Part shown: positions 1 through 64,000 of the stretch, one piece after another
How positions within the stretch are numbered: the stretch's first letter is position 1
Layout of the letters: each line of letters opens with the position of its first letter
DNA from: a virus
Taxonomy: Duplodnaviria; Caudoviricetes
Direction: 5' to 3' (one strand)
Length of the DNA: 64,000 nt
Virus record (IMG/VR): IMGVR_UViG_3300020112_002303
Coordinates: 1-64,000 of that record
Translations under genes and position numbers: made by a program
Notes under the pieces: model-generated
What the model was told of the DNA's origin: nothing
Databases searched by the model: none
What the model saw: only the letters and a program-made list of their open reading frames with translations

Positions 1-14
1 TAACAAAATTTTTC

Positions 15-43
15 TTAACAAAACGAACTTTATATGATATAAT
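15..43 (+). promoter_or_regulatory. SigA-type promoter of lysis cassette
   Basis: TTAACA-17-TATAAT with extended -10 TG; AAGGAGG RBS downstream. Confidence 0.65.
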
Positions 44-65
44 CTTTTAAAAGGAGGAATAATTT

Positions 66-224
66 ATGAAAAAAGCAATCAGAATATCAATAGCACTGCT
101 TATCGTAATCGGATTTACTGTCGGATTTATTTTGAAAAAGAATAATAAGGAGATTCCGTTTTATGATTCCTGCGACCAAAGCAAAACTTTCCTTATTAAA
201 AAGAAGAAAACAAACAAAAAATAA
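66..224 (+). CDS. small membrane protein, 52 aa (not in ORF track)
   Basis: AAGGAGG RBS; MKKAIRISIALLIVIGFTVGFILKK, one TM helix plus basic tail. Confidence 0.65.
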   Translation: MKKAIRISIALLIVIGFTVGFILKKNNKEIPFYDSCDQSKTFLIKKKKTNKK

Positions 225-241
225 CAAAAGGAGAAACATTT

Positions 242-373
242 ATGAAAAGAAAAATAATTTTACCGAAACCCGCAGAAATTGTTGAATTTAACGAAGAACT
301 TTATAAAATCAATATTGCAGAAAATGAATTTGCCGACAACGAAGACGGTAAAGGAGACAGAGCTAATGGTTAG
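242..373 (+). CDS. small acidic hypothetical protein, 43 aa
   Basis: AAGGAG RBS; stop overlaps endolysin start. Confidence 0.5.
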   Translation: MKRKIILPKPAEIVEFNEELYKINIAENEFADNEDGKGDRANG

Positions 374-1883
374 TATAACACAAGTTACGATGCCCACCTC
401 GAAATACGGCACCAAATGTCCCTATTCAATGTCACCACAATACATCACGATACACAACACCGCAAACGATGCTTCTGCAATGAGTGAAGTGTCATACATG
501 ATAGGTAACGCAAACGAAACCTCTTATCATTACGCCGTAGACGACACACACGCCGTCCAAGGAGTACCGCTCAACAGAAATGCTTGGCACGCAGGCGACG
601 GCGGAAACGGTACAGGAAACAGAAAAAGTATCGGTATCGAAATTTGCTATTCGAAGTCAGGCGGAGAGAGATTTACAAAAGCAATGCATAACGCCGCAGA
701 GCTTACCGCAACACTTTTAAAGCAATACGGCTGGGGAATTGATAGGGTTAGAACACATCAATCGTTTTCTGGTAAATACTGTCCTCACCGCATTCTCTCC
801 GAGTACGGCTGGCAAAATTTCTTAAATCTTGTTACCGCTTATGTAAATGGCGCTGTCAATGGTACATCAGAACCTGCGACATCTTCCGATAAAGTATCAG
901 TTACTTATCAGGTTTATACCGAGAAAAGAAAAGATTTTCTTAGCAATGTAACTGATAACACTGACTTTGCAGGAAGCAGAAACGAAGATATAAGCTGTGT
1001 TTACGCAAATCTTTCAAAGGGAAATATTTCTTATGCCGTTCATATTCTCGGTAACGCAGAAAATGCATGGCTTCCTTTTGTTACAAATAGAGAAGACTTT
1101 GCCGGTATTAAAGGTAAACCAATTGACTGTATTATGATGAAGACTGATATCGGAACAGTTCACTATCAAGTTCGTTCAAAAACATCAGGTAAATGGATGG
1201 GATACGTAACGGGTTGCGATAAGACCGACAAAAATAACGGCTATGCGGGTGTTTACGGTACACCGATAGATGGTTTACAAATTTATGTTGACGGAGTTGT
1301 ATTTTCAACGCCCACATCCATAAAAAAAGAAAAAGTCACAGGATATCTTGACGGCGCAAATGAAAGCAGTTGCACAGGATGGGCTTATAACAGCATCAAT
1401 GACAACGTTGTTTCTGTTAACTGTCACGTTTCCGTAGGCGGAGCAGATGTTAAGGTTTATAACGGCGAAGCTAATGTTTACAGAGAAGATTTAGTGAAAG
1501 CAGGAATAGGCAACGGAAAGCACGGCTTTAATATCAGTTATGACATATTAAAAGACCTTGGTGAAGGAACATATGATGTAAGAGCTTACGGTGTAAGTTC
1601 CGACGGTACAAAGACGCAACTTAGCGGAACACTCCCTGTAATTGTTAAAAAGGCAGAGCCTGTAGTTGTAACGGGTCCTGAAATAAAAACTCCTGTTATT
1701 ACAGGCGAACCTAATGTTGTCGAAGCACCAGTTGAAACACCGGTTGAAACACCAGTTGAAACACCAGTTGAAATAAAACCCGTGGAAGTTTCAGTTAATA
1801 AAAATAATTTTAAGGACATTCTCGATATGGTCTTTGATTTTATTAAGAAAATCGTAAATTATTTTAAAGGTGGTGAAAAATAA
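366..1883 (+). CDS. endolysin: Amidase_2 (XlyA-like) N-acetylmuramoyl-L-alanine amidase with cell-wall-binding repeats
   Basis: IHNT, HYAVDD, AWHAGDG, SIGIEICYS, HQSFSGKYCPH motifs; ChW-like repeats; RBS supports ATG 366 rather than TTG 279; adjacent holin. Confidence 0.9.
   Translation: MVSITQVTMPTSKYGTKCPYSMSPQYITIHNTANDASAMSEVSYMIGNANETSYHYAVDDTHAVQGVPLNRNAWHAGDGGNGTGNRKSIGIEICYSKSGGERFTKAMHNAAELTATLLKQYGWGIDRVRTHQSFSGKYCPHRILSEYGWQNFLNLVTAYVNGAVNGTSEPATSSDKVSVTYQVYTEKRKDFLSNVTDNTDFAGSRNEDISCVYANLSKGNISYAVHILGNAENAWLPFVTNREDFAGIKGKPIDCIMMKTDIGTVHYQVRSKTSGKWMGYVTGCDKTDKNNGYAGVYGTPIDGLQIYVDGVVFSTPTSIKKEKVTGYLDGANESSCTGWAYNSINDNVVSVNCHVSVGGADVKVYNGEANVYREDLVKAGIGNGKHGFNISYDILKDLGEGTYDVRAYGVSSDGTKTQLSGTLPVIVKKAEPVVVTGPEIKTPVITGEPNVVEAPVETPVETPVETPVEIKPVEVSVNKNNFKDILDMVFDFIKKIVNYFKGGEK
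1728..1775 (+). repeat. 4 x 12-bp tandem repeat (PVET linker)
   Basis: CC(A/G)GTTGAAA(C/T)A x4. Confidence 0.9.
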
Positions 1884-2143
1884 TGGCAGAAAACAAAACA
1901 AAAATTAAGAAGAGCACGGTCATCAGAACAATTGTATTGTTCGTTTCTCTTGTTAACTCGCTTCTTGCAGCAAAAGGAATTTCCCCTATTTCTTTTCTTT
2001 CGGATGACACTCAAATCACAGCATTTGCCTCTGATTTAGTTACCGGTGTTATCGCAGTTTGGGCTTGGTGGAAGAACAACTCCTTCACCGAAAATGCTAA
2101 GAAGGCTGACGAGTACAAGGCGGAGCTTGATTCTAAGAAGTAA
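1883..2143 (+). CDS. holin, SPP1 family
   Basis: two TM segments, AWWKNNSFT motif, TAATG overlap with endolysin. Confidence 0.9.
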   Translation: MAENKTKIKKSTVIRTIVLFVSLVNSLLAAKGISPISFLSDDTQITAFASDLVTGVIAVWAWWKNNSFTENAKKADEYKAELDSKK

Positions 2144-2146
2144 TCA

Positions 2147-2181
2147 TAAAAGAACACCCTATTTAATAGGGTGTTCTTTTA
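2147..2181 (+). terminator. intrinsic terminator
   Basis: 17-bp inverted repeat TAAAAGAACACCCTATT/AATAGGGTGTTCTTTTA. Confidence 0.85.
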
Positions 2182-2183
2182 TA

Positions 2184-2212
2184 TTGCAATTTTTGAGTGA
2201 GTGAGATATAAT
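2184..2212 (+). promoter_or_regulatory. SigA-type promoter
   Basis: TTGCAA-17-TATAAT. Confidence 0.7.
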
Positions 2213-2245
2213 AGGCATAAGAAATTTATTTATGGAGGAGCAGAT

Positions 2246-3101
2246 ATGTCTAACTTGCTTATGCAAAAAACAGCTTCAAGGTCTTGGAGAAAAATCTCGG
2301 AAATTTAAGTGAAGAGTCGAGGCAAAGGCTAGTTGATTCTAAGATTCTTGATTATAAAAGGGATATGAAAGGGTTAAAGGAAGGTACAGAAGCCATACTT
2401 GGTAAGAATGGAACTAAGCAAATTTCACCCCGAAAAATGAAAAAACACACAACTAAAATATTTATTGATGCAATAAATTCGTCTCCAGAATTAAAGAAAT
2501 CAATAGCTCGTGATTATTCGATACCTCTGTTAAATAGTGAAAACAAAATTGTGTCAAATAGCATTGTAAAAGGGGTAGCAAAAGCGAATGTAAGACAAAG
2601 GATTAATCAATCCGGAGGGTATATATCCTCTAACGACGGAAAATATGTCTCTTTTGGTAAAAGCCCTAAAAAATTGAACAAACATCCTGCAGTGGGATCA
2701 GAATTAAAAGAAATATATAAAAAAATGTTACCATTAGAAAAGCAATATGTCGATAAAGTATTCAGAAGGCATGAGATTGACGAAACAAGAGAGCTTCTTT
2801 CTAAAAAGAAGAGCAATAGAAGGGTAAATATTCTTGGTGTAAGCGCTCCCGCTACTTCAACAAGCTTTGGTCATTATTCCCCAGGGTATTATTTAGGGAA
2901 TCATCAAATGTTGCATCGGCTCCGAAAAATGTGAGAGATTATTTTGATACACTGAGAAGCAAAACATATGAAAAGGATTGGCTTAAAAATTACTCTAATC
3001 ATGATTATGGAAAAAATGGCGTTTTTGATAAGAAAAACAGCAATTACTTATCAAATACTATTTCGCGTGCAAACAGAAATGCTCTAAACAGTAAAACATA
3101 A
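2246..3101 (+). pseudogene. leader-bearing HExxE protein interrupted by two single-base frameshifts
   Basis: GGAGGAG RBS + MSNLLMQKTAS at 2246; one extra A near 2290 joins ORF 2284; one extra G near 2885 extends it to TAA 3101; RRHEIDE motif. Confidence 0.65.
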
Positions 3102-3137
3102 CGAAAAAGATTGAAAAAAGTAATGAGGTGATGATTT

Positions 3138-4148
3138 ATGTTGGAGTCGTCTTTGGAAAAAATAGCAACAGTAGATAAAGGGGCGAGAAATTATATAATA
3201 GATACCCTTACTAATCGAGATGTTAAGGAAACAAGCTTTCCTAATCAAGCCAAATCAGAACTATTTCGCAACTATAAAGGATGGGAAAAGTCTGACCGGG
3301 AATCTCATAAAAAAGTTTACGAACAAATGAAAAAAACCTTTAATAAAGATAGAGAAGGATATTGTAAATTAGACAGTGATATGAGACGTTATCACGGTAT
3401 GACATATGATATTCCGAGATATAAAAAAGATAATAGTAAAATACGAAAATTTTTAATGATTGAAAGAAAAATTCCTAACCCGGAATGGGAAAAGGCAAAT
3501 AGTAATTATAAAAAACTTTATAACCTTAGGTACAATAAACTTTTTTATGATGCAGATGCTAATGCTTTCGCATTAGAGCAAAAAGGCAAAAAACAAGAAA
3601 AGGAAGCGAACGAAATGTCTGTGTTACTACAAGAAAAACTCGCATATTCGGATGCAAATGTTAACCGCGCAGTACAAATGAATCCGGACGGCACTTATGG
3701 TATGAAAAATAATCTTCGTACCAACTTTAATCATATCAAGCTTGATGTGAAGAATAATACCAATACCACTAAAATCGGAAAAGGCATAAATACCATTAAG
3801 AGTGACGCAACCAATATAAGGAACGCCTTTAAAACAAGCGGAAGTGCCGTAGGAGACGCTTTTAAAAACGGAACATCAAATGTAGTAGGTGCAATCAAAA
3901 ACAAGACAGGCGTAGGTACAGCCATTAAAAACAGTACGTCAAGTGTAGGAAGCGCTATTAAAACCGGCACAGGTACTGTTGGCAACGCAATTAAAGGATT
4001 GAGCAAAGGTTCTAAAATAGGTCTTGGTATTGCGGCCGCAGGTACAGCCGCAGCTATCATAGGAAGTAAGATTAAAAAGAAAAAGGAACAAAATAAAACC
4101 GCCGAAACCTTCGAAGAAATGCTTGAAAAAATGGCAAAAGAACAATAA
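3138..4148 (+). CDS. putative internal-head cargo polyprotein (two modules)
   Basis: MLESSLEKIA leader; internal MSVLLQEKLA at 3615; 11-mer repeats; TM helix + KKKK; ends KTAETFEEMLEKMA. Confidence 0.7.
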   Translation: MLESSLEKIATVDKGARNYIIDTLTNRDVKETSFPNQAKSELFRNYKGWEKSDRESHKKVYEQMKKTFNKDREGYCKLDSDMRRYHGMTYDIPRYKKDNSKIRKFLMIERKIPNPEWEKANSNYKKLYNLRYNKLFYDADANAFALEQKGKKQEKEANEMSVLLQEKLAYSDANVNRAVQMNPDGTYGMKNNLRTNFNHIKLDVKNNTNTTKIGKGINTIKSDATNIRNAFKTSGSAVGDAFKNGTSNVVGAIKNKTGVGTAIKNSTSSVGSAIKTGTGTVGNAIKGLSKGSKIGLGIAAAGTAAAIIGSKIKKKKEQNKTAETFEEMLEKMAKEQ

Positions 4149-4156
4149 GTATTAAC

Positions 4157-4183
4157 AAAGAACCTCCAAAAGAGGTTCTTTTT
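4157..4183 (+). terminator. intrinsic terminator
   Basis: AAAGAACCTC-caaaa-GAGGTTCTTT + T tract. Confidence 0.8.
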
Positions 4184-4188
4184 ATTTA

Positions 4189-4217
4189 TAGACTTTTGAA
4201 AATCCTTGTGATATAAT
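4189..4217 (+). promoter_or_regulatory. SigA-type promoter
   Basis: TAGACT-17-TATAAT, extended -10. Confidence 0.6.
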
Positions 4218-4245
4218 TAAAAAAAATGCAAAGGAGTAGTGATAT

Positions 4246-7083
4246 ATGAGCGCATCACAAGACCAAATTTATTTTAATATAGACGGCAGGATTGTAACTT
4301 CGCCGATTCAATGGGAAGATGTTGCTGTCGTAGGAGATTCCGGTTCTCGAAAAATAAAGTTTATTACAAATAAATTTGTAGACGGAATAAATCTCTATAC
4401 AAAGAATATTAGAGTTAATTTCGTAAATGCCGGTCTTGAGGAAGGTCAAGATTTAGTATCAGAAAAAGAAAATATATCAACAGAAAAGTTCTGTTTTTAT
4501 TGGGTGTTATCATCTAATGTTTGCAAGACCGAAGGTTTTGTTAAATTTTCAATAGAGTTTTATTCTGAAGCAGAAAGTTTTACCCTTTCAACTATTCAAA
4601 ATTCGAATAAAATATTTATCCAAAAGTCTATAACTTTAGGAGAACATGAAGTATTTCCCCCGACAGTACAACAGGGCGATTATAAGGACGATCCTGTATT
4701 TATCTCAAACAGACAGATTATTATTCCTGACAATAAAAAGATAAGCGCCGTAGAAGGCGATAAGAATTCCCAATTTATTTCGTTTATAATGGATAAAAAA
4801 ATAGACGGGATAGATCTAACAAAAAAAACCGCTCATATTGCATATATTAACGCAGAAGGAATCAAGGGCTGTGCTCCGACAACACAAGTTTCTGTTGTTC
4901 AAAGCGATGATAGCCTTATTACTTTCGGTTGGATACTTGATGCTCTTGTTTGTAACAAACCGGGCAAAGTGTCATTTAGCGTATTCTTTACAAATCCTAC
5001 AAATGATTCTGATGATGAGACAGAAGATACCGAATCAGATTATTTTTGGTCAACTATGCCGGCAACCGTTTTTATCGAAAAAGGTATCGGCGAAATCTCG
5101 ATTTCTCCTCAGCCCACTGAAACATGGATGGCGAATTGGCTTCGACAATTAAGTCAAGTCGCTCAAATTGCCGCATCCTATCATATTGATTATAATATTC
5201 ATACAGTATATAGTGACCCACAAGAATCTACCGTAACTGAACTTAAAATAGGATTTAAAGGTAAAAATGATACAGATTTTAATTATACCCCAGATATAGT
5301 TAAAATAATAGAAGGTATAATAGGTGATAAAATTTCTTCTGATACGACGCTTAGGGCTGCTATACTGGCAATAGCTCAAGAAGTCATACCCAGTCAGTTT
5401 ATTGTCGATCAAACTTTCGATGGAACAAGCATAAGAGCACAGAGCGGCGTAGCTATAAGCAGTATAGTTAACGCAAAAGCGAATAAAGATGCTCTTGAAG
5501 AAGCCAACAAAAGAATCGAGAATTTAGCTTTGCTTGCTAAGGGCGTATTATACAATGATCAGATTGATTCGACTGTGGCTTACACTAAAGCTATTCCTGC
5601 GGGTGCACAAAAATATGCGTCGATTGACAAAATTGGCGGCAAAACCGTTGTATTTAATCAGCTGGCGAACAAAGCTCTTTATCCTGCGACAACTACGTAT
5701 AATGGTGTTACTTTTACAAATAATAATGATGGAACCATTACTGCGAATGGTACCAATGTTTCAGTTGATGAATTAGTATACACGTTACAAAGTTTAACAT
5801 TAGATACAACTCATAAATACTTATCGATAGGTTGTCCTGTTACAGATTTTCCGCAATTACAAAAACCTTTTTTAAGAATAACAAATGCTACCGATTCTGA
5901 TTATGGCAATGGTGCAATATTGCAACCGACCGTGTCATCAACATCAATGTCAATTAGAATACCCGCAAGTATTACAGTTTCTGCTATTATTTTTAAACCG
6001 CAGTTATTCGATTTAACATTAATGTTCGGCGCAGGAAATGAGCCGACAACAGTTGATCAATTCAGAAAGATGTTTCCGGATACCATGTATTCGTATGACG
6101 CCGGTAGTTTGTTGTCAGCAAAAACAAACAAAATTGTCAGTGTAAGTAAAAATTTATTTGATTTTTCGAAATTACCTAATACAATAACTAACGCAACAGT
6201 AAACAAAACAAATAACACTATAACTGTTAATGCTAACACGACTAATGTAGGTTCCGGAAAAACACTAAAACAACTTTGTCCGGAATTAAGAGCCGGCGAC
6301 ACCGTTACATTGAATGCAGTGAATTCGAGTGCTGTTGCTGATAAATTGATATATTTATATTCTATACAAACATCATGGAGTTTTGGTACATCAAAAACAA
6401 TAACACAAGATATCTTGAATAGTTCTGTTTACTTTTACAATAAAGTAAATAATCCTGATGCTAACACTATTTCAGAAATACAAATAGTAAGAGGATCGTA
6501 TACATCTCAAACAATTCCTTCTTATACACCGTACAAATCACCTATCGAAAAAACAATACCGCAAGCAGTACTGAATTTAGAAGGTTATGGTTTGAGTGCC
6601 GGCACAGTATATAATGAAATCGACTGGGAAAGAAGAAAACTTATTAAGAGAGTTGGAAGTATCGATCTTGGCACACTGACATGGGTAGTAGGTTACGATG
6701 GTTTTTATACTGCCGGTATATCTAACATTAAATACGCCAGTACAACGACAGAGCAAGCAAATATCGTGTGCAAAAACTATGTTACAAAATCATATTCCGC
6801 CAAACAAAATAAAACAATTTGTGCTTGGAGCGGAGGAAATTGCGTGCTAATTACCGACAATTCATACAGTTCGGCAGAAGCATTTAAAACAGCAATGAAT
6901 GGAGTTATACTTTATTACGAGCTCGTGACACCAGCCGAAGTAGATATTTCTGATAAAATTTCAGAAGATAATTTAATCGAAGTCGAAGCAGGCGGTTCAC
7001 TAACTTTCGAGCAAGTCGGAAATTATCAATTACCGACACCAAACACAGAAACATTTATTATAAAGGTGGCTAACGCAATATGA
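4246..7083 (+). CDS. tail fibre / baseplate-attached protein with two BppU-like N-terminal domains
   Basis: duplicated V.GD.(S/N)S..I.F...K..DGI.L...F.W.L...VC...G.V.FS module; Thr/Asn-rich fibre C-terminus ending LYYEL..P typical of Firmicute phage fibres. Confidence 0.7.
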   Translation: MSASQDQIYFNIDGRIVTSPIQWEDVAVVGDSGSRKIKFITNKFVDGINLYTKNIRVNFVNAGLEEGQDLVSEKENISTEKFCFYWVLSSNVCKTEGFVKFSIEFYSEAESFTLSTIQNSNKIFIQKSITLGEHEVFPPTVQQGDYKDDPVFISNRQIIIPDNKKISAVEGDKNSQFISFIMDKKIDGIDLTKKTAHIAYINAEGIKGCAPTTQVSVVQSDDSLITFGWILDALVCNKPGKVSFSVFFTNPTNDSDDETEDTESDYFWSTMPATVFIEKGIGEISISPQPTETWMANWLRQLSQVAQIAASYHIDYNIHTVYSDPQESTVTELKIGFKGKNDTDFNYTPDIVKIIEGIIGDKISSDTTLRAAILAIAQEVIPSQFIVDQTFDGTSIRAQSGVAISSIVNAKANKDALEEANKRIENLALLAKGVLYNDQIDSTVAYTKAIPAGAQKYASIDKIGGKTVVFNQLANKALYPATTTYNGVTFTNNNDGTITANGTNVSVDELVYTLQSLTLDTTHKYLSIGCPVTDFPQLQKPFLRITNATDSDYGNGAILQPTVSSTSMSIRIPASITVSAIIFKPQLFDLTLMFGAGNEPTTVDQFRKMFPDTMYSYDAGSLLSAKTNKIVSVSKNLFDFSKLPNTITNATVNKTNNTITVNANTTNVGSGKTLKQLCPELRAGDTVTLNAVNSSAVADKLIYLYSIQTSWSFGTSKTITQDILNSSVYFYNKVNNPDANTISEIQIVRGSYTSQTIPSYTPYKSPIEKTIPQAVLNLEGYGLSAGTVYNEIDWERRKLIKRVGSIDLGTLTWVVGYDGFYTAGISNIKYASTTTEQANIVCKNYVTKSYSAKQNKTICAWSGGNCVLITDNSYSSAEAFKTAMNGVILYYELVTPAEVDISDKISEDNLIEVEAGGSLTFEQVGNYQLPTPNTETFIIKVANAI

Positions 7084-7226
7084 TGAGTAAAGATAAATTG
7101 ATTGAAAAATTAGGCCTTAATAAAAAGGACTTCGAGCCTAAAGAAGAAACGACGGAAGAAATAACAACTGAACAGCGATTAGAAGCTCTTGAAAAAGTTG
7201 TTCTTGAAATTTTAGGCGGTGAATAA
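7080..7226 (+). CDS. small tail-fibre-associated protein, 48 aa
   Basis: ATGA overlap; TTEQRLEALE coiled motif. Confidence 0.6.
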   Translation: MMSKDKLIEKLGLNKKDFEPKEETTEEITTEQRLEALEKVVLEILGGE

Positions 7227-7227
7227 T

Positions 7228-7338
7228 ATGGATGCAAAAATAAATTTTTATGTAATTCAAATTAAAGTTGGAAACATTAAAATAAAAGATGTTCCCGAAC
7301 AATATAAAAAAGAAGTTAAAGCCGCATTAAAGAAATAA
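7228..7338 (+). CDS. CD1375/XkdX-like small protein, 36 aa
   Basis: FYVIQIKVGNIKIKDVPEQYKKEV pattern; GGCGGTGA RBS; follows fibre gene. Confidence 0.6.
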   Translation: MDAKINFYVIQIKVGNIKIKDVPEQYKKEVKAALKK

Positions 7339-7357
7339 TTAGGACGGTGAACAAACA

Positions 7358-9172
7358 ATGCCAACATTATATCCAAACAACACAGCAGGATACGAAGGAC
7401 AGCGAAGAGGATTTTGCGCATATTATAATGGAAGATCAGCAAATTACGACTGGTTCGGAGCTAAATTTCAGGCTCCGAACAAAGCTATAAAAGTAAAGAA
7501 AATTTTTATACAGGTTGATGGTCGAACCGGTTATGCAAATCCTGCTGTCGCAGTATTTATAAATATGCTGAACGATCAACAAACAATAACAGATTATGTT
7601 TCAGGCGAATTTCAACTTACCGGGAAATCAACAATCAACACTTCCACATTTAAAGTATCCTCTTATGGTAGTGGACTTACGATCAACTGCGACAAAGAGA
7701 TACCTGCCGGTAAAGAATTTGGAGTAGGTATTAGAAGTGCAAGTAACGCGCCTATCGTAATGGCACAATATGGTAATGCAGGATCGAAACCGAAACAAAA
7801 TCATTTCGCCTTATTAAATTCGTCTAACCCTCCAGCATTTAACAGTGTTCAACAATGGTATCAAGTAGTATCCAGCGGTAAGGACGAAGTTCTTTATTGT
7901 TATGTCGAATACGAAGATGCTTATCATCCGGTAACGTCAATTACTCTTAATACCGGAAACTTCGATTTATGGAATGATGCAACTAAAACAATAACAGCAA
8001 CGATTAGCCCTGATAATGCAACAGATAAAAATGTTTCTTGGTCTTCAAGTAATACGAGTGTAGCGACTGTAAACACAAACGGCGTTGTTAGTCCTGTAAG
8101 CCCCGGAACATCAATCATTACATGTCGTGGTGCTGACGGAAAATCTGCATCAGTTATTGCTACTGTTAAACAACATGTAACAAGTATAACTATTACACCA
8201 ACAAAAAATGTAATGTCGACTTATATAGACGATAAGACCGCAAATTACACAGTTACAGTCTTGCCTGAAAATGCCACATATAAAGATTACACATTAAGCA
8301 TGTCTGATATCGGCTTTATAAGCGCCTCAGATGGTGTTATAACGGCTTGTGACGAATTTCCATCAAGTTATCAGCAGGGAAGCAAAACCGTCACTCTGAC
8401 CGTCATAGCGAATGACGGAGGCATAACAGGTTCAGTTTCTAAAACAGGAACCACTTCGATAGAAGTAAGGCAGTATGCAAGTAGTATATCTGTAAATGGA
8501 GGACAAGATAAAACCGTAGATTTTCTTATTAGTCCTCAAAGTTTTGCTGTCGGAGCAGTAGTTTACAGTCCCACTGTTATATACGACAATAATATAGCGT
8601 GGTCCACATCAGACCCCACACTCGTGACAGTCGAAAACAATATGGTTACAGTATCAGGCGCAGGCCCAACAGGTTATGCAGAAGTTGATATTTATGCTGA
8701 TATGCAAGGCGGAATAAATCACACTATTCGGGGTTCATACAAAGTAAAGATTACGCAAAAACCAACGCAAATCAGAGGAACTCTTAAAAGCGGTTTTGAT
8801 AGCGGAGAAAAAGTTGAGTTGTTAGCGGAAATGTATCCTAATAACACATTTGACTGCTCAATAGAAGCAACATCATCAAATAATGCCATTATGAAAATCG
8901 TATCAATAACAGATACTGATCTGAGATACATAAAAAAAGTATTATTAGAAGCTGATGAAATGGGCGATGCAAATCTTGTTATCAAAAGCGCAACAAAACA
9001 GTCTGTTACTAAAAATTTTTCCGTAACCGTAGAACCGCCAATAAAAAGATTATGTGGAGGAGTACTTGCAAAAGTAAAGAAAATGTGGTATTTTAATGGA
9101 GTAGACTTTGAGCGAGCAAAAAAAGCTTATTCATTCGACGGAAAAAATATAAAACAATCTAAAAGGAGATAG
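7358..9172 (+). CDS. virion protein with tandem Ig-like (Big_2) domains
   Basis: VTSITL...ATISPDNATDKNVSWSSSNTSVATV..G repeated in degenerate form. Confidence 0.85.
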   Translation: MPTLYPNNTAGYEGQRRGFCAYYNGRSANYDWFGAKFQAPNKAIKVKKIFIQVDGRTGYANPAVAVFINMLNDQQTITDYVSGEFQLTGKSTINTSTFKVSSYGSGLTINCDKEIPAGKEFGVGIRSASNAPIVMAQYGNAGSKPKQNHFALLNSSNPPAFNSVQQWYQVVSSGKDEVLYCYVEYEDAYHPVTSITLNTGNFDLWNDATKTITATISPDNATDKNVSWSSSNTSVATVNTNGVVSPVSPGTSIITCRGADGKSASVIATVKQHVTSITITPTKNVMSTYIDDKTANYTVTVLPENATYKDYTLSMSDIGFISASDGVITACDEFPSSYQQGSKTVTLTVIANDGGITGSVSKTGTTSIEVRQYASSISVNGGQDKTVDFLISPQSFAVGAVVYSPTVIYDNNIAWSTSDPTLVTVENNMVTVSGAGPTGYAEVDIYADMQGGINHTIRGSYKVKITQKPTQIRGTLKSGFDSGEKVELLAEMYPNNTFDCSIEATSSNNAIMKIVSITDTDLRYIKKVLLEADEMGDANLVIKSATKQSVTKNFSVTVEPPIKRLCGGVLAKVKKMWYFNGVDFERAKKAYSFDGKNIKQSKRR

Positions 9173-9177
9173 CAATT

Positions 9178-9648
9178 ATGTCAAATTTACTTATGGAAAA
9201 AATCGCAAAAGACAAGAAAGAGAAAGAAACAGGCCTATCTGATATGCCTCTCGTAAAAGGTCATCCTGAGTTTGGAACAGCAAAAAGCAGAAAAACTTAT
9301 AAAGCCCTACGTACTATTAGCGGCGGGGTAGTAGGCGGTTTCTCAGCACCGGCAGCTCTTGAACTTATTGGAGGAGCGGCTCATGATAAAAAAGGATATA
9401 AATCCAATCCAACAATAAGCACGAAACATAAACTTGTAGGAGCCGGTACAGGCGCACTTATCGGAGCAATAAATGCTGATAGGCAAATAAAAAAGGAAGA
9501 CAATAAAAATATGCTTAAAATGTTTAACGGAAATCAAGAAGCCGTTAATTACGCAAAAGTTCATGGCCTCGAATCTGCAATAAAAAAGTACGGTGACTTC
9601 ACAAAGAAAGCATCTTTCGAAGAAATGCTTGAAAATTACGAAAAATAA
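9178..9648 (+). CDS. putative head cargo protein, Gly-zipper
   Basis: MSNLLMEKIA leader; GGVVGG and GAGTGALIGA helices; KKASFEEMLENYEK tail. Confidence 0.7.
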   Translation: MSNLLMEKIAKDKKEKETGLSDMPLVKGHPEFGTAKSRKTYKALRTISGGVVGGFSAPAALELIGGAAHDKKGYKSNPTISTKHKLVGAGTGALIGAINADRQIKKEDNKNMLKMFNGNQEAVNYAKVHGLESAIKKYGDFTKKASFEEMLENYEK

Positions 9649-9657
9649 TTTTTTATA

Positions 9658-9686
9658 TTGCATTTTTAATGTAATATAGTTATAAT
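9658..9686 (+). promoter_or_regulatory. SigA-type promoter
   Basis: TTGCAT-17-TATAAT. Confidence 0.7.
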
Positions 9687-9748
9687 TAAACAAAAGAACA
9701 AAAGAACCTATTGTTCTTAAAAATAAAAATTAAAAAGGAGTTTTAATT

Positions 9749-10690
9749 ATGTCATATTTATTAGAAGAAAAACTTGACGCAGAGAAAATTGCTCGAGCCG
9801 ATAAGCATGGTTATGACAAGAAGATAGATCATAGCACAGGAGCAAATTTTGATGTATTTGCTCTCCCGGCAAAAGGAAAAAGTGGTGCCGGAATTGGCGC
9901 AAGAGTAAGCGAGGCAAAGAGAGAAGTGCCTAAAAAAGTAAATAGTACAATTGAAGGAACAAAAAAGACTTTTGAAGGCGCAAAAAAGACACTTTCAAAA
10001 TATACCCCTAAAAATTATGTTCGTGATGCCGGTTACGACGCATACAATAAAGCCATGAGAGGTTATACTGAAGGAACCGTTAAATTTGACGATATTGCAA
10101 AAGCACAAAAGAAAGGCAGAGTTGTAGGCGGAATCAAATACGGTCTTGGCGCTGCAGGTACTGCTGCAGCTCTTACAGGTGCAACTGTAGGCGGAATCGC
10201 TCTCGCAAAGCATATTAAGAACAAGAAAAAGAAAGAGGAAGAAAAGTCAGCTTTTGATGTTGTTGATGAATTTTACAACGAAAAGTTAGCGTATGATGAT
10301 GCCAGAGTTAATCGTGCAGTGAAAATAAATAAAGATGGTACATATGCCATGAAGAAAAATCCCAGCACGATACTCAATAATGCAAAGTCTAAAGCAAAAG
10401 ATTATATTGGCAAATCAGGCGACAATGCAATGGCAAAAGCCGTAGAAAATTATGCTGCAAATTCCCCCGATATCGATCTCGGCGAATACTTAAATAAGGC
10501 AAAAGCAAGAGGACAAATGGCAGCAAAAGCTAAATTAGGTCTTGGTGCTGTCGGTACCGCTGCAGCTCTTGCAGGTGCAACCGCAGGTGGAATTGCTCTT
10601 ACGAAGCACATTAAGAACAAGAAAAAGAAAGAGGAAGAAAAGTCCGCTTTCGAAATTGTTGATGAAGCATACGAAGAGATTCTTGGTTAA
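9749..10690 (+). CDS. putative head cargo polyprotein with two TM-polyLys modules
   Basis: MSYLLEEKLDAEKIA; EKSAFDVVDEFYNEKLA linker; EKSAFEIVDEAYEE tail. Confidence 0.75.
   Translation: MSYLLEEKLDAEKIARADKHGYDKKIDHSTGANFDVFALPAKGKSGAGIGARVSEAKREVPKKVNSTIEGTKKTFEGAKKTLSKYTPKNYVRDAGYDAYNKAMRGYTEGTVKFDDIAKAQKKGRVVGGIKYGLGAAGTAAALTGATVGGIALAKHIKNKKKKEEEKSAFDVVDEFYNEKLAYDDARVNRAVKINKDGTYAMKKNPSTILNNAKSKAKDYIGKSGDNAMAKAVENYAANSPDIDLGEYLNKAKARGQMAAKAKLGLGAVGTAAALAGATAGGIALTKHIKNKKKKEEEKSAFEIVDEAYEEILG
10142..10666 (+). repeat. 129-bp imperfect direct repeat (10142-10270, 10538-10666)
   Basis: both copies encode GLGAxGTAAALxGATxGGIALxKHIKNKKKKEEEKSAFxxVDE. Confidence 0.9.
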
Positions 10691-10704
10691 TCGGGAGTGA
10701 TCCT

Positions 10705-11130
10705 ATGATTAACAAAGATCCTTCATCAAAAACATCTATATCAAAAGGTAAGGCGCCAATAGTGCGACCCAAACAAGAAATTGGTGGTATCGAAATGCTA
10801 TGGCCGGGACAAAAACAAGTCAGACCGACTGCAACAAAATCGGCGTTTGAAATTATTGATGATTATTTTGAAAAGAAAGCATCAATAGGTGCTGTAGCAG
10901 GAAAAGTCGGCAAAACAGTTCTTAATGGCGCAAAAACTCTCGGCAGAGATGTTGCAAGCGATTTAAGTAATCCATTTACAATGTTAAATGTAGGTTTAAC
11001 AGTAGCTCCTGCAATTTCAGAAGCAGTTGAAAACAGGAGAAAAGTAAAAGAGATGAGAGAAATACGATCTTCTAAAGCACCACAACAGCCTAAGGTACCA
11101 CAACAACCAAAAACACCTCAAATAAATTAA
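10705..11130 (+). CDS. putative head cargo protein
   Basis: internal KSAFEIIDDYFEKKAS linker followed by amphipathic/hydrophobic helix. Confidence 0.65.
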   Translation: MINKDPSSKTSISKGKAPIVRPKQEIGGIEMLWPGQKQVRPTATKSAFEIIDDYFEKKASIGAVAGKVGKTVLNGAKTLGRDVASDLSNPFTMLNVGLTVAPAISEAVENRRKVKEMREIRSSKAPQQPKVPQQPKTPQIN

Positions 11131-11131
11131 T

Positions 11132-11162
11132 AAAAAACACCGGGCAATGCCCGGTGTTTTTT
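11132..11162. terminator. bidirectional terminator
   Basis: A6-CACCGGGCA-a-TGCCCGGTG-T6 between convergent genes. Confidence 0.9.
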
Positions 11163-12370
11163 CATGTAAGTTCAACGAGATATTTTATTGTACACTGATC
11201 TTCTCTATAAATAATAATTTCATCGTTTCTAAGCATAGACCCTTTATGTGCATGCAAACAGTGCGCCAAAGGGGCTGTCTTTTTTAATTTATCATAATTA
11301 AAATTATAATATTTGGAATCAAACTGATACACATCAAAAGGTTTTCCGTAAGCAACATCATAAAGTCCCATTAAAGAAAAATCGGAATTACCATTAGCCC
11401 AATACGAACCTTTGTGGCTTGTATAGCCGAAACTCTTCTGAGCACTGTTAGCATAATATATACCGTAACCAAACATTTTGCCCGTTATAATAGCATTAGG
11501 TTTAAGTAAAAGTCCTGACGAAGCAATGCTCCACCAATTTTCATTTCTTGAGCCGTGCCATAACATTTTGGTATCCGCTATACTGTTATCTTTTACAAAA
11601 GAATCGAATGCACTTTGAGTTTTAATGTTTGTAACTTTCCAAGAATCCTTATATTTATCAGATAAATGGCCAAGCGATTTTTTAATTTTATCAATATCAT
11701 CATCGTTAGTTTCTTCAAAAGTCAAACCGAACATTTCAAGAATAGTTTTATCGAATACGGTATCGCCGGATTGATTTTCGACAGTGACCTTGTTTTTCAC
11801 CATGCCACGCATAACATCAAGAAGATCTTGTTCACGCTTAAATATTTTAGCAAAATCGTCAGGTGTTTTTGCTAAATAATCAGACACTTTTTTCATAGCC
11901 CTTGGAATAACGCTAAATAATTTAGTTAATGTTTTATTAAAATCATTAACAGAGCTGTTTTTACTTGCAGCAAGAACAATAAGGAGTTTGTCTGCCTCAT
12001 CAATCATTTTCTGTGTAACGGCTTCGGACGAAACGGTATAATTCTTTTTTACCGCATCATTTGCAAGACCAATAAGTCTATCAACTATCTTTGAGATGTT
12101 TTGGTTTTCTATTGGTTTGTATTTATTTTCAGAAGATTCAACCTTTACATCCATTAGGTCTGATTGGTCAGCATAACCCTTTTTAACTTTACTGTTGTAT
12201 ATTCGGCACCAATCGGAGCGAGGATAGGTTTTAGTTTGAAAATTGCTATTACCTATCCTTCCGTATTCAACAGTAAATGTATCGCCTTTTGGAATCATTC
12301 GATAGAACTTATTATTATTTGCATCAGCTGTAATCATTACAAGATATTTTGGACAATAGCCGCTATCCAC
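11162..12370 (-). CDS. poly(ADP-ribose) polymerase (WGR + helical + ART catalytic domains)
   Basis: NNKFY..YGRIG WGR-like; LWHGSR, GKMFGYGIYYANSAQKSFGY, NDEIIIY = H-Y-E triad. Confidence 0.9.
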   Translation of the reverse strand: MDSGYCPKYLVMITADANNNKFYRMIPKGDTFTVEYGRIGNSNFQTKTYPRSDWCRIYNSKVKKGYADQSDLMDVKVESSENKYKPIENQNISKIVDRLIGLANDAVKKNYTVSSEAVTQKMIDEADKLLIVLAASKNSSVNDFNKTLTKLFSVIPRAMKKVSDYLAKTPDDFAKIFKREQDLLDVMRGMVKNKVTVENQSGDTVFDKTILEMFGLTFEETNDDDIDKIKKSLGHLSDKYKDSWKVTNIKTQSAFDSFVKDNSIADTKMLWHGSRNENWWSIASSGLLLKPNAIITGKMFGYGIYYANSAQKSFGYTSHKGSYWANGNSDFSLMGLYDVAYGKPFDVYQFDSKYYNFNYDKLKKTAPLAHCLHAHKGSMLRNDEIIIYREDQCTIKYLVELT

Positions 12371-12848
12371 GATCTAATACACCTGCCTCTTGAAGAACAT
12401 GTTTGTCTTTTTCGAGATAACAGACAACAATTTCTAAATCTTTGCCGATATCGGCAAAAAGTCTGTGTAATTCACAGTCAACAAAACCCCATTTCAATCC
12501 GTCTAAACCGCATCCGATAAGCGGAATGCCGATTTTAGAAATATTATGTTTTATAACATAATCCCTGAATTTTTCTAATGAAGCGGAGAAATTTTCTTTT
12601 GTCGGCTTTTCCCAGCACTTATTTTTTGTGACAAGATTGACGATACCGGCAATAACTGCAATATCTCCGGCTCTTGTATCATCTCTAAATTGGCATCGAA
12701 GAATTAAATGTTCTCTCATATTGAATCTTTTGTTGAATTCTACGGCAATTCCTGCCCCTAACGCACAATCTGCCGAAATACAATGAGCAAGAGTATATTT
12801 ATAGCTCAAATCAAATAAATCTTGTTCTGAATAAATAATACTTAACAT
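12363..12848 (-). CDS. macrodomain ADP-ribosylhydrolase, TARG1/Poa1/DarG-like
   Basis: DLF, AHCISADCALGAGIA, NLVTK, PLIGCGLDGL. Confidence 0.9.
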   Translation of the reverse strand: MLSIIYSEQDLFDLSYKYTLAHCISADCALGAGIAVEFNKRFNMREHLILRCQFRDDTRAGDIAVIAGIVNLVTKNKCWEKPTKENFSASLEKFRDYVIKHNISKIGIPLIGCGLDGLKWGFVDCELHRLFADIGKDLEIVVCYLEKDKHVLQEAGVLDRG

Positions 12849-12854
12849 AAAAAA

Positions 12855-14027
12855 CTACCTCACATAAATTATATTTTTCTTTGCTCTTGTAACGGCCGTA
12901 TATAGCCACCGCATTGTCGTTTCTTTACCGACTATTTTTCTCGGAACATCATCGTAAATAATGACATTATCATATTCACTGCCTTGTGCCTTATGAACAG
13001 TTATAGCGTAACCATAATCAAACAAGCACAATTCCTTATCGAATCTGTCTACATAACTACACTCCTGAAACGGATGTCGGCAAACATAAATAATTTCCTC
13101 GTCATCAGTATATTCCGGAGAAAATAAAATCTTAAACGAATAAGGTTTTTCGATTTCGCAAGGCACAGCATTAGATCTTGCAGTACCGATAGTACCGTTA
13201 ATAAGAGGAAGGCCGCCAATATTAATATCCCAATTATTTTTAGTACAAATAAGCTTATCGCCATAAATCGGATAATCACCCTCAAGACTATTGAGAGCTC
13301 TTATTTTTTCGTTCAGCTCTCTTCTCGTGTCATTTTTGTAGCAAAGAACCTGGTCGGCATTTTTAAAAGAAGAATCTTCACATCTTGTTCCGATATCTAA
13401 CTTTATATTTTTTCCGTATCTTTTATTTGGAACATAGCCGTATTCTAATATATCTCTCGACAAAAGAATAATAGGATTGTCTTTTTCCTGTCTTACTATT
13501 TCGTCTAAATGGGCGTCTGAAGAAGTTAAAAGTTTAGGGTCATCTTCTATTGGCGGCAACTGCATTGGATCTCCGATAAGAAGAATTGGTACGCTGAAAG
13601 ACAACAAATCTTTCATAATCTTTGAGCTAATCATAGAAGCCTCGTCAATAACGATAAGTTTAATATTATTATCAATGCTTGTTACCTTGCTGAAAATCAA
13701 GTCAGCTTTAGATTTACCCTGAAGCTTTTTAGTAGGAATAATCTCAAAAGGATCATCCGCTTCTTGTTCAAGTCGATAAATTAACTTGTGGATAGTTACA
13801 GCAGGTATACCCTTAGAATTCAACACCATTGCCGCCTTACCCGTAAAACTTAGGTATACAGTGTTGTTTCGTATACCTAAGTTTTCTACTATTGCAGGAA
13901 CAATAGTAGTTTTACCTGTTCCTGCAAGTCCGGTAAGAACAAAAATTTGTTTTCTATTTTCATCTTTAAACCAATTCGATATGGCTTCGATTGCTTTTTT
14001 CTGTCCTTCATTATATTCAATTTCCAT
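12855..14027 (-). CDS. SF1B helicase, RecD/Dda-like
   Basis: GLAGTGKT, IDEASM, GDPMQLPP, YAITVHKAQGSEY, LYTAVTRA; start chosen from RBS. Confidence 0.93.
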   Translation of the reverse strand: MEIEYNEGQKKAIEAISNWFKDENRKQIFVLTGLAGTGKTTIVPAIVENLGIRNNTVYLSFTGKAAMVLNSKGIPAVTIHKLIYRLEQEADDPFEIIPTKKLQGKSKADLIFSKVTSIDNNIKLIVIDEASMISSKIMKDLLSFSVPILLIGDPMQLPPIEDDPKLLTSSDAHLDEIVRQEKDNPIILLSRDILEYGYVPNKRYGKNIKLDIGTRCEDSSFKNADQVLCYKNDTRRELNEKIRALNSLEGDYPIYGDKLICTKNNWDINIGGLPLINGTIGTARSNAVPCEIEKPYSFKILFSPEYTDDEEIIYVCRHPFQECSYVDRFDKELCLFDYGYAITVHKAQGSEYDNVIIYDDVPRKIVGKETTMRWLYTAVTRAKKNIIYVR

Positions 14028-14421
14028 TTTCATCCCCCTTTTCAAAGTAAACATATTCATCGTCAAATGCTATTTCGGGCAATTTAACCTTATCTATAAT
14101 ATCAGGTTCATAGAAAAGTTCCATATAAAATTTTTCGTTTTCTTCTGACAAATTAACAAGATCGCCCTTAGAATTAAATTCTGATATTAGAAAATCTCCG
14201 GCTATAATTTCCCCATTAAATATTCTGTTTCCCGGAAGGCCTATTTTTTTAGAGTTCCTATTATAAAACAAAAACAGAGAGTTATTATTTCTTGCCTTAT
14301 TAGTTATTGGTTTTTCGGCAAATTCACCATTAACTTCCTTTTGAAAAAATTCAATAAAAGAAGCAGTATCTTTTATTTCTGGATGTTTACCGGGACTAAC
14401 TTTAATTATCTTCGTAATCAT
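14017..14421 (-). CDS. DUF3846-like protein
   Basis: PGKHP..Q..VNG..GLPGNR..IIAGDF pattern. Confidence 0.6.
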   Translation of the reverse strand: MITKIIKVSPGKHPEIKDTASFIEFFQKEVNGEFAEKPITNKARNNNSLFLFYNRNSKKIGLPGNRIFNGEIIAGDFLISEFNSKGDLVNLSEENEKFYMELFYEPDIIDKVKLPEIAFDDEYVYFEKGDENGN

Positions 14422-14614
14422 CACCTTCTTCATCGTGATAAATAATATTTGAATGTCTTCCGAGTTCTTTTTCGGACGGGAATGGAGATAAAATAACATC
14501 GCCATTAGAAATAAAAACCTTAAATATAGTATTTTCGTCTACATTCAAACTATTTCTTATTTGGACAGGAATAACAACTCTTCCTGCCTTATCTATACCA
14601 ACAACTTTACTCAT
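14402..14614 (-). CDS. AbrB/MazE/SpoVT-family DNA-binding protein
   Basis: IDKAGRVVIPVQIRNSL. Confidence 0.85.
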   Translation of the reverse strand: MSKVVGIDKAGRVVIPVQIRNSLNVDENTIFKVFISNGDVILSPFPSEKELGRHSNIIYHDEEGDDYEDN

Positions 14615-15149
14615 TTTCTTTTTCCTTTCTTTTAAAATATTTGCTTTCATCAAAAGCGACAATTTCGATTTCCGATACCTTATCACCGATTCTTCTTCCT
14701 GAAAAAACTCTATCAGTATTACCAAGATCAGAATAAAAAATTAGATATTTACCATTTCTGATATATATTCTTTCTTTTTCTCTGACGGTTTTACAAGCAA
14801 AATAATCTGACCATGTGTCTTCCGGGAACATTTCTTCAAAACCTTCAGGTAATTCGTCACGATTTTTATAGTATATCGGTGACCCGACATAAATTAAACC
14901 GGAATCAGAATGAATAGTAATAGACTCCTTTTCAACTCCGTATAATCTGATTTTTTCTGATTTAACTAAAGATACTTTCCAAATACTTGACTTACTATCT
15001 TCTGATAATCTTTTTTCTACGATAACACTATCTATGTCGCAATCTTTTATTAGCAAATATTTGTCATCATAAAAAGGATCGCAGGCAATGATAGGACCTT
15101 TTAAATTTATTTTGTAGGTTATTTTAGGTGGATGAGAGATAATAATCAT
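14607..15149 (-). CDS. hypothetical protein
   Basis: AAGGA RBS, first gene of minus-strand operon. Confidence 0.65.
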   Translation of the reverse strand: MIIISHPPKITYKINLKGPIIACDPFYDDKYLLIKDCDIDSVIVEKRLSEDSKSSIWKVSLVKSEKIRLYGVEKESITIHSDSGLIYVGSPIYYKNRDELPEGFEEMFPEDTWSDYFACKTVREKERIYIRNGKYLIFYSDLGNTDRVFSGRRIGDKVSEIEIVAFDESKYFKRKEKENE

Positions 15150-15169
15150 ATCCTTTCACTTAATACTGT

Positions 15170-15198
15170 TTGACAATATTTAATTTTTGTGTTATTCT
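15170..15198 (+). promoter_or_regulatory. SigA-type promoter
   Basis: TTGACA-17-TATTCT. Confidence 0.7.
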
Positions 15199-15233
15199 TT
15201 ATTAAAGAATAAAAAAATTGGAGTTGGTTTTTA

Positions 15234-15563
15234 ATGAATAATCTTTTTTCTTCACTTCATGTATGGAGTTCAAATTTACTTAATTCAACACAAGATACAA
15301 TATCGACAGATCCCGTTTACCAAACATCTGCAGCTAATGAAGTATTAGTATTAAAAGATGTCAGAAACGATAACAGGGTTAGTCTTTATGATGCAGTCAT
15401 TACTAATGCAGGAAGCGATGCTTTTTCATTTAGTCCTAACGGAGAAGATGCAGTAATATCTTTGGGTGCAGGAGAGTCATTTGACTTTAAAAAGAATTTG
15501 CTATCAGTAGTAAAAGTTCTTACTTCCGGAGCAAAGATTAAGATTACAGGATTTTACGATTAA
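15234..15563 (+). CDS. hypothetical beta-rich protein
   Basis: GGAG RBS, promoter upstream. Confidence 0.7.
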   Translation: MNNLFSSLHVWSSNLLNSTQDTISTDPVYQTSAANEVLVLKDVRNDNRVSLYDAVITNAGSDAFSFSPNGEDAVISLGAGESFDFKKNLLSVVKVLTSGAKIKITGFYD

Positions 15564-15567
15564 GCAG

Positions 15568-15819
15568 GTGATAGCCGTGGATGAAAAAAAATCAAATAGC
15601 AAACTAAAGGATATAAATTGTTCAGTTTGCGGATATAACGGCGAACCTAAACTTGATGGTAGGTGTCCATCATGTGGAGCAATCGGCGGACAAACACCAT
15701 ACGAACCAGTAGATAGAAACAAAAATAAAGAATATTCAAGAAGTGAATCTTCCGCTGAATATCAAAAAGAAGTGCAAAAAGCACTTCGTGAAAAATTCAC
15801 ATTCTTAAATATATGGTAA
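15568..15819 (+). CDS. zinc-ribbon protein
   Basis: CSVCGY...CPSCG. Confidence 0.7.
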   Translation: MIAVDEKKSNSKLKDINCSVCGYNGEPKLDGRCPSCGAIGGQTPYEPVDRNKNKEYSRSESSAEYQKEVQKALREKFTFLNIW

Positions 15820-15820
15820 A

Positions 15821-15857
15821 AAAATAAAAGGGAGCGCAATGTGCGCTCCTTATTTTT
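15821..15857. terminator. bidirectional terminator
   Basis: GGAGCGCA-atg-TGCGCTCC flanked by A/T tracts. Confidence 0.8.
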
Positions 15858-16317
15858 ATTCTTCGTCTTCGTCAATTTCGATATCTTCGATATCTTCATC
15901 TTCGATGTCTTCGTCATTCTTCTTGCTTTTAATAACAAGAATTGTTGTTGCGACTGCTGCTGTTGCTGCCAAAACTGATCCTGCGATGATAAGTAGTTTC
16001 TTTTTGCTCATCTTGTTTTCAGCTCCTTCGATCATTTTATCTGCTCCGTTTTCTGGTGCTTCAACTGTTTTCTCAACTGTCTCGTTAACGGTTTCTTCAA
16101 CTGTTTCCTCAACTGCCTTTGCCATCTCTGGTTCCTCCTTTTTGATTTCTTCTTTGACTTCATTAGTCTTTGCCATTGTGGTTTCCTCCTTTTTTGTCTC
16201 AACCTTTTCGGTTTTAACTGTCTTTGCTTTTTTGGTTTCATTTGCCTTTGCCATTTTTACTGTCTCCTTTTTTGTTTCTTTTTGAGTTTCATTTGTTTTT
16301 GTTTGAGTCTTTGCCAT
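15856..16317 (-). CDS. membrane-anchored low-complexity protein with six SD-preceded in-frame starts
   Basis: ATGs at 16317, 16254, 16176, 16125, 16035, 16011, each after GGAG(G)/GGAAGG; C-terminal TM helix + acidic tail. Confidence 0.8.
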   Translation of the reverse strand: MAKTQTKTNETQKETKKETVKMAKANETKKAKTVKTEKVETKKEETTMAKTNEVKEEIKKEEPEMAKAVEETVEETVNETVEKTVEAPENGADKMIEGAENKMSKKKLLIIAGSVLAATAAVATTILVIKSKKNDEDIEDEDIEDIEIDEDEE

Positions 16318-16341
16318 TTTTAGTTTCCTTCCTTTCTTTTG

Positions 16342-16359
16342 GTTTTATATCTTATACGA
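16342..16359 (-). promoter_or_regulatory. candidate phage-specific promoter/operator, copy 1
   Basis: TCGTATAAGATATAAAAC, 17/18 identical to 39041-39058. Confidence 0.5.
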
Positions 16360-16453
16360 TAAAAATACCATTTTTAAAAAAATGGTAAAATGGTAAAATA
16401 CCAATTAAACAGTTACGAATAGGATAACCATTTAACAACAATTTATTTAAAAG

Positions 16454-16482
16454 TTGACGAAATAGCATTTTTGATATATAAT
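16454..16482 (+). promoter_or_regulatory. SigA-type promoter of packaging operon
   Basis: TTGACG-17-TATAAT. Confidence 0.8.
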
Positions 16483-16547
16483 GTTTTCAGCAAAACGATT
16501 CCAACAAAATAACATCTTTAACAAAAAAAGAAAGGAAATGGTTATTA

Positions 16548-17840
16548 ATGACCGATCGACTCGAAGTTAACATCCAAGATTTACCTGACGAATGTAAACA
16601 CACAATATTAACGATGGAAAAACTTGGGCATTTAAAATATCTTAGATATTTATTATCAAAAAGATATCCACCACTACCATTGATAATGGAATTAAAAAAA
16701 CTTGGTCTATCTTCTCCTCAAGAAGATATGCTGATTGTTTATTTTAATAATGTTATTTGGCCAGCAGTAGAAAAATTCGGACTAAAAGGATTTTATGGTG
16801 AATATAAAGCGAATATAAATAATAAGAAAAAGATTCGCACAAATAAAAGTGTTTTAAATTTTCGTATAGATGTAGCACCGAATGTTGATTCCCAAGTAAA
16901 TTTTTTAAAATTTATCTTTTATCTCGATGTAGACAATTTATGGATGAGCGAAGTAAAGAGATATTACGGATCTTCTTCAAATTTTCCTGTAGATGAAAAC
17001 GGAGACAGATTGCTTGTGTCGAGTTTTGGTAGTGCAACCGCCACATCATATACCTTTGAAAAAATAGTTCAGCATCCCAAAAGATATATGATAGACAAAA
17101 TGATTCTTGAAGATGTTCCTGACACAAGAATAAGTGAATGGGTAAAAAGAGAATTAAACATGAGCCTGTCAGTAGCAGACATCACATTGTACAGAATATC
17201 TTTCTTTAATATTAGAGCATTCAGTATAGAAGAAAAAATAAAGATGTTAGAAAAAGAGCAGAAGTATTTTGAGCAAACGCTTAAGGATTTAGACAGAGAA
17301 AATGCGAGTTTGCCAGAGCAAATGACTTCCGGCGAAAAATTAGGCTTGATAAGAGCAGCGGAACTCCGAATAGCTGAAATCAAGGATAATATATTGACCT
17401 TAAATTCTCGATATAACAATACTGTAAACGGTATTTTAAATCAAGATTCCGAAGATGTTGTAACAATGGTCGAAACAATGATCAGAAAAACTTATGACAA
17501 ATTCTCCGAAGTATCACAAACACATGACCCGTCTGCTATTTCCCCGATGTATACCTTAACAAGAAGTTTCTGTTTATTAACGGATAAATTGGAAACCGTT
17601 AAAAATCAAAGTGCTTCTAATCCCGAAAGAAATCATACTGATGCCGGTGCGGACGCTGCCATTCTTCAACTTTACAAACAAAAGATTGAAGATATGAACG
17701 GAGCAGACGGCTACATGTTCGATGAGAATGAAGGAGTTTCTCCAAGCGACATATCGGGTATAGAAGAACTAAATGTTGCATATAAAGACGACGATGATGA
17801 AGATATAGAAATGGATGATGGTGAAGATTATGGAGAATAA
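16548..17840 (+). CDS. hypothetical helical protein, possible terminase small subunit
   Basis: upstream of TerL; two HTH-like segments, coiled coil, acidic tail; function inferred from position only. Confidence 0.4.
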   Translation: MTDRLEVNIQDLPDECKHTILTMEKLGHLKYLRYLLSKRYPPLPLIMELKKLGLSSPQEDMLIVYFNNVIWPAVEKFGLKGFYGEYKANINNKKKIRTNKSVLNFRIDVAPNVDSQVNFLKFIFYLDVDNLWMSEVKRYYGSSSNFPVDENGDRLLVSSFGSATATSYTFEKIVQHPKRYMIDKMILEDVPDTRISEWVKRELNMSLSVADITLYRISFFNIRAFSIEEKIKMLEKEQKYFEQTLKDLDRENASLPEQMTSGEKLGLIRAAELRIAEIKDNILTLNSRYNNTVNGILNQDSEDVVTMVETMIRKTYDKFSEVSQTHDPSAISPMYTLTRSFCLLTDKLETVKNQSASNPERNHTDAGADAAILQLYKQKIEDMNGADGYMFDENEGVSPSDISGIEELNVAYKDDDDEDIEMDDGEDYGE

Positions 17841-18420
17841 TTTTTCAGTAATGAAAGAAAGCGCAATTTCAATAATAAAGGAAGTCGTATCAAAATACAA
17901 TAGCGACAATTATTGCATTGTTGATAAAATAAATACGGGCGATTATTTTGATGTATTAAGAAATTCTATGTACGAATATAGCGGTAACTATATTTTAGCA
18001 GAAAGATTTTATAAAAAATCAAAATGCGTACCGGAAATTGTAAAAACGAAAGTTATCAGTAAGGATTCAATAGAGGCTCTTATTAAGTTTGAAGGTGCTC
18101 TTAAAAAAATAAAAGCCGATGAATCTCAGGTAGATACAGAGGAGCTTAAAAAAATAGTAGACAAGGTAAACAATCCTGATTTCAACGAAGAAGAAAGAAA
18201 AATATTTACTTATAAAGAAAGTGATGTTTCTTCAAAAAAATATACTGTTATTTCTGCTGACGAGGCAATCGGAGATCATGTAGAAAATGTATGTGGTATA
18301 TACTTTGATTTCGCTTTTGCCCTATACAGATTTATTTATCAAGGAATTATACCTCAGGGACTTGAAATAGTAGAGCTTGAAAATGAAGATTATTATGATA
18401 TACTATTCAAATATGTTTAA
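17830..18420 (+). CDS. hypothetical protein
   Basis: operonic ORF, GGTGA RBS. Confidence 0.65.
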   Translation: MENNFSVMKESAISIIKEVVSKYNSDNYCIVDKINTGDYFDVLRNSMYEYSGNYILAERFYKKSKCVPEIVKTKVISKDSIEALIKFEGALKKIKADESQVDTEELKKIVDKVNNPDFNEEERKIFTYKESDVSSKKYTVISADEAIGDHVENVCGIYFDFAFALYRFIYQGIIPQGLEIVELENEDYYDILFKYV

Positions 18421-18710
18421 TGGGGGCAATTATGAAAAAAATTATATTGAAAATATTTTTTAAAAAATACGCAAATTTACTGTACGATATTTATGACGAT
18501 CTGGAGAGTTTTCAAAAAATCAGAAATAAAACATCAAAAGATATTCAAACAAAGCCAACTCATTTATTAATGTTAGTAAGCAGTACAAATAACATTAATG
18601 TTCTTGAAACGAACAATCGTTTATATATCGACAAAAAACCATTTTTGCGCAAGAAAGGGCGTTATGCTGAGGACCAGTCAATAACAACACAATGGCAGGC
18701 AATAAAATAA
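18420..18710 (+). CDS. hypothetical basic protein
   Basis: operonic ORF. Confidence 0.55.
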   Translation: MGAIMKKIILKIFFKKYANLLYDIYDDLESFQKIRNKTSKDIQTKPTHLLMLVSSTNNINVLETNNRLYIDKKPFLRKKGRYAEDQSITTQWQAIK

Positions 18711-18720
18711 CTTGGAGTGA

Positions 18721-20349
18721 TTGCACTTGAAACAGAATACGATTAAAATAAAACCCTCCGAGTTTGCGGAGTTGGTTTTCAATCTTGATGGTGCACCATT
18801 TAGACTTGGACCTCGTAGATATCTGTTACCTATTTATGATGCCGATATAGAAGAGGGTATAATAATGTCAGGCAGACAGGTAGAAAAATCTACCACAAAT
18901 GCAACTAAAATGGGGACGCATACATTAATGCAAAAAAACTTTAAAGCATTATATGTTGCTCCTCAAAATGCTCAAGTTAAAGAATTTTCTCGTGAACGAA
19001 TCGGAAAATTCTATGATTTTAGTCAAAATGACATTGTAAATAAAGAATACAGAAACACTAGGTATGATTTAAACAATGTTTCCATGAAGCAGTTTTCTAA
19101 AGTTAATTCAATAAATTATTTTAGACATTGTTACGAAATGGGCGATAACATTCGTGGTATAACTGCCAACGGTATATGGTTTGACGAAGTTCAAGACATA
19201 AATGTTGATGCTATCCCGGTAGTAAAAGAATGCCAAGCTCACGCTCTCGATACTGGTTCGAGAACGAGGGTAACATGGTATACTGGAACGCCGAAAACAT
19301 TCAGCAACACAATACAACAATATTACGAAAGAAGTACTCAAAATGAATGGGTAATAAAATGTGAACATTGTGGAACACAGCAAATCTTAGGCGTAAAAAA
19401 TCTTACACCAACAAAATTCATCTGCAGAAAATGCGGCATGGAATTAACAAAAGAAATGATAGCAAATGGCAGATGGTATAGTTTAGCGCCTAATAATGCC
19501 ATTCAGGGATTTAGAATTTCTCAGATGATGGTTCCATGGTCTCAACCAAAAGATTTATGGGCAAAATATGAAACTTATTCTAAGGGCAAGTTTTATAACG
19601 AGGTTCTTGGAAGAAGCTACGAAGACGCTCAAAAACCATTAAATATGCCGTTGCTATTATCTATATGCGATAATGACTTTATTCTTTCAGAAGCACTACC
19701 CCCGGAATACAACAACAGGAAGACCTATATGGGTGTAGACTGGGGTACAGGAGGAAAGTCATATACGATAGCAGAGGTTTATGGTGAAGATCAGTATGGT
19801 AATTTAAGATTGTTATTCGCCAAAAAATTTGCCATTGGAGATGAAACCGAGCCGGATTACCAGGTTCAATATATATCACAGCTTATGCATATATTTAGGG
19901 TAAATAAATGCGTTCTCGACTGGGGTTTCGGTTTTGTTCAAAATAAAGATCTTGTAAGAATGTTCGGAAAAAGAATGGAAATCTGTTATTATTCAGCATC
20001 TCAAAATAAAGCAAGAAAATATAACGTAGATAAGGGATTTTGGACTGTAAATAGAACAGAAATGATATCAACCTACTTAAAAGATATAAAAGAGCACAGA
20101 ATTATTTGGCCGGGAAGAAGCAAAGACCAAATAGACTTTATGTTCGATCATCATTTGGCAGAATTGTCAGAATACAGAAAGTCATTAAATGGAAAATCGG
20201 AAGAATTATTTTATTTTCATTCCGAATCCACTCCAGATGACGCACTTCATGCCGGGGTTTATGCAAAATTAGCATGTATACTTGATAGGGAAAGTACAAA
20301 TAATTCATATAGTTTTTCCGGTGTTTACATGCCAAATGAAGATTTTTAA
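18721..20349 (+). CDS. terL: terminase large subunit (gpA-like)
   Basis: GRQVEKST Walker A, WFDE Walker B, TGTP, CxxC..CxxC, GVDWG and DDALHA nuclease motifs. Confidence 0.9.
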   Translation: MHLKQNTIKIKPSEFAELVFNLDGAPFRLGPRRYLLPIYDADIEEGIIMSGRQVEKSTTNATKMGTHTLMQKNFKALYVAPQNAQVKEFSRERIGKFYDFSQNDIVNKEYRNTRYDLNNVSMKQFSKVNSINYFRHCYEMGDNIRGITANGIWFDEVQDINVDAIPVVKECQAHALDTGSRTRVTWYTGTPKTFSNTIQQYYERSTQNEWVIKCEHCGTQQILGVKNLTPTKFICRKCGMELTKEMIANGRWYSLAPNNAIQGFRISQMMVPWSQPKDLWAKYETYSKGKFYNEVLGRSYEDAQKPLNMPLLLSICDNDFILSEALPPEYNNRKTYMGVDWGTGGKSYTIAEVYGEDQYGNLRLLFAKKFAIGDETEPDYQVQYISQLMHIFRVNKCVLDWGFGFVQNKDLVRMFGKRMEICYYSASQNKARKYNVDKGFWTVNRTEMISTYLKDIKEHRIIWPGRSKDQIDFMFDHHLAELSEYRKSLNGKSEELFYFHSESTPDDALHAGVYAKLACILDRESTNNSYSFSGVYMPNEDF

Positions 20350-20358
20350 TAAAATATC

Positions 20359-20387
20359 TTGTATTTTATTGGCAAATAGAATATACT
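20359..20387 (+). promoter_or_regulatory. SigA-type promoter
   Basis: TTGTAT-17-TATACT. Confidence 0.55.
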
Positions 20388-20422
20388 ATACATAGTATAG
20401 TTAAATGAAAGGATGCGGTCAG

Positions 20423-21505
20423 ATGAGCACATTGCTCGAAGCTTTATCTAATGGATCTTATGATCTTCAAAACAGGAAAGATATGTCAACTACATTTTCT
20501 ATAGATTTGCCAAGATATAGAGATGAAATTGTAAGTAAATATCTTAACGATGAAAATATCGACATTAATAAAGAAATTCTTAACTTGGCGAAAGCAAAAA
20601 GTCTTAATGATGATCAGATAAAACGCGTAATAGAAAGTGTAAACAATCAAATATATTTGATTTGTTATAATCGTATGACCAATAAGCCTGAAAGGAATGT
20701 ATCATTTAACCTCGCAGACTTCAATAAGATTAAAGAAGAAAGCGAAAATAAAGACGATGCAAAAAAGACCGAAGATAAAAAGGCTTCCGAAGAAGAATCA
20801 ACTTTAGAAAAATCAGCATCTTATCAAGAATACGATGACACATTTGGATTTTTCTTAAGAGACAGAATCGGTGGTCCTCTCGGAGAAAGTGCTGCACCGG
20901 ATAGAAACGCCGATTTTTATAAGCATGCCGCCGAAAGAATTCTTTCTGATTACGAAAAACTATCTTCAAAAGAAGAAAAATATGCAAGCTATATTTTTGA
21001 CGATGCAAGAACTATCGGAGAAGCATTCGTTGAGTATATGAAAAAGAAGGCTAATGTTCAAGAGATTTTCGATGAAATGACAAAGAAAGCAGGAATGAAT
21101 AAGAAATACCAAGATTTCTTAATTGCTTCATGTAATTCGGTTGTCGATGATTATAAAAAAGAACACCGCCTACCTAAACAAGCATCAATTAAACTTGCAA
21201 GCGATAATAATAAGGATATTGAAAAGTTTACACTTGGAAAATATTCTTTGTCAAAAGTTGCATCTTTTGTAGAATGCCCGAATGTTTATGTTAACGGAAG
21301 AAATGTTTCAAATATCGGATCATTAATAAAAATTGCAACGGATATCGTTGATAATTACAATATTCTTTCGGAGACAAAAAAGCAAAAGAAAGCGTTAATG
21401 TCAAAAATTTCAAAAGAAAATCTTGACATTGACGGAATAAAGAAGATGGCAGAATGCGGAAGAGCATGGGTAAATAATATCCTTGACAATAAAAACTCAA
21501 AATAA
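20423..21505 (+). CDS. putative head/core protein rich in KxA sites
   Basis: KKAS, EKSAS, EKYAS, KQAS, KVAS, KIAT, KMAE; lies between TerL and portal. Confidence 0.6.
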   Translation: MSTLLEALSNGSYDLQNRKDMSTTFSIDLPRYRDEIVSKYLNDENIDINKEILNLAKAKSLNDDQIKRVIESVNNQIYLICYNRMTNKPERNVSFNLADFNKIKEESENKDDAKKTEDKKASEEESTLEKSASYQEYDDTFGFFLRDRIGGPLGESAAPDRNADFYKHAAERILSDYEKLSSKEEKYASYIFDDARTIGEAFVEYMKKKANVQEIFDEMTKKAGMNKKYQDFLIASCNSVVDDYKKEHRLPKQASIKLASDNNKDIEKFTLGKYSLSKVASFVECPNVYVNGRNVSNIGSLIKIATDIVDNYNILSETKKQKKALMSKISKENLDIDGIKKMAECGRAWVNNILDNKNSK

Positions 21506-21539
21506 TAATATTGCATTTTTTATGAAAATGTAATATTAT
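21483..21539 (+). promoter_or_regulatory. tandem SigA-type promoters
   Basis: TTGACA-17-TAATAT and TTGCAT-17-TATTAT. Confidence 0.6.
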
Positions 21540-21584
21540 ATATTTATAAAAAATTTTATTAAAAACAAAAAGGAGTATTTTGTT

Positions 21585-22169
21585 ATGAGTAAGTATAATG
21601 AACTTATTGAAAAGTGGGCAGAGGAAATGGTTGATGAAGCAGATGTTGCTGATGTTGACAATATTTCCGAAGACGAAGAAATGACCGCAGCAGAAGCAGC
21701 TGAAATTCTCGGCGAAGAATATGAAAATGTTTCCGATGTTATGGATCAAGCTCTTGCAGCCATGAAGGAAGCAGAAGAATATTTTGATGCCGCTGAAGAA
21801 GTAAGCAAGGAAGCAGAAGAGCAGTATGAAGCAGCTCAAGAGTATCTTGAGGATGCTGAAAAGAGAGCTTGTGCTTGCGAAGAAGTTTGCGATGCTATTG
21901 ATGAAGAAGGTCTTGATATCGAGGCCGACGAAGTTTCTGCTTATCTCGAAAAGACAGCATCTGTTTACAGTTCTGCATCAGAAGATATGGATACTTCATT
22001 GTCAATGATGAAGGAAGCTTCTGATAATTTTGATTCAGCAGAATCAGTAAAAGAGGCAGCTATTGAGCAGTACAACGAAGCAATGGAAATTCTTGAGAGT
22101 GCTGAAAAGTACGCTTGCGAATTAGAAGCTGCAGCAGAAGAATTATACGACTCTGTATCTGAAGAGTAA
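21585..22169 (+). CDS. very acidic coiled-coil protein, putative scaffold/core
   Basis: E/D/A-rich, internal duplication, many KxA sites, own promoter and terminator. Confidence 0.65.
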   Translation: MSKYNELIEKWAEEMVDEADVADVDNISEDEEMTAAEAAEILGEEYENVSDVMDQALAAMKEAEEYFDAAEEVSKEAEEQYEAAQEYLEDAEKRACACEEVCDAIDEEGLDIEADEVSAYLEKTASVYSSASEDMDTSLSMMKEASDNFDSAESVKEAAIEQYNEAMEILESAEKYACELEAAAEELYDSVSEE

Positions 22170-22187
22170 TTTTTAAACAGAGCACTT

Positions 22188-22228
22188 TATTGAGGCGAGA
22201 GTATTTGGTGCTTTCGCCTCAATTTTTT
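22188..22228 (+). terminator. intrinsic terminator
   Basis: ATTGAGGCGAGA...TTTCGCCTCAAT + T tract. Confidence 0.75.
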
Positions 22229-22241
22229 AAGGAGAATAGTT

Positions 22242-23636
22242 ATGGGACAAATACCAAGTACTGGAATAGTTAATCGTGCAATGGGGACATTAAATGTCAT
22301 CGGTGAAACAAAAAATGCTATAGCGGCTCCAAAGAAAAAAGAAGAAGAAAAATTGGAGACTTGTAATATGGCAAGAGCTAATAAATATTACAGACAATCG
22401 ATTGCAAGTCAGTCTGAATATAATATGGAGAAGCAAGCAAAAAAAATACAGATAAAAGCTCTCGGAGGAAAAGCATACAGTGCTGCTGTTAGAGGAGCAA
22501 ATTCTTACGACCAAAAAACTTTAAATTATCTTCATGGTACAGGTGCCGGAGATAAAGCAAAGGGAATAGGTATGGCAACTGCGGCAACAGCTATCAATTT
22601 AGTACCTGCCATTCTTACCACTGCCGCCGCAAAGAAGATAGAGAGAAAAAGGTATGAAAAAGAACTCGAAAAAAATCCTAATGCAACAGAAAATAAAGTA
22701 TATCCTTATATTTTAGGTGCAACGGTTGCAGCACCAACAATAGCGTCAATGATTGCTAATAAGTCTTTTGTGGCGCCGTTAAGGGTGACAAAAAATGCTT
22801 TGTTTGATTCAAAAGCCGATATTATTTTAGATTCGCTTGGTGGCACCAGAGATTCTGCAGCAGTTATAAATTCAATTAAAACTGTTAATAAAGGCAGAAA
22901 AGATGCGGTAAATGACATCATCAATGAAGCAAAGAAAGAAAAAAAGAGAGCAGCAATTTCTTTAAGCAAAACTTTAAATAGCGAACATGACCCCGAGAAG
23001 AAAAAAGAGATCGTTAAAAAATTAAAGAGGCTTGGAGAAAACACTGGAAACGTATCAAAGTTTGCCTATTCTTCTTTTGAAGGAGAAGAAAAAGAGGCAG
23101 GAATAGTTGATAATGTAAAAAATACAGCATCAAAGTTTAAACCTGCTAATATTGTAAAATCCGTAAAGAATTTTAAGGTTCCGATTCCTACCGTAAACGG
23201 ACAGAACTTTAAAGACAAAATGAGCAAGAATAAGAGAAGTATAGCGAAAGATATAGTAGTTGGCTCATCGTTAGCTATGCTCCCCGCTGCAATAAAGGGA
23301 TTATCTCGAAGAGATTTGAAAAACGGCTGGAGAATAGACGAGGACTTTGAAGAGCAAAACGAAAAAGAAGCAGCTTTTAAAATTCCAACAAAAAGAGTAG
23401 ATATCTCTGGCGGACTCGCAGACTTTACTACCGGCGCAGCTATAATGTTAGGTTCGAGCATGGTTCCTGCAGCCGTAATGAAAATAACAAAAAGAAATCC
23501 TTATAATGCTTTTGAAAAAATAAAAACAAAAGAGAAAAATCAAAAGTTAATTAATGAACCGGTTGAAGAAAATCCGACAAATACTAATAATAATTTGAAC
23601 GCTAAAAAGGCGGAAATGTTAAAAGAAGCAAAATAA
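22242..23636 (+). CDS. putative internal-head polyprotein with several hydrophobic helices
   Basis: EKQA, KFAYSSFEGEEKEA and EKEA linkers separate basic modules with TM-like helices. Confidence 0.6.
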   Translation: MGQIPSTGIVNRAMGTLNVIGETKNAIAAPKKKEEEKLETCNMARANKYYRQSIASQSEYNMEKQAKKIQIKALGGKAYSAAVRGANSYDQKTLNYLHGTGAGDKAKGIGMATAATAINLVPAILTTAAAKKIERKRYEKELEKNPNATENKVYPYILGATVAAPTIASMIANKSFVAPLRVTKNALFDSKADIILDSLGGTRDSAAVINSIKTVNKGRKDAVNDIINEAKKEKKRAAISLSKTLNSEHDPEKKKEIVKKLKRLGENTGNVSKFAYSSFEGEEKEAGIVDNVKNTASKFKPANIVKSVKNFKVPIPTVNGQNFKDKMSKNKRSIAKDIVVGSSLAMLPAAIKGLSRRDLKNGWRIDEDFEEQNEKEAAFKIPTKRVDISGGLADFTTGAAIMLGSSMVPAAVMKITKRNPYNAFEKIKTKEKNQKLINEPVEENPTNTNNNLNAKKAEMLKEAK

Positions 23637-23639
23637 TTC

Positions 23640-23668
23640 TTTACAATAAGAGCAAAATGTTATAAAAT
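23640..23668 (+). promoter_or_regulatory. SigA-type promoter
   Basis: TTTACA-17-TAAAAT. Confidence 0.55.
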
Positions 23669-23700
23669 AAAGAAAAACAATAAGGACAGGAGTTTTTAAT

Positions 23701-23820
23701 ATGGATCAAAATTCTTATGCAGGACACCCCGGATTTATGCCTTTTACAAAAGCTAATGTTAAAATCAATAAAGATAATAAGGCAGATAGCAATAGTAAAG
23801 ATAAAAAGTCCGAAAAGTAA
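23701..23820 (+). CDS. small hypothetical protein, 39 aa
   Basis: CAGGAG RBS; MDQNSYAGHPGFMPF... Confidence 0.45.
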   Translation: MDQNSYAGHPGFMPFTKANVKINKDNKADSNSKDKKSEK

Positions 23821-23837
23821 CATCAAATAATTAAACA

Positions 23838-25658
23838 ATGGAGGCGGTAGGGCGTAATATTTTATGTCCTACCGAAATTTTTATGAATACAATGTCACAA
23901 TTAAACATCAATACTCCGGATATGTATCCACCTTCCCACAAAATGGAAGATGCCGCACGTTATCCAAACAAAAAATTAAATTTTGGGGTAGGGCCAGGAA
24001 TAGCAATAGGGTCCCTATTAGGATTAAATAACTGGTTAAAGAAAAAACAAAGACAGGAAGAAATAGATAGCCTTCCCGTCTATCCTGTTATGCCTAAAGA
24101 GAAGAAGCAACCGAAAGTTAAAAGTCCTTTTTTAACATCAGGTAATCTTTATAAAGACATTGATAAATTATCAAAAAATCTGTCAGTAGAAATTACCCCT
24201 ATAGGCGTTTCGTGTTACATGAAAGCCAACGGTATGGTGACTAATTTTGAAAATATAGAAATGTCTCAAATGGATGACACAATGCTTTCTTATTGGAAAA
24301 ACAAGGATAAGGGGTATTTTAAAAATCTTATATTGCTAAAAATTTATTCGGAGGCAAAGATAGCAGAGCAAGTTTTTGCCGAAAAAATGATAAGAAAAAT
24401 ATCATACGGAAAGACTGCGAGTGAAATTCTTGATGATAATTGTTCTTTTGTTGATATTGAAAACATTGTTTTTGCAATAAAAAACAAAATAGATGATGCT
24501 ACCGTTGAAAGATTTGAAAAAATAGCAGAAGACATAGATTGTTCTGAAGACGATTATGAAATAAGTCTTGATTTACCAGGAGGATTTTCGGATTATTCCG
24601 AGCTTGTCGATGGTATTGGCGAAGAAAAATTATGTTTTTTTGAAGCAGGCAACAAAAAAGAAAATAAATACTTTGACCCATCTTTCTTAAAGAAAAATGT
24701 AAAAGTTGGCTTTATGCCAGATAGAGTTATTTTCGTTTCTAAGAATGTGCTTCTTGGAACTCTCCCAACCCTCAACATGAATGAGGACGGATATGAACAT
24801 TTTCAAGATAAAGACAAGAAATATTTCAAGGACTTTTTTATTCAAGAATCCAAAAAAGGAATATCCGAAATGAACAAAAATGCAGAAGAGTTATTAGAAA
24901 GCGCTGATACTTCTGATATTTTTGAATTATCAACAATTCATCCGTTAGTATATAAAGCTGTCCTTGATAAAAAATACGGTAAACAATGGGTAAACTTTGA
25001 TTCTTACGCAACAGTAAGAATCATAGAAAAAGACTTCTTGCAAGGTCGACAAATTAACGATATAGCATTAAATAAAATTATTGCCATACAAACTGTTAAT
25101 GCTCCAGAAAATATAATATTTACGAACCACCATGCGTTTGAAAAAGCAGTTAGATGTTTTACTGATAAGCCGATAGATTTTTTACGAAGAGAAAACGAAG
25201 ATCTTGACATTTCAGATTTTGTTTTTGCTATTGACATCATTCAAAGATCTATGTATGACGGTTCTGATGTATATCAAAAATTTTCAGCAGAAGTTATTCA
25301 ATACATAGCCGATGTTCTTGCAAAAAAAGAAATATACACCTATGAACCAATGGAAAACAAAAAGACATCAATGGAACCCGCATTTTGTGCGCTGCTAAAT
25401 TTGTCAATAGAACGCAGTTTAATAAAAAGATTTACCGAATCTTCATCTTCCGAAACAGATAAAGAAAAGATTTCTAATAAAGTAAGAAAAACTATAGATG
25501 TTATTCAATCAAGTCTTGAAAAAGGAACAGCACCTGAAGACGCAACTGATATAGAACGCATCCAAATAAAATTACAAGTGGCAGTTAACGATTTTATAAA
25601 AAACAAAAACGAGCTACTTAAAAAACAGAAAACACTATATATCGAAAGTGGTGATTAA
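23838..25658 (+). CDS. putative head protein with internal domain duplication
   Basis: precedes portal; KTAS, EKIA, KNA sites; repeated KN(L/V).V...KDK.YFK unit; start uncertain. Confidence 0.6.
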   Translation: MEAVGRNILCPTEIFMNTMSQLNINTPDMYPPSHKMEDAARYPNKKLNFGVGPGIAIGSLLGLNNWLKKKQRQEEIDSLPVYPVMPKEKKQPKVKSPFLTSGNLYKDIDKLSKNLSVEITPIGVSCYMKANGMVTNFENIEMSQMDDTMLSYWKNKDKGYFKNLILLKIYSEAKIAEQVFAEKMIRKISYGKTASEILDDNCSFVDIENIVFAIKNKIDDATVERFEKIAEDIDCSEDDYEISLDLPGGFSDYSELVDGIGEEKLCFFEAGNKKENKYFDPSFLKKNVKVGFMPDRVIFVSKNVLLGTLPTLNMNEDGYEHFQDKDKKYFKDFFIQESKKGISEMNKNAEELLESADTSDIFELSTIHPLVYKAVLDKKYGKQWVNFDSYATVRIIEKDFLQGRQINDIALNKIIAIQTVNAPENIIFTNHHAFEKAVRCFTDKPIDFLRRENEDLDISDFVFAIDIIQRSMYDGSDVYQKFSAEVIQYIADVLAKKEIYTYEPMENKKTSMEPAFCALLNLSIERSLIKRFTESSSSETDKEKISNKVRKTIDVIQSSLEKGTAPEDATDIERIQIKLQVAVNDFIKNKNELLKKQKTLYIESGD

Positions 25659-25661
25659 CAG

Positions 25662-27668
25662 ATGGATAACAAAAACAATGAAACATCTCTCGGTAAAGAC
25701 GTATCCGAATTAGGAGTATATACTCTTGGAAGTGATGAGGAAATAAAGAATGCGTCCGTTGATGAAGAAATGATTAACAAGGTTCTTGCAGCCAAAAAAG
25801 CATCCGTTGGGAATGCTATAGATGTTTCCGAATTAGAAAAAACAGCAGGTTTTGACGATAGCGGTATGTATGCCGGAACAATGGGTGTAAGAGGATCAGT
25901 ACAATCACCATATCCGTCACCGTTCCTCACTTTATCAGATTTAAAAATACCTAATTCTGCAACAGAAATATTCCAATGGTGCAAATATACATTTATGTTC
26001 GACCCACTTATTAGCGGTGCCATAAATGCATTGTCGACATTCCCTGTCACAGAAATATCGTTGGAAGATAAGAATACGGAAAAGTCTGAAAATGGAGATA
26101 AAACTAAAGACTCAGATACATTAAAGCTATATAATCGAGTATTATTTGAAAATCTCAATATTTATAAGATATTAGTTGATATCGGTATTGATTATTGGTT
26201 ATTTGGAAACTGTTTTATTTTCGGCGAATTATATACAAACCCCAACACAAAGCAAATAGAATGGAAGCGTATTACTCGTCTTGCGCCAGATAAAATGACT
26301 ATAGACTATAATCCGTCAACAGGAAATAAAACTTATCGTTGGACTGTTCCGGAAAGAATAAAACAAATAGTTCTTAATAAAAAACCGTTCGAAGAATATG
26401 AGCGTATACCAGATGCAATAAAAATCGCCGTAAGAGAAAGAAAAACTATCGTTTTAAATCCGGAGAACATATATCACTTCTCTCGTCCTTCGAACTCGAC
26501 AGGAAATGATACCGGATGGGGCACACCGGTAGTGGCAAATGTGCTTAAACTTATTATGTATAGAAATGTGCTAAGACAAGCACAGGAAGCTATTGCTCGT
26601 GAACACATAGTTCCTTTCAGGGCCTTTTATCTGAATCCTTCTCAAAATGCTAACCCGAATACTGACTGGGCTAACGTGGCAAAGAATTTCGCAGCAGAAC
26701 TTATGAAATCTGTTCGTGACCCTAACTACAAGTCGGTATCGCCTTTCCCGATAGGTATGGTTGAAGCTGGAGGAAACGGAAGAGCTCTTATGCTTACTTC
26801 TGAGATTGAACAAGTTCAAAATGAAATTCTTGCAGGAATGAACGTTCCAAGAGAATTTATTTTTGGTGGCGTAGGATATTCGGGCGGAAGTATAGCCTTA
26901 AAGATTCTTGAAAATAACTTTGCGACTTACAGATTGTTCCTTACTGACTTTATCAAAAATTTCCTGATAAAAGGAATGGCTAAAGCAAGAGGAGAGTGGT
27001 TAAGCGAAAAAGATGATGAAAATTTAATTACCGTAAGATTTTCTGACCTTAAAATGATGGATGATACTCAGAAAAAACAAATGGTAATAAATCTTAATCA
27101 AGCAGGCAAGGTAAGTGATGACCATCTTTGGCAGGAACTCGGAATAAATCCAGAGAAGATGAGAAAAATGCTTAAAGATGAACAGGTATCAAGAGTAAAA
27201 AATGAGCTTGAAATGCAAAAAGAACAATATAAGGCATCGCTTGATTTAAAGGTTTATCAAGCAAAATTATTCGAGGAATATGCGAAAAAATATCCTGATA
27301 TTTTTGGAGAACAAAACCCTGACATGACTAACCCGGAAATTCAACAAGATCAACAGGGTGATACACAACAACCACAACAAGCAGAAGAACAGCAACCTGT
27401 TGCTGAAGGTAATGCTCAAGATAATGTCGAACAAGAAAATCCGATACAATTATCGAGCGATGAATTGAATGTTGCGAATCAAATAAAAAATCTCAATAAA
27501 AATGAACAAGCAATTGTGTTTAACAAATTACCGAAACAGATTGCCCAAAAAATAATGGCATATCTTGAAGCAGAAAAAAATGCTCAAAAACAAGAAGATA
27601 AAACCAAAACGGATATGACTCCGTTACCTCTTCAAAAACCTCCTCGTAGAGAACAATTAAACGGATAG
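25662..27668 (+). CDS. portal protein
   Basis: DPLISGAI, DYWLFGNCF, NIYHF, GWGTP, LRQAQEAIA, EILAGMNVP; position in head operon. Confidence 0.8.
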   Translation: MDNKNNETSLGKDVSELGVYTLGSDEEIKNASVDEEMINKVLAAKKASVGNAIDVSELEKTAGFDDSGMYAGTMGVRGSVQSPYPSPFLTLSDLKIPNSATEIFQWCKYTFMFDPLISGAINALSTFPVTEISLEDKNTEKSENGDKTKDSDTLKLYNRVLFENLNIYKILVDIGIDYWLFGNCFIFGELYTNPNTKQIEWKRITRLAPDKMTIDYNPSTGNKTYRWTVPERIKQIVLNKKPFEEYERIPDAIKIAVRERKTIVLNPENIYHFSRPSNSTGNDTGWGTPVVANVLKLIMYRNVLRQAQEAIAREHIVPFRAFYLNPSQNANPNTDWANVAKNFAAELMKSVRDPNYKSVSPFPIGMVEAGGNGRALMLTSEIEQVQNEILAGMNVPREFIFGGVGYSGGSIALKILENNFATYRLFLTDFIKNFLIKGMAKARGEWLSEKDDENLITVRFSDLKMMDDTQKKQMVINLNQAGKVSDDHLWQELGINPEKMRKMLKDEQVSRVKNELEMQKEQYKASLDLKVYQAKLFEEYAKKYPDIFGEQNPDMTNPEIQQDQQGDTQQPQQAEEQQPVAEGNAQDNVEQENPIQLSSDELNVANQIKNLNKNEQAIVFNKLPKQIAQKIMAYLEAEKNAQKQEDKTKTDMTPLPLQKPPRREQLNG

Positions 27669-27676
27669 GTGATCAT

Positions 27677-27922
27677 ATGGACCAAGAAAAACAATATTAT
27701 TGTGAGACTCTCGTCTTCCCTGGGGACGAAAAAAATCTTGCGTATATTTACAACAATTTTTGCGAGGACATATATAAAGAAATGAAATCCCCAAGCAAAA
27801 CATTGTTAATACTTACAATAATGTTTAAATGTTTTCCTGAAGAATACGAAGAATATTTAAAAGAATGTCCCCATAAAACAACAGATGAAAAGGTAGGAAA
27901 TAATGATGACTTTGAATTCTAA
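27677..27922 (+). CDS. hypothetical protein coupled to RNAP gene
   Basis: AGGTGA RBS, overlaps RNAP start. Confidence 0.6.
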   Translation: MDQEKQYYCETLVFPGDEKNLAYIYNNFCEDIYKEMKSPSKTLLILTIMFKCFPEEYEEYLKECPHKTTDEKVGNNDDFEF

Positions 27923-30900
27923 AACAACAGAATTAAAGAATAGAATACTCGACTTCTTTAAAAAACAACCGGTAATAAAATCTGACAGCGGATATTCTGC
28001 AAAAATATCCGACATTAAAATAGATATACCGAAGGGTGCAACAGATTTATCGGAGCAAATGAAAATAAAATATAAGTCAGAAAGTCTTGAGGGTAAGGTT
28101 AAGGGCGTTTTAACGATTTATGATCCGTCAGGAAGCGTACTGAGTAAAAGCGCATCGATGATGTTGTTAAAATTTCCGTTATTTACCGATAGAAGCACAA
28201 TAATATCGAATGGTTCGGAAAAGTTTATTCAAAATCAAATCAGAACTAAGCCAGGCGTATACACAACAAAAGGTAACTCTGCCGGTGTTGCAAGAACGGA
28301 AATTAAATTTCCAAGAATATCCGGCGGAACAAGAACAATGCCTTCTTTTAATATAGTTGCTAATTCTGATAAAAAAACATTTGTTGTTGAAATTAAGGGT
28401 TCTGGGAAAACACTAAACGTCAATGTTGTTAACTTCATGAGAGAATTAGGGTTTTCCGACCAAGAAATTGCAAGCAGTCTCGGTAACGGTTCTTATAGTG
28501 ATTATCTTTTTAAAAGAGCAAATTCTAATTACAAATCTATTTTCGACATTCATCGTGTTATTGTGGGTGGAACACAAAACAATTTAACGCCCGATGCTGC
28601 AAGGTCTCAAGTAATAGATTTCTTGGAAAACAATTCTTCGTTTGAATCCGGTCAATCTGTTGTTCAAAAAAATCTTGGCGTATCAGCAAGTAAGGCAAAG
28701 TTTTTGTCGAGAGATGTTATCTCTAAAGCAGTAGAAAAAACTATGGCAGTAGAGATGGGAGATAAGCCCGAAGATGAAAGAGATGACATTAGGAATGCAG
28801 ATATTCTTTCGGATATAGATTTAATCATCGAAAATATATCCGGTGATTACAAAGAATTCGAAAAAAATGCGAAAGCAGAGCTTGATAATTATAGAAATTT
28901 AAATCAAAATTCTGCCAAGAGCTTCAAATCGATTCTTAATTTAGGAAATAATCTTAACGGATTTTTAACACAGTCATCTGTTGTTCATACTGTTTCAGAG
29001 GGGTCTAATCCTGTAGCAGTAGAATCTAACCAAAGAGAAATCACTCAATTTGGTGATAAGTATGCTCCCACAACACTCAAATCGGGCAATAATAACGATG
29101 ATATTGGTACGGCGGGAAAAAGAGTTCTGACACTATCAGAGTTCAATAAAATAGACCCTGTTGAAGTTCCGGAAAACGCTAAATTAGGATTAGTCCAACA
29201 TTTAGCACAAGGTGCCAAAGTAAAAAACAAAACTGTTTACATTGATGTTTACAAAGTTTCTGGTAAATATGTAAAAACTGATTCAAGTAATAAAAAGACT
29301 ATCTCTGTTGACGATGAGTATAATAGCAAAATAGCATTTTATGACAAAAAATATATCACTGTTGACAGTAAAAAAGGCGAACTTCGTTTTAATGGTCCAA
29401 GAGCACTTGCAAGATATAAAGGGAAAGTTGACGAAATGCTCGTTAGCGATATTCAGTATATCGATGTAAACGCATCAAATACTCTTGGAACAACTGCTAA
29501 TTTGGTTCCTTTTGTGTCGCACGATGATGGTGCAAGAATAATAATGGCTACATCTCAGCAAAAACAAGCCGTTGTATTAAAGAATAGAGAAGAACCGGTT
29601 GTTTCTATGTTGTATGATCCTAAAACAAAAGAAACTTATGAAGAAAAAATGGGTAAAGATTATGGAAAGCCCGTAATTTGTGATGTTAACGGAAAAGTAA
29701 CATCTATATCCGATAGTAAAATTAAAGTTAAAGATTCTGCAGGAAAAGTGTATATCTACCAATACTACAACCATTACCCTTTTAATGGTTCATATATAAA
29801 TAACGAATTAAAAGTGTCTGTTGGCGACGAAGTAAAGAAAGGACAAATGTTAGCTGAAGGATGGCAAACAAAAAACGGCAAACTTGCTATCGGATTAAAT
29901 GCGAATGTAATGTTCCTTCCGTATAAAGGATATAATTACGAAGACGGCATAGTAATATCTCAAAGTTTGGCTAAAAGAATGTCATCAGAAGAAACAACAG
30001 AATACGAAATTAATATTCCGTCCGACTGCAAGGGTGGTAGAGGTAGCGGTATATTAAAAGAGGTATCTATTTATTCTTCGGACCCCGATTTACATTTACT
30101 TGATAGAGACGGTATAGTTAAAGAAGGTACTTATGTAAAATCAGGAAGTCTTATAGCCGCTTTCCTTTCTCCTGTTGACACATCTAACGCTTCTGTTTTT
30201 GATCTCGTTAAATCTATGGATAAAAACAGCAAATATGTAGAAAAATTAAAACGAATAGACAGCAACAGTTACATCGAAGGTAAAATTGTTCGAATCGTCG
30301 TTTTAAATAATCCTGACAAAATAACTAAACAGAGAATAGTGTTTACTATTTCAACCGATAAGCCACTTAAAGTGGGAGATAAGTTATCGGGTCGTCACGG
30401 AAACAAAGGTACTGTTACAAAAATTCTTCCTGATGAACAAATGCCGTTTTCGGAAGATAATGTTAGAGCAGACGTTTTACTTTCCCCTCTTGGCGTTCCT
30501 TCCCGTAAAAATGTCGGTCAGGTACTTGAAGTAGGCGCAGGTTTAATTAAACGCAAAACCGGTAAAGACAGAGTTATTGAAAACTTTGACTCGTCAGAAA
30601 AAGACAAACTTCTTAAAGATATGGAAGCAGCAGGTCTTGGTGACGGAAGAATGAAAGTTTATGTTCCGGAAGTTGATAAAAACGGAAAAATTGTAAATGT
30701 TCCCACTGAGGCAAAAGTCGATGTAGGCAGCATGTACATGATTAAACTTAAACACAAGGTTGACGATAAGGCTCAGGCAAGAAGTAACCTCGAAACATCC
30801 CTTTCTCAAAAAAATTATATGCCAAGCAAAAGAGTTGGTATGGCTCAAGGCGAAAAAAGAAACCCTCAAGCTCTCGGAGAAATGGAATTCAAATCTCTAA

Positions 30901-33900
30901 TAGGTCACGGCGCCGTCTGGAATGCGTTAGAATCGTCCACATTGAAGTCTGATGGCGGAGGCAATATAACGAATAGGTTAGCAATATTTAACGCCTTAAA
31001 GGGGCAAAAAATCAATCCTGACGAGCTTGATTTTGCAGCCACACCAGAAAGCTTTAAATTATTTGCTGACAATCTTAAGGCATTAGGTCTTGTTGTAAAG
31101 CCACAATACAATGGGAAAGATGTAAAATCGTTTGATGACGCTTATGATAGCCTTGCTCTTGTTCCACTAAAGACAAAAGATTTTGTTAAACTTGTAGGCA
31201 AGGACAAAAAAGTAACATCATCGAATATTTATAATGCTAAAAATATTAAGAGTGGAAATGCTAAGGGACTCGAGGGTGGTTTATATGATCCTAAGATTTT
31301 TGGCGATAATTCTGAACCCGACAACAATAGAAATAAATGGGGCTATATAGAATTATCTTCCCCTGTTGCAAATCCTATTTTCGCTGACAGAACAGACAGT
31401 AGCAATATCTATGCTCTTGTTACCAACATGAAAGCATCTGATATTAAGGCTATTTCAGAAGGCAAAAAGGTAATTGTTGAATCGCCTGAAACTTTTGAAG
31501 GATTTAAAAAGATGAACGCTGAAGAGCGCAAGGAAAATATCAAAAAATCCCTTGAAGCTATGTCCGAATTAGGAGTAAAAGCAGGAGATCTTGTAGATCC
31601 TAAGATTCTCGAAAAGTATTTAGAAAAAGGTGTAATAATTCCGTTCTCTGCAGGAGGAAAAGCAATATATTCAGCTCTTGAAAAAGTTGATATAAAGAAG
31701 GAATTAAAGAAAGCACAAAAATCACTTGACTCTGCAAAAGGAGCAAACATAGACAAAAACTATAAACGGGTTAAAGCATTGTCTAATTTAGTTAAAAATA
31801 ATTTTAAGGCAACAGACTTAATGCTGACAGCAATTCCTGTAACACCGACACATATTCGTCCTGTTATAGTTAACGAAAAAGATAATACCTTTATCAATAG
31901 CGATTTAAATGTTCTTTATTCAAATCTTATTGTAGCAAATAAATATTCTGTTCCAAACGCAAGCAATACCGATAGTATTATTCTTCCTCCAAGTGAAACG
32001 GCAAGAAGATCGGCAAATTTGTATAACTCGGTTGCACAGTTAATGGGTAAAAAGAAAGCATTAACACTAAAGGGAAAAACCTCTGATGTAAAAGGCATTC
32101 TCGATACTCTTGGCGGAAAGGGAGGCGTTGTACGAAATAATCTTCTAAGAAAAAGAATTGATTTTTCAGGAAGATCTGTTATCGGCGTAGACCCCAACCT
32201 AACTATTGACGAAGTTGCATTACCTATGGACTTAGCTAAATATGTATATAAACCTTTCTTAGTAAAGGAACTTGTTCGTTCTGGAGCAGCAGGAAATGAC
32301 CGTCAAGCACTTAAGATGATAGATAAGTCTGACCCAGAAATAAAGAAAGCATTAACAAATATAGCTAATGATAGACCTATCCTTATTGGTAGACAGCCAA
32401 GTTTGCATAAATATGGATTACAAGCATTTAAACCGGTTATAAAAGATACTGAGGATGGATCAGTCGTAAGAAGCATTCATTTGAATCCGTTGGTAACAAA
32501 AGGGTTTAATGCCGACTTCGACGGAGACACAATGTATATAACAACACCTATCACTGATAAGGCAAAAGAAGAAGCCAAAAAACTTATGATGCCAAGTCAA
32601 ACAATGATGAATCCTACAGACGGAAAAATGGTTGTAGGTATATCGGCAGAAATGCTTGCAGGACTATACTTAATATCTGTTGGCAAGCCAAAAGGAAAAG
32701 TTAAAACATATAGCACATATAAATCCCTATATGATGATTATTTTTCCGGTAAAGTTAATTCTGACAGTGCGGTTAAAACACCGTTGTCACCGAACACTAT
32801 TTCCGCAGGTCAAGCACTTATTAACTGGTGTATTCCAGATAAAGTTAAATCAAAGAATCGTCAATTTACAAGTATTTGGGGAAAAAGTGAAATTACCGGA
32901 CTGATGACGAATCTGTACAGAATAGGCGAAGCAAGCGAATGGAAAACAATATCTATGACGGAGGTCGCAGAGGTTCTTGATAAATTAAAAGATTTAGGAT
33001 TTAAGGCATCTACAAGAGCCGGATTATCTATTTCCACATCCGATTTTATGGGTGTTAGCGGAATCGAAGATATGTATAACAGACGCCTTAAAGAGACAAA
33101 GAAGACATACGGAAATATGGACGCAGCTCAAATAAAAGCATGGCAGTCTGTTGAAAGCGATATAGAAAAACAAATAGCGGAAGGTAAATTACTTTCGAAG
33201 GATAATAATCTTAATATTATGATGCGTTCGGGAGCCAAAGGTAACAAAGGTCAAATTAAGAAGATGGTTGCGACTGTTGGTGTATTTGCTGACATAAAAA
33301 ATAATTTAAGTCAGCCTGTCAAATCTTCTTTCTTCAATGGTTTGTCACCACAAGAATATTTCAATCAAGGTAACGAAGCAAGAAAGGGTATTTTTGATAG
33401 GTCTGTTTCTGTAGTAGCGCCCGGAACATTATCAAGAGAGATGTGGCATGCCGCACAAGATGTTATTATTTCTGAAAAAGATTGCAAAACAAACGAATAC
33501 ATCACTATGTTAAAGACCGACCCCAATATAAGAGGCAGATATTGTGCCGCTAATGTTAGATCTTCTAAGAAAAAGATTATTTGCAAGAAAGGTCAAATCA
33601 TAGATGATGCAGTAATTAATGCAATGGCTAAAGACGATAGTATCGAAGGCGTAAAAGTCAGATCTCCGATGAGATGTAAAACTGTAAACGGATGTTGTGT
33701 AAAATGTTATGGTTGTTTGCCGGGCACATTAACACCTGTAACCGTAGGAACACCTGTAGGAACTCTTGCAACACAAGCACTTGGTGAACCTGTTACTCAG
33801 ATGACAATGAAAACATTCCATACCGGAGGTGCAGATTCGAGCGCAACATTGGGATTACAAAGAGTTCAAGACATATTAAACCTTTCCGACATCAAGAACA

Positions 33901-34865
33901 ATAAAGCGGTTCTGGCTGTCGAAAACGGAGTAGTATCGAAAATTGACGAATCCACCAATAAAACAATTGTAACAATCGGCTCTAAAAAATACACAATTAA
34001 ATCTAATTCTGACGGCTCGAATAAGGTATTAAGAGTTAAGATAGGTGATGTTGTACGAAAAGGCGATATGATTACTCTTGGAACACCGTCAGATATATCT
34101 AAATCGCTATCGAACAAAAAAGACAATGCACAACTTACCTTCGCTAATCCAAGACAAATGTTTGATATGAAAAAACAGGAACTTGGAGGAAAAGAAGCAG
34201 TTAAGGATATTCAAGACTATTTGTCAAAGAGCATGGAATATGCTTTCGGCAAAACGGTAGGTAATGATGCCATGAATTCTAAGCATACTGAAATAATGGT
34301 TGGAAAAATGACATCAAATGTAAAAATTCTTGATCCGGGCAATTCAGATTATTTAAAAGGTCAAGTCGTCAATCGTAACGAAGCAGAAAAATATAATCAA
34401 TCCATTAAAAACGGAGCCGGTAAAAAGAAACTCGGAATAACCAATGTAAACGGGATATTAAATCATCCGTCCGCAAAAACTTATAAGTTTAAGAACCAAG
34501 TTGTTGTTAAGGCCGGACAACCGATAACAAAAACGGATATTTCTAAATTAAAATCATTAAGGGTTAAAAATATAGAAGTATTACCTAAGCCGGTTGTTTA
34601 TGACGAAATGATAATGTCAAAGAACACTGTTCCTTATGCTGGACATGATAACTGGCTAAGCAATGTTGGTTACGAAAACATCAATTCCGGTCTTGCTTCT
34701 GGGGCAGCGTTTGGTCAGGTAGACAAAATTGATAGTCCGAAAACAAGACTTATGACGGGAAAAATCATGAACGTTGGCGAAGGATTTAATGCTGATAAGT
34801 CGACCGTTTCAGGATTCGGAAGAAAAATGTACAATTTCTTCGCTAAACCCCGAAAGAAAAAGTAA
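27903..34865 (+). CDS. phage DNA-directed RNA polymerase, fused beta+beta' single chain
   Basis: beta: NGSEK, HDDGAR, GYNYED, GDKLSGRHGNKG, GVPSR, KLKHKVDDK, GEME; beta': DFSGRSVI, RQPSLH, NADFDGD, SGAKG, GEPVTQMTMKTFHTGG. Confidence 0.95.
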   Translation: MMTLNSKTTELKNRILDFFKKQPVIKSDSGYSAKISDIKIDIPKGATDLSEQMKIKYKSESLEGKVKGVLTIYDPSGSVLSKSASMMLLKFPLFTDRSTIISNGSEKFIQNQIRTKPGVYTTKGNSAGVARTEIKFPRISGGTRTMPSFNIVANSDKKTFVVEIKGSGKTLNVNVVNFMRELGFSDQEIASSLGNGSYSDYLFKRANSNYKSIFDIHRVIVGGTQNNLTPDAARSQVIDFLENNSSFESGQSVVQKNLGVSASKAKFLSRDVISKAVEKTMAVEMGDKPEDERDDIRNADILSDIDLIIENISGDYKEFEKNAKAELDNYRNLNQNSAKSFKSILNLGNNLNGFLTQSSVVHTVSEGSNPVAVESNQREITQFGDKYAPTTLKSGNNNDDIGTAGKRVLTLSEFNKIDPVEVPENAKLGLVQHLAQGAKVKNKTVYIDVYKVSGKYVKTDSSNKKTISVDDEYNSKIAFYDKKYITVDSKKGELRFNGPRALARYKGKVDEMLVSDIQYIDVNASNTLGTTANLVPFVSHDDGARIIMATSQQKQAVVLKNREEPVVSMLYDPKTKETYEEKMGKDYGKPVICDVNGKVTSISDSKIKVKDSAGKVYIYQYYNHYPFNGSYINNELKVSVGDEVKKGQMLAEGWQTKNGKLAIGLNANVMFLPYKGYNYEDGIVISQSLAKRMSSEETTEYEINIPSDCKGGRGSGILKEVSIYSSDPDLHLLDRDGIVKEGTYVKSGSLIAAFLSPVDTSNASVFDLVKSMDKNSKYVEKLKRIDSNSYIEGKIVRIVVLNNPDKITKQRIVFTISTDKPLKVGDKLSGRHGNKGTVTKILPDEQMPFSEDNVRADVLLSPLGVPSRKNVGQVLEVGAGLIKRKTGKDRVIENFDSSEKDKLLKDMEAAGLGDGRMKVYVPEVDKNGKIVNVPTEAKVDVGSMYMIKLKHKVDDKAQARSNLETSLSQKNYMPSKRVGMAQGEKRNPQALGEMEFKSLIGHGAVWNALESSTLKSDGGGNITNRLAIFNALKGQKINPDELDFAATPESFKLFADNLKALGLVVKPQYNGKDVKSFDDAYDSLALVPLKTKDFVKLVGKDKKVTSSNIYNAKNIKSGNAKGLEGGLYDPKIFGDNSEPDNNRNKWGYIELSSPVANPIFADRTDSSNIYALVTNMKASDIKAISEGKKVIVESPETFEGFKKMNAEERKENIKKSLEAMSELGVKAGDLVDPKILEKYLEKGVIIPFSAGGKAIYSALEKVDIKKELKKAQKSLDSAKGANIDKNYKRVKALSNLVKNNFKATDLMLTAIPVTPTHIRPVIVNEKDNTFINSDLNVLYSNLIVANKYSVPNASNTDSIILPPSETARRSANLYNSVAQLMGKKKALTLKGKTSDVKGILDTLGGKGGVVRNNLLRKRIDFSGRSVIGVDPNLTIDEVALPMDLAKYVYKPFLVKELVRSGAAGNDRQALKMIDKSDPEIKKALTNIANDRPILIGRQPSLHKYGLQAFKPVIKDTEDGSVVRSIHLNPLVTKGFNADFDGDTMYITTPITDKAKEEAKKLMMPSQTMMNPTDGKMVVGISAEMLAGLYLISVGKPKGKVKTYSTYKSLYDDYFSGKVNSDSAVKTPLSPNTISAGQALINWCIPDKVKSKNRQFTSIWGKSEITGLMTNLYRIGEASEWKTISMTEVAEVLDKLKDLGFKASTRAGLSISTSDFMGVSGIEDMYNRRLKETKKTYGNMDAAQIKAWQSVESDIEKQIAEGKLLSKDNNLNIMMRSGAKGNKGQIKKMVATVGVFADIKNNLSQPVKSSFFNGLSPQEYFNQGNEARKGIFDRSVSVVAPGTLSREMWHAAQDVIISEKDCKTNEYITMLKTDPNIRGRYCAANVRSSKKKIICKKGQIIDDAVINAMAKDDSIEGVKVRSPMRCKTVNGCCVKCYGCLPGTLTPVTVGTPVGTLATQALGEPVTQMTMKTFHTGGADSSATLGLQRVQDILNLSDIKNNKAVLAVENGVVSKIDESTNKTIVTIGSKKYTIKSNSDGSNKVLRVKIGDVVRKGDMITLGTPSDISKSLSNKKDNAQLTFANPRQMFDMKKQELGGKEAVKDIQDYLSKSMEYAFGKTVGNDAMNSKHTEIMVGKMTSNVKILDPGNSDYLKGQVVNRNEAEKYNQSIKNGAGKKKLGITNVNGILNHPSAKTYKFKNQVVVKAGQPITKTDISKLKSLRVKNIEVLPKPVVYDEMIMSKNTVPYAGHDNWLSNVGYENINSGLASGAAFGQVDKIDSPKTRLMTGKIMNVGEGFNADKSTVSGFGRKMYNFFAKPRKKK

Positions 34866-34868
34866 TAC

Positions 34869-34897
34869 TTGACACAGTAAGTATTCAATACTATAAT
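34869..34897 (+). promoter_or_regulatory. consensus SigA promoter
   Basis: TTGACA-17-TATAAT; AATACTT/AAGTATT inverted repeat overlaps -35. Confidence 0.85.
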
Positions 34898-34922
34898 ATA
34901 AAGCAAGGCGGTGAGCATTACA

Positions 34923-35198
34923 ATGAACACAGAACCAGGCACCGAAATTACAGAGAAAAGTCCAAATAAAATGAACACTAGTGCTGTAATTCTTCAAGAG
35001 ATGATTCAAAAAGCAAGAGAAAATCTCATAAGCATACAGTACGAGATATCTTTTAAGGAAAAGTTACAAGAAGACAGTCGCTTTTCTCTTGATTTAAATC
35101 CAGTCACAATCAACGATTTAAAGAAACAAGAGGAATATTGGCTCGAAAGACTCCGGTTCTTTAAAGCCAAAAGAGACGAAAAGATTAAGCCTTTATAG
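34923..35198 (+). CDS. hypothetical coiled-coil protein
   Basis: GGCGGTGA RBS, own promoter. Confidence 0.65.
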   Translation: MNTEPGTEITEKSPNKMNTSAVILQEMIQKARENLISIQYEISFKEKLQEDSRFSLDLNPVTINDLKKQEEYWLERLRFFKAKRDEKIKPL

Positions 35199-35280
35199 GT
35201 AAAACCTATCCGTGAGCTGTGGTACAGGCGCACCGTTTTTCAGGGCCAAGAAAAAATGTAAGGATAGTTTTTATATGCGC

Positions 35281-35312
35281 AAAAAAATCACGGGGGCAAC
35301 CCCGTGGTTTTT
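35281..35312. terminator. bidirectional terminator
   Basis: A7-TCACGGGG-GCAA-CCCCGTGG-T tract. Confidence 0.9.
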
Positions 35313-35686
35313 TATTTTTTGGTATATTCGCCTTGTATTATACTGTTATCATTAGATGACAACCATTTTGCCACTATATGTCTATGACAAAAATCGTCAC
35401 TTTTCTCATAGCAAACAAGAGCAATATCATTGTCGTTACTTAGCAATTTTAAATCGTTGATTACATCTCCGTATTTTAAATTAGAAAGTACCTGTTTTTG
35501 GAAGCTTTCTTCAAACATATTTTTATTGCCATTTGTTTTATATAAAGACAATATATTTGCTGTTGGGGAAAGTTTTTTATAAACTAATCCCTTATAAAAT
35601 TTAGGTGTATATAATGCGATAGATATAGGAATAATATTTTCTGGAAGTTTTCTTAATTTTGCATAATAGCTGGTATATATTTTCAT
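35312..35686 (-). CDS. DUF488-family protein
   Basis: IYTSY..., LSP, ALVCYEK..FCHRH. Confidence 0.8.
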   Translation of the reverse strand: MKIYTSYYAKLRKLPENIIPISIALYTPKFYKGLVYKKLSPTANILSLYKTNGNKNMFEESFQKQVLSNLKYGDVINDLKLLSNDNDIALVCYEKSDDFCHRHIVAKWLSSNDNSIIQGEYTKK

Positions 35687-35697
35687 ACTAAATAAAA

Positions 35698-35721
35698 AGA
35701 CGGGGAGCTAACTCCCCGTCT
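35698..35721 (-). terminator. intrinsic terminator
   Basis: AGACGGGGAG/CTCCCCGTCT stem with T tract on minus strand. Confidence 0.7.
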
Positions 35722-35875
35722 CCTTTCTATATTTTCTTTCGTTTTCTCTGCCGGTAATATATGCCTGGATTTTTATTTGGGCATCATGTTCATTATCAGC
35801 GGAAAACAATAGTTTTTTATCTTCAAAAATCTCAATTCCATTTTCTGTTTTTCTGAATTCAAATTTATTACACAT
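35708..35875 (-). CDS. small hypothetical protein, 55 aa
   Basis: GGTGA RBS; MCNKFEFRKTENGIEIFEDKKLLF... Confidence 0.55.
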   Translation of the reverse strand: MCNKFEFRKTENGIEIFEDKKLLFSADNEHDAQIKIQAYITGRENERKYRKETGS

Positions 35876-35956
35876 AGTTATCACCAACCTTTCCTTGAAC
35901 TATGTACAAAATGAATTCATAGTATCACCACGCTTTTTATCGTTATGATTTATATT

Positions 35957-36412
35957 TTATACCCCATTGTTTTTATGCCCTATTGTCCAAATGCAACAAA
36001 GTATATTCCATAAAAATGCCCTGTCGTGAGGTTCGTCTTCATCTTTGCGTAAGAGTTTTAAATAATGGCGAACAGCACTATCGATATAGCAACTTTCAGG
36101 AAGTCCCTTTTGCCAATTATTTTCCCCGTATTTTTTAGCGCCTTCCTCAAAATGTTTACTTACTTCGAGCATTGCATTTGGTAAACTGTTAAAATGCTCA
36201 CAACTAAACACCCTTACTGCATCATACAGATTTGTTGCATCTCCATTTTCACAAAACATAGATATAGAACATAATATCGGGTCGTCTAATAGATAACCGA
36301 CTACTGATAATGGTAACAAGTCACATCTACCTTTGCCTTCTTGAATATCTCTAACGGCGCCGGATTCAAATTCTCTTCTTGCGCCACTATCAAGAATCCT
36401 CTTTTCACTCAT
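35957..36412 (-). CDS. dATP/dGTP diphosphohydrolase-like (DUF5664)
   Basis: GAVRD..GKGRCDLLP, GAKKYGENNWQKG, SAVRH, EPH. Confidence 0.85.
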   Translation of the reverse strand: MSEKRILDSGARREFESGAVRDIQEGKGRCDLLPLSVVGYLLDDPILCSISMFCENGDATNLYDAVRVFSCEHFNSLPNAMLEVSKHFEEGAKKYGENNWQKGLPESCYIDSAVRHYLKLLRKDEDEPHDRAFLWNILCCIWTIGHKNNGV

Positions 36413-37085
36413 TATCATCACTCTTTTCAGCAAAAGATTGTTTAAGAGCTTTGGCTATTACTTGTGGGCAAGAAGGACTGTTTTTGCCGGAATTTTTCAT
36501 ACATTTTATTGTTTTTAGTTGGCTAACCATTTCATCAACAGGAACGCCGTATCTTAAACCAAGAGATATCATTCTTGATAATGCTTTTAAATAACCGCAA
36601 CCACCACGCATACTTTTTCCTCTTTGGGTAAAGATCTCGTATGGCATATCGTCTTTTTTGTTTACAGTAACAAATAAATAACCGCAACCTGTTAAACTAC
36701 AAGTTGTTTGACCTGAAAGTACCTTGTCTCTCGGAATAGGATAATTAGGTTCTTCATTAGCTTCATTATCGCAATCACAGGTATCTTCGTTAATAAAAAC
36801 CTCAGATAATTCAGTAGGTGAATTATTATATCCCGGAATAATATCAAGCAAGGTCGCATATTCCGAACACAGATCTATCGCACTGTTTTTGTTTGTGATA
36901 ATAAAATCGCGTTCATCGAAACCTCCAAGTGCAATTACTGATTTTTTAAACGTTTCAAGAACGCCTGTTGAATCGTTGGTAAGTATGCGATAAAGATTTT
37001 GTGTTTCATCATCATTTTTATGAATAAATATTAGCGCATAATTACCATTTTCGTTTTCGTTATGGATTTCCGTTTGTAAATTCAT
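36405..37085 (-). CDS. TSCPD-domain protein (class II RNR C-terminal-like)
   Basis: TGCGYLFVTVN, PYEIF, GGC, SRMISLGLRYG, IKC, SCP. Confidence 0.8.
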   Translation of the reverse strand: MNLQTEIHNENENGNYALIFIHKNDDETQNLYRILTNDSTGVLETFKKSVIALGGFDERDFIITNKNSAIDLCSEYATLLDIIPGYNNSPTELSEVFINEDTCDCDNEANEEPNYPIPRDKVLSGQTTCSLTGCGYLFVTVNKKDDMPYEIFTQRGKSMRGGCGYLKALSRMISLGLRYGVPVDEMVSQLKTIKCMKNSGKNSPSCPQVIAKALKQSFAEKSDDNE

Positions 37086-37767
37086 ATTTTTTCTCCTTTT
37101 TTATTTTTTCGTACCAATAATTAAAAACCACGCATGCGTCACTTTCATCGTCGGATAGAAATTTTATATGATATTTGTCTTCCATTATTTCTCTTAACAC
37201 TGCTTTGCCTATATCGGGAATTTTTGCGAGCACATCACTTGAACGAGTTTTTGTGAATTCTTTGCTTAATTTTCCCATATCGAAAAGACTCCGAACTTCA
37301 TTAACAGCGTATTCTTCTAATGGAATGTTCACAGAACCTGCTATACCAATCAAAACTCCCATGACCTTTGCGAGCAATACGGTAGTTAATATGCCGTTAA
37401 ATATACAGTTTTTCTCAACAATTATCAAATCCGGTTTTATCGTTAAGATAATTTCCGATAATCGTTTGCCTATATATTCGAGTATAGTTATGTCTTTTTG
37501 ACCTCTGACTTCTCTATCTCGCCTTTGTTTTTCTGCAAAAGAAATATTTGAATAAGGAGGAATCTCGTTGGTTTTTACATAACTTTTATATCGCTTTCCT
37601 TTTTTAGAAATAATTTCTTTTTTGGTTTTACAGTAACCTAAAACAGATGGAGAAAATGACGGAGGCATAATAGGGCACGATGCAATTTTAATAACGTTGT
37701 TTTCTTGCACTTCTGCCGCAACAACGCCTATGCATTTTGTAGACAAATCGAAAGCAATGACTTTCAT
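37060..37767 (-). CDS. RuvC-like Holliday junction resolvase
   Basis: AFDLST..G, PDLIIVE, DDESDA. Confidence 0.8.
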   Translation of the reverse strand: MKVIAFDLSTKCIGVVAAEVQENNVIKIASCPIMPPSFSPSVLGYCKTKKEIISKKGKRYKSYVKTNEIPPYSNISFAEKQRRDREVRGQKDITILEYIGKRLSEIILTIKPDLIIVEKNCIFNGILTTVLLAKVMGVLIGIAGSVNIPLEEYAVNEVRSLFDMGKLSKEFTKTRSSDVLAKIPDIGKAVLREIMEDKYHIKFLSDDESDACVVFNYWYEKIKKEKKYEFTNGNP

Positions 37768-37786
37768 ACTATCACGCTCCTAAAAA

Positions 37787-37816
37787 AGAAAGAGTGGCAA
37801 TATTGCCACTCTTTCT
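37787..37816 (-). terminator. terminator (30-bp perfect palindrome)
   Basis: AGAAAGAGTGGCAAT/ATTGCCACTCTTTCT with T tract on minus strand. Confidence 0.8.
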
Positions 37817-37825
37817 GTGAGTTAA

Positions 37826-38680
37826 TTAAAACGGAGCATCTTCATCGCTGGGTTCGAAATCAACCTCAGGGATACTACCATCATTAGTAGAAAGGTTGTT
37901 TTTCTTGTTTTGCATAGCAAGACTATCAGCATAACTCTTGTATGTATCAACAAGTGCCTTGTAATAATCAGTGTCTACTCCCATTGGGAATTGTTCTGAT
38001 TTTCCGGGATACAATTTCTTATTCATTTCGATTTCGCCGAAATTAAGAGTGTAGAAAGAACCCTTATCATTTGAAACAAAATCGGAACCGATTGTTGTCT
38101 TAAATGAGAAAGCATTTCCGCCGGCCTTATTTGCTATCTTATATAACTTCTGAATAAATTCCTTTGCGGGCTTATAGCTTGCACCGCCTGCCTTAAGTTT
38201 AAACAATGTGCCATCTTCAAGGTTTTGGCAGAGAAGAACATAAGACTGTGAGCAAGGAGAAGATTTTGTCTCTTTATTGAACTTTGCAAATTCGCAATGT
38301 TCACATCCTTGTTCGCTACCGCATCCATCCTCAACTTTTGATTTGCCATCAAAAGAACGGCAAATAGGAGAATCGCCGCGCTTGAAGTTTTCGGACCACA
38401 TTGTTCTGTCTTTTCCAAAATAAATAACAGTGATATCCAACTTTTCAAATTGCTTCTGTTCCTCGCCATTAAGTAAGAAACAACCGGCTGACAATTTACC
38501 CTTGCTTGCAACTACATCTTTTGATGTAGGTTGTAGTAATGTCATAAATGGAACTCTAATTGCTACATCGGATGCGTCAAGACCATCAAATCCAAGTCCT
38601 ACAGATTCCATACCTTCGAATTGAGGAAGAATAATTTCCTCAGTGCTTGCTGTTGTCATTTCTGTGTTTTTTGTTGCCAT
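37826..38680 (-). CDS. putative ssDNA-binding protein
   Basis: P..TLLQ, CRSFDG, C..C..C, acidic DEDAPF tail. Confidence 0.7.
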   Translation of the reverse strand: MATKNTEMTTASTEEIILPQFEGMESVGLGFDGLDASDVAIRVPFMTLLQPTSKDVVASKGKLSAGCFLLNGEEQKQFEKLDITVIYFGKDRTMWSENFKRGDSPICRSFDGKSKVEDGCGSEQGCEHCEFAKFNKETKSSPCSQSYVLLCQNLEDGTLFKLKAGGASYKPAKEFIQKLYKIANKAGGNAFSFKTTIGSDFVSNDKGSFYTLNFGEIEMNKKLYPGKSEQFPMGVDTDYYKALVDTYKSYADSLAMQNKKNNLSTNDGSIPEVDFEPSDEDAPF

Positions 38681-38697
38681 TTTTCATCTTTCCTTTC

Positions 38698-38985
38698 TTA
38701 ATTAAAAAGTGCTCTGCCCGAACGAGTAATCTTTACTTTAACAGTGTTATACGGTTCGGTAACAATTTTTTCGCCCGTCTTTGGATTTTTACATTCACGA
38801 GACGGTACATTAATCTTAACAAGATATCCGCCCGGGATAAGTACTTTTTCCCCTGCTGATAAATCGCTAATGATTTTTTGTTCGATTTTCTCATAGATTT
38901 CTGTCGCCTTAGATGTAGAAATCTGCTGTCCAAGTTCTTCATTCGCAAGATTTTGGACAAATTTGATTTGCTCTGACTTAGTCAT
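38698..38985 (-). CDS. HU/IHF-family DNA-binding protein
   Basis: MTKSE..., GEKVLIPG, RECKNPKTGEKI. Confidence 0.88.
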   Translation of the reverse strand: MTKSEQIKFVQNLANEELGQQISTSKATEIYEKIEQKIISDLSAGEKVLIPGGYLVKINVPSRECKNPKTGEKIVTEPYNTVKVKITRSGRALFN

Positions 38986-39011
38986 TTTTTAAACTCCTAA
39001 CATAATAAAAT

Positions 39012-39044
39012 AAACAGAAATGCACGAAAGGTACATTTCTGTTT
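39012..39044 (-). other. stem-loop in HU leader (terminator or 5' stabiliser)
   Basis: AAACAGAAATGTAC-CTTTC-GTGCATTTCTGTTT on minus strand. Confidence 0.6.
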
Positions 39045-39058
39045 TATAGCTTATACGA
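39041..39058 (-). promoter_or_regulatory. candidate phage-specific promoter/operator, copy 2
   Basis: TCGTATAAGCTATAAAAC. Confidence 0.5.
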
Positions 39059-39088
39059 CTATTTTTTTATATTCATTTTTTTTGCAAG

Positions 39089-39547
39089 CTATTCAATAAC
39101 TTTTTTAAAAGTGTTTCTTACTTCGGCATCAAAAGCGAACAGAACAGTCATATCCATTTTTCCGATATCGGTATCTGTTGAAGCTACTGCGGCATCAAAT
39201 TTATCGAGATCAAACATTTCGATGCATTTTGTGCAAAGTCCAAGTCCATCGGGAAATGTTGCAAATTCTTTTTTACATTCGGGGCAAATGACAACTTTGT
39301 TTATATCGGTCTTATATTTCTTAATGTCAGAATTATAAAACCAATCGTTTGCATCGATAAATTTTCTTATTCCGACTTTTTTAATATCTTCGATAGAATA
39401 TCCGGTATATTCTTCATATTCTTTTGCTTCATGCTTAGTGAAGTGTCGCCATAATCTGTCATAATCTTTTTTCTCTCTTCTTATCAATTTGTTGCCGTTT
39501 ACATATTTGTATTGTACCGGAGAGAATTTAAGTACTTTTTCGCTCAT
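39089..39547 (-). CDS. zinc-finger hypothetical protein
   Basis: CPEC...CTKC; TTTACA-17-TATTCT upstream (39614-39586). Confidence 0.7.
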   Translation of the reverse strand: MSEKVLKFSPVQYKYVNGNKLIRREKKDYDRLWRHFTKHEAKEYEEYTGYSIEDIKKVGIRKFIDANDWFYNSDIKKYKTDINKVVICPECKKEFATFPDGLGLCTKCIEMFDLDKFDAAVASTDTDIGKMDMTVLFAFDAEVRNTFKKVIE

Positions 39548-39723
39548 TGTTCGTTACCTTCTTTTGTTAATTTATTGTTATACAAAGAATATCACATAAT
39601 TCTATTTATGTAAAGATATTTTTTAAAACTAACCTTATTTCATTGATTTTTTAAAATATGCTTTATTTTTTTGATAATAGATGTTATACTATAATCAACA
39701 AAATTTGTAAGGAGGGTTCTATT

Positions 39724-42048
39724 TTGTCATTTTGTAAAACAACTTCTTTTGAATTGAACGGAGATAACACAGAAGTTCTAACAGGCGAATTAAATAAAAC
39801 TGCTTCGTTTTCTTTGCCTGATGGATTCGTGTATGATCCTGAATATCTTTATTTAAAAGTAAGAGCTGTTAGTGGTGGAGAATACTGGGGTTGCAATAAG
39901 AATTACGATTATTTTCCTTGGGAAGAATTAAAAGCTCAAGCCAATACTTTCTTGTCCGCTCATGTATTTAAAAATCATGAAAACAAAAAGATTGAAGATG
40001 CTATCGGCGATATACTTTCAGTTATAGTTAACGATGAAATGAAATGTGTAGAGCTGATAATCAGAATCAGCAAAAGCGTTGCACCATCAATAACTAAAGG
40101 GTTTGAAAAAGGATTCATGACCGATGTTAGTATGGGATGCAGAGTAAAATATTCTGTTTGTTCAATTTGCGGAAACAAAGCAAAAACTAAGGTTGATTTT
40201 TGTGACCACATTAAATACGAACGTGGCCGAATCTATGATGACGGAAGACAAGTTTACGAAATAAATGTTGAGCCAAAATTTCACGATATATCTGCCGTTC
40301 TTAACGGTGCAGAAAAATCGGCAAAAGTATTAGACCTTAAACTTGAAACTTCGGATAATGTTAAAATTGATAGACCTATCACATCTATTAAAGTTGCTTG
40401 TGAGAATCAAAATGCTCTTGAAAAAGTTGCATCAGAAACTCCAATAAAGAGATTTACTTCTCCATTTTATTCTCCCGATATTGAAATGGAACATTTTATA
40501 GACAAGGAAGCACATTTAAATAAAATTTCCGAAATATCAAAGAGATTGGATGGAAAAGTTATTTCCTCATCTATTTCTGAATACAGGGATGATTTAGAAA
40601 AAAGATTGGGTAATATTGTTCCTCAACTTAAAATGCTATATGAAGATTTTCTTGATGAAAGATCCTGTGTTGATATAGGAAGAAAACTTCAGCGAATAGC
40701 CGACGAAAATCATTTAACAGAAAATGCTGTGTTCGGAAAATTCCTCGAATGCGCAGATTATTGTTCGATAGAATTTTCACCGCTTGAAATTTCACTGATA
40801 TTCAAATCTCTTATAGGTAAAAAAGTCAGCGAACAAAATCCTGCTCCTGAAATTCCGCAAAATCTTGATTCCGCGTACTCGGAGAATATTCCGTCAGGCG
40901 TCACCTGCACCAAAGTTCTTCGAGCTATTCCGAGAATGCAAACCTCATTACCCGCACTATCAAATAGTTCAAATCCTGGAACTGCGGCAAAGATTATTAT
41001 AATGAAAAGAATTTCAGGCACGCCGAAAGACGATGGTGTCGACACAGTTCGGAATATTTCTCCGATACTTGATATCCTTCGTCCTCTTATGGAAAGTCGT
41101 AGTATGCAAGCACAGTTCTTAGGGCCTCGTCTTACGAAGATGGCTTCTGAAAAGAGGAAACCAAATTTTGCAAGAGCTTCTAAGCATTTTGCTCCCATTC
41201 TGAAACTCAACAATCCTATATTTAAAACGGCTTCTGATATTGAAGATTTTGTAACAGGATATGCTTGGGCTGCTTACGAAAAAGAAAGAGAAGTAAGAGC
41301 GATGTCAAACAACTTTGACAGTAACGCAGAAAAAATCGCTTGCTTAATGGATGATGAATGCTTATCAAAACAAGCATCAGCTTTTACAAAATCATTAACT
41401 ATTGGTGTTCCTGCCGCATATGCTTATTCTGCTTGGCAAAGAGCAAGAATGAGAAACGGCAAGAAAGTATCGAGTATAAACAGAGCTATTGCAGAGAATC
41501 CTGATGGAACAGCCATGACTCAATTTTTAGCCGTAAACGGCGCCGCTAAATTTTTAAATAAAAATAAAACAGGTCAAGCAATAAAGAGTGGTGCAACCGG
41601 TATCGGTCGTGCGGTAAAAAGCGGAATAACTAACAATAAAATCGTAAAAGGCATTACAAATAAGATTCCAAAAGTTGCATTTGAAAAAAATATTATTGAA
41701 AATTCGTCTTTGGTATTGAATAATTCTGATATTGACGATATAATGATAAAAGAGGGTTATACTATTGACGATGTCAAGGCTATTAAAGCAAGTATTGTTT
41801 TCAACGAACTCAAAAAGGACGATTTAGCTGGAGATGTTTTGAAAAAAGCATCGTTAAATGAGGAAGATGTTAAAAATTACTTGCATTCCGCCAAAGACTT
41901 TGTTAAAATAAACCTTGAGAAAAATGCTCAACTTATATCTGATATGTCCTGCGGTAAATTAGGAGATGGAGATATGTTGGATATTGGAATGTTATCGAAA
42001 CTATACGATATTAAAAAAACATTTTTCAAAAAACCGAAAGGAGAATAA
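39724..42048 (+). CDS. prohead protease (assemblin/HK97-like fold) with long KxA-rich extension
   Basis: N.N.D.F, FKNH, VSMGC, CSICGN..CDH, F.DISAV; upstream of scaffolds and MCP; TTG start after GGAGG. Confidence 0.75.
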   Translation: MSFCKTTSFELNGDNTEVLTGELNKTASFSLPDGFVYDPEYLYLKVRAVSGGEYWGCNKNYDYFPWEELKAQANTFLSAHVFKNHENKKIEDAIGDILSVIVNDEMKCVELIIRISKSVAPSITKGFEKGFMTDVSMGCRVKYSVCSICGNKAKTKVDFCDHIKYERGRIYDDGRQVYEINVEPKFHDISAVLNGAEKSAKVLDLKLETSDNVKIDRPITSIKVACENQNALEKVASETPIKRFTSPFYSPDIEMEHFIDKEAHLNKISEISKRLDGKVISSSISEYRDDLEKRLGNIVPQLKMLYEDFLDERSCVDIGRKLQRIADENHLTENAVFGKFLECADYCSIEFSPLEISLIFKSLIGKKVSEQNPAPEIPQNLDSAYSENIPSGVTCTKVLRAIPRMQTSLPALSNSSNPGTAAKIIIMKRISGTPKDDGVDTVRNISPILDILRPLMESRSMQAQFLGPRLTKMASEKRKPNFARASKHFAPILKLNNPIFKTASDIEDFVTGYAWAAYEKEREVRAMSNNFDSNAEKIACLMDDECLSKQASAFTKSLTIGVPAAYAYSAWQRARMRNGKKVSSINRAIAENPDGTAMTQFLAVNGAAKFLNKNKTGQAIKSGATGIGRAVKSGITNNKIVKGITNKIPKVAFEKNIIENSSLVLNNSDIDDIMIKEGYTIDDVKAIKASIVFNELKKDDLAGDVLKKASLNEEDVKNYLHSAKDFVKINLEKNAQLISDMSCGKLGDGDMLDIGMLSKLYDIKKTFFKKPKGE

Positions 42049-42052
42049 TTTC

Positions 42053-42625
42053 ATGGATGCAAAAAATTCTATGCTCTCTGCATTTGAATCTCTTGGGTTA
42101 GATCCAAACTATTCTAATGTATCAGAGAAAACAGCAGACGAAATCGAAGACGATGTTGAGGTCGTTGACGACAATATCGATCTTGCCGGTTATTTAAAAT
42201 TTGCAGAAAGTCTCTCAGAAGCTGCAGAAGATGACGGCGACGATTCCGATGTTAACGAAGGCGCTGATGATGACAATGATGATGATGTAGTTATCGAAAA
42301 CGCTGACGAAGGCGACGAAAGCGTTGCTGACGAAGGTGCTGACGAAGGTGCTGACGAAGGTGCTGACGAAGGCGAAGGTGCTGATGTTGAGGCTTCGGAA
42401 AGTGATGCCGAGGTTGAAAAGTTTGCTTACGAAGTGATCGAAACAAAGATGGATATGTTAGGTCTTTCTTTGAAAGATTATGTAGAACGTCAAATTCAAA
42501 ATGAAGTTCTTGCTGAAACAATCTCTGTTGATGCTGAGAAAGTTGCTTCTGTTACTCAAGTGTCTCCGTATAAAGTTGCGGACGATATGATTGATGCTTT
42601 GATTTCAAAATTGTCACAGTCTTAA
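42053..42625 (+). CDS. acidic scaffold-like protein
   Basis: D/E-rich; EKTA, KFA, EKFA, EKVAS sites. Confidence 0.65.
   Translation: MDAKNSMLSAFESLGLDPNYSNVSEKTADEIEDDVEVVDDNIDLAGYLKFAESLSEAAEDDGDDSDVNEGADDDNDDDVVIENADEGDESVADEGADEGADEGADEGEGADVEASESDAEVEKFAYEVIETKMDMLGLSLKDYVERQIQNEVLAETISVDAEKVASVTQVSPYKVADDMIDALISKLSQS
42326..42373 (+). repeat. 4 x 12-bp tandem repeat (ADEG)
   Basis: GCTGACGAAGG(T/C) x4. Confidence 0.9.
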
Positions 42626-42641
42626 AAGGCGGTGACGGTTC

Positions 42642-43088
42642 ATGAAAAAGAGGCAAAAAAACCTTGTACGAATGTCTGATCTTCAAGGTCTTTTAAAAAA
42701 AGCTTCTGTAGCAGTGAACGAATTAACAAGCGAATTAGCGAAGTACAAAGATGCTTACGAAAAAAAGGTTGTAGAAAATCAATCTTTAAGATTAGAAGCC
42801 AAAAGACTTCGTGAAGAGCTATCTAAGATCAAAAAGCGTTCGTATGTAGATAGTCTTATTGGTGAAATGGTCGATAAGAGACTTGTTAAACCGAGTCAAA
42901 AAGAGGTTAGAGCTTCGGAACTTATGGACATGGACAACAGTTCACTTGAAGCACTAAAGAATGCTATTGATTCTGTTGAAAAGCTAAATACCGAAAAACT
43001 CGGAGTTCAAAGCTTTCAGTATCTTTTTGATGAGAATCCCGGATACGAAGAAAAAGAAGACATGCTAACAAATTTTAGTAGAAATTAA
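42642..43088 (+). CDS. coiled-coil scaffold-like protein
   Basis: heptad pattern, KKAS site, position before decoration/MCP genes. Confidence 0.6.
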   Translation: MKKRQKNLVRMSDLQGLLKKASVAVNELTSELAKYKDAYEKKVVENQSLRLEAKRLREELSKIKKRSYVDSLIGEMVDKRLVKPSQKEVRASELMDMDNSSLEALKNAIDSVEKLNTEKLGVQSFQYLFDENPGYEEKEDMLTNFSRN

Positions 43089-43103
43089 GCGAGGTAGAAA
43101 ATA

Positions 43104-43703
43104 ATGATTAAACCTGCAAACAGATTTGATAATTATACTTACAGGGTATCAGAGTATAATGTTGCAAGTTCCCTTTTGGGTTCTACGCTCGAAGCAGGAA
43201 CATTTGTTAAGGTTAACTCTAATCACGAGTTAATTAAGGCAACTGGTGCTTCAGGTGAAAAAGCATTCATTATGACATCCTCTGAAGTAGTCGGAAGAGA
43301 TACTCTTACCGGAAGAGCAACTTGTAAGGGCAATATCCTTATGGGTGCTCATATTCTTGATACCGATCAGTTTGATAAAACCGAAGGTGTTACTTATGCG
43401 CCGGGCAAGGCATTAAAAGTGTCTGCAAACGGTATTCTTACACCTGTAACAATAGCCGTTTATAATGCTGTAACAGGTGAAACCGCTCCTGAATGGGTAG
43501 CAAATACCTATTATTCAAAGAGTGGCAACGCATATATTTTGACAACTGAACAGCCTGCTGATTGGGCAACAACCTATACATCTTATTATACAAAGTCAAT
43601 AGTGGATGGTGTTGATGCTTCAATCGTAAAAGGCACAATTGTTGCTTATGCTCTTTCCGGAGTACAAAGCGACGGCACAATTAGGGTTTATATTTTGCCG
43701 TAA
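43104..43703 (+). CDS. capsid decoration protein, paralog 1 (with aromatic insert)
   Basis: paralogous to 43759-44232; lies upstream of MCP. Confidence 0.7.
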   Translation: MIKPANRFDNYTYRVSEYNVASSLLGSTLEAGTFVKVNSNHELIKATGASGEKAFIMTSSEVVGRDTLTGRATCKGNILMGAHILDTDQFDKTEGVTYAPGKALKVSANGILTPVTIAVYNAVTGETAPEWVANTYYSKSGNAYILTTEQPADWATTYTSYYTKSIVDGVDASIVKGTIVAYALSGVQSDGTIRVYILP

Positions 43704-43758
43704 GGTAAAGTTTTAAACAAATAAAATATTTAAAAACAAAAAATAAGGAGGAACCTCA

Positions 43759-44232
43759 ATGATTCAATTTAGTAATCGTTATGATGCATATGCTTACAGA
43801 AATTCTCAGTTTCCACTCTCAGAAGCTCTTAAGGGTTCAAATTTCGAGGCTGGTATTTTTGTAACATTAAATGCTAACGGAGAACTCGTTTTGCCAACAG
43901 ACGCAGGCACCGCAGGCGGTGGCTCAGCAACAGGCGTTAAAGTGGCAGGCGAAAAAGTATTCATGCTCACAACCTCAAAGGTTGCAGGTCGTGATCTCGT
44001 TTCTGGCAAGGCAACCACAAAGGGTAATGTACTTATGGGTGCATTTATCGCTGCTACTAACCAGTACGATGCAACAGGAACTTATGCTCCTGGCACCGCT
44101 CTTACAGTTAAGCCTGATGGCAAACTCAAGCCAATCACTCCTACAGCAAGTGTTGTAGAAGGTGATATTGTCGGCTATTGCGTATCCGGCGTTCAAGAAG
44201 ATAGCACAATCAGAGTTTACATCTTACCATAA
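43759..44232 (+). CDS. capsid decoration protein, paralog 2
   Basis: EAG.FV, T.QYD..YAPG..L.V..G.L.P; strong RBS. Confidence 0.7.
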   Translation: MIQFSNRYDAYAYRNSQFPLSEALKGSNFEAGIFVTLNANGELVLPTDAGTAGGGSATGVKVAGEKVFMLTTSKVAGRDLVSGKATTKGNVLMGAFIAATNQYDATGTYAPGTALTVKPDGKLKPITPTASVVEGDIVGYCVSGVQEDSTIRVYILP

Positions 44233-44263
44233 ATAATATTTATTAGAAAGGAACGTGTCCAAT

Positions 44264-45328
44264 ATGGCAAATACAAGAATTAAGACAGCTTCAGAGACTG
44301 TCAGCGCAGATTACAATATCGCAAGAATGCTTGAAGAGCCCGATGGTTTTAACAAGATCGCTCTTGAAAAGCTTCCCCCATTCATTCGTGAACTTCGTGA
44401 TTATGAGGCTTTCGGTAGAAAGATTCTTATGACTCACAATGTTTCTTCTGAAGACCTTCACCTCATTGATGGTGAACCTTATGTTTACTATCCGAAGGAT
44501 CAAAATGCTCATGCGGCATTCTTCGGTGATGATGCAGAGACTCCTCGTTACCAAGTTGAAGGCGACGGCGTTAATGTTGGTATTATGACCATCATTTCCG
44601 ACAACCACACCATTCATCTTAAGAGATTGATGGTTCAAAAGTATCAATATCTTGAGCGTGTTCGTGAGCTTTCTGCTCAATCTATGGTTAAGGCTGAAGA
44701 CCTTAAGATTATTGAACTTACCGAGCGTTTGCTCATGGGTAACGGCGGCGACGGTGCTACCGGCCACTCAGCTCCTGCTAATGCTGGCCAAATCGCAACA
44801 ACTACATCTACCGTACTCCAAAAGAATGATCTTATCGGTCTTATGCAAAAGATTTCTCAGAACGACATCCCTGTTGGTGCTTTCGTAATGAACCAAGCTA
44901 CTATCCAAGACACTCTTAAGTGGGGCTTTGGTACTACCGGTTCTGATATCGACCAGCTCACACAGAGAGAGATGCTCGAAACCGGCGTTAAGTATAAGTT
45001 CTGGAATATCCCGATGGTTACATCTCGTATTATCCCAAGAACTCTCGTATACTGCTATGCTGACAAGGAATTTGTTGGCCGTATGCCAATCCTTAAGGAC
45101 TTGACCGTTGAACTCACCAATACTTCTACTCGTCTTGAAAAGGGTTTGTTTATGTATGAGTTCGTAGGTATGTACCTTGCTTCTCAAAAGGCAGTTGCAA
45201 AACTTATCATCGGCTTTACTGACGGCGACAAGAAGATTCACCTTACTAGCGATGCTGAAGGTGTTTATGCTCGTGAAATGGAAATTATCAAAGACATCAA
45301 GGGTTACGGCTCTCGCGAAGGTCGCTAA
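44264..45328 (+). CDS. major capsid protein (HK97 fold)
   Basis: about 354 aa, strongly biased codon usage, LRDYEAFGRK, KAEDLKII, FVMN, IPMVTSRIIP; followed by terminator. Confidence 0.85.
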   Translation: MANTRIKTASETVSADYNIARMLEEPDGFNKIALEKLPPFIRELRDYEAFGRKILMTHNVSSEDLHLIDGEPYVYYPKDQNAHAAFFGDDAETPRYQVEGDGVNVGIMTIISDNHTIHLKRLMVQKYQYLERVRELSAQSMVKAEDLKIIELTERLLMGNGGDGATGHSAPANAGQIATTTSTVLQKNDLIGLMQKISQNDIPVGAFVMNQATIQDTLKWGFGTTGSDIDQLTQREMLETGVKYKFWNIPMVTSRIIPRTLVYCYADKEFVGRMPILKDLTVELTNTSTRLEKGLFMYEFVGMYLASQKAVAKLIIGFTDGDKKIHLTSDAEGVYAREMEIIKDIKGYGSREGR

Positions 45329-45363
45329 TTTAACACCATAATTTATCATAAGCGAGTTTTGAT

Positions 45364-45398
45364 TACGAGAGCAGGGATTTTCCTTGCTCTCGTATTTT
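45364..45398 (+). terminator. intrinsic terminator after MCP
   Basis: TACGAGAGCAGGGA-ttt-TCCTTGCTCTCGTA-TTTT. Confidence 0.85.
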
Positions 45399-45423
45399 AA
45401 AATAACAACAAAGGAGAACAATT

Positions 45424-45852
45424 ATGATTACAATTAAAGTAAAATATATCGGCAATGACGAAGAAGGAATTCTTATTGGCGGAGAACTTTGTCGACCAGG
45501 AAAAGTGAGAGAAGTCACTATTGATGAAGAACAATTGGAAGTTCTCAAGAAAGCGACGAAGAGAGTTCCTCCGTGGATTGAATTAACTGATTACGATGTA
45601 GCTGTTGCCGAAGAAACTGTTGAAAAAACTGTTGAAGAACCGGTTGTTGAAGAAACAGTTGTTGAAGAAACAGTTGTTGAAGAAACAGTTGTTGAAGAAA
45701 CAGTTGTTGAAGAAACAGTTGTTGAAGAAACAGTTGAAGAAACAGTTGAAGAAACAGTTGAAGAAACAGTTGATGAACCGGCTGTTGAAGAAGTAGCTAC
45801 TGAAAAAGTAGCCGAAGAAGCTCCGAAGACCAAAAAAGGTCGCAAAAAATAA
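45424..45852 (+). CDS. small post-capsid protein with VVEET repeats and basic tail
   Basis: AAGGAG RBS; low-complexity linker. Confidence 0.75.
   Translation: MITIKVKYIGNDEEGILIGGELCRPGKVREVTIDEEQLEVLKKATKRVPPWIELTDYDVAVAEETVEKTVEEPVVEETVVEETVVEETVVEETVVEETVVEETVEETVEETVEETVDEPAVEEVATEKVAEEAPKTKKGRKK
45643..45768 (+). repeat. 6 x 15-bp + 3 x 12-bp perfect tandem repeat
   Basis: GTTGTTGAAGAAACA x6, GTTGAAGAAACA x3. Confidence 0.95.
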
Positions 45853-45874
45853 ATGAAAGAAATCGGTGTTAAAT

Positions 45875-46450
45875 ATGATTGCTGAAATAAATAAGGTTTT
45901 TTCGGTATCTTTTTTAGTCACTGATAGCGCGGGGCAGTCTGTAACTAACGATTGCCCCGTTTTGACTATTAGAAATGCGCAAACAAACAAGTACTTTAAT
46001 GGAGTTTCTTGGTCTGATTCCCCGTCCGAATTATCAATGAATCGTTTATCAGTATCGGGCGGCGTCTATACTTGTTCGTTTACTCCTAATATATCGGGAG
46101 AATACGATATAAAATGTACAAGTAAAGATTACGGAGTAGAATCATTTTGCAGTATCAATGTAGGGCTATCAGATAGCGAACCATACACTCAAAGTTTGAA
46201 CCTATCTGAAGTATCGATAGGAAGTTTTAATTTTGATAACGGAAAAGATACTAACAGTGTAATAAAAACTCTCGGAAACAATCCTCTTGGTGGAGTAAAA
46301 ATATCATGTATCAATGCTAACGGTGGTATTACGGCAAGTTCGCTATCAACCTCTGGTGGAGAATGGGCAATGTCAATTCCTCACGGTACATATACTTTTA
46401 TATTCGAAAAAGACGGATTCATATCAAAGAGTTATGTGAGGACGGTGTAA
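45875..46450 (+). CDS. virion protein with two beta-sandwich domains
   Basis: carboxypeptidase-regulatory-like C-terminus (G.YTFIFEKDGF). Confidence 0.6.
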   Translation: MIAEINKVFSVSFLVTDSAGQSVTNDCPVLTIRNAQTNKYFNGVSWSDSPSELSMNRLSVSGGVYTCSFTPNISGEYDIKCTSKDYGVESFCSINVGLSDSEPYTQSLNLSEVSIGSFNFDNGKDTNSVIKTLGNNPLGGVKISCINANGGITASSLSTSGGEWAMSIPHGTYTFIFEKDGFISKSYVRTV

Positions 46451-46453
46451 AAA

Positions 46454-46984
46454 ATGCCAATATATTTAGAAAGAATAAGTGATATATCCGGCAATTATAC
46501 ACCGGAAGAAAAAGAAATATTGCTTTCCTTAACCGAATCGTTCAGGTTGATTATTGCTGATGATGATGCAACGAAAAATATTCTTAATAAACAAAAACTT
46601 ACGTACACGAATAAAAAAATAATAAGTTTACTTGAAAGAGCAGTTTCCGATATAAATGTTTCCGCTCCAATGACTAAATATTCTCTTTTTGATATTTATT
46701 TTAAATCGGGAGAGATGTTGATAGTTAAAGGTGCAGTAATATTTGCGTTATTGTCTGAAGGTCTTCTTCAAACAAAGAATCAAACGAATTTTAATGACTC
46801 AGGATTAAGTATAAACTTTTTTGACAAAACCCCATTATATCAGAGTTGGTTAGGAATGCTTGTTAATGACTATCTATCTCTTAAAAACGAGTTTAAGTCA
46901 AGCGTTATTGCCTCGTCTCCAAATTCAGGATTCTATGGTGTAACATCAGAATTCGGCTACGGACCATTTGCATGGTGGAGGTAA
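46454..46984 (+). CDS. putative head-tail adaptor
   Basis: position, helical 176 aa. Confidence 0.5.
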   Translation: MPIYLERISDISGNYTPEEKEILLSLTESFRLIIADDDATKNILNKQKLTYTNKKIISLLERAVSDINVSAPMTKYSLFDIYFKSGEMLIVKGAVIFALLSEGLLQTKNQTNFNDSGLSINFFDKTPLYQSWLGMLVNDYLSLKNEFKSSVIASSPNSGFYGVTSEFGYGPFAWWR

Positions 46985-46987
46985 GCG

Positions 46988-47776
46988 ATGATTAAAATAT
47001 CTAACCTTCAAGTTACAAATAGATTCAGTCTTGATTTTTTAGTTATAATGTTTGATATTCTTGATACCGAAGAAAAACTGAGTGATTACCGCTTAGATTT
47101 ATATCGGTCAAATGGCCCGGAAGGTCCGTTTGAAATGGCAGGACACAACTTAAAAACAACATCGTATAAAGATTACGATGTAAATTTAAAAAATGATGAT
47201 ATTGAATATTACTATAAAATAAATGTTGTTCGTTTAAGAGATGGTTTTTCCGAATTCACAGAAACGGTTAGATATATTACAAGTCCGGTAAATAATTACA
47301 CATTTTTTATTAAATGGAATTATGACAAATACCTTGATGACATCGTTGATAATGGAAATTTCTATTTGATGAAAAAAATTCGTTCAGGCCAACTTTGTCC
47401 TTATACTGACGAAGTTAGGGGTGCTTGTAAAAATCCTCGTTGTACAGAATGTTATGGGACAGGATATCTTTATGGGTATTATGCTCCGATAAAAATAAAA
47501 ATATCGTTTCAAGCTCCTTCACAAGAAAATGAATCTGTGAACAGAATAGGAATTACCAATGATGATGCTCCTTATCAAGTATGGTGCGGTTCATATCCTA
47601 TAATAGCTGTTGGTGATATTCTTGTCGGAACAAATCAGCTCGGTGGCAGATATAAAGTTATATCTGTAACCCAGACAACATATCAAAATTTAGTTGTCAG
47701 CCAGAGAGTTGTAATGCAAACAATCGCTCCAACAGATATAGCATATTCAATTCCAATGGAAAGAGAGGGATTTTAG
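46988..47776 (+). CDS. putative head-closure/neck protein (FnIII-like + Zn finger)
   Basis: LYRS..GPF, YYYKI; CP...CTECYGTG. Confidence 0.55.
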   Translation: MIKISNLQVTNRFSLDFLVIMFDILDTEEKLSDYRLDLYRSNGPEGPFEMAGHNLKTTSYKDYDVNLKNDDIEYYYKINVVRLRDGFSEFTETVRYITSPVNNYTFFIKWNYDKYLDDIVDNGNFYLMKKIRSGQLCPYTDEVRGACKNPRCTECYGTGYLYGYYAPIKIKISFQAPSQENESVNRIGITNDDAPYQVWCGSYPIIAVGDILVGTNQLGGRYKVISVTQTTYQNLVVSQRVVMQTIAPTDIAYSIPMEREGF

Positions 47777-47777
47777 T

Positions 47778-48428
47778 ATGTCGGATAGTTCAGTTACAAA
47801 TAATATTATCCCTCCGGTCAGAAAAAATTTCGATGAACATTATGAAATTGAAAAAAAATTAAAAAAATATTTGCAAGAATCATTTAGTACAGATAGAACT
47901 TTTAAGTATTCAAGAGATATTTCTGATTCGAAACTTAGAATTGCAGTAGAATACCCTGATATAAACGAAACACCAGATTTCGTACCACACATTGTAATTT
48001 CTAATATTTCTACATCAAATAATCCTAATGCAACCCTTTTTCATAACTTTTTTAGGGATGTAAAAGATGAAAACGGCAATATTTTGTATGAAGAACAGTT
48101 GTATTTTTTGCGATATAGTGTTACAATGTTTTGTGTAGCAGGGAATTCCTCTTTATGCAAAGATCTTTCGACTAAATTGCAAAGAAAACTTTCCGTTACA
48201 GATGTTTATTATATTAGTGATATTATGAATCTTAATATTGAGGGTGATGTTGTTAAAGGTCCTGCGACTCTTAGACAACAATTTCCCGTAAAGATGTATG
48301 AAAGTGCTGTTCAGTTTAGCGGAACTATGTGCTGTATGTACAGAAGAAAATACGGAAATACCGACTTTATTACAGATGTACCATTAACAGATATAACTGT
48401 TAAAGTAGAAGATTTTAACGAACAATAA
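47778..48428 (+). CDS. putative tail terminator/completion protein
   Basis: immediately upstream of sheath; EYP...P.IVI. Confidence 0.5.
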   Translation: MSDSSVTNNIIPPVRKNFDEHYEIEKKLKKYLQESFSTDRTFKYSRDISDSKLRIAVEYPDINETPDFVPHIVISNISTSNNPNATLFHNFFRDVKDENGNILYEEQLYFLRYSVTMFCVAGNSSLCKDLSTKLQRKLSVTDVYYISDIMNLNIEGDVVKGPATLRQQFPVKMYESAVQFSGTMCCMYRRKYGNTDFITDVPLTDITVKVEDFNEQ

Positions 48429-48452
48429 ATATAAGAAAGGATTGATTCCAAT

Positions 48453-50318
48453 ATGTTAACAAACAAAAGAGCATATACTGAGCCGGGTGCATTCCTTAAG
48501 CTCGTAGATGCTACAGAAACCAATAACACGGCAACATCCAATATGGTGCCATTGTTTATCGGTACCGCTGGAAACTATGTTTTCAAAAACAGTAATCGAG
48601 TTACCAGAGGAGAAGCAAGCACAACTACAGGGTCAGTAACAACAATAAAATACGACAGTATCGATGTAGATGGAAACATTTCATCTTCCGGCAGCGAACC
48701 TTCCAACATTGTATCTCTCGGTTTTAGACCTGACCAAGAAGATTTTGTAGCCGGCGAACTAACTAAGTCGAGTGATATATATACTCTGACTGACTCTGAA
48801 CCTTCCGACTGGTCAAAAAACTACAAATCGTATTATACAGTGGCCACTTATGCTGCTGTAACAGGTTCGACTGCTCCAGTTTGGGTTGCAAAAAAATATT
48901 TCTCTAAATCCGGAAATGTGTACACATTAACAACAACGCAACCTGCTGATTGGGCAACAACTTACACATCTTATTATACGGCTGCTACTTATGCTGCTGT
49001 AACAGGTTCTACTGCTCCTACTTGGGTTGTAAATACCTATTACTCAAAACACAATCCTGTAATAGGAGTAACTAACGACTATGCAACAGAAGTAATTTAT
49101 GATTCCGCTACAAAAAAATCAACAATCAATATCTATTGGAGCGTTGCTGGTTGTGCTAAGATTTTTACAGGATCTTATTACTATGTAAAGTATAAATTGC
49201 CACTTGGTTTCGGAATAAGCGAAGTAATGACTATTAGTGATGCTTCTAAAATTACAGAAACCTTGGGCGAATACACTTATATAGAAGGTACAGGAAGTAG
49301 TGCAACAAAAAAGATTAATCAACTTGCACTCGCAGTATATTTAGCATTAACTAATGGCGCGCCGTATGTTTATGCCCTCCCAATAAGCGAACCCAGTGGC
49401 ACAGAAACATACGCTTCATTGTATGCGAAGGCGCTTGCAGACAAAGCAGCATTTGTTAGTGATATTTGGAGAATTGTTCCTGTTGATATGCCTAAAATTG
49501 ATCAAAATCAAATTACAGTTCAAGATATTGCAGAATACAAGAGTATTCATGCTGCAGTCGATACTCATATCACAGCATGTTCTTCTTATGAAGAGAGAAA
49601 AGAGCGCACAGCGATTTATGGATTTGTTCCCGCAAATAGCGGTGAAGGCGCTGCTACAACAAAAGATGATAGACTTCAAGCAACTGCAAATTATGCAAGC
49701 ACCAAGAATAATCACAGAATAACCGTTGTTTATCCTTCGTATATATCTGTTGTTATTCCGGGAGATTCAACATTTACAGAAGTTGGCCCTCAGTTCCTTG
49801 CAGCGGCTTATACCGGAAGAGAAGCAAGTATAGTAGGATATTTACCAAAAACAAGAACAAGCTTACAAGGAATTTACGCTATCGGCGGAGATAAATTATC
49901 TCGTTCGGAAATGAATGCGCTAGCAAGTTACGGTGTAATGATTATCACCCAAGAAAAGGGTGAAGGTTCAGAAGTTTTAGTTCGTCATCAGTTGACTACT
50001 GCTTCCGATGAAAGCGCTATAACTAAGGGGATATCCGAAAATTCAATCGTTTATATTCGTGATTATTGTTCTAAGGTTTTAAGAGCAGTTTGCGAACAAT
50101 ACATCGGAACAGGTAATATTAACAATGAATTGATTGCAAGAATCAAAGGATCTCTTAACTCTCAAATATCAGCATTAAAAACCTCCGGTTACATTATTGA
50201 CGGAGAAATTACTGATATAGCGCAGAATCCTGAAAAAAGAGGATCTATCTTTGTTAACATTGCTGTTGCTGTTCCGTATCCTTGCAACACAATCGAATTA
50301 ACATTATATGTAGAATAA
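48453..50318 (+). CDS. tail sheath protein
   Basis: YTEPG.F, ALTNGA, LVRHQLTT, V.VPYPCN.I C-terminus. Confidence 0.88.
   Translation: MLTNKRAYTEPGAFLKLVDATETNNTATSNMVPLFIGTAGNYVFKNSNRVTRGEASTTTGSVTTIKYDSIDVDGNISSSGSEPSNIVSLGFRPDQEDFVAGELTKSSDIYTLTDSEPSDWSKNYKSYYTVATYAAVTGSTAPVWVAKKYFSKSGNVYTLTTTQPADWATTYTSYYTAATYAAVTGSTAPTWVVNTYYSKHNPVIGVTNDYATEVIYDSATKKSTINIYWSVAGCAKIFTGSYYYVKYKLPLGFGISEVMTISDASKITETLGEYTYIEGTGSSATKKINQLALAVYLALTNGAPYVYALPISEPSGTETYASLYAKALADKAAFVSDIWRIVPVDMPKIDQNQITVQDIAEYKSIHAAVDTHITACSSYEERKERTAIYGFVPANSGEGAATTKDDRLQATANYASTKNNHRITVVYPSYISVVIPGDSTFTEVGPQFLAAAYTGREASIVGYLPKTRTSLQGIYAIGGDKLSRSEMNALASYGVMIITQEKGEGSEVLVRHQLTTASDESAITKGISENSIVYIRDYCSKVLRAVCEQYIGTGNINNELIARIKGSLNSQISALKTSGYIIDGEITDIAQNPEKRGSIFVNIAVAVPYPCNTIELTLYVE
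48780..49049 (+). repeat. 47-aa-period aromatic repeat inserted in sheath
   Basis: YTLT..P.DW..Y.SYYT..TYAAVTGSTAP.W..Y(F/Y)SK x2. Confidence 0.85.
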
Positions 50319-50331
50319 GGAGGAATAATTC

Positions 50332-50955
50332 ATGCCAGAAAGTTATAATTACGTTTCTACATGGGACTTTTCAGAAAAGCATGTGGATCCTAATATCGGC
50401 GGAGCCGATACAAATTCTTTCTTGTCATCAGCAAGATGTTTGATTTATGCCAAACCATCTTCTGATGCTTCAAGCGCTACAAGTAGTGCTAACTTTAAAA
50501 GAATCGGTGTTGTTCAAGGTTTTGCTTACCATGAGCAGAAGGATGTATCTCCTATATTTGAACTCGGAAGCGATATTCCTTATATGGTTCCTGGAAGAAC
50601 ACAAGGTCAAGTAAGCTTAACACGTGTTCTTTTGTCGGGTGAAGATTTGTTTAACCTTGTATATAATACAGGTGACGGCTCCGGCCCAATCGGCACAGAG
50701 AAATATATCACAACTCTTCGTGATAATCGTCTTAATCGCCCGTTCGATTTGTTGTTCGTTTATTACGGAAGTGATCCTGATGCAAACAGTCTTGAATTTA
50801 AGGAAACTTATTCGAGACTATTTAAGGGTTGCTTGTTCCAGAGCAGAAGCGAATCCTTGTCAGCAGGACAAATTATTGTCGCTGAACAACTCGGAATAAT
50901 GTACACTCATATTGCCAGTGTAGAGTTCATTAAAAACAAGAGTTTCCGTGAATAA
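50332..50955 (+). CDS. tail tube protein
   Basis: follows sheath; IGVVQ, IFELGS, VPGR. Confidence 0.8.
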   Translation: MPESYNYVSTWDFSEKHVDPNIGGADTNSFLSSARCLIYAKPSSDASSATSSANFKRIGVVQGFAYHEQKDVSPIFELGSDIPYMVPGRTQGQVSLTRVLLSGEDLFNLVYNTGDGSGPIGTEKYITTLRDNRLNRPFDLLFVYYGSDPDANSLEFKETYSRLFKGCLFQSRSESLSAGQIIVAEQLGIMYTHIASVEFIKNKSFRE

Positions 50956-50961
50956 TATCTC

Positions 50962-50998
50962 AAATAAAGAGGAATTCAAAATTCCTCTTTATTTTTTT
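50962..50998 (+). terminator. intrinsic terminator
   Basis: AATAAAGAGGAATT-caa-AATTCCTCTTTATT + T tract. Confidence 0.8.
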
Positions 50999-51053
50999 AT
51001 ACATATAGAGTATAATAATATCACAAGATTAAAAACATTTGGAGGAAAACACC

Positions 51054-51497
51054 ATGTCAAACAAAACAGAAAACAGATCAGAAAGCAAAATCATCGCATT
51101 AGATAATATCTTTGATGATTTTATCAAACCCGGTCAAATCCAAGAAGAAAAAGAAATCGTTCCCGGATTTAAGATTAAGGTTAAACCTCTTAATCTTCAA
51201 GACCTTGCATTATCGGACCTTGTAAATGGCGCAGATATGATGCCGAACGATGTTCTCGTTAAGGTTAAGGCAGCAAAAGTTTTATCTATGGCAATATTGG
51301 CCGTTAATGATAAACTTATAGAGTCGGATGACGAAAACGAGGAATCAAAACTTAGAGAAGCACTATACAAGAATCTTATGAAACTTCCTGCAATTGTAGT
51401 TCAAAAATCGTATGAATTTTATTTAGATATATCTAAAAAGAGAGACGAGCTGTTTATTAATAGCAAAGAGGTAAGCGAAACGCTCGAAAATTTTTAG
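51054..51497 (+). CDS. tail assembly chaperone (G-like)
   Basis: between tube and TMP; ends at slippery site. Confidence 0.75.
   Translation: MSNKTENRSESKIIALDNIFDDFIKPGQIQEEKEIVPGFKIKVKPLNLQDLALSDLVNGADMMPNDVLVKVKAAKVLSMAILAVNDKLIESDDENEESKLREALYKNLMKLPAIVVQKSYEFYLDISKKRDELFINSKEVSETLENF
51488..51494 (+). other. programmed -1 frameshift heptamer A AAT TTT
   Basis: GAA AAT TTT TAG; -1 frame is open into ORF 51527-51919. Confidence 0.8.
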
Positions 51498-51919
51498 GTA
51501 CCTCTTCCGGAGAAATAATCTCAACTGTGCTTTATTATAAAAACGGGGTTATAACTGAAGACCGCTTTCAGAAAATGACTCCGTTTCAGTGGTTATTTCA
51601 CTATCTGGAAATTATGAAACATAAAAAGGATAATATTAAAAATATATTAGAGCCAACGGTAGAAGAAATCAGACAGCTTTTAATTTTTGTTGGCTCCTGC
51701 TCTGACGAAGAAAGAGCAAGAGCTCTTGTAGAGGAATTGTATAAAAAGAAAGAAAATAAACTTAGCGAGACCGACGAAGAGCAAATTACGGAGCTTAAGA
51801 AAGCACCGAGGGAGCTTGAAGTAAAAATTAGTGAAGGAATTGAAACAATAAGAAAAGAAGATTCCGATAAAATACTAAAAAAGTTTATCCCTAAATTAGA
51901 ATATTACGAAAAGAAGTGA
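51494..51919 (+). CDS. tail chaperone frameshift extension (GT-like)
   Basis: -1 frame LGTSSGEIISTVLYY...MTPFQWLFHY. Confidence 0.7.
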   Translation, partial: LGTSSGEIISTVLYYKNGVITEDRFQKMTPFQWLFHYLEIMKHKKDNIKNILEPTVEEIRQLLIFVGSCSDEERARALVEELYKKKENKLSETDEEQITELKKAPRELEVKISEGIETIRKEDSDKILKKFIPKLEYYEKK

Positions 51920-54900
51920 TTTCATTGAGGCAAGACGGCGCCATGAACTATAACGACGAATCTTTACAGGAACTCGTCTCATTATCAAGAGAACAACTTA
52001 ATATTATGCAACAGCTTAATGTTAAATCTAACCCTGGAGGTATTTCAAGGATTGGTTCCGGGCAAGGTATTGCTGAGTATTCTGATATTCCGAGAGATGA
52101 AACGGAAGGACTGTTCAGTAGACTTTCAAAACAAGCCTCGGAAATGGGTAAAGATTTAAAGGAGAAAATGAGTAGGGCTCAGCAAGTTTCTCCCGAAGCA
52201 ACAAGTTATAGAAGCATGGATAAAAGTTCGTCCGGCGCATCCACGATAATGAGTGTTGTAGGAAATCTCGGAGCAAACGCATTAGGTGCTGCATCAAAAA
52301 GTCTTTTAGGTATGACAGTGATTCCTGCGGCTATAGGTGCTTATGTTGGATACGGAGTAAATCAGTTTGGTAATGTCAACGATATAGCTAAATATTCTCA
52401 AAGGTTTTCTACTAATTATATAGACTTTACAGAATCAAACAATAACAGAGGTAGCTCAGGATTTAGCGTAAGAGAGTCTTATGAGGTTGGTAGAGGAATA
52501 TATAATCTCGCCCCCAAAATGCGTATGAGCGTAGATACAATGAAAGATTTGACTATGCAATATTCCGAAAGCGGATTGCTTCGTAATGCATCAGATACTT
52601 CTTCTGTTATATCCAAAATAGAAGAACTTACAACTCAAGCAAAACAAATGGGAATTCTTCTTAATGAAATGAATGAAAACGGCAAAGTTGTAGCCCAAAT
52701 GGCTCAACTTTATAAAATGGGTGTTGGTACATCAAATTCTACAACTATCGCAGCAAGAACTAATCTTGCTAGCGGATTTCTCGGCGTTAATGCATCAACT
52801 CTCATGGACGCTACCGTACAAAATACAGCAAATATAGTAAGTGGTACAGGCATTTCCGCAACAAGTGTCGCAGGCGATATTTCTTCTGCAAACCTTGTTG
52901 GCGGAATGATGTATTCTCAGCTTGACAAATCAGGCACAATGACTTATGCTCAACGCCAAGCGTACAACTATATGAATAATATAGGTAAAGAAAATGTTGG
53001 CACGGAAATAACACAGTTAACGCAAGGTATTCTTAGTAGCAGTTTTACTGCTCCATTTCTTGCTTCTATTTACAAGTATGATGCATCTTCGGGACAAATG
53101 GTGATTGACCCATCCGCATTTAGTCAAGTTAGCAGTATGAGCAGTCTTACCCAAATGGGTCAATTAGGAAGCTCTAACTTGCAGGCTGCAGGTGTAACTA
53201 ATCCGAGCGCCGTTACAGAATTTATGAGCACAGCAGGAACTCGTGCAATGAATGATTTAGGAACAGTAGATAGAATCTCTCTTATTAAATCATTAGTTCA
53301 AAAAATAAAAAATCAATCTGGCGGAAGGCTTTCTGATATACAGATACTTCAAAGCTATTTTGGATTTTCATCAGAACAAGCAGCCCTAATGTCTACTTAT
53401 TTAAGTATTGATACTAATACGCTCGTTTCAGCTCAAGCCGTAACAAATACGCAAGAAAGCATGTCTGAAACGAGAGCAGCATTATATGGCGGATTAGGAG
53501 GATCGGTAAGTTCTTTTTTCGGTTCTATAGGTCAAGGTATAGCATCGCCTTTCGTTGCTATCGGATCAGGACTATCTTCATTAGGGTCCGATATAGGAAA
53601 AATAGGCGAGACTATTTGGTACGGAGACCAAATGTATGCAAATGATTTTGTTACTAATACGGATTTCTTTAATGTGGATCAAGACGAAAAAACAAAAAGA
53701 ATTAAAGCATGGAACGAACAAACAGCCAACACAAAATCACTTTATGACAATTTGTCCAGCAAACAAAAAGCTGCAATTAAAGGTTTAGGTTTCAGTCATA
53801 TAGGTGAAGATTTTGTTAATGCAGATGAAGTAGAATATGACAAATATGGTAAAATCAAAATAAGTTCTATGAATTTTGATGTTCTTGAAGACGGATATTC
53901 TTCAAAAGACATCGAAAACATGATAAAGCTCAAAAATCTCGGTATTACATCATCAAAAGAAATTACTCAATTATTGTACGAAGGGGAAAAATTCGGATTA
54001 AGTGACGATTCATATGAAGATATGGTAAAATGGATAAGGAATCCAGATGTTGATACAGTAAAAGTCATGAAATATCTTAATGATGCGGACACGGAAACAC
54101 TGCAAAGTATTTATAAGGAAAAAACTAATATTGAAGACCAGCAAGCCGATTTAGTTAAAAAAGCCATCGTCAGTCAAAAAATAAATGATAACCCTAATAA
54201 TAGTGCATGGGGTGGATTAAAACAATGGAGTGCCGAAAATAAAAAAGGAACTCGTTTTCTTGGTGATGCTCTTCTTGTAACTGGTGCTGCGCAAACAGCA
54301 TATACGATAGGACTTGCAGGAACAGCGGCCGCAGCCAGCACAACAGCATTGACCGTTGCGGGTTCTTCAACCGCACTGACCGTTGCAGGCACAGCCGCAG
54401 CAGGAGGAATGGCGGCTGCAGGATTATCTGCTGCGGCAACCGGCGTAGGAATTGGTGTTGGTGTAGCATTATTGATAGGTGCAGCATTACTTTATGCGTC
54501 ATCTATGGGTAATGAAGACGCAGAATTTCTACAAAAGATGAAAGAAAAAGTAGACAACGGAGAAACCTTAACTGAAGCAGAGACTAAAAAAGTGAATCGC
54601 CTTCTCGATGAGCATAACAAGGCCACAGCCAAAAATATTCTTAATACTTTTGAAAGTGGTAAAGGAATAACCGATGAGAACGGCAATTATTTAAAAACAA
54701 GCAAGAACAGAGAAACACAGCAAGGATTGAACTTGATTAATAATAATGTTGTTGATGAAGTTACCGGTCTTTCTGCAAAAGATATTCTTGAAAACACTGC
54801 TACTGCTAAAAAATATTTTGCAGAACATACTAACCAAACTGCCGAGGATGCAGTACAAAGAATGACTCTTAAATACAGCACGGTTTCAAAGAACGTTCTT

Positions 54901-55095
54901 AGTGCAATGACTGAAACCAATATAGCCGAAGAAGTCGTTGAAAATCCGCTACTCGGAAGAATCGATAAGAGTGTTCTTGGTATCTATAATTTGATGTTAA
55001 GAGATGCTGGCAAGGATGAAGATTGGGCTAATGAAAATCTATACGGCGAGAATAGCATTTATCATGATCCCGGTAACACAGCTATCGTAAATTAA
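51916..55095 (+). CDS. tape measure protein
   Basis: 1059 aa, A/G/S-rich helical with hydrophobic stretches, follows chaperone. Confidence 0.8.
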   Translation: MISLRQDGAMNYNDESLQELVSLSREQLNIMQQLNVKSNPGGISRIGSGQGIAEYSDIPRDETEGLFSRLSKQASEMGKDLKEKMSRAQQVSPEATSYRSMDKSSSGASTIMSVVGNLGANALGAASKSLLGMTVIPAAIGAYVGYGVNQFGNVNDIAKYSQRFSTNYIDFTESNNNRGSSGFSVRESYEVGRGIYNLAPKMRMSVDTMKDLTMQYSESGLLRNASDTSSVISKIEELTTQAKQMGILLNEMNENGKVVAQMAQLYKMGVGTSNSTTIAARTNLASGFLGVNASTLMDATVQNTANIVSGTGISATSVAGDISSANLVGGMMYSQLDKSGTMTYAQRQAYNYMNNIGKENVGTEITQLTQGILSSSFTAPFLASIYKYDASSGQMVIDPSAFSQVSSMSSLTQMGQLGSSNLQAAGVTNPSAVTEFMSTAGTRAMNDLGTVDRISLIKSLVQKIKNQSGGRLSDIQILQSYFGFSSEQAALMSTYLSIDTNTLVSAQAVTNTQESMSETRAALYGGLGGSVSSFFGSIGQGIASPFVAIGSGLSSLGSDIGKIGETIWYGDQMYANDFVTNTDFFNVDQDEKTKRIKAWNEQTANTKSLYDNLSSKQKAAIKGLGFSHIGEDFVNADEVEYDKYGKIKISSMNFDVLEDGYSSKDIENMIKLKNLGITSSKEITQLLYEGEKFGLSDDSYEDMVKWIRNPDVDTVKVMKYLNDADTETLQSIYKEKTNIEDQQADLVKKAIVSQKINDNPNNSAWGGLKQWSAENKKGTRFLGDALLVTGAAQTAYTIGLAGTAAAASTTALTVAGSSTALTVAGTAAAGGMAAAGLSAAATGVGIGVGVALLIGAALLYASSMGNEDAEFLQKMKEKVDNGETLTEAETKKVNRLLDEHNKATAKNILNTFESGKGITDENGNYLKTSKNRETQQGLNLINNNVVDEVTGLSAKDILENTATAKKYFAEHTNQTAEDAVQRMTLKYSTVSKNVLSAMTETNIAEEVVENPLLGRIDKSVLGIYNLMLRDAGKDEDWANENLYGENSIYHDPGNTAIVN

Positions 55096-55109
55096 AAGGA
55101 GCATTAATT

Positions 55110-55760
55110 ATGTCCATAAAAAACGATTTTATGATTCAACGAACGAATGACGACAGGGCACAAATAAATGTTTTGTCTGACAAAATGGATGAGATTTATA
55201 GAGAAGTCGTAAAAATAAAAGAAGCTAATGCCGGTTATATTTCCAGCTCTGTTTATGCGCCATATATTTCAAAAGCAAGAAATATTTGTTCTGATTTGCA
55301 AGAATTTTATGATACTTATATGAACGATAGGATATTATATCGAAAAGGATCTAATGCGTATATTCAAGCAATAAATGAAGCCGCCGATAAATCTGTTAAT
55401 AACATTCATATTATTAAAAGTGGGATTTTAACAAATAATGGCCAAGCAATATCAAATACACCAGAAATAACAATAAGCAATAATAGTAGTGGTTATTATG
55501 GAAGCCCAAATAAACTGGCAGTCAAATGTACTATTGCTCGGAGTGATTCTTCCTCTGTATCCGAAATTGTTAAGACTAAAGGTAGTTTTCCGGAAATATA
55601 TCCAGGTAATATAAAAATAATTTCATTAACAAAACCTACATTTTCCGGCGCAGGTGGCACGTACACAAAAATGGTCACAGAAATACTTAAATATTATGAC
55701 GATGATTCAGGATACGATGTAATTGCTTCTTATCTCGAAAGTTGCAATCTAACCTTTTAA
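55110..55760 (+). CDS. hypothetical tail-region protein
   Basis: operonic, AAGGAG RBS. Confidence 0.6.
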   Translation: MSIKNDFMIQRTNDDRAQINVLSDKMDEIYREVVKIKEANAGYISSSVYAPYISKARNICSDLQEFYDTYMNDRILYRKGSNAYIQAINEAADKSVNNIHIIKSGILTNNGQAISNTPEITISNNSSGYYGSPNKLAVKCTIARSDSSSVSEIVKTKGSFPEIYPGNIKIISLTKPTFSGAGGTYTKMVTEILKYYDDDSGYDVIASYLESCNLTF

Positions 55761-55777
55761 TGATAGGAGAAATATAA

Positions 55778-56872
55778 ATGGCTATTAAAAACGAATACAA
55801 GGGAACTGTCATTGAAGCTGATTTGAACAAGAGAAGCTGTTTTGTTTTCAGTCTTTTAAGCGACGAAAAAATGATAGATTACAGTATGTACACATCCACA
55901 TCTTCGTATGTTAATGTTCTTAATAACGCATATCTAAATAACTCTATGGATATTGCTCCGTATCATATAGTTGTTGGAAAAGACGAAATTATTTTTAACA
56001 AAAATTTATATCAAGCAGTTAATTTCTCGGACGAAAGAAAAATATATAATAATGACATTTCAATTTTATTTTGCGTAGAATCTCTGTTCGATATTCCAAA
56101 CAAAATATTTGCGAGTCTTGCAAAATCAATAGCACAATGTTCTATTGATTTTCAACTTTATATAAACGACATCGTTATGTTTAACGAGCCTGATTTAATT
56201 GTATTTCATGATAAATTATTATTGTTAAAAAAGATATCTGTAATGATTAGAAATTATTATGAACCAATTTTTTCTGTTGCAGAAGATTATTTGCTTGATT
56301 TGAGTGAAGTTGTTCATACTGAAAGTATCCCGGTATCAAGAATGATTACGGGGTACACTTTTACTGTATCGAACTTAAATTGTGAGGAAACACCGGTATT
56401 TATTTTCTTAAAAACGCCAATCAGTTATGACCTTAATGTTCCATTATTGTTTGGTGATTTTACTCAAAAATATAAACCGGAATTGCTTTCAAGTAGTTTT
56501 ACAATTCGAAAGAACGCTAGCGGGGTAGGGATTAATTATCCTGCTACAATTTATAAATTTAATAACAAAGATACATATATTAAAAACGAATCTATATCGA
56601 TAAAAAAAGTGAGTCCGTCCAATAATGATTCTGAATATAAAAGAATATCTCAAGCGTATGATGCTATAATTAAACAAGACGGCGTTGATGTAAATCTTTT
56701 TGATAAAATAAATCCTATCAGACAAAATGCACCCGAATCATTAAAAACAATGAAAGAATTAGGTATGTCATTTATGTTTGTTCCAAAACGATTCGATACA
56801 GATAACGATAAGACCGCTCTCACAAAAATAAAAAAATCTCAAATGCAATTCGAAAAAATTAAAAATCTTTAA
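55778..56872 (+). CDS. tail-region protein, possible degenerate amidase/PGRP fold
   Basis: DIAPYHIVVGKD..I and ISILFC resemble Amidase_2 core without clear Zn ligands. Confidence 0.4.
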   Translation: MAIKNEYKGTVIEADLNKRSCFVFSLLSDEKMIDYSMYTSTSSYVNVLNNAYLNNSMDIAPYHIVVGKDEIIFNKNLYQAVNFSDERKIYNNDISILFCVESLFDIPNKIFASLAKSIAQCSIDFQLYINDIVMFNEPDLIVFHDKLLLLKKISVMIRNYYEPIFSVAEDYLLDLSEVVHTESIPVSRMITGYTFTVSNLNCEETPVFIFLKTPISYDLNVPLLFGDFTQKYKPELLSSSFTIRKNASGVGINYPATIYKFNNKDTYIKNESISIKKVSPSNNDSEYKRISQAYDAIIKQDGVDVNLFDKINPIRQNAPESLKTMKELGMSFMFVPKRFDTDNDKTALTKIKKSQMQFEKIKNL

Positions 56873-56883
56873 GGGGGGATATT

Positions 56884-58365
56884 ATGGGAAAATATTTAGG
56901 CGGGAATATCATATACGAGCTTCCTAATTATAAAAACTGTACTTTATATTTCACTGATGATAAGGCTCGTTATAGTGTCGGTTTTCTCGTATCCCCCTCG
57001 TCATATTCCGCCCTACAATCATTTACAAGAAATTCCACAAAAATGCTTAATGGCTGGAGTATTCATTCTACCGGCAAAGAACCGGGCAATCTGAACATTT
57101 CGGGATTTTTCCTCGACTCTTATCAAATTCAAGAAAGACTCAATTTTATTATACAGTATCGCCTTTTAATGCAGTGCGAACAAAATGATGTTCACGAATA
57201 CACAAATCAATTCGAGCAAGAAATCGAAATTGAAGGAATGATATATCGGGGATTAGTTTCAAGCTTTTCATATTCAAAAGACCAGTCCCGACCATATTTA
57301 TATAATTTCAGTCTTACATTTGTTTTTGTAGAAGTTCGAGAATCTTCCCCGTCGGATTCACGACTCCCGGAATACGCCAGAGATAAACTTAACGATGGAA
57401 GAACATATGTTTATGATGATCAAATGTCGCTTGTGCCTGAAGCACCGACAAAAGTTTCTATTGATACTGTAACCGGTAATAATTATAGTCGAATATATAC
57501 TGTATCGTCAGATACGAAACTTCAAGAAAAAGAAGAGGTTCAAAAAAAAGAACAAGATAAAGAAGATAGGCAGGATGGAAAATTTTATGTAAATAAATCT
57601 TCTCACAAACTTTCTATCGATGGAGGAAAAAGTTTTTTTTATGGTGCCAAAATAACCGATACCGATGAGAGAAACTTAGTAGAATATATTGTAGACGCTT
57701 TAAAAGGAGATTTGATTCAGATTTATTTTATAGAAACTAGCGATACAGCAAAATACACTGCTACTAATTATGATAAAAGTGAAGATTCCGTAAAATTTTC
57801 AAAAGACAAAGTTAAATTTAAGTCTAAGTCTAATCTTATTTGCAAACTTGAGAGTTGGGCAGGAGGAAATGCAGGAAATCCGGATTACGGAAATGTTAAA
57901 AGAGCCGATTTAGGCAAGGCAAAGAACTGGGAAATTGATACAAAGTATACAAGTTTATCAAAAAAAGTCACTACAACAAAAAGCACATCAAGCTATTCGT
58001 CGATTAAGACTATTTCTACTCTTACTCCAACAGTTACTATTACTCTTGATAGTGATGGTAATCCTACAAAATATAAAACAGTTATGACCGTTCAAGCGAC
58101 AGGATACACTTATACCGGCAATAAATGCTCTACTGGTGTTTGGCCACAACCTGGATATATAGCAGTAAATCCTGAAAAAATTCCATATGGGACGAAAATG
58201 TATATTAAATCTTCTGACGGAAAATATATTTATGGATACGCTGAAGCAAAGGATACCGGAGGATTTATAAAAGAAAAGCCAAACAATGTTGATTTGTTTT
58301 TTGAGACGACTAAAGAATGTAAGGATTTTGGCAGAAGAAATGTTGAAATTTATATACTTGAATAA
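56884..58365 (+). CDS. baseplate/tube-initiator protein with C-terminal 3D domain
   Basis: ATGYT, IAVNP.KIPYGT, A.DTGGFIK, VDLF, FGRR. Confidence 0.8.
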   Translation: MGKYLGGNIIYELPNYKNCTLYFTDDKARYSVGFLVSPSSYSALQSFTRNSTKMLNGWSIHSTGKEPGNLNISGFFLDSYQIQERLNFIIQYRLLMQCEQNDVHEYTNQFEQEIEIEGMIYRGLVSSFSYSKDQSRPYLYNFSLTFVFVEVRESSPSDSRLPEYARDKLNDGRTYVYDDQMSLVPEAPTKVSIDTVTGNNYSRIYTVSSDTKLQEKEEVQKKEQDKEDRQDGKFYVNKSSHKLSIDGGKSFFYGAKITDTDERNLVEYIVDALKGDLIQIYFIETSDTAKYTATNYDKSEDSVKFSKDKVKFKSKSNLICKLESWAGGNAGNPDYGNVKRADLGKAKNWEIDTKYTSLSKKVTTTKSTSSYSSIKTISTLTPTVTITLDSDGNPTKYKTVMTVQATGYTYTGNKCSTGVWPQPGYIAVNPEKIPYGTKMYIKSSDGKYIYGYAEAKDTGGFIKEKPNNVDLFFETTKECKDFGRRNVEIYILE

Positions 58366-58374
58366 AGGAGGATA

Positions 58375-59457
58375 TTGTTGATGAACTCTATTGAAAAACG
58401 AGAAAGGTCTCGATGGGAAAGCAATCCGTCAACAGTATTTTCCTCTCAAGATATTATTGACGAGAATTCAAATTATTTATATGAAAACGGAGTAATAAAA
58501 TTCACAGATAATAATGACAATGTTCACAAAGTAGGTTTTATGGTAGGTCCTAATGCTTATTCTGTTATTTATCAAAATAAAGTAGGGACTAAAAAGACGA
58601 CATCTGGAAATCATCTTTACTACTCCGGTGTTTATCCCGGACAGCTAAGTATTTCGAGTTATCTTATCGATACCGCAGATCTTCCGGAAAGATTGGTGCT
58701 TATTGATAACATTGCAAAAAATGCGACTGACTGCAAAAACGACGAAGGATATCATTCTGTGTTATCTTGTTCAATTGATATTGAAGGAGTGGAATATTTC
58801 GGAGAAATATCATCATTTTCTTACGAAAAATCTTCGAGCCAACAATTTCTATATCAATTTTCATTATCTTTCGTTTTTTATAATGTTCGCACCACTGTTC
58901 CCGATCTTTCTGCGACTGACGTGGAAAATACATTATCAGACGAAGGTGTAGTTTTAAGTGAATCGGATTATTTCAATATTAAAGATACTTCTAAGCAAGG
59001 ATTTTCAACAGATGATACTCAGTCTTCCGAAAATTCCACAATAGAAGAAGATGCAACTTTCACGTCAAAAATAAATGCTCATGCTCAGATAAAATTAACA
59101 AAAGGAACTGCCATTTATAATGTTAATCCTTCAAACGGAAATATAAAAGGTATGTTCTATATTGTTCCGGTAAAAATGAAAACGAATAAAAAGACTACTG
59201 ATAAATACATTTCCGTAGTCGAAGGAAAAACGTATATACTTATAAATACAACAGATTCTGAAGGAAATCTTCCTTCTGAATGTAAAATATATTCGAAAAA
59301 ATACTTAGATGTCGAGAATTATTATCCTCCTCAAGAAAATCCTCACAAGATTGTTGAGGATTTGCAAAAGAATGCATCAAAAAGAATAGTATCAGAACAA
59401 AAATCTTCATCTGATAGTGTTTTTATTGTTGATAAAAAATATGTTGACTTCGCTTAA
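58375..59457 (+). CDS. baseplate protein paralogous to N-terminus of 56884
   Basis: VGF.V.P, PG.L.IS, IEG..Y.G..SSFSY.K, Y.FSL.FVF shared. Confidence 0.7.
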   Translation: MLMNSIEKRERSRWESNPSTVFSSQDIIDENSNYLYENGVIKFTDNNDNVHKVGFMVGPNAYSVIYQNKVGTKKTTSGNHLYYSGVYPGQLSISSYLIDTADLPERLVLIDNIAKNATDCKNDEGYHSVLSCSIDIEGVEYFGEISSFSYEKSSSQQFLYQFSLSFVFYNVRTTVPDLSATDVENTLSDEGVVLSESDYFNIKDTSKQGFSTDDTQSSENSTIEEDATFTSKINAHAQIKLTKGTAIYNVNPSNGNIKGMFYIVPVKMKTNKKTTDKYISVVEGKTYILINTTDSEGNLPSECKIYSKKYLDVENYYPPQENPHKIVEDLQKNASKRIVSEQKSSSDSVFIVDKKYVDFA

Positions 59458-59486
59458 CAAAAAATAAAAACAAAAGAGGGATTAAC

Positions 59487-62084
59487 TTGTCTTATAAAAA
59501 TAGACGATTAGCATTGCGTGGAAATCACGACTATAAAATATTTTTTGATGATATACAGGTAGATCATTTAGTTGAGTCGTACTCTTGTACAATAAGCTGT
59601 AATGGTTCATATAATTCTGCGTCAATAACGATGATATATCATCCTGATTTAGACAGAATTACCCATAACTTAAATAAGGACAATGTTATTTCTTATAACT
59701 TAAATCTTGCAGATAACGAAAAACGCGTCTTCACTATAGATGATGGCGTAGAAAACATGACAAATATTCGTATTTTCGTCAAAAATATATTTTCAGGAAG
59801 ATATATTCAAATATTCGAAGGAAATGTTAGAGCGAAGAGAAGCTCAATAATTGACGGAGAAAGGTCAATTACATTCGTTGCTTATGATTACATGAACTGG
59901 CTTAATCGAATATTGTGTCCGTGGACTGTAAGTATTAATAGTGAGATTTTTGCACCGGACTTGTTGCAATGGGCAGCGTATGGCATTAAAATAAGTGATG
60001 CAGTTATAGCAAATTCTACCACAAACCAATACGAAAATAAAGCATTGTCCCTTGCTGTTGCAATAAATAGAGCTATACAATTTTCTTATCTAAACAATAT
60101 TTTTCTTAGTGAAGAAGATTCTGTTCTTGCTTGGGATAAACCGCTGTTGCGTTTCGATTTAATGGGTGATATATCTGAAAAATTAAGAAATGAAAGTTTC
60201 TGGGGAAATGTTATAGAAACTACTGTAACAAGAACGGACTCTTTTTATTTGAAGTTACAACAAATTTTGAACAATCTTATATTTGAATATTTTCAAGATA
60301 GAGACGGAATAATAAGGATAAAACCATCGTTTTGGAATATGGATGTTTTAAAAAATTCCGTTATTGATTCCTCGATGATACAGAGCTTTAATGACGAAAC
60401 AAATTGGAATAATTTTTATACAAGGATGGTCTGTAAGGGTGAGGCTGATCAGATATATACTGATGATGCAACCATGTTTACGCCTACTGCTGTCGCAACA
60501 TTTAAGGGTGCCGTTACAAGTAAATCAAAAGAAGCTGCTCAAAACGATAAGGTTTTAAACATATCAGGGACTTCGGCTGCCACTAATGATAATGCTGTCG
60601 GTGAAGACGGACTTGTTTGTTATCCTTATATTGACTCTTTTACAATTACACAAAAATGGAAAACAGGAACTCATAACGGTATAGATTTGGTTGGGTCATC
60701 AAATACTGCTCCGCTTTATAGTATTGTAGGAGGAGAGGTTACTCATGTCAATGATGAGCTCGGTCATACACAAGGGTATTGTTTAGAAGTATATAGTGAA
60801 CGATATAATGTTTATGTTGTATTTATGCATATGAACAGTGCGCCGCGCAGAAGTAATGGATTAGCTATAAAGAAGGGGGATACTGTTACTGCCGGAGAGC
60901 TTGTAGGATATCAAGGCAACACCGGTGAATCCAGAGGATATCATTTGCATTTAGAAGTTAATAATGTTCCTTGGGCAAAAAGAAAAACAACAAACAATTG
61001 GAACGCTAACCCCGCAGCATTTATAGGAATAGAAAATGTAGAAGGCAAATCTTATGTTCTCATTAGCAAAAGCAATAAAAACAGAAGTGGTGGTTCCGGC
61101 AACTCGCCTTATGATAAATCGAAATCCCCGTCGACAGTGTCGTCAGGCATAGAAAATAATATCTACCCTTCCATTTCTTACGACTATGACGAAGAAGCAG
61201 CTAAAAAATTGCTTGAAATGAGTGAAATGGAAAAAAGATACGGACCACTTATTGATGATAAAACACAACCTATGATTAAGTTTGAAAATGTAGAGGGGTA
61301 CACTTACGGATTTGATAGTTCAAGTGCAACGGAATCCGAAATAGAGACAAAGGCTTACGAAGCTCTTGTAGAGTATGCTAAGTTTGAACTTAATTATAGG
61401 AACGCTGAAAGCAGTGTTGCTAATGCGACTACAGTTTCTATGCCTTGGCTTAGACCGGGAACAAATGTATGGATAGATCCTACAAGTATTGATAAAATAT
61501 TTTACCTTTCATCTATAACTCATTCCGGAAATCCTAAAAGCGGTTGTTTTTCAAGTCTTACATTAAATATAGGTAGACGGAGAGAAAATTTCTTGAACGG
61601 AACAGTTGCTTTTGGAGCAAGACTGGATAATGGAACACAGGACATTTTTGTGAGCGAGGTTTACAAGGATGTTTCCACTTTCGGAGAAACAGTAGATGAT
61701 TATGATAAAGTAAGAGAAGATCTTGATGATTATCATAAGGTAAAGAAAGAAAAAGTATTAAATGCCGAGTTGGATGAAAACATATTAAAAACGCTATACA
61801 CAAATGATAATAATACTATCAGAAAAAACGAAGTGTCTTTTGAAGCAAGCGGAGATAATTTTGGCTCCGGTGGAACTGATGATAAAAAGACGGTTAGTGG
61901 TTCTTTTTTGGTTTTCGATGGAGAGTATTCATTGGCTCAAATACAGTCCGCCCTTACAGATCTTTATACTTCAGATTCGACTCCTGATATTATAAAAAAG
62001 AGAAGATCGAGGCTGAAATCAATTATAGAAAATGTTACAACAGTAATGAAATCTATTTATGTTTCAGAAAATCCAATAAAATAA
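59487..62084 (+). CDS. baseplate hub with inserted M23 peptidase
   Basis: EYFQDRDG, PWLRPG, YLSSITH hub motifs; HNGID, MHM, GNTG.S.GYHLH. Confidence 0.82.
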   Translation: MSYKNRRLALRGNHDYKIFFDDIQVDHLVESYSCTISCNGSYNSASITMIYHPDLDRITHNLNKDNVISYNLNLADNEKRVFTIDDGVENMTNIRIFVKNIFSGRYIQIFEGNVRAKRSSIIDGERSITFVAYDYMNWLNRILCPWTVSINSEIFAPDLLQWAAYGIKISDAVIANSTTNQYENKALSLAVAINRAIQFSYLNNIFLSEEDSVLAWDKPLLRFDLMGDISEKLRNESFWGNVIETTVTRTDSFYLKLQQILNNLIFEYFQDRDGIIRIKPSFWNMDVLKNSVIDSSMIQSFNDETNWNNFYTRMVCKGEADQIYTDDATMFTPTAVATFKGAVTSKSKEAAQNDKVLNISGTSAATNDNAVGEDGLVCYPYIDSFTITQKWKTGTHNGIDLVGSSNTAPLYSIVGGEVTHVNDELGHTQGYCLEVYSERYNVYVVFMHMNSAPRRSNGLAIKKGDTVTAGELVGYQGNTGESRGYHLHLEVNNVPWAKRKTTNNWNANPAAFIGIENVEGKSYVLISKSNKNRSGGSGNSPYDKSKSPSTVSSGIENNIYPSISYDYDEEAAKKLLEMSEMEKRYGPLIDDKTQPMIKFENVEGYTYGFDSSSATESEIETKAYEALVEYAKFELNYRNAESSVANATTVSMPWLRPGTNVWIDPTSIDKIFYLSSITHSGNPKSGCFSSLTLNIGRRRENFLNGTVAFGARLDNGTQDIFVSEVYKDVSTFGETVDDYDKVREDLDDYHKVKKEKVLNAELDENILKTLYTNDNNTIRKNEVSFEASGDNFGSGGTDDKKTVSGSFLVFDGEYSLAQIQSALTDLYTSDSTPDIIKKRRSRLKSIIENVTTVMKSIYVSENPIK

Positions 62085-62098
62085 GAGGTGAATTTTAA

Positions 62099-63163
62099 GT
62101 GAACAACCTGGATACATTTAATGGCACAAGAGAATATGCGCAGAGACAAAAAGACCGTCCCATTCTTGATATTGGATATGTAACGGCTGTTGACCCTGTA
62201 AACATCAAAGCCTCCGTAAAATTGCCTTATAGAAATACTATATTAAAAAATCTGCCGATATCTTTTAATTTCATGTCTTATGAGTTCGGAAACATTTCTT
62301 TTCCGCAAATAGGGAGCCCTGTAATTATTATGAGGTCGAGAAATATTCCTCCGTTCATTCTTTGTTCTGCTGGAAAACTGTTCAATTACGGTTCACGAAG
62401 CGATCTCACTGATATCGAACAATTGTTTGCAAATAAGGCAAGAGCATTCTTAAAACAAGCTTGTGACGGAGGACAAAATTTAGTTAGTGGTAATTTTGAT
62501 GTTTTCGAGCAAGATTCATTAGGGCAAACATCCAAAATAAGTAGATCGTTTGCTGACATTACACCTAATTGCAGAGATTTTGTAACAACAATAATAAATG
62601 GATATGGAATAAATTATAAGAAGATTGTTCAAAGAACTATAAGATATACTGTCTCAAGTGCCAGTACGATTGAAACAAATGCCGTAAATATTATTGAATA
62701 TGCAAAAGCTCTTGCTGATAAGCTTGACGCTTGTATTAATGCGCCGAATGGAGAAAATCCTGTCACTATCAACAGTTTGCGTTCTATTTCCGAATTTCTT
62801 GATACAAAGGATATTTTTGGAGAGACCGAATATCCAACAAGCACTAAAGATAATATTGATGAATTTTCGGAAGCAATATTAAATGTATCGAGTTTGATGC
62901 TTTGGTTTAATGGCTCGGAGATTGTGCAGTATGGCGATGTCGTCGTGGTACAAACCGGCGCACGAATTTCAAGCAATATAGAAAATATAAATGAGCTCGA
63001 AGATGAAATGGCAGACACTGTTGATTTCAGCGGAGCAAGAACGATATTCTCATTGGATTATGCATCAAGTAAAAATGGTGATTTAGAAAAGAAATTTTCC
63101 GTTACTAATAGGGGCGCAAAAATAAATGAAGGTAGTATCGGACGATTTGTACCGAATAATTAG
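62099..63163 (+). CDS. putative baseplate spike (gpV/gp5-like OB fold)
   Basis: G.VTAVD...V..P, FPQIGS.V. Confidence 0.55.
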   Translation: MNNLDTFNGTREYAQRQKDRPILDIGYVTAVDPVNIKASVKLPYRNTILKNLPISFNFMSYEFGNISFPQIGSPVIIMRSRNIPPFILCSAGKLFNYGSRSDLTDIEQLFANKARAFLKQACDGGQNLVSGNFDVFEQDSLGQTSKISRSFADITPNCRDFVTTIINGYGINYKKIVQRTIRYTVSSASTIETNAVNIIEYAKALADKLDACINAPNGENPVTINSLRSISEFLDTKDIFGETEYPTSTKDNIDEFSEAILNVSSLMLWFNGSEIVQYGDVVVVQTGARISSNIENINELEDEMADTVDFSGARTIFSLDYASSKNGDLEKKFSVTNRGAKINEGSIGRFVPNN

Positions 63164-63178
63164 TAGGGGGAAATCACT

Positions 63179-63505
63179 ATGTCGCAATTGCTTATGGAAA
63201 AGATGGCAATGATAAGAAATACTGTTGAAAGTTCAAATATCCGCTCTATTGGATATAGTCCAATTAGCAGAAAAATGGAAATTGAATTTAAAGGCGGAAG
63301 CATTTATCAATACAAGGGTGCATCAGCAAATGTGTATAAAAACATTATGGATGCGGAGTCGAAGGGTAAATATTTTCATAAAAATATCAGATATAAGTTG
63401 CCATATAAACAAGTATTAAATAAAGATGGTGAAAAAGTTAAGAGCGATTGGAAAGTATTAGATAATCCTAAATCTAAAAAGAAAACAGATGAAGACAAAT
63501 CATGA
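63179..63505 (+). CDS. KTSC-domain protein with MSQLLMEKMA leader
   Basis: VESSNIRSIGY, IEFKGGSIYQY, AESKGKYFHKNIR. Confidence 0.9.
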   Translation: MSQLLMEKMAMIRNTVESSNIRSIGYSPISRKMEIEFKGGSIYQYKGASANVYKNIMDAESKGKYFHKNIRYKLPYKQVLNKDGEKVKSDWKVLDNPKSKKKTDEDKS

Positions 63506-63534
63506 TATTTTAAAATGCAAATTTTAACAAGAAG

Positions 63535-63562
63535 AAAAAAGAGGGCCTGAGCCCTCTTTTTT
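63535..63562. terminator. bidirectional terminator
   Basis: A6-GAGGGC-ctga-GCCCTC-T6. Confidence 0.85.
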
Positions 63563-63998
63563 ATTTGAAATAGTGATTTTCTATATAACTTTTTTCGTTA
63601 AGCCATAGATTCAGATAATTAACCCTTGCGATATTTTTATCTTTTCTTTTCAAATTGCAATAATCCCTTTTAATGTAATTCATATAAATATCCGTAACTT
63701 TTGCAAGAGATATCTTTTTTATGAGTTCTTTTGTTTGAGTTGTTGCATTTTCAAAAAGCTTACTATTCATGTGTCCCGTTATAAATAAAGATTGTGCGTC
63801 TGTTTTCTTTAACAAATTCTTTATTTCGTCACTTTCTTTTTTGTCACGCAGAATTTTTCTTTGTGCTTTTTCGATTTCCTTTCTAATTCGAGAAATATCT
63901 CTGTTTATCTTGCTAATATTTCTGTTAACAATTGGTCCTGTGATTTGCTGTCCCATACCTTTAATGGTTCCGATTTTGCCTGATGTGCTTTCGTACAA
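63561..63998 (-). CDS. hypothetical basic protein, probably 5'-truncated by the window edge
   Basis: open frame to end of window. Confidence 0.55.
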   Translation of the reverse strand: MYESTSGKIGTIKGMGQQITGPIVNRNISKINRDISRIRKEIEKAQRKILRDKKESDEIKNLLKKTDAQSLFITGHMNSKLFENATTQTKELIKKISLAKVTDIYMNYIKRDYCNLKRKDKNIARVNYLNLWLNEKSYIENHYFK

Positions 63999-64000
63999 AA

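Follow-up and report, generated by a model that had tools for sequence, protein, structure and literature searches.

A recurrent ten-residue leader ending in K-x-A as a candidate capsid-addressing propeptide in an uncultured phage

About 16 proteins of a 102-kb phage genome carry one and the same short tag, in 10 strict copies and 6 looser N-terminal forms, and the end of this tag recurs at the boundaries of the phage's own prohead protease, portal and major capsid protein. We consider it probable that the tag is a cleavable, capsid-addressing N-terminal propeptide, similar to the capsid targeting sequence (CTS) of phage T4 and cut specifically at Ala. Cleavage, the scissile bond, encapsidation and injection of the tagged proteins are features that we infer by analogy with T4 and P1. 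The strict tag is defined here as the N-terminal 10-residue pattern M-S-x-L-L-x-[E/Q]-K-x-A, and its looser N-terminal form as phi-x-E-K-x-A.

The DNA analyzed, called the window in what follows, is a 64,000-nt stretch (positions 1 to 64,000) of the record IMGVR_UViG_3300020112_002303 (Duplodnaviria; Caudoviricetes), the whole genome of which measures 102,257 bp. The phage is uncultured, and its host is of the Clostridia type. All the window features for which coordinates are given are on the plus strand. A preliminary description had pointed out recurring, near-identical N-termini, and the seven starts that it cited are all present and translate as it gave them (2246, 3615, 9178, 9749 and 63179, with looser variants at 3138 and 21585). 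The recurrence exceeds that first claim, with six further strict copies (74092, 75136, 76459, 76651, 77785 and 79736(-)) and three further looser forms (65187, 75615 and 81313(-)) located outside the window; the looser forms include those of a sigma factor gene and of an SNF2 helicase gene. Within the window, the back-translated strict pattern has 4 matches against 0.00 across 100 shuffles. Exact scans with the back-translated strict leader gave 2 loci in IMG/VR, 51 in the JGI metagenomes and 44 in the GTDB genomes, all of them single and taxonomically scattered, with 0 contigs carrying two copies, so that this dialect was not seen elsewhere in these collections. A near-identity DNA search with 30 kb of the window gave no match among 50,697 phage records.

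The distribution of the end of the tag, phi-[E/Q/Y]-K-x-A, follows the gene modules: the proteins of the head module are enriched in it about 13-fold, and those of the tail have none. For phi-E-K-x-A, the observed and expected counts are 14 and 1.1 in the head module, 0 and 0.7 in the tail module, and 17 and 1.1 in the cargo clusters, a class that was set after the motif was known, the independent classes being head, tail and replication only. Regarding minus-strand proteins, on which the preliminary description had asked whether the motif is equally common, the replication genes hold 1 copy against 1.6 expected, but two minus-strand genes adjoining the replication module (79736 and 81313) are tagged, and these count against our preferred explanation. 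E-K-x-A itself is found 43-45 times against 13-15 expected, while none of five permuted control motifs departs from its expected count in any of the six genomes considered. Bare K-x-A was rejected as the motif, as it occurs 202 times genome-wide against 189 expected; enrichment is seen for phi-[E/Q/Y]-K-x-A as a unit.

The enzyme that would read this motif is a prohead protease fused to a helical scaffold-like region (39724..42048), identified by a PHROG protease match and a match to the gp21 fold, with the protease domain at about residues 50-230 when the ORF is counted from 39658. The structure model used was built from 83 sequences, a 7-sequence model having reached only pLDDT 47; its protease fold matches T4 gp21 (5jbl_B) with Z 10.8 and an rmsd of 2.6 Å over 128 residues, and the herpes proteases (assemblin) with Z 8-9, and one His and one Ser are invariant in the 83 protease homologues. 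Sequence searches gave no match in Pfam, either with single sequences or with seven members, and none in the PDB, and among cultured relatives the coverage of the protein is at most 35%. Self-cleavage is predicted at L-N-K-T-A (39790-39804), L-E-K-V-A (40417-40431), E-K-I-A (41329-41340) and E-K-N-A (41917-41928), the first two of which lie in low-pLDDT linkers on either side of the protease fold. In a set of 120 homologues of the protease-scaffold protein, at 31-45% identity, 552 copies of E-K-x-A compare with 56 expected (9.8-fold), and E-K-x-A followed by Ser or Ala is found 259 times against 8.4 expected; the sites form conserved islands in otherwise variable linkers and are kept in 76-95 of 109 protease homologues. 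Ser is the commonest residue after the conserved sites, and at the site adjoining the protease domain, where P1 Ala is fixed by the search pattern, P1' is Ser in 90% of the homologues. The site at residue 219, inside an invariant core block, may be structural instead of a cut site. A T4-like cut after the Glu of the leader L-M-E was rejected because L-x-E is not enriched in the 120 homologues (448 against 503 expected).

The same motif is present in the other head proteins. The portal protein (25662..27668; PHROG portal match) has a variable N-terminal propeptide ending in E-L-E-K-T-A (25830-25847), which directly precedes the conserved portal core, and K-x-A ends the variable part in five relatives too. 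The major capsid protein (44264..45328; PHROG major head match) has a 9-residue N-terminal peptide ending in I-K-T-A (44264-44290), and a start of the form M-x(1-6)-I-K-T-A followed by [A/S]-E-T is found in 6/6 genomes. E-K-x-A sites are also present in an acidic scaffold-like protein (41966..42625), whose homologues in relatives have 2-4 of them. Between the portal and protease genes, and in the same place in relative G001, lies the gene for a fused beta-beta' multisubunit-type RNA polymerase (27903..34865; Pfam Rpb2_6/7 and Rpb1_1-5), a candidate virion enzyme; as the most obvious candidate cargo it has no leader, which counts against the explanation that we prefer.

According to that explanation, the last five residues of the tag (hydrophobic, Glu/Gln, Lys, any, Ala) would be the recognition motif of the gp21/assemblin-fold prohead protease, which most likely cuts after Ala. 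Cuts at the same motif would separate the protease from its scaffold region, remove the portal propeptide and the N-terminal 9 residues of the capsid protein, and divide multi-module cargo at its internal linkers. As for the other conserved residues of the tag (M-S-x-L-L here; relatives have dialects of their own), their most likely function is to attach the cargo to the scaffold or core during prohead assembly, a role that we liken to those of the T4 capsid targeting sequence and of the P1 DarB N-terminus. Once trimmed, the cargo would remain alongside the DNA and the fused RNA polymerase and be delivered into the host upon infection; it is predicted to comprise a sigma-70-family factor, an SNF2 helicase, a KTSC protein and four families of small basic or Gly-zipper proteins.

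An alternative which we regard as unlikely is that the tag is a propeptide only, i.e., a pro-sequence that blocks the activity of proteins (pro-sigma, pro-toxin, pro-membrane peptide) until a protease removes it at maturation, any packaging being set elsewhere in the proteins. Sporulating Firmicutes offer a precedent, because their pro-sigma-E and pro-sigma-K are sigma factors with removable N-terminal pro-sequences, and the 5-residue cleavage motif is the sole part of the tag common to the head structural proteins and across genomes; however, the residues encoded 5' of the motif are also uniform per genome across unrelated payloads, in this genome despite synonymous codon change. Moreover, the gp21-type prohead protease of T4 acts within proheads, so that a tagged substrate should already be inside the prohead when it is cut.

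It is distinctly less probable, and in our judgment very unlikely, that another enzyme reads the tag, be it a host protease (Prp-like) or a modifying enzyme for which the leader is the recognition sequence. Prp is the ribosomal L27 protease and also trims the capsid and scaffold proteins of the Firmicute phage 80-alpha, which have short N-terminal leaders ending in Ala, but an L27-type leader ends in two aromatic residues followed by Ala and thus differs from the motif of the tag. Furthermore, the motif is densest in the phage's own protease-scaffold protein, at the borders of the protease fold, and no candidate modifying enzyme was seen beside the tagged genes. A double-glycine leader of the bacteriocin or peptide type was also rejected, as there is no Gly-Gly at the leader end and no C39 peptidase exporter among the scanned gene products.

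The conservation of the tag can be followed at the level of codons. Each of its invariant residues is specified by 2-3 synonymous codons, and the DNA identity ends where the tag ends; since the synonymous codons vary, selection acts on the peptide and not on the DNA. A strong Shine-Dalgarno (SD) sequence lies 6-9 nt 5' of every cited start except 3615. These observations bear on the proposal that the shared start is a nucleic-acid cassette, namely a repeated translation-initiation, regulatory or recombination element whose peptide is functionless. Such a unit does exist, as terminator, T-run, TGGTAAAAT, SD and leader are repeated together at 74010-74120, 75046-75161 and 77697-77810 with 78-98% identity, but only 30 coding bases are common to most copies, different codons specify the invariant amino acids, the motif is found internally and at C-terminal module ends as well, and orthologues in genomes of unrelated DNA retain the peptide motif alone, all of which makes this proposal highly improbable. 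Recombination of this threefold repeated terminator-promoter-SD-leader cassette, instead of a docking constraint, could nonetheless be behind the uniformity of the tag within the genome.

The tagged genes of the window fall into several kinds. The family-A cargo gene (2246..2934; strict leader 2246-2275) has paralogs at genome positions 79736(-) and 75615, and an Atlas search for this family yielded no lead. It is followed by a two-module protein (3138..4148) that has a loose leader at its start (3138-3167) and an internal strict leader at the module junction (3615-3644); its C-half shows 43% identity to the 74092 protein, with the similarity beginning at the leader, and for the latter cargo protein no homologue was found among 5.8 billion proteins. 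The family-C gene (9178..9648; strict leader 9178-9207) encodes a Lys-rich product with Gly/Ala-rich hydrophobic segments. The family-B gene (9749..10690) has two modules, a 15-residue double leader (9749-9793) and a linker with two E-K-x-A (10241-10291), and a family-B-related small protein is encoded next to it (10705..11130). In the head module, a very acidic protein (21585..22169) has a 12-residue leader (21585-21620) and three more E-K-x-A sites, and its positional counterparts have a leader ending in E-K-x-A at the start in 5/5 related genomes. Finally, a KTSC-domain protein (63179..63505; Pfam KTSC 1.2e-19) has its strict leader at 63179-63208 and its domain from residue 17.

The payloads had been described as otherwise unrelated, which is correct between families, where BLASTP finds only the leader in common, but not throughout, as many of them are paralogous and form four families beside the singletons; in total, at least six payload classes are without similarity beyond the tag. 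Plain paralogy, in which the tag would be no more than the N-terminus retained throughout a single expanded family and would be uninformative on function, agrees with the grouping of the paralogs at two diverged locations (2.2-11.1 kb and 74-81 kb), but is scarcely credible given these dissimilar classes, among which the KTSC domain, the sigma factor and the SNF2 helicase each have a well-defined fold unrelated to the others, and given that the portal, the capsid protein and the protease carry the motif too.

Four complete relatives of 152-168 kb each have their own leader dialect ending in K-x-A. In the relatives, leaders with this ending are on 6-14 genes per genome, and the N-terminal bins are enriched. 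Among the orthologues of the SNF2 helicase, which has a faint DarB-like PHROG match, the leader is kept in 4/5 genomes. The tagged gene at 65187 is assigned to the sigma-70 family by the similarity of a six-orthologue profile to sigma regions 2-4 (against the PDB, SigA chains at 5.8e-9 and SigF at 1.2e-6), Pfam being silent on the single sequences. The leader is found in 40/55 of its phage-type orthologues against 8/70 distant sigmas, and elsewhere in the same proteins there are 0.02 leader motifs per 26 residues; about a quarter of the sigma orthologues have no leader, which is a further point against the preferred explanation. More tentatively, we put forward as a possibility, one that we do not favor to the same degree, that an entire family of Clostridia phages, uncultured so far and with genomes of 100-170 kb, addresses proteins by a programmable code of 1-4 tandem phi-[E/Y/D]-K-x-A pentads placed N-terminally or at junctions. 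The code would bring into the capsid a transcription kit (a sigma-70-family factor to serve the fused beta-beta' virion RNA polymerase) together with an SNF2 helicase and polyproteins that are membrane-active or bind DNA, all of which an Ala-specific gp21-fold protease would release before injection. Each lineage would have a tag dialect matched to its scaffold, and the 10 residues would be a portable tag for protein delivery in Gram-positive anaerobes.

In T4, the CTS is carried by the internal proteins IPI-III and Alt and is removed by the prohead protease gp21. The tag described here resembles it as a peptide of about 10 residues at the N-terminus of diverse, fast-evolving proteins, ending at a predicted cleavage motif of a prohead protease with the same fold (Z 10.8 to gp21), but the motif is phi-E-K-x-A with a likely cut after Ala, whereas that of T4 is L/I-x-E. 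The preliminary description had proposed an independent, undescribed KxA-based system. This is partly supported, as the end of the tag behaves like the specificity motif of the phage's own prohead protease, considering its enrichment in head and cargo proteins only, the islands in the protease-scaffold family, the capsid and portal boundaries, the gp21/assemblin fold, and the several payload classes and orthologues that are tagged. The motif is unlike that of T4, L-x-E not being enriched, but as a principle the combination of a capsid targeting sequence with a protease site was already known. N-terminal capsid targeting of internal proteins has its precedent in the T4 CTS (PMC3012670), and in T4, as here, the cargo genes are in variable clusters with flanking repeated regulatory DNA (PMC3012670, PMC9026906). 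Unlike in T4, the host is of the Clostridia type, a sigma factor and an SNF2 helicase are among the predicted cargo, and the leaders of this predicted system can be tandem pentads that also serve as internal linkers.

The maturation and release sites of the herpesvirus assemblin are of the hydrophobic-x-Ala type, with the cut before Ser. Our motif likewise ends in Ala, with Ser the commonest residue next to it; the protease has the same fold (Z 8-9) and is predicted to be released from its scaffold fusion by cuts at its borders. In contrast, P3 Lys and P4 Glu are specific to the phage protease family, and the virus is a phage and not a herpesvirus. In P1, the N-terminal 30 residues suffice for the capsid packaging of DarB, a large antirestriction protein of the helicase type, and of a reporter (PMC9024508), which recalls the tagged SNF2 helicase with its faint DarB-like match; unlike the proteins here, the P1 Dar proteins are without a consensus tag, and signal cleavage is not reported in PMC9024508. 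In SPN3US, a fixed motif is the site at which short N-terminal propeptides are cut (PMC10052503), and in phiKZ and SPN3US many head and ejection proteins, the portal and the protease itself are cut at A/S/G-x-E, some N-terminal propeptides have only 20-24 residues, and a virion RNA polymerase is packaged (PMC10052503, PMC7598289). One short motif is common to head proteins, portal and protease in those phages and, by prediction, in ours, but the motif is another one, beta and beta' are fused here whereas the RNA polymerase is split into subunits there, and the uniform short tag on many cargo genes has no described counterpart in them.

If the proposed reading is true, one short motif suffices to predict, from sequence, every protein that a large family of uncultured phages of gut and anaerobic-digester Clostridia carries inside the head and injects, a virion-delivered sigma factor and a helicase included. 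The specificity of the prohead protease would then be P3 Lys and P1 Ala, nearer to that of herpesvirus assemblin than to that of T4 gp21, although the fold is gp21-like. The tag would also be a minimal portable one for packing foreign proteins in phage heads, a use for which those of T4 and P1 already serve, and a new lineage with a very clear signal would be available for testing how phages select the proteins that they inject.

Two smaller features of the cargo genes complete this description. The leader at 2246 is a 20-codon ORF that is 1 nt out of frame with the payload ORF (2284-2934), at an A5 run. The second recurrent element after the tag is an acidic helix bracketed by K-x-A, which forms a module joint or end in the 3138, 9178, 9749, 10705 and 74092 proteins: it is C-terminal in 3138 (with E-K-M-A, 4101-4148), 9178 (9604-9648) and 9749 (10631-10690), and internal in 10705, with E-K-K-A at 10870-10881.

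All the gene starts cited in the preliminary description translate as written there. The 10-residue leader, or tag, whose strict pattern is M-S-x-L-L-x-[E/Q]-K-x-A, occurs four times in the window, against none in 100 shuffles, and ten times genome-wide. Further copies are a double leader at 9749, which is nearly strict, and five N-terminal forms of looser pattern, phi-x-E-K-x-A, phi being a hydrophobic residue. Among the proteins that carry the leader are a KTSC-domain protein, a sigma-70-family factor (profile match to SigA, 5.8e-9), an SNF2 helicase, the very acidic head-module protein 21585, and several small basic proteins in which poly-Lys comes after Gly/Ala-rich hydrophobic segments.

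The window covers the first 64 kb of a virus record of 102,257 bp, and has a G+C content of about 35% and strong Shine-Dalgarno (SD) sites. PHROG and Pfam matches identify the large terminase (18721), the portal (25662), a fused beta-beta' RNA polymerase (27903-34865), a protease-scaffold protein (39658/39724-42048), the major capsid protein (44264), and the tail sheath (48453). The polymerase, located between the portal and protease genes, is a single 2,320-residue ORF with every Rpb2 domain first, then Rpb1, and its counterpart at the equivalent position in G001, a 48-kb fragment of a related phage, has 2,805 residues. In the gene products that were scanned, a second polymerase was not noticed. 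No close cultured phage was found, the top protein-level matches being confined to the protease domain (Bacillus phage G gp19 and cluster-C-type mycobacteriophages, e.g., Catera and ScottMcG). In addition, the protease-scaffold protein has more than 330 homologues in metagenomes, on contigs up to 170 kb long, part of which belong to MAGs labelled Herbinix, Paraclostridium, Anaerovoracaceae, and Clostridia. Along with G001, four relatives (G002-G005) were compared whole, and these are complete, with terminal repeats, at 152-168 kb. The present record (G000), at 102 kb, has no visible terminal repeat and, because of the size of these complete relatives, may be partial, with further tagged genes beyond its end.

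The motif that ends the tag, E-K-x-A, was observed 43-45 times in the proteome versus 13-15 expected from per-protein shuffles, with five permutations of its residues at expectation, and this is true of all six genomes. Regarding its distribution, phi-E-K-x-A was observed 14 times in head-module proteins (1.1 expected), 17 times in the cargo clusters (1.1 expected; unlike the head, tail, and replication classes, this one was defined after the fact), never in tail and baseplate proteins (0.7 expected), and once in minus-strand replication-type proteins (1.6 expected). In all six genomes the first 6-10 residues of the major capsid protein are a peptide whose end is I-K-T-A, with a conserved [A/S]-E-T directly behind it, and in the portal K-x-A closes a variable N-terminal stretch immediately ahead of the conserved core. 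Among 120 protease-scaffold homologues (31-45% identical), E-K-x-A occurs 552 times versus 56 expected, and 259 times versus 8.4 when followed by Ser/Ala; the T4-type L-x-E is not enriched across this set. In their alignment, E-K-x-A stands out as islands between variable flanks near residues 255, 558, and 754 of the reference, and a related island, L-x-K-T-A-S, lies at about 45-50. In an AlphaFold model (83-sequence alignment, mean pLDDT 76.6), the folded protease domain spans residues 50-230 between two disordered linkers that hold the sites 45-49 and 254-258, and its best structural match is T4 gp21 (Z 10.8, rmsd 2.6 Å, 128 residues), followed by herpesvirus proteases (Z 8-9). Such islands, linker sites, and N-terminal boundaries of capsid and portal are classic marks of a maturation-protease code. 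Ser is the commonest residue after the conserved sites, as it is next after the cut position at herpes assemblin sites, and for this reason the cut is predicted, by analogy, after the Ala of K-x-A.

Every relative has a dialect of its own at the N-terminus, closing with K-x-A and present on 6-14 genes: ...I-E-K-x-A in G003, M-E-K-I-S-M-E-K-I-A plus M-D-K-V-A...Y-K-x-A forms in G005, and M-D-K-I-A...I-Y-K-E-A forms in G002 and G004, with two to four pentads in tandem in some leaders. The motif is densest in the bin of the first 15 residues for four of the six genomes, namely G000, G003, G004, and G005. The leader is kept, with all else in it changed, in orthologues of the SNF2 helicase, payload family A, the acidic 21585-type protein, and the sigma factor. 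For the latter, phi-x-K-x-A falls within the first 26 residues of 40 of 55 phage-type orthologues (representatives at ≤50% identity out of 1.8 billion proteins) and of 8 of 70 more distant sigmas, the background elsewhere in the same proteins being 0.02 per 26 residues. In the helicase, the leader is N-terminal in G000 and G003, and an internal linker behind an extra domain in G002 and G004. This extra domain is N-terminal, small, and beta (G002 53913-55682(-); G004 114961-116940(-)) and is joined by a leader-like linker; the G000 protein begins directly with the leader.

The motif also joins modules in G000, as the internal copy at 3615 and as a second leader, in frame, at genome 76651. It does so as well in linkers where two K-x-A sites bracket an acidic amphipathic helix, the second half of such a linker being similar to the leader; in 3138, 9178, 9749, 10705, and 74092 the helix is placed in this way or forms the end of the protein. 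Moreover, the relatives encode proteins of 1,000-1,200 residues with 9-12 motif sites, which are probably polyproteins. The ORF at genome 76459-77163 (12459-13163 of L003, the stretch downstream of the window, offset by 64,000) starts as a 64-residue tagged mini-protein and reads on, across a promoter-like TTTGGTAAAAT and an SD site, into another complete leader with a payload of 170 residues; because the frame stays open through these elements, fused and separate products may both be made.

Beyond the sequence signals and the fold, which are what is shown, we propose that cargo would be synthesised with the tag. As the T4 CTS (PMC3012670) and P1 DarB (PMC9024508) suggest by analogy, the tag, perhaps with the acidic helix, would dock the cargo on the scaffold or core while the prohead is being assembled. 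The gp21-fold protease would release itself, next trim the portal, capsid protein, and scaffolds, and then take off the tags and cut polyproteins at their linkers, and the cargo would remain with the DNA and RNA polymerase and be ejected into the host. The preliminary description knew of no account of such a system; the tag/protease principle is known from phiKZ-like giants (PMC10052503), as from T4 and P1, but no paper on this phage family or motif was found in the literature, which is weak evidence of absence. What is new is the pairing of a Lys/Ala motif with a gp21-fold protease, leaders of tandem pentads with lineage dialects, the Clostridia-phage family, and the predicted cargo, namely a sigma factor beside a fused beta-beta' polymerase, and an SNF2 helicase.

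The serious one of four alternatives is that the tag is a propeptide with no address function. The M-S-x-L-L part is uniform on cargo, yet absent at the structural-protein sites, which argues for a function beyond cleavage, although this uniformity could also be maintained by recombination of cassettes. In favour of recombination, a terminator-promoter-SD-leader unit (terminator hairpin, T-run, TGGTAAAAT, SD, leader) is present three times, at L003:10010-10120, 11046-11161, and 13697-13810, with 78-98% identity and ahead of different payloads, and is a likely substrate for cassette shuffling. The tag might also be read by a host enzyme or another enzyme, a reading to be set beside the motif sites in the protease's own linkers. 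As for a cassette acting at the nucleic-acid level, every one of the tag's invariant residues (Ser, Leu, Leu, Lys, and Ala) is encoded by two or three different synonymous codons, and DNA likeness between most copies ends at the last leader codon, so that, judged from the codons, it is the peptide on which selection acts. As to plain paralogy, the payloads, which had been called otherwise unrelated, are so only in part, since BLASTP finds families A (2246/2284, 75615, 79736(-)), B (3138 C-half, 9749, 10705, 74092, 77924), C (9178, 75136), and D (76459, 77785), but the remainder are singletons and between classes the tag alone is in common.

The family-A gene at 2246-2934 falls into two frames that differ by 1 nt, the change lying at an A5 run (about 2292-2296), and its in-frame paralog at genome 79736(-) has one A more; a homopolymer error, a pseudogene, or slippage could explain this. 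In the head module, the protein of 43104-43703, adjoining the capsid gene, shares 61% identity with the tail sheath (48453-50318), its residues 116-180 matching sheath residues 129-193, and one inserted domain appears to be displayed on both head and tail. Finally, gene 45424-45852 contains short tandem DNA repeats (45604-45777) resembling 16059-16115(-), part of the minus-strand gene 15856-16317, and the two proteins are 41% identical over 90 residues.

Follow-up and report, generated by a model that had tools for sequence, protein, structure and literature searches.

RESULTS

Basic modules and acidic linkers in the window

The window, i.e., the whole stretch of 64,000 nucleotides analyzed here, belongs to a 102-kb tailed-phage genome and carries four ORFs (3138, 9178, 9749, and 10705) in which strongly basic modules are joined or terminated by short acidic peptides set off by K-x-A motifs (Table 1). 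All five K-x-A/acidic peptide/K-x-A elements that a sequence-only reading of this DNA had described as recurring in these ORFs were located at the positions it gave, and an internal element absent from its list was found in ORF 3138-4148. With a stricter regular expression applied to all six frames of the window, the element occurred only in ORFs 3138, 9178, 9749, and 10705; a looser expression also matched at four unrelated places in ORFs 21585 and 22242. Acidic doublets, defined as two K-x-A sites 6 to 13 residues apart enclosing a peptide of net acidic charge, numbered 15 in the 102-kb genome versus 3.6 ± 1.8 expected from shuffled proteins.

Table 1 Tagged genes, linker elements, and head genes located in the window (↓, predicted cut)
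Feature	Position	Strand	Details
Tagged gene, leader MSNLLMQKTA	2246..2934	+	One-base frameshift in A5 run breaks the gene
Two-module tagged pre-protein, 336 aa	3138..4148	+	Leader MLESSLEKIA, 147-aa basic module, internal linker, 164-aa basic module
Internal linker KEA↓NEMSVLLQEKLA↓ of ORF 3138, aa 155-169, then Y	3600..3644	+	Internal Met with AAGGAAG before
C-terminal element KTA↓ETFEEMLEKMA↓ of ORF 3138, aa 320-333	4095..4136	+	Then KEQ only
Tagged pre-protein, 156 aa	9178..9648	+	Leader MSNLLMEKIA, 135-aa basic module, tail KKA↓SFEEMLENYEK
Acidic C-terminal tail after K-K-A of ORF 9178, aa 143-156	9604..9645	+	Probably a decayed linker
Two-module tagged pre-protein, 313 aa	9749..10690	+	Leader (EKIA end at aa 15), 153-aa module, linker, 119-aa module, acidic tail
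Linker KSA↓FDVVDEFYNEKLA↓ of ORF 9749, aa 166-181, then Y	10244..10291	+	Regular expression, doublet count
C-terminal element KSA↓FEIVDEAYEEILG of ORF 9749, aa 298-313	10640..10687	+	Regular expression
Two-module pre-protein without canonical leader, 141 aa	10705..11130	+	47-aa basic module, linker, 82-aa basic module
Linker KSA↓FEIIDDYFEKKA↓ of ORF 10705, aa 45-59, then S	10837..10881	+	Regular expression, doublet count
Prohead protease with long scaffold-like C-terminal part, 796 aa as listed	39658..42048	+	Weak PHROG match: head maturation protease
Protease domain, aa 25-262 of ORF 39658..42048	39730..40443	+	AlphaFold pLDDT 86
Very acidic scaffold-like protein, 219 aa	41966-42625		Adjoins protease gene
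K-T-A-S, major capsid protein residues 10-13	44282..44293	+	Predicted maturation cut after Ala12
KTSC-domain protein, canonical leader MSQLLMEKMA	63179..63505	+	Tag on non-membrane cargo too

The second module of ORF 3138 contains 11-residue repeats (11-residue periodicity, z 5.0), a Gly/Ala stretch, KKKK, and then the C-terminal linker. The DNA of this C-terminal element is 82% identical to that of the C-terminal tail of ORF 9178 (repeat D3), the ETFEEMLEKMA-type element is internal in the paralog at genome positions 74092-75018, and the DNA of the internal linker is similar to the start of ORF 9749 (repeat D8). ORF 9178 has a Shine-Dalgarno sequence, AAGGAG, upstream and two Gly-rich hydrophobic stretches in its basic module. 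Both modules of ORF 9749 end in a Gly/Ala stretch followed by KNKKKKEEEKSA; a 146-nt segment of the ORF is duplicated in frame (copies 84% identical and spaced 396 nt), and YDDARVNRAV..DGTY after its linker matches the residues that open the second module of ORF 3138. The frameshifted gene at 2246 is a paralog of the tagged ORF at genome positions 79290-79736 (minus strand).

Searches of ORFs 3138, 9178, 9749, and 10705 gave no Pfam domain and no PHROG match. Against 5.8 billion protein clusters, the only matches to ORFs 9749 and 3138 were the proteins themselves, a single strain variant, and a weak match to a repeat, and ORF 9749 had no homolog. Tblastn-type searches of five complete relatives and G001 returned no homologs of these proteins, a back-translated pattern of ORF 3138 scanned across IMG/VR gave nothing, and the ESM Atlas yielded low-score, unnamed neighbors only. 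By these searches, the proteins have no detectable homologs outside near-identical strains, and what is kept is the design, not the sequence.

Relation of the linkers to a shared N-terminal leader

A leader of the form MS-x-LLMEK-x-A stands on about 14 unrelated proteins of the 102-kb genome; MS[QNK]LLMEK-x-A starts nine ORFs and looser versions start five more. The carriers are KTSC, SNF2 helicase, sigma-like, glycine-zipper-like, and unknown proteins, i.e., one short terminal peptide is common to otherwise unrelated proteins, as in cargo tagged by a capsid targeting sequence (CTS). All tagged leaders have Shine-Dalgarno sites, and most differences among the nine copies are synonymous, which indicates conservation at the protein level. 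The degenerate DNA pattern of the canonical leader matched no other contig in IMG/VR, so the exact leader appears to be specific to this phage. A Sec or lipoprotein signal peptide was rejected for the leaders, which lack a hydrophobic core, are not long enough, and are too acidic. Because it is also found on the SNF2 helicase, the sigma-like protein, and the KTSC protein, the tag itself is not a membrane signal.

The linkers had initially been taken for a separate second tag. Each of them is instead an internal or C-terminal version of the N-terminal leader, and on sequence comparison the linkers are copies of it. Their proposed helical form stays at the level of a model: AlphaFold (single sequence, ORF 9749) draws helices at residues 168-190 and 300-312, but at a pLDDT of 38 and as a prediction only. 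Acidic tails C-terminal to K-x-A are not enriched genome-wide, for which reason the tail of ORF 9178 is more likely vestigial than a signal of its own, and such tails were dropped as a general third signal. The three C-terminal elements (ORFs 3138, 9178, and 9749) may be decaying remnants and not working signals.

The K-x-A motif and the prohead protease

The motif in which every tag ends was enriched in the window, with 31 occurrences of K.AS versus 9.4 expected and 32 of EK.A versus 8.7. Per 100 aa, head genes had 1.62 K.A, tagged genes 1.18, and the remaining genes 0.42. K-x-A, in many cases as K-x-A↓S followed by acidic residues, was concentrated in the N termini of the capsid and portal proteins, the scaffolds, and the 796-aa protease fusion, with a background density in other genes, and the head sites follow the consensus [L/A/M]-E-K-x-A↓S-E-x-E-D. 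Part of the K.A excess in helical scaffold proteins rich in Glu, Lys, and Ala could reflect helix composition rather than cleavage sites.

The 3782 homologs of the protease fusion start near residue 23 of the listed ORF, and 231 cultured-phage records list the fusion as a hypothetical or structural protein. It contains 11 motif matches, namely, eight K-x-A↓S/F and three further E-K-x-A. In the aligned homologs, K-x-A was present in 60/60 at query residue ~49, 60/60 at ~257, and 59/60 at ~573. Among 61 full-length homologs, K.AS occurred 294 times versus 25.9 expected, a figure inflated by shared ancestry, and many K-x-A sites lay at nonconserved positions.

No PDB sequence was matched by the protease in sequence or profile searches, and matches came from fold comparison alone. 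The best structural match of the protease-domain model was T4 gp21 (5jbl; Z 11.0, rmsd 2.7 Å, 128 residues), followed by the herpesvirus proteases (assemblins; Z 8-10.6). His83 and Ser134 (domain numbering) are invariant, and two K-x-A sites, each in 60/60 homologs, flank the folded core. The phage is thereby predicted from the model to encode a prohead protease of the gp21/assemblin fold, and K-x-A is likely the code of this protease, marking the likely cutting sites of the head protease. The linkers had been called excisable, and the data speak well, though indirectly, for this: K-x-A stands at both ends of them, saturates the head proteins, flanks the protease domain, and is kept in relatives. 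Modeling of the protease domain together with residues 150-199 of ORF 9749 gave a complex score of 0.06, an uncontrolled value that weighs in neither direction.

Conservation of the design in relatives

Three relatives (G001, G002, and G003) showed the same K-x-A enrichment and clustering. At the position of K-T-A-S, their capsid proteins carry IKTA↓A in G001 and G002 and IKTA↓S in G003, and their acidic doublets number 19, 33, and 34 versus 2.4, 5.5, and 4.4 expected, respectively. ORF 145767-146912 of G003 encodes three modules arranged like those of ORF 9749, with a leader ...MYEEMYKVA, a Gly-rich helix, a basic run, and KAA↓YEMYEEMYKVA↓, after which the pattern is repeated. The G002 homologs of the SRAWRK family and of the sigma-like protein have leaders with a K-x-A end, and Pfam gave only a subthreshold HAD match for a relative's 882-aa multi-linker protein. 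The cultured Salmonella phage Arash has the same site clustering in gp220, gp222, gp223, gp225, and the capsid protein gp226, with sites such as LVKEA near residue 29 of gp226 and TKQA and LEKVA in gp222. Partial support for the code came from phage G, where K.A is the top enriched spaced pair in gp19 and gp21, and from gp90 of mycobacteriophage Alice, where it is about 2-fold enriched; the capsid N termini of phage G and Alice have no clear K-x-A. Absence of the linker from homologs had been named beforehand as one result that would speak against the initial reading; the linker type is kept in the relatives.

Each relative has its own, different leader consensus, which bears on whether the acidic peptide is an address. 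The prohead protease could cut the sites while the peptide served as an extended recognition element or as a charge-masking propeptide keeping the basic modules soluble and off DNA and membranes until maturation; head entry would then occur by other means, e.g., electrostatic binding to the acidic 219-aa protein. Ordinary head-protein sites and leaders have a preference for a hydrophobic P5 and Glu at P4 in common, so the tag may be merely the extended specificity of the protease. The modules have net charges of +5 to +19 and the excised peptides of -1 to -5, and the acidic scaffold-like protein adjoins the protease gene, both as expected for a charge-based role. This explanation is nevertheless judged unlikely: nine leaders are near-identical over 10 residues in one genome and the consensus is genome specific, which looks like coevolution with a genome-specific receptor and not with a protease of unchanged K-x-A specificity, and the acidic peptides are far too short for neutralizing modules of +10 to +17.

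Gene fusion and module exchange

Three observations support the term polyprotein used in the sequence-only reading, namely, an internal leader with its own ribosome-binding site, the three-module protein of the relative, and the module swap of a strain variant. ORF 76408-77163, outside the window, contains an intact second MSQLLMEKVA with its own Shine-Dalgarno site, in the same frame and without an intervening stop codon, and the internal linker of ORF 3138 has the look of what was once the beginning of a gene. From ANEMSVLLQEKLA, in this internal linker, to the C terminus, strain variant P0003 shows 99% identity, and upstream it is unrelated; K-R-A directly precedes the linker despite the different upstream module. 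With the P0003 breakpoint at this linker, the linker is, by sequence comparison, a module boundary. Independent modules, able to be separate genes, are joined by predicted protease sites. Motif, clustering, conservation, protease fold, and a history of fusion and shuffling can be read from the genes.

The elements might also remain uncut, as amphipathic helices kept for oligomerization or for binding host or phage partners, or as gene-start remains, and may persist as short homology patches for cassette exchange. The exact recombination of P0003 at the linker would fit this, as would up to 30 nt of near-identical DNA common to the leaders and the SD-like sequences and Met codons retained at internal linkers. 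However, uncut elements would leave unexplained the K-x-A at the capsid N terminus, in the portal and scaffolds, and at both flanks of the protease domain (60/60 homologs), as well as the K-x-A before the linker in both unrelated upstream modules. The differences among leader copies, concentrated at synonymous positions, moreover point to selection on the peptide, and permanent retention of the elements is considered very improbable. The strung small basic proteins are probably capsid-loaded polyproteins cut inside the head.

Properties of the predicted modules

The modules between the elements are 47-164 aa long and basic (pI 9.6-10.4, net charge +6 to +17), and most have a Gly/Ala-rich hydrophobic stretch, as had been noted from the sequence, and the described poly-Lys run is present as KKKK after the stretch in ORF 3138 and in both halves of ORF 9749. 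Their naming as membrane-active peptides holds less well. The Gly/Ala stretch followed by KKKK agrees with it, but the Kyte-Doolittle maxima of the hydrophobic stretches (1.16-1.58, 19-residue window) stay below the usual transmembrane threshold of 1.6 for this window. Gly/Ala-rich stretches with G-x-x-x-G/A spacing in ORFs 9178 and 9749 and their paralogs are like those of glycine-zipper proteins (PF13436, PF13441, and PF05433), but Pfam matches to these were found on paralogs only and below the curated cutoff (25.2 versus 27 bits; 23.8 versus 28.9), with none in ORFs 9178, 9749, and 10705. Binding to DNA or a place in an inner body would account for the strong positive charge just as well.

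The released modules could accordingly be DNA-condensing internal proteins or inner-body blocks that are not membrane active, with poly-Lys binding DNA and the Gly/Ala stretches self-associating in the capsid, like T4 internal proteins or the inner-body and ejection proteins of phiKZ and SPN3US. This is a serious possibility, somewhat short of probable. Against it, the Gly/Ala stretch runs straight into KKKK, much as a membrane anchor does into its positive-inside flank, the paralogs have the subthreshold glycine-zipper matches, and ORF 3138 and its paralog contain 11-residue repeats, which are typical of lipid-surface-binding amphipathic helices. The high pI of every predicted mature module and the subthreshold hydrophobicity favor the DNA-condensing role, as does the arrangement of modules in paralogous families, like inner-body proteins; SPN3US is documented to have abundant ejection proteins that undergo cleavage (PMC10052503).

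DISCUSSION

Proposed function of the elements

The explanation we favor, and consider reasonably probable, is that the elements serve as address or propeptide segments that can be cut out of head-cargo polyproteins. Late in infection, about 14 strongly basic pre-proteins would be made, each with an amphipathic, acidic-to-neutral leader of 10-15 residues ending in E-K-x-A. Some genes would have been fused in frame, turning the leader of the downstream gene into an internal linker, with the C-terminal K-x-A of the upstream module as the first cut site. Leaders and linkers would carry the pre-proteins into the assembling prohead core, the candidate receptor being the scaffold or the protease-scaffold fusion itself. 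The gp21/assemblin-fold prohead protease would then cut after the Ala of K-x-A, the same cut trimming the capsid protein, the portal, the scaffolds, and the protease itself. Acidic peptides of 10-13 residues would be freed, and mature basic modules of 47-164 aa would remain with the DNA; these might then insert into or bind a membrane after ejection, condense DNA, or form an inner-body scaffold. Cleavage, packaging, ejection, and module function are what we infer here from the genes.

Comparison with known systems

Herpesvirus assemblin maturation and release sites have the form (V/L/I)-x-A↓S. The phage sites likewise have Ala at P1 and frequently Ser at P1', the folds match (Z 8-10.6), and the protease is in frame with a scaffold part from which it is predicted to release itself. 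Unlike in herpesviruses, Lys at P3 is obligatory and the phage system has cargo tags; the protease is not a sequence relative.

In T4, a capsid targeting sequence on IPI-III and Alt is removed by the prohead protease gp21 (Mullaney & Black 1996, as cited in PMC10052503; reviewed in PMC9026906). The leader described here is similarly a short N-terminal peptide on unrelated proteins that ends at a prohead protease motif, with predicted cleavage; the same motif lies in the capsid protein and scaffolds, the cargo is basic, and the protease fold is shared (5jbl, Z 11.0). The motif differs (K-x-A↓ here, L/I-x-E↓ in T4), there is no sequence homology, and, unlike in T4, the tag is also internal and joins several modules in one polypeptide, many more genes are tagged (about 14), and the protease carries a fused scaffold-like part of ~540 aa. 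By sequence, the tagged cargo is an analog of the T4 CTS and internal proteins, not a family member.

In phiKZ, 201phi2-1, and SPN3US, ejection and inner-body proteins are processed by the protease gp175/gp245 at the motif A-x-E; paralogous head-internal proteins of these giant phages are cut at several sites, the portal and protease undergo processing too, and propeptides come off piece by piece (PMC10052503, PMC5694885). The predicted sites suggest the same here, with multi-site paralogous cargo and sites in the portal and protease, but the motif is different and no cargo homology was detectable. The propeptides of SPN3US are mostly long (111-254 residues) and N-terminal, whereas units of 10-15 residues recur here between modules.

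Polyvalent proteins of phages and conjugative elements combine several effector modules in one polypeptide, their genes lie among late genes, and packaging and injection are predicted for them (Iyer et al. 2017, PMC5512222); some, e.g., P1 DdrB, are processed before or during packaging, and they are defined by recognizable enzymatic domains, often with their own zincin-like peptidase (MPTase) (PMC5512222). Several modules in one polypeptide are likewise found here, as known from the genes. In contrast to polyvalent proteins, ORFs 3138, 9178, 9749, and 10705 contain no enzymatic domain or peptidase (Pfam), and module separation would rely on the prohead protease and repeated address-like linkers.

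Implications for large tailed phages

More tentatively, and with considerable doubt, the findings may extend to a large, so far unannotated tailed-phage family (3782 protease-fusion homologs) that would take in Salmonella phage Arash and, at a greater distance, phage G and the Bixzunavirus mycobacteriophages. One Lys-x-Ala code might serve in this family both head maturation and the loading and release of injected cargo. Cargo genes would be exchangeable cassettes behind genome-specific address peptides, cassette fusion would give rise to true polyproteins, and the addresses would double as recombination joints for swapping injected effectors, some of which might be soluble-to-membrane peptides (Gly/Ala stretch plus poly-Lys) acting on the host membrane at entry.

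Polyproteins are an arrangement familiar from RNA viruses; the papers retrieved contain no description of cassette-built polyproteins for phage internal proteins. The proposed code, a leader ending in K-x-A and linkers flanked by K-x-A, is directly testable, since virion LC-MS/MS data are already available for the cultured Salmonella phage Arash (PMC10585845). If it is true, capsid-carried proteins and their cut sites would become readable across a group of large phages, and tailed phages could encode head cargo as polyproteins built from swappable cassettes. A function would be assigned to the widespread protease-scaffold fusion, and a ready-made tag would be at hand for loading foreign proteins into the capsids of these phages.

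K-x-A sites in head and tagged genes

The phage is a low-GC (about 35%) myovirus whose IMG/VR record holds 102,257 bases, with a CheckV completeness estimate of 67%. Its first 64 kb, the window, also encode tail sheath, large terminase subunit, portal, single-chain beta-beta' RNA polymerase and a lysis cassette; distant relatives of the capsid protein occur in Bacillus phage G and in mycobacteriophages of Bixzunavirus. Coordinates are listed in the table.

Across the 70 ORFs of the window, K.AS was observed 31 times versus 9.4 expected (z 7.3) and EK.A 32 times versus 8.7 (z 8.0). K.A density per 100 residues was 1.62 in nine head-module genes, 1.18 in tagged (leader-bearing) genes and 0.42 in all others, and a site context of hydrophobic P5, Glu at P4, Ser at P1' and acidic P2'-P5' was seen only in the head-module and tagged sets. 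The motif lies at capsid protein residues 10-13, in the N-terminal extension of the portal, in each of the two scaffold-like proteins and at 11 sites in the 796-aa protease fusion. In this distribution, K-x-A behaves like a protease code.

Features of the phage genome and its relatives
Feature	Coordinates	Strand	Coordinates in stretch L013 (same genome, outside window)
Broken tagged gene	2246-2934		
ORF 3138	3138-4148	+	
Module start, ORF 3138	3645-3700	+	
ORF 9178	9178-9648	+	
ORF 9749	9749-10690	+	
Module start, ORF 9749	10292-10350	+	
ORF 10705	10705-11130	+	
Leftward operon	11162-14066	-	
464-aa head-module protein	22242-23636		
Protease fusion	39658-42048	+	
Protease domain	39730-40443	+	
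NR..AENP segment (aa ~600-612)	41470-41664	+	
Major capsid protein, HK97-type	44255-45328		
Sigma-factor-like protein	65187-66065	+	2187-3065
Fused tagged ORF	76408-77163		13408-14163
Overlapping 56-aa and 164-aa ORFs	77785-78418		14785-15418
Tagged paralogue of ORF 2284-2934	79290-79736	-	
SNF2-family helicase	79736-81313	-	16736-18313
G002 882-aa ORF	51272-53920		
G003 three-module ORF	145767-146912		
Arash gp206 (in L111, Arash DNA)	3285-7862		

Prohead protease fusion

A library clustered at 50% identity contained 3782 homologues of the protease fusion (E ≤ 0.001). In 61 full-length homologues, K.AS occurred 294 times versus 25.9 expected, and K-x-A was kept at three positions (60/60, 60/60 and 59/60 aligned homologues), two of which bracket a conserved N-terminal domain in which a His and a Ser are invariant and Cys and His residues form a cluster. 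This nearly invariant cluster (C-x-x-C ... C-x-H) lies after the catalytic Ser and before the last strands, and resembles a zinc-binding insertion. The AlphaFold model of the domain reached pLDDT 86 with a 54-sequence alignment, both bracketing sites lying in its lower-confidence flanks. Foldseek gave herpesvirus proteases as best matches; VIA-align placed T4 gp21 at the top (5jbl; Z 11.0, rmsd 2.7 A over 128 residues), with herpesvirus assemblins next (Z 8-10.6), clearly above unrelated folds. The fold matches and bracketing sites thus indicate a prohead protease of gp21/assemblin fold with a scaffold-like tail, flanked by the motif of the other head proteins, and we infer that it cuts at K-x-A. 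Assemblin sites show an Ala-Ser preference, which that of the phage recalls.

Modules after the linkers of ORFs 3138 and 9749 begin VNRAV..(N/K)(P/K)DGT, which resembles NR..AENP, a segment conserved in the protease-fusion family (tblastn E 0.08), and the fusion has ~11-residue repeats like those in ORF 3138. The cargo modules may have originated in the scaffold-encoding portion of the protease gene.

Linkers, modules and their origin

All of the acidic elements between K-x-A sites listed in a sequence-only reading were found in the window. A stricter regular expression run over six frames of the window returned ORFs 3138, 9178, 9749 (twice) and 10705 only, and with a looser one ORFs 21585 and 22242 gave four further matches, which are unrelated. 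ORF 3138 has an additional internal copy, KEA/NEMSVLLQEKLA/ (slashes, predicted cuts). Genome-wide, 15 net-acidic peptides lay between K-x-A sites 6-13 residues apart, versus 3.6 expected by shuffling. Modules between elements measure 47-164 aa and are basic (pI 9.6-10.4, net charge +6 to +17); the peptides predicted to be excised have a net charge of -1 to -5. A Gly/Ala-rich hydrophobic stretch is found in most modules; in ORF 3138 and in each half of ORF 9749, KKKK, a short Glu run and K-x-A come after it. The 464-aa head-module protein, encoded between terminase and portal, has a similar architecture, with four motif sites and 3 or 4 hydrophobic stretches rich in Gly, Ala and Met. Immediately after the study ORFs comes a leftward operon for a PARP-like protein (PHROG 'polymerase', E 2e-54), a macrodomain-like ORF and a helicase, K-x-A sites being present in none of the three proteins.

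The leader MS[Q/N/K]LLMEK-x-A begins nine ORFs in the whole-genome scan, two of them in the window (ORFs 9178 and 63179), and its Gln variant MSNLLMQKTA begins at 2246. Looser leaders occur on five further ORFs, including ORF 3138 (MLESSLEKIA), ORF 9749 (EKIA ending at residue 15) and the ORFs of the sigma-like protein and SNF2 helicase, whose variants end EKIA. A good Shine-Dalgarno site precedes each copy; the copies vary chiefly at synonymous codon positions, which argues that the peptide itself is conserved. Linkers and leaders share their C-terminal half (two hydrophobic residues, x, E-K-x-A), and at the sequence level the linker is a copy of the N-terminal leader.

The clearest candidate gene-fusion intermediate is ORF 76408-77163, where one tagged gene runs on in frame into a second, whose MSQLLMEKVA is intact and has no stop before it. 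The second leader retains its own Shine-Dalgarno site, now encoding K-K-G-G, so the fused protein could be made alongside a product translated from the second start. In ORF 3138, too, the internal linker retains a Met, with AAGGAAG upstream, and ORF 9749 contains a 146-nt in-frame internal duplication. The intact leader, the ribosome-binding remnants and the duplication indicate that the polyproteins arose by in-frame fusion of tagged genes and, in ORF 9749, by duplication. ORFs 3138 and 9178 end in tails that are 82% identical in DNA; as no general enrichment of C-terminal acidic tails after K-x-A was found, they are probably linker remnants.

P0003, a 470-aa variant from another assembly, is 99% identical to the ORF 3138 product from ANEMSVLLQEKLA through the C-terminus. 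Upstream of ANEMSVLLQEKLA it showed no relation to anything in this genome; its N-terminus is the leader of the gene at 2246, and K-R-A immediately precedes the linker. A switch at the linker with K-R-A retained marks the linker as a real module boundary and recombination joint.

One tagged gene is broken, and a second probably is. At 2246 the leader is followed by 11 residues and a stop, the remainder (ORF 2284-2934, a paralogue of a tagged ORF) lying in another frame past an A5 run; the break is a one-base homopolymer frameshift, through assembly error, pseudogenization or slippage. At 77785-78418 two ORFs overlap, one of 56 aa and tagged, the other of 164 aa, lacking leader and ribosome-binding site and having the Gly/Ala stretch and KKKK of ORF 9749; their frames join in an A7 run, which probably makes them a single gene carrying a homopolymer frameshift.

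Conservation in related phages

Apart from the near-identical P0003, searches detected no homologues of the study ORFs' proteins; the polyprotein design is nevertheless conserved in relatives. Three related genomes, G001 (capsid protein 59% identical), G002 (complete, 166,758 bases) and G003 (complete, 152,620 bases; protease about 60% identical), showed the same K-x-A enrichment and head-gene clustering, with capsid N-termini IKTA/A, IKTA/A and IKTA/S, respectively. Leader consensus differs by genome (e.g., MDK[I/V]AYYED-x-IYK-x-A) with a constant K-x-A ending, and G002 has tagged homologues of the SRAWRK family and sigma-like protein. Acidic K-x-A doublets in G001, G002 and G003 numbered 19, 33 and 34, versus 2.4, 5.5 and 4.4 expected; among 101 doublet peptides, P5 was hydrophobic in 78 and P4 Glu in 48. 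The G003 three-module protein (leader, basic module with Gly-rich stretch and basic run, KAA/YEMYEEMYKVA/, pattern repeated) matches the module and linker order of ORF 9749 exactly. The G002 882-aa ORF has two or three linkers between larger modules, with only a sub-threshold HAD match in Pfam.

In the cultured Salmonella phage Arash, the protease domain is 40% identical and K-x-A clusters in gp220, gp222, gp223, gp225 and the capsid protein gp226; its virion proteome has been measured without cleavage analysis (PMC10585845). Arash gp206, an RNA polymerase beta-like subunit, begins MPKSA/S, a minimal K-x-A leader. Phage G and mycobacteriophage Alice partially support the code.

Predicted processing and function

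The closest working models are the T4 capsid targeting sequence with gp21, and the multi-site processing of SPN3US and phiKZ ejection proteins (PMC10052503). Leaders and linkers would be address or propeptide units removed inside the head by the prohead protease.

Membrane action of the modules is suggested by the Gly/Ala stretch preceding poly-Lys, by sub-threshold glycine-zipper matches on paralogues and by 11-residue repeats in ORF 3138 and a paralogue, but module hydrophobicity under the usual transmembrane threshold and uniformly high positive charge, which would suit DNA binding, argue against it. The tag is also found on the helicase, sigma-like protein and KTSC protein, which identifies it as a mark of cargo in general rather than a membrane signal. 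Of the earlier proposal, the elements themselves are confirmed and the interpretation is supported in part, the polyprotein modules by the fusion, the duplication, the P0003 swap and the G003 three-module ORF. The sigma-like protein and SNF2 helicase may share delivery from the capsid with the single-chain RNA polymerase. On the evidence, all of it computational, the system is probably a variant of protease-processed, tagged head cargo.

Follow-up and report, generated by a model that had tools for sequence, protein, structure and literature searches.

A large tailed phage carries a PARP gene translationally coupled to a TARG1-type macrodomain gene

Three minus-strand open reading frames at 11162-14027 of the phage DNA analyzed here (a stretch of 64,000 nt, termed the window) encode a PARP, a macrodomain, and a Dda/RecD-like SF1B helicase, and they raise the question of whether a phage PARP is paired with an eraser of its own and, if so, on what the two proteins act. 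Catalogs of bacterial and phage PARPs date back to 2014, and the biological role of these enzymes is described as unknown (PMC4245714, PMC8120803). The initial annotation of this DNA saw in the three genes a self-contained, reversible circuit, and offered break signaling and repair, host takeover, or counter-defense against DarT as its role. We show that the core of the locus, which belongs to a large tailed phage, consists of a writer gene and an eraser gene coupled in translation. The features of the locus are as follows:

11132..11162, no strand assigned: terminator-like hairpin (14-bp stem, 7 G-C pairs, T-run)
11162..12370, minus strand: PARP (402 aa, GTG start)
12363..12848, minus strand: TARG1-type macrodomain (161 aa)
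12855..14027, minus strand: SF1B Dda/RecD-like helicase (390 aa from the ATG at 14027)
14017..14505, minus strand: DUF3846 protein (Pfam match, residues 32-131)
14402..14725, minus strand: small AbrB/SpoVT-MazE-type DNA-binding protein (match at ORF residues 43-81)
14607..15149, minus strand: opening gene of the minus-strand block (180 aa; without a Pfam or PHROG family)

The junctions, as read from the sequence, agree with the annotated operon of adjoining helicase, macrodomain, and PARP genes, and the 8-nt overlap reported for the latter two is present at 12363-12370, between the macrodomain stop (TAG) and the PARP GTG. The helicase stop is separated from the macrodomain ATG by 6 nt, and the DUF3846 gene upstream ends 11 nt into the helicase gene, counted from the helicase ATG. 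The helicase reading frame extends open to a TTG at 14066 (12855-14066, 403 aa); its best start is the ATG at 14027, which lies 6 nt downstream of AGGGGG and is also where the initial annotation ended the locus. The true start of the DUF3846 gene is probably an internal ATG, and the product of the first gene of the block may have a DUF4241-like (immunity-protein-like) fold, a lead from the ESM Atlas. Directly 3′ of the PARP stop, the hairpin at 11132..11162 closes the operon and faces a convergent plus-strand gene (10705-11130); it is the strongest of 10 terminator-like sites, against 3.3 ± 1.6 in shuffled sequence. Sigma-70-like promoters gave no usable signal (24 sites versus 23.2 ± 5.1 in shuffles). 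The pair sits, together with the DUF3846 gene and the helicase, in a six-gene minus-strand block that is inverted and moron-like among the structural genes of this phage, outside its replication module (at about 79-102 kb). This phage also encodes a giant RNAP-like protein.

The putative writer matches the Pfam PARP model (PF00644) at residues 229-401 with 76.6 bits (cut-off 26.7) and the WGR model (PF05406) with 29.1 bits (cut-off 22), and its domains comprise a WGR domain (about 8-63), a helical domain (about 85-215), and an ART domain (about 216-401). By sequence, it has no match to PARP_reg (PF02877), even at E up to 1; the WGR-helical-ART architecture, which the initial annotation had proposed, nevertheless holds because the AlphaFold model (pLDDT 87.5) aligns end to end with PARP-1. 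Model residues 1-402 superpose on human PARP-1 548-1006 (4dqy_C; Z 26.5, 366 residues, rmsd 4.1) at ∼20% identity across the structural alignment, and residues 85-402 on the PARP1 catalytic fragment 662-1006, comprising HD plus ART (Z about 25, about 295 residues). The WGR motif is Y36-G37-R38, in which G37 and R38 are invariant among aligned relatives. The annotated H-Y-E triad is likewise intact: H272, Y305, and E384 align to that of PARP1/2 and are unchanged in all 46 aligned relatives. The prefix "poly" is not established by this triad, since H-Y-E is necessary and not sufficient, and human PARP3 makes mono-ADP-ribose (PMC8385414).

The WGR-HD-ART arrangement, the H-Y-E triad, and the active-site residues K-S...Y are common to the phage PARP, human PARP1/2/3, and the PARPs of Herpetosiphon aurantiacus (HaPARP) and Clostridioides difficile CD160 (CdPARP). 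Bacterial PARP clade 1, as described in PMC5966428, likewise has "YGR" in place of WGR and a helical domain invisible to Pfam; in the same paper, HaPARP and CdPARP are reported to automodify with activated DNA. The bearers of these two bacterial enzymes also hold writer and eraser in one genome, although there the erasers are PARGs, whereas the phage eraser is a TARG1-type macrodomain. Unlike its human and bacterial counterparts, this PARP is phage-borne, lacks zinc fingers and BRCT domains, and forms one overlapping bicistron with its eraser.

Among structures in the PDB, the macrodomain matches TARG1/OARD1 (4j5r_A) over residues 4-140 (E 5.4e-23, 84.7 bits), and the next family, the DarG macrodomain (5m3i), follows at 25 bits. 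Its LVTK aligns to LITK of TARG1 and its GCGLDG to GCGLDR, which places K75 and D116 as the equivalents of the TARG1 catalytic Lys and Asp; the retention of these residues had been read correctly from the outset. We take them to correspond to Lys84 and Asp125 in full-length human TARG1 numbering. The catalytic dyad of TARG1 is given as Lys84/Asp125 (PMC8120803). Across 30 TARG1-like representatives, the catalytic Lys is present in 30, the Asp in 22, and a Glu in its place in 1, with the other 7 lacking the Asp as well as both ligand loops; L033 and L052 typify this Asp-less branch. The macrodomain scores 16.1 bits against the generic Macro model (PF01661; cut-off 22), with no match at E ≤0.01, which is irrelevant to TARG1 membership because the TARG1 branch is divergent from that model.

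The GAGIA and GCGLD loops, the AHCIS motif, and the Lys/Asp dyad of TARG1/OARD1 and FmTARG1 (from Fusobacterium mortiferum) also occur in the phage macrodomain, which is similar in length (161 aa versus the 146-residue TARG1 chain), carries a C-terminal tail of about 15 residues that these proteins lack, and is a predicted hydrolase. TARG1 and FmTARG1 are reported to remove mono-ADP-ribose, and PAR en bloc from PARP1; FmTARG1 lies in an Imm51 polymorphic-toxin-type neighborhood, whereas the phage macrodomain lies beside a PARP (PMC6397177). Identity as a DarG antitoxin was considered and rejected: the macrodomain reaches 38.3 bits against NF048014 (cut-off 250), covering only profile positions 26-145 of 338, the PADLOC DarG model matches over the macro part only (E 2.3e-13), and the 161 residues leave no room for the C-terminal, DarT-binding half of DarG. 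The DarT model (PF14487) has no match in this phage genome, and gave none in control genomes either; the neighbors of the macrodomain are the helicase and the PARP. DarTG resembles the phage pair in that a macrodomain with a TARG1-like catalytic Lys lies beside an ADP-ribosyltransferase and DNA is a plausible substrate, but the phage writer is a PARP rather than a DarT, and the phage macrodomain has no DarG C-terminal domain.

We surveyed the gene neighborhoods of related PARPs, which 236 IMG/VR contigs encode. The survey kept the best 80 of these 236 matches, a choice that biases it to one clade, and covered 88 viral loci in 45 clusters as well as 80 genome loci; open reading frames were called by a crude longest-ORF rule, and each HMM rested on 1 to 6 seed sequences. 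A macrodomain gene lies directly upstream of the PARP gene (≤20 nt or overlapping) in 28/45 of these viral clusters, upstream with a gap of 200-1000 nt in 6/45, and elsewhere within 6 kb in 1/45. Among the best 80 of 236 matches, the pair is therefore co-conserved, with a macrodomain within 6 kb in 35 clusters, none found in 9, and 1 not evaluable; at the level of single loci, 69/88 have a macrodomain adjacent to the PARP. In the 9 macrodomain-less clusters, no hidden macrodomain appeared below E 0.01 with filters off and hits listed to E 10; Pfam scans covered L018, L020, L023 (for the L022 cluster), L024, and L025 in full, and L042, L046, L047, and L085 less than fully. A PARP can therefore be encoded without an eraser next to it. 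Macrodomain-less loci encode a protein of roughly 100 aa downstream of the PARP, which might be a reader or a partner of another kind.

In a quick ML tree, 41 PARPs, the window PARP among them, form a supported clade (SH-aLRT 96), within which 33 are accompanied by a TARG1-like macrodomain, 3 by a PF01661-type macrodomain, and 5 by none. Outside it, a macrodomain occurs in 0/9 rows (L020, L022, L024, L025, and 5 Bacteroidota and Rhodothermota rows). The window PARP has a long branch, and the tree supports its membership of the clade rather than its exact place inside. A second macrodomain lineage, without the K and D, occupies the slot upstream of the PARP in L017 and L019 and lies downstream of it in L044; we interpret these cases as non-orthologous gene displacement in which the function is retained. 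On genome contigs, the 19 closest loci (L097-L115; labeled mostly Bacillota, with one Treponema and one Absconditabacterales) have a macrodomain directly upstream in 11/19 and within 6 kb in 15/19, while for the other 61, mostly Bacteroidota, the latter figure is 1/61. The annotated PARPs of Cellulophaga phage phi4:1 (gp031), Xanthomonas phage XacN1 (ORF414), and Klebsiella phage vB_KpM_FBKp34 (gp111) belong to the same family as the window PARP (PHROG 23333 territory; 25-31% identity over 98% of the length), but are distant in sequence and come from phages with Bacteroidota or Proteobacteria hosts. FBKp34 has a phrog_335 macrodomain 2.4 kb upstream of its PARP, yet in none of the four annotated phage PARP loci (L001-L004) does a macrodomain directly abut the PARP, unlike in the window.

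The helicase has matches to PF13604 (AAA_30, 90 bits), PF13538 (UvrD_C_2, 56.3 bits), and PHROG 325 "Dda-like helicase" (E 4.6e-92), and PADLOC returns generic SF1 matches for it. It is a Dda-like phage helicase instead of RecD2 proper, for which it scores 128.6 bits against the 500 of TIGR01448, and its family is very common, with matches in 1175 phage records. The proposed coupling of this helicase to the PARP and its eraser did not survive the survey: an HMM of the window helicase matched 0/88 viral loci at E ≤1e-5 (in the survey limited to the best 80 of 236 matches) and 0/80 genome loci at E ≤1e-4, and tblastn found none in 24 loci. The helicase is thus a neighbor specific to this phage rather than a conserved partner. 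What stands of the self-contained reversible circuit is its writer and eraser, a real conserved unit with intact catalytic signatures; the helicase falls outside that unit.

In relatives, the pair is accompanied by genes for primase, PD-(D/E)XK nuclease, Pol III alpha, ERCC4 nuclease, DNA ligase, ThyX, and NrdDG. Pol III alpha neighbors the PARP in at least 21 loci and the ERCC4 nuclease in at least 11, and each of the other 44 cluster representatives has the pair running in the same direction as replication genes, outside any moron position (all in the survey limited to the best 80 of 236 matches). An ATP-dependent ligase is encoded within 6 kb of the PARP in 13/45 clusters and an NAD-dependent LigA in 5 further ones, for any DNA ligase in 18/45 (best 80 of 236), counts on which the phylogenetic relatedness of the surveyed loci bears. 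The order ligase-macrodomain-PARP is found in L017, L019, L066, L072, L086, and L103, and in Cellulophaga phage phi4:1 the PARP is followed by one gene and then a DNA ligase. The ligase association is partly a by-product of location in the replication module. In 102 kb of the present phage (CheckV completeness 67%), there is no DNA ligase (PF01068, PF01653), PARG (PF10021), or ARH (PF03747). Within the three roles first proposed, the replication/repair context and the ligases favor break signaling and repair; host takeover and counter-defense against DarT find no support here.

We give about an even chance to the explanation that DNA breaks activate the pair, which would reversibly ADP-ribosylate targets at intermediates of phage DNA. 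The phage PARP shares the minimal DNA-damage-sensor architecture of PARP2/3 and bacterial PARPs, with WGR, autoinhibitory helical, and ART domains. The WGR domain would bind a nick or DNA end, the helical domain would be destabilized such that NAD+ reaches the active site, and the PARP would then attach ADP-ribose to itself, to Glu/Asp residues of proteins nearby, and possibly to DNA termini that carry a phosphate. The TARG1-type macrodomain, presumably translated immediately ahead of the PARP on a shared message, would strip the ADP-ribose via its Lys/Asp dyad and so reset the system, which may limit NAD+ loss and let the break be processed. Because relatives keep the pair among replication and repair genes, we predict that it acts on intermediates that arise as the phage replicates, recombines, and ligates its own DNA; the Dda/RecD-like helicase fits the DNA theme, though it is not a conserved partner. 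For this phage clade, we infer PARP activity, its DNA dependence, the question of mono versus poly, and the targets, taking the mechanism from PARP1-3, HaPARP, and CdPARP and the site of action from gene context.

Other explanations place the substrate elsewhere. The PARP could modify host RNA polymerase or translation factors, as do T4 Alt/ModA/ModB, with the macrodomain protecting phage proteins or recycling the enzyme, and this is the reading offered for jumbo-phage PARPs (PMC7824862). The position of the window block, apart from replication genes and beside an AbrB-type regulator, is in keeping with it, as is the giant RNAP-like protein, given which this phage may be able to shut down host transcription. 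We nonetheless hold this explanation unlikely: T4-type ARTs are R-S-E enzymes without WGR or helical domains, whereas the phage PARP keeps both, and relatives place it in a replication/repair context rather than among early or host-shutoff genes. In every characterized case that the sources describe, these WGR and autoinhibitory helical domains make activity conditional on DNA breaks. Alt/ModA/ModB are phage-encoded NAD+-dependent ADP-ribosyltransferases, as is predicted for the phage PARP, but they are described as a different ART clade, without WGR or HD and without a paired eraser, and with host proteins as targets (PMC8120803, PMC7824862).

Two further explanations center on conflict, and both seem to us very unlikely. 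The macrodomain might reverse host ADP-ribosylation of phage DNA or RNA by DarT-like or other defense ARTs, with the PARP independent or secondary; stand-alone TARG1-like or phrog_335 macrodomains in 22 phage records without a PARP match would suit such a role, as would the matches of the macro part to the PADLOC and NCBIfam DarG models. Yet those matches stay far below the NCBIfam cut-off and exclude the C-terminal half of DarG, the protein scores far higher against TARG1 than against the DarG macrodomain (84.7 versus 25 bits), and the tight, conserved, overlapping coupling, along with the refilling of the same slot by another macrodomain lineage, argues that the main substrate of the macrodomain is the product of the PARP. 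Alternatively, the PARP could be a toxin that consumes NAD+ or modifies DNA once it meets foreign DNA ends (e.g., from a superinfecting phage), with the macrodomain as its antidote, as in DarTG. The antidote-before-toxin order with overlap does resemble toxin-antitoxin operons, and the window block is inverted, terminator-bounded, and set among structural genes, as morons are, with an AbrB/MazE-fold protein and the DUF4241-like, immunity-like lead. However, the other 44 cluster representatives (best 80 of 236 matches) show the co-directional replication-gene setting instead, PADLOC has no defense-system model for the PARP (the sole match being a weak one to ZorA, E 0.0015), and the 9 clusters that carry a PARP without a nearby macrodomain are hard to square with an obligate antidote.

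A more specific reading, which we consider rather improbable, is that the module caps and uncaps DNA ends, the PARP ADP-ribosylating 5′- or 3′-phosphates at nicks and ends and the TARG1-type enzyme removing the cap. PARP1-3 are reported to ADP-ribosylate phosphorylated DNA ends, and TARG1 to reverse the PARP3 product; such modification by PARP-type enzymes is so far described mainly in vitro (PMC8385414). ADP-ribose on the ends of replicating phage DNA might shield them from host exonucleases or mark them for repair, and removal of the cap would let the ligase encoded beside the pair in many relatives seal the break. The BRCT domain of an adjacent phage LigA could read the modification. If true, ADP-ribosylation of DNA ends by PARP-type enzymes would gain its first physiological role.

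Both PARPs of phages and TARG1-like genes of viruses have been published before. In the literature outside subscription journals and supplements, we found no paper on a phage macrodomain-PARP operon or on a phage PARP-ligase link; the supplementary tables of PMC5966428 and PMC6397177, which lie outside that search, list bacterial PARP/TARG1 accessions and might include members of the clade. Added here is that one large phage PARP clade travels as a fixed bicistron with a TARG1-type eraser, that the eraser slot is refilled by another macrodomain lineage in one subclade, and that replication and repair genes surround the pair, with a ligase of the ATP- or NAD-dependent kind repeatedly adjoining. 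Should the PARP do no more than modify host targets and the eraser serve housekeeping alone, the pair would be a modest addition to the known phage ARTs. The break-activated, reversible module favored here would instead offer a minimal PARP system of two proteins, free of histones and with DNA intermediates as its probable natural substrate, and would make testable both a physiological role for DNA-end ADP-ribosylation and the idea that break-sensing ADP-ribosylation is a DNA-repair device predating eukaryotes.

The PARP and macrodomain genes lie within a block of six closely packed minus-strand ORFs (11162–15149), which is flanked by structural genes on the plus strand:

7358–9172, plus strand, Ig-domain protein (structural gene near the minus-strand block)
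11162–12370, minus strand, PARP (ORF)
12363–12848, minus strand, TARG1-like macrodomain (ORF)
12855–14027, minus strand, Dda/RecD-like helicase (ORF open to 14066)
18721–20349, plus strand, terminase (structural gene; portal, capsid, and sheath lie beyond)

The 8-bp overlap of macrodomain and PARP given in the initial annotation is confirmed at the junction, where the macrodomain stop (TAG) and the PARP start (GTG) overlap by 8 nt, and the sequence indicates that the two genes are translationally coupled. The macrodomain ATG is 6 nt from the helicase stop, as read in the sequence. For the helicase, the ATG at 14027 is the best candidate start; AGGGGG lies 6 nt before it, and it has an 11-nt overlap with the stop of the DUF3846 gene upstream. 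A hairpin (14-bp stem plus T-run; 11132–11162) is present 3′ of the PARP stop. The opening gene of the block (14607–15149, minus strand) has no sequence family; its fold is near DUF4241 (ESM Atlas: feature score 0.89, structural TM 0.75), a lead only, to a family seen among immunity proteins of polymorphic toxin systems. Elsewhere in the window, a 313-aa protein without a family match (9749–10690, plus strand) contains two near-identical internal segments, in each of which KHIKNKKKKEEEKSAF comes after a hydrophobic stretch rich in Gly and Ala. A single 2320-aa ORF (27903–34865, plus strand) has matches in several PHROGs that carry an RNA polymerase beta subunit annotation, and resembles a phage RNAP of the multisubunit type in fused form. 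Clustered at 35312–37085 (minus strand) are a DUF488-N3a protein, a protein with the dATP/dGTP diphosphohydrolase N-terminal domain (PF18909), and a TSCPD-domain protein, a combination that hints at a modified base or at editing of the nucleotide pool; PF18909 is also found near the PARP of a viral relative, L024.

The WGR-helical-ART architecture and H-Y-E triad proposed for the PARP hold, on the basis of Pfam and structure alignments and superposition of the model on PARP-1. The protein matches Pfam PARP (76.6 bits, cut-off 26.7), Pfam WGR (29.1 bits, cut-off 22), and PHROG 23333 (E 2e-54). Against solved structures, its H-G-S, G-I-Y, K-S and Y stretch aligns with PARP1/2, and the Glu of its "NDE" motif with their catalytic Glu; H272, Y305, E384, K312, Y316, G37, and R38 are invariant in all 46 phage PARPs aligned. 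The AlphaFold model (pLDDT 87.5, pTM 0.78) has a β-rich N-terminal domain, a helical bundle (helices 90 to 198), and an ART fold, and its top Foldseek matches are PARP-1 and PARP-2 WGR-CAT chains on DNA breaks. Model residues 1–402 superpose on PARP-1 548–1006 (VIA-align; Z 26.5, 366 residues, rmsd 4.1), and residues 85–402 on the PARP1 catalytic fragment 662–1006 (Z about 25). In the sequence search, the helical domain was invisible to the Pfam PARP_reg model; bacterial PARP "clade 1," as described by Garcia-Saura et al. (PMC5966428), likewise has a helical domain missed by Pfam, and shares the YGR form of the WGR motif.

The macrodomain has no Pfam family at E ≤ 0.01 (PF01661: 16.1 bits, cut-off 22), and its closest solved relative is human TARG1/OARD1 (E 5.4e-23, residues 4–140), with which it shares the motifs AHCIS-DC, GAGIA, LxTK, and IGCGLD. 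The catalytic Lys (LVTK) and Asp (GLDG) originally pointed out are retained: in the alignment, K75 and D116 appear to correspond to the TARG1 Lys84/Asp125 dyad named in PMC8120803. In the alignments, catalytic residues are intact in both PARP and macrodomain. Assignment as DarG was rejected, with 25 bits to the DarG macrodomain 5m3i (much more distant than TARG1) and 38.3 bits to the NCBIfam DarG model versus a cut-off of 250, the macrodomain part alone being matched. In a TARG1-like sub-branch (L033, L043, L049, L052, L053, L069, and L081; ORFs abutting PARP upstream), comprising 7 of the 30 TARG1-like representatives and at least 26 loci, the Lys is kept and the Asp is replaced by N or G. 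Both ligand loops are gone from these seven (e.g., GAGIA to KVGLP, GCGLD to CTGKN), as is the AHC motif, and they may be readers or act by another mechanism.

Conservation was surveyed in IMG/VR, where a single-protein scan gave 20 loci and a further scan, using an alignment of 11 sequences, identified 236 contigs that encode a PARP relative, the best 80 being kept; the combined set of 88 loci forms 45 clusters at 90% PARP identity. Neighbors were detected using HMMs derived locally from sequences of the window and of early matches (1 to 6 seed sequences per HMM), with ORFs called by a longest-ORF rule. GTDB species representatives contained 114 matching stretches; the survey retained the best 80. 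Both sets (best 80 of 236 viral, best 80 of 114 genome matches) lean to close relatives, and because the loci are kin, the counts are not independent events.

Position of the macrodomain gene relative to PARP in viral loci (clusters; loci)
Directly upstream (≤20 nt or overlapping): 28/45; 69/88
Upstream, gap of 200–1000 nt: 6/45; 7/88
Elsewhere within 6 kb: 1/45; 1/88
None found near PARP: 9/45; 10/88
Not evaluable: 1/45; 1/88

The macrodomain-PARP pair is therefore conserved by the kind of neighborhood survey that the initial annotation had called for; around PARP in the nine clusters lacking the gene, nothing macrodomain-like was found with filters off. In several relatives, insertion of a homing endonuclease separates otherwise abutting genes by ∼800 nt: the gap in L006 contains a GIY-YIG/NUMOD3 enzyme (L006:5211–5891), and the same family occurs between the pair in L067, L083, and L088. 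In L017 and L019, the upstream slot holds a PF01661-matching macrodomain without the Lys and without the Asp, and L044 has this type downstream of PARP; two macrodomain lineages thus occur beside PARP, the second filling the upstream position in L017 and L019. A quick ML tree places the window in a clade of 41 PARPs (SH-aLRT 96), with a TARG1-like macrodomain in 33, the other type in 3, and none in 5; the nine rows outside this clade have no macrodomain (0/9). Directly downstream of PARP, seven clusters encode a ∼100-aa protein without a Pfam family (L017:7237–7539; L018:7202–7507; L019:7239–7538; L042:1989–2297; also L044, L046, and L085), exactly the subclade having the PF01661-type macrodomain or none; this small protein is a possible accessory factor. 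Two loci carry paired PARP paralogs on one strand within ∼1.5 kb (L047:4077–5324 and 5995–7215, both with WGR plus PARP; L173:4309–5526 and 7060–8487), with no macrodomain nearby.

Among the best 80 of 114 genome matches, the 19 closest loci (49–58% identity) are on contigs labeled mostly as Clostridia or other Bacillota; the macrodomain is directly upstream of PARP in 11/19 and within 6 kb in 15/19. The remaining 61, mostly Bacteroidota (36–42% identity), include a single weak, distal macrodomain match (1/61). Solely from the labels of the closest contigs, we infer a Bacillota host. PARP-bearing contigs L152, L154, and L104 (73–425 kb) have been assigned to MAGs of Nanoarchaeia, Pacearchaeota, and Absconditabacterales; mis-binning of phage contigs into these small-genome MAGs is the probable explanation.

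The helicase, which had been proposed as a third member of the unit, drops out: local HMM searches found it near PARP in none of the 88 viral and 80 genome loci, and tblastn in none of 24 loci. It has AAA_30 and UvrD_C_2 domains, matches PHROG 325 ("Dda-like"; E 4.6e-92), belongs to a family matched in 1175 phage records, and has RecD2 and Dda among its distant solved relatives; its score as a RecD2 equivalog was under the cut-off.

In the relatives, the pair has a replication and repair context. Families obtained by clustering the neighbors of PARP in 44 cluster representatives and the window include Pol III alpha (21 loci), NrdD (12), ATP-dependent DNA ligase (12), PD-(D/E)XK nuclease (11), ERCC4 nuclease (11), and NAD-dependent LigA with BRCT (5), with DnaG primase, an ExoX-like nuclease, and ThyX also recurring. 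By HMM, an ATP ligase occurs within 6 kb of PARP in 13 clusters, and any ligase (including LigA in 5) in 18/45; the order ligase-macrodomain-PARP is seen in L017, L019, L066, L072, L086, and L103. In Cellulophaga phi4:1, a cultured phage, the gene order is CCA-adding/poly(A) polymerase-like gene, PARP, one gene, DNA ligase. A phrog_335 macrodomain lies 2.4 kb upstream of PARP in Klebsiella phage FBKp34, and PARP in the uncultured 462-kb phage LR756500 is followed downstream by an RNA ligase and a kinase-like ATPase. Macrodomain and PARP are the sole genes common to the window and these relatives' loci. The source record (a linear IMG/VR virus contig of 102,257 bases; CheckV completeness estimate 67%) contains no ligase, PARG, or ARH in its 102 kb, and its replication genes are at about 79–102 kb. 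Beyond the window, Pol III alpha is encoded in two ORFs ∼290 nt apart (L027:15683–19619, equivalent to 97683–101619 of the whole record), of 431 aa (PHP and start of the alpha domain) and then 782 aa, an arrangement that an intron, a frameshift, or a truly split gene could explain.

Alternative roles for the pair include host takeover by the PARP, the interpretation that PMC7824862 offers for PARPs of jumbo phages, and counter-defence by the macrodomain alone. A toxin-antidote or exclusion module has some color from how the block sits in the window, like a moron, and from its AbrB/MazE-fold gene and DUF4241-like lead, but the other 44 representatives lack this setting and PARP occurs without a macrodomain in nine clusters. 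Phage PARP genes are in print for Aeh1 and phi4:1 (Perina 2014, PMC4245714) and XacN1 (Iyer 2021, PMC7824862), as are viral TARG1-like genes (PMC4245714) and bacterial PARP clades including Clostridiales (PMC5966428). Full-text literature searches found no report of a conserved macrodomain-PARP bicistron, an eraser slot refilled by a second macrodomain lineage, or a recurring ligase and replication context for phage PARPs.

By analogy with PARP1–3, binding of a break by the WGR domain would relieve helical-domain autoinhibition. When no HPF1-like factor is present, Glu/Asp residues are the sites that PARPs modify. As a TARG1 family member, the macrodomain would remove this Glu/Asp-linked mark; TARG1-type enzymes cleave exactly this linkage, with release of PAR en bloc possible (PMC6397177). 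HaPARP and CdPARP undergo automodification with activated DNA (PMC5966428), and phosphorylated DNA ends are also ADP-ribosylated by PARP1–3, the PARP3 product being reversed by TARG1 (PMC8385414). For the phage PARP, the product may accordingly be mono- or poly(ADP-ribose), and the target protein or DNA. Given the architecture, active sites, pairing, repair context, and known family mechanisms, we see about an even chance that the macrodomain-PARP pair acts as a break-gated, self-resetting ADP-ribosylation module on phage DNA intermediates.

Follow-up and report, generated by a model that had tools for sequence, protein, structure and literature searches.

Organization of the six-start gene

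The window analyzed here is a stretch of 64,000 nucleotides (positions 1 to 64,000) of the IMG/VR virus record IMGVR_UViG_3300020112_002303, which comprises 102,257 bases at 35% GC, is estimated to be 67% complete, and derives from an uncultured low-GC phage. Complete genomes of related phages measure 150-170 kb. Comparison of the phage DNA with that of known phages returned no match, and its large terminase is only approximately 30% identical to the terminases of Bacillus phages. On the minus strand, window positions 15856-16317 hold a 153-aa gene with six in-frame starts, whose parts are listed in Table 1. A preliminary description of this DNA, made from the sequence alone, had called the gene monocistronic, and we found it to be a real unit of this kind, with an intrinsic terminator of its own on one side and a promoter-like motif of non-SigA type on the other.

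Table 1. Coordinates (window numbering) of the six-start gene, its parts and its flanking signals.
Feature	Position	Strand	Remarks
Palindrome, perfect, 10-bp arms, TACCATTTTT/AAAAATGGTA; possible operator	16366-16387		Adjoins the promoter-like motif upstream
Promoter-like single-box motif GTATAAGATATAAAA	16343-16357	minus	40 nt 5′ of the first ATG; exact copies before genes in related phages
Short A-rich leader carrying the first SD (AAAGGAAGG, 16327-16335)	16318-16342	minus	SD energy -12.2
Coding sequence, 153 aa, all six in-frame starts included	15856-16317	minus	Stop codon 15856-15858
Repeat unit 1, 63 nt: ATG GCA AAG, then T/K/N/E-rich codons, then the SD of unit 2	16255-16317	minus	Repeat families D1-D3
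Repeat unit 2, 78 nt: SD 16264-16272, ATG 16252-16254	16177-16254	minus	-9.3 kcal/mol
Repeat unit 3, 51 nt: SD 16186-16194, ATG 16174-16176	16126-16176	minus	-12.2 kcal/mol
Unit 4, 90 nt: SD 16135-16143, ATG 16123-16125	16036-16125	minus	-12.2 kcal/mol
12-nt-period repeat encoding E-T-V-E, within unit 4	16061-16115	minus	
Start pair before the membrane helix, 24 nt apart	16009-16049	minus	-7.2 and -10.1 kcal/mol
Start 5: ACGGAG and ATG	16044-16049 and 16033-16035	minus	-7.2 kcal/mol
Start 6: AAGGAG and ATG	16023-16028 and 16009-16011	minus	-10.1 kcal/mol
Single hydrophobic membrane helix, residues 108-129	15931-15996	minus	KKK before the helix; hydrophobicity scan
KSKK, then acidic tail with 15 D/E among the last 20 residues	15859-15930	minus	Homologous to the tail of the paralog
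Intrinsic terminator: stem of 8 bp with 6 G-C pairs, and a T run	15831-15849	minus	Plus strand too reads as a terminator

Promoter-like motif and upstream region

The group motif GTATAAGWWATAAAA precedes both the six-start gene and a paralog that encodes a protein of 163 aa. Genes with this motif 33-70 nt before the start codon were taken as a motif-driven class, and the six-start gene, with its distance of 40 nt, belongs to it. In related phages, exact copies of the motif usually lie 33-43 nt before an ATG, and the proteins encoded there are only approximately 35% identical. The phage's own genome contains eight copies with at most one mismatch, all eight of them on the minus strand. Counted by strand, the three complete relatives (153-168 kb) contain 22/0, 0/19, and 7/0 copies, and a reversed control gave 0. 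The promoter-like motif is thus conserved within a group of phages of 150-170 kb, where it is confined to one strand. No shared or conserved -35 element was visible among the motif copies, and no SigA-type promoter was found upstream on the gene's strand; a near-consensus SigA-type promoter at 16454-16482 points the opposite way, to structural genes. The motif also stands before a sigma-factor gene in one relative (L025) and before an HU-like gene in the phage's own genome. We take the six-start gene to be transcribed from this phage-group-specific promoter-like motif, and we suspect that it is an early gene. The TGGTA words of the adjoining palindrome are absent at the other motif copies, and the palindrome is possibly an operator particular to the putative promoter of the six-start gene.

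Membrane module and relatives of the protein

The single transmembrane helix and the acidic tail that had been claimed for the protein are present, as judged from a hydrophobicity scan and from homology to the paralog. The latter, encoded at genome positions 64429-64920, is homologous in helix and tail (BLASTP E = 2e-6, 38% identity), and both proteins end in DEDEE. Like the six-start gene, the paralog has the motif upstream, and it places a long charged N-domain before its helix and tail; its gene is similar in composition to the six-start gene, with 47% A, yet contains no internal SD with an energy of -6 kcal/mol or lower. The same layout was found in shorter motif-driven proteins of 65, 73, and 99 aa in the phage's own genome, of 71 aa in the contig L009, and of 67 aa in L045, and architectural analogs, for which one or two membrane helices ahead of a D/E-rich C-terminus were required, were located at genome positions 86766-87065 and 87137-87334 as well as in L009 and L045. 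A module of one helix and an acidic tail is carried in several paralogous small genes of this phage. A comparable start stack is lacking in all of the approximately 36 motif-driven genes from three related genomes, which, together with its absence from the paralog, argues that the stack is a lineage-specific elaboration of a single member of a small set of genes rather than a general effect of K/E-rich composition. The charges that flank the helix (KKK and KSKK) suggest a topology in which the N-terminus lies inside the cell and the tail outside. An AlphaFold single-sequence model of low confidence (pLDDT 58) placed one helix at residues 103-136 and a long one at residues 4-86. This paralogous set of motif-driven genes had been overlooked in the preliminary description, as had the tandem-duplication origin of the stack.

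A word-indexed search of 5.8 billion proteins found no relative of the whole protein and none of the helix plus tail among shorter proteins, a HMMER search of 1.84 billion representatives with the six-start protein found nothing, and the scores of 0.80 obtained from the ESM Atlas correspond to chance level only. Relatives of a neighboring 430-aa protein occur in approximately 20 contigs, among them L009, where a positional analog of 71 aa is found; a synteny search at those approximately 20 contigs detected no ortholog with the N-terminal extension. A protein search of four related records (two complete genomes) likewise detected nothing. Superinfection exclusion, which had been offered as an example of the protein's role, has no homology behind it: neither Pfam nor PADLOC yielded a significant match to the six-start protein, and the single match in PHROGs, a weak one, is to a family whose function is unknown. 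Modification of the envelope or exclusion of other phages would be no more than a guess at its role.

Six in-frame starts and their SD sites

The six ATGs on the minus strand, at 16317, 16254, 16176, 16125, 16035, and 16011, all lie in one frame, and the predicted products of 153, 132, 106, 89, 59, and 51 aa agree with those given in the preliminary description. That description had also assigned an SD of its own to every one of the six Met codons. This was borne out by pairing energies with the anti-SD of a Firmicute-type 16S 3′ end (the host of the phage is uncultured): an SD lies 8-11 nt before each ATG, with energies ranging from -7.2 to -12.2 kcal/mol (-12.2, -9.3, -12.2, -12.2, -7.2, and -10.1 kcal/mol for starts 1 to 6). 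The continuation of the first four starts as ATG GCA AAG was confirmed in the sequence as well. The five out-of-frame ATGs in the gene score only -0.9 to -4.0, and none of them has an SD; SDs accompany 6/6 in-frame versus 0/5 out-of-frame ATGs (Fisher p = 0.002). Furthermore, all five start-to-start distances (63, 78, 51, 90, and 24 nt) are multiples of three, an arrangement with a calculated chance of approximately 0.004 and one not expected from a mere leader.

The regular spacing bears on an alternative reading, according to which the 51- or 59-aa form is the functional product, like the relatives of 65-73 aa, and the 300 nt upstream of it are an unstructured purine-rich leader with standby ribosome-entry sites that is open in frame incidentally. 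Such a reading would fit the shortness of several analogs that share the motif (71 aa in L009, 65 and 73 aa in the phage's own genome), and a T-poor sequence rarely yields stops: over the 306 nt of the N-terminal part, just two interrupt frame 1, and they leave an open stretch of 74 codons between them. However, an incidental open frame does not account for five spacings that are all multiples of three, and codon usage in the N-terminal part is clearly best in frame 0, at -3.56 per codon versus -4.20 and -4.65 in the other two. In this frame, the N-terminal part fits the codon usage of the phage as well as the helix-and-tail part does. Given in addition that the 163-aa paralog has a long N-domain before helix and tail as its normal product, and that upstream starts of such strength would be translated in any case, we consider a short main product improbable.

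Repeat origin of the N-terminal extension

The first four starts belong to a 38-nt unit that is present in four copies at spacings of 63, 78, and 51 nt. Each copy has the layout AAAAAGGAG, 9 nt, ATGGCAAAG, and the order of SD, spacer, and ATGGCAAAG is common to all of them. The first copy (D1, 16309-16346) takes in the genuine untranslated leader and shares 71% identity with the reference copy. When the three internal copies were anchored at their ATGs, the positions of AAAAAGGAG and ATGGCAAAG proved to be invariant throughout (18/18), as opposed to 1/9 positions in the 9-nt spacer. Taken over all non-core columns from -30 to +36, the spacer included, 14/48 are invariant, compared with the 18/18 of the core (Fisher 7e-8). 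Beyond MAK, the similarity between the units loosens to the peptide [T/A]-N-E-[T/V]-K, interrupted by indels; the units are therefore old copies of one unit rather than borrowed pieces. Starts 5 and 6 resemble each other, reading GGAGCAGATAAA-ATGA and GGAGCTGAAAACAAG-ATGA, respectively.

From these observations we conclude with high confidence that successive in-frame duplications of the gene's initiation region produced the N-terminal extension. As in gene elongation, the lengths of the repeats are divisible by three, and the original leader with its SD lies inside the repeat. The proposal that the K/E/T-rich N-terminus is a by-product of A-rich initiation regions proved largely correct, in that this part of the protein is built for the most part from such sequence, with 52% A and 10% T, most of it unpaired.

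We also considered whether the leader pieces had been borrowed from other genes and rejected this origin, as the combination of SD and ATGGCAAAG is found nowhere else in the genome.

Chance, peptide constraint and the strength of the sites

As a genome background, simple ORF calls over the whole 102-kb record were used, which gave 119 genes with 651 internal in-frame ATGs. Genome-wide, an SD energy of -6 or lower is found at 63 of the 651, and one of -8 or lower at 13. In the six-start gene, all five internal sites attain -6 and four of the five attain -8, so that this one gene holds four of the genome's 13 strongest sites; the other enriched genes in the genome are only trivial M-x-M pairs that share one SD. 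When the codon order of the gene was shuffled, five of five sites at -6 or lower were obtained in 1 of 3000 trials (P ~3e-4). When the protein was held fixed and codons were redrawn from genome usage, a mean of 3.1 of the five internal Mets still had a site at -6 or lower, and four sites at -8 or lower appeared in 1 of 3000 trials (P = 3e-4). Permutation of synonymous codons within the gene yielded P = 0.31 at -6 and P = 0.019 at -8. Since K-K-E-x-x-x-M alone produces an SD-like sequence, only the strength of the sites is unusual. As three of the five internal sites are copies of one repeat unit, the sites do not represent independent events, and all of these chance statistics have to be marked down accordingly. 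The peptide K-K-E-x-x-x-M-A-K itself gives an SD-like sequence, and nucleotide and peptide constraint coincide.

A second alternative starts from the same in-frame duplication and has translation begin almost solely at the first ATG. The internal cores would then persist as a K-K-E...M-A-K peptide repeat of a charged, possibly helical spacer, or they would be too recent to have decayed. Several results are consistent with this alternative: the majority of internal SDs that reappear at -6 or lower whenever the protein is held fixed; the nucleotide conservation of other repeat columns, such as N-E (AAT GAA); the one long helix that the low-confidence AlphaFold model draws through residues 4-86; and the paralog, which makes an equally long N-domain from a single start. 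By contrast, the combination of an invariant SD, a spacer that varies in sequence but is fixed at 9 nt, and an invariant ATG-GCA-AAG is what would be expected of start sites, and the K and E residues of the core are encoded in every copy by AAG and GAG, the less frequent codons (27% and 17% in genome usage). Moreover, low-GC Gram-positive bacteria normally need no more than a strong SD and an ATG in unstructured A-rich RNA to initiate translation. We regard initiation confined to the first ATG as the chief rival of multi-start use, if a rather unlikely one.

Accessibility of the mRNA and probable use of the starts

Over the first 312 coding nucleotides, which contain 52% A and 10% T, the centroid fold of the mRNA is nearly unpaired, and the mean unpaired probability around the six starts ranges from 0.53 to 0.78. 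A search of Rfam gave no match near the gathering score. Ribosomes that elongate from the first start may occlude those further downstream, a circumstance that counts against multi-site use.

We propose that the functional module of the protein is the C-terminal membrane helix with its acidic tail and that the 100-residue N-terminal part grew in front of it as the 5′ end of the gene was duplicated in tandem and in frame several times over. The duplicated piece consisted of the SD, the 9-nt spacer, ATG GCA AAG, and a few further codons, and expansion of the 12-nt repeat lengthened the N-terminal part further. Every copy retained an intact SD at the right spacing in A-rich, nearly unstructured mRNA; for this reason several of the six sites are most likely entered by ribosomes, and nested proteins that share helix and tail would result. 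Chiefly, each transcript would yield more of the helix-tail module, rather than functions specific to isoforms. For this explanation in its entirety, comprising in-frame duplication of the initiation region, use of several starts, and production of nested proteins, we estimate a probability of about 0.55. That several of the retained sites initiate and yield nested proteins with a common helix and tail is predicted with moderate confidence, on the strength of the SDs, their spacing, the accessibility of the RNA, the maintenance of the frame, and the conservation of core over spacer. The pay-off may lie in dose rather than in isoform-specific function, a reading hinted at by the helix and tail being all that is common to the paralogs.

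Three uses had been envisaged for the stack in the preliminary description: multi-entry loading for an immediate burst of protein, a ladder of product lengths, and an mRNA that serves as a sponge for 30S subunits. Loading at multiple sites, yielding a nested ladder of one membrane module, emerges as the most plausible consequence, with initiation at several of the sites probable. In the sponge reading, the mRNA would mainly serve to capture 30S subunits or, alternatively, a CU-rich candidate small RNA at genome positions 65005-65100, which is antisense to SD-AUG units. Six strong SDs do stand on one short purine-rich transcript, and two internal sites rank among the best 5% of the duplex energies predicted with the candidate small RNA; however, such energies are unspecific, given that any purine-rich RNA scores well against a CU-rich one, and titration of ribosomes would require implausible amounts of transcript. 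Nothing in the end favors a sponge: the in-frame layout, codon usage of the coding type, and a conserved protein module all point to a translated gene, and we judge a decoy function to be very improbable.

Comparison with known systems and natural analogs

Retapamulin-assisted profiling (Ribo-RET) revealed 42 in-frame internal sites that two E. coli strains have in common, and the characterized genes infB, mcrB, and clpB are described as having two isoforms each (bioRxiv 10.1101/520783). N-terminal proteoforms have been called an under-annotated layer in a 2026 review (PMC13515050). The phage gene resembles E. coli infB and clpB in that an SD-like sequence stands before an in-frame internal start and nested proteins are the predicted outcome. 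It differs from them in having six sites within 153 codons, four of which stem from one unit, and in being known from its sequence alone. The growth of genes by in-frame tandem duplication, or gene elongation, is a known general principle, and the phage gene conforms to it insofar as tandem, in-frame duplication of a 5′ segment made the protein longer. Unlike in ordinary gene elongation, the unit is in essence the initiation region itself, which is present four times and has diverged except for the SD and ATG-GCA-AAG. In the literature searched as full text, no account came to light of a gene whose initiation region had been duplicated several times, an absence that is no proof of novelty.

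The pair of starts directly before the helix invites comparison with holins, among which the small membrane protein S105/S107 of phage lambda is a dual-start example. In this reading, M95 and M103, which are 8 codons apart, would form a lysis-timing pair of the holin/antiholin type. The likeness extends to two close starts a few codons before the helix, each with its SD, in a small one-helix protein with a charged C-terminus. Nevertheless, the gene has no lysis context: there is no adjacent lysin-like gene, the neighbors are without family matches, and the motif, which also precedes the sigma-factor gene of L025 and an HU-like gene, is not of the late-lysis class. Considering also that the tail is strongly acidic and that four further upstream starts would be left unexplained, we find a holin-type function highly unlikely.

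Stacked starts of the same kind were sought in other viruses. Two SD-N9-ATGGCAAAR sites at a distance of 24-54 nt were present in only 5 of 2.9 million viral contigs, representing three genes, none of them related to the six-start gene. Three consecutive AAGGAG-N9-ATG sites were found in 34 viral contigs, most of these being tandem repeats in non-coding or giant-virus DNA. In the viral contig L092 (3472-4299, minus strand), a protein of 275 aa begins with four SD-ATG sites in frame (-12.1, -11.3, -12.6, and -9.7), which are separated by T/K/N/E-rich codons; a search for relatives of this analog returned the contig itself alone. In L033, the SD and the first ~14 codons are duplicated. A prophage gene that begins MAKATRNNTTNKEETKMAKY carries two stacked SD-ATGGCAAAR sites, which are in frame across all matched contigs (L031, L032, L034, L101, L107, L115, L116, and L121) with an in-frame 3-nt indel between them. 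These contigs comprise viral ones and five MAG or genome contigs of Clostridia type (Anaerovoracaceae, Clostridiaceae, Lachnospiraceae, and Oribacterium). L092, L033, and the MAKATRNNTTNKEETKMAKY gene share with the six-start gene the stacked in-frame SD-ATG sites at the N-terminus and the A-rich, T/K/N/E-rich codons between them. They differ from it in encoding unrelated proteins, in having two to four sites, and in lacking a membrane helix with acidic tail. Stacked in-frame starts derived from duplicated initiation regions thus recur in phages, with six in one small gene being the extreme found in these searches.

It is conceivable, although we put this forward tentatively, that selection has kept the stack as a translational gain device, with up to six independent entries on one short mRNA producing a several-fold burst of the membrane module. 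How often the initiation region was duplicated may then have determined the gain over evolutionary time, and L092 and the two-site prophage gene may, if that reading holds, be further members of the same class.

Internal in-frame starts, of which the cited examples give two proteins per gene, and growth by tandem duplication are each known, and the six-start gene unites both. Its duplicated unit is the ribosome-entry site itself, present four times and joined by two more starts. If the internal sites are unused, the gene would be a clean example of a disordered N-terminal extension born from non-coding leader sequence. If they are used, it would provide a natural test of whether initiation flux adds up across in-frame sites on one mRNA and of whether repeat number tunes the dose of a protein, and it would illustrate that annotation with a single start can overlook most of a gene's products.

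Stacked starts in other DNA

Comparisons with other contigs revealed genes that also open with in-frame Shine-Dalgarno (SD)-ATG sites. An unrelated 71 kb viral contig encodes a 275-aa K/A/E-rich protein with four strong sites of this kind, between which the codons are rich in T/K/N/E; a search for relatives of this protein found none. A prophage gene in Clostridia-type genomes opens with two in-frame SD-ATGGCAAAR sites, 16-17 codons apart and both kept in all eight contigs; an in-frame 3-nt indel falls in the stretch between the two. Two further contigs, L100 and L111 (Bacteroidales MAG OY762227.1), contain 21-nt tandem repeat arrays in which each unit can be read as an SD plus ATG GCA AAG (MAKESVT, MAKERCA, ...) and the reading frame stays open for 30-75 codons.

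Neighbouring and related sequences

About 20 phage contigs carry conserved versions of the 430-aa neighbour protein, which are 27-41% identical and share an invariant H..R-Y-L..K-R motif at the N-terminus; protein family searches gave no family assignment. Over 59 nt, the 142-aa (V)VEET-repeat ORF matches the E-T-V-E repeat of the gene with six stacked starts at 85% DNA identity. A CU-rich candidate small RNA, preceded by a TTGACA-17-TATATT promoter and ending in a terminator, has several SD-spacer-ATG units readable in its reverse complement, and it is predicted to pair well, though not specifically, with the stacked starts.

A promoter-like motif and its small membrane proteins

GTATAAGWWATAAAA is a single-box promoter-like element conserved throughout the phage group. 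All eight copies in the phage's own genome lie on the minus strand, and per-strand copy numbers in three complete related genomes are 22/0, 0/19, and 7/0. No -35 common to the copies was found. The motif also stands upstream of a sigma-factor gene in the related-phage contig L025. Each of the motif-driven small proteins combines one or two membrane helices with a C-terminus rich in D/E, and similarity at E = 2e-6 identifies the 163-aa member as a true paralogue of the six-start protein. At the promoter of the six-start gene only, the expected -35 position is occupied by a perfect palindrome, TACCATTTTT/AAAAATGGTA, accompanied by additional TTTTACCA direct repeats. This palindrome may be an operator for a regulator specific to that gene.

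Coordinates of the features described
Feature	Location	Strand	Remark
GTATAAGWWATAAAA motif	window 16343-16357	-	copy of the six-start gene
Other own-genome copies	genome 39056, 64093, 64386, 64958, 87127, 87403, 95749	-	
Copies in relatives	related phage records G001, G002, G005		
Palindrome	window 16366-16387		
Small membrane proteins, own genome	64429-64920, 64128-64349, 86766-87065, 87137-87334		L003, L005; motif-driven
Small membrane protein, relative	L009:4306-4521		motif-driven
Small membrane protein, relative	L045		motif-driven
Candidate small RNA	genome 65005-65150	+	just outside window
430-aa protein gene	window 16548-17840	+	between six-start gene and terminase
142-aa ORF, long (V)VEET repeat	window 45424-45852	+	after capsid-like gene
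275-aa protein gene	L092:3472-4299	-	
Prophage gene	L031, L032, L034, L101, L107, L115, L116, L121
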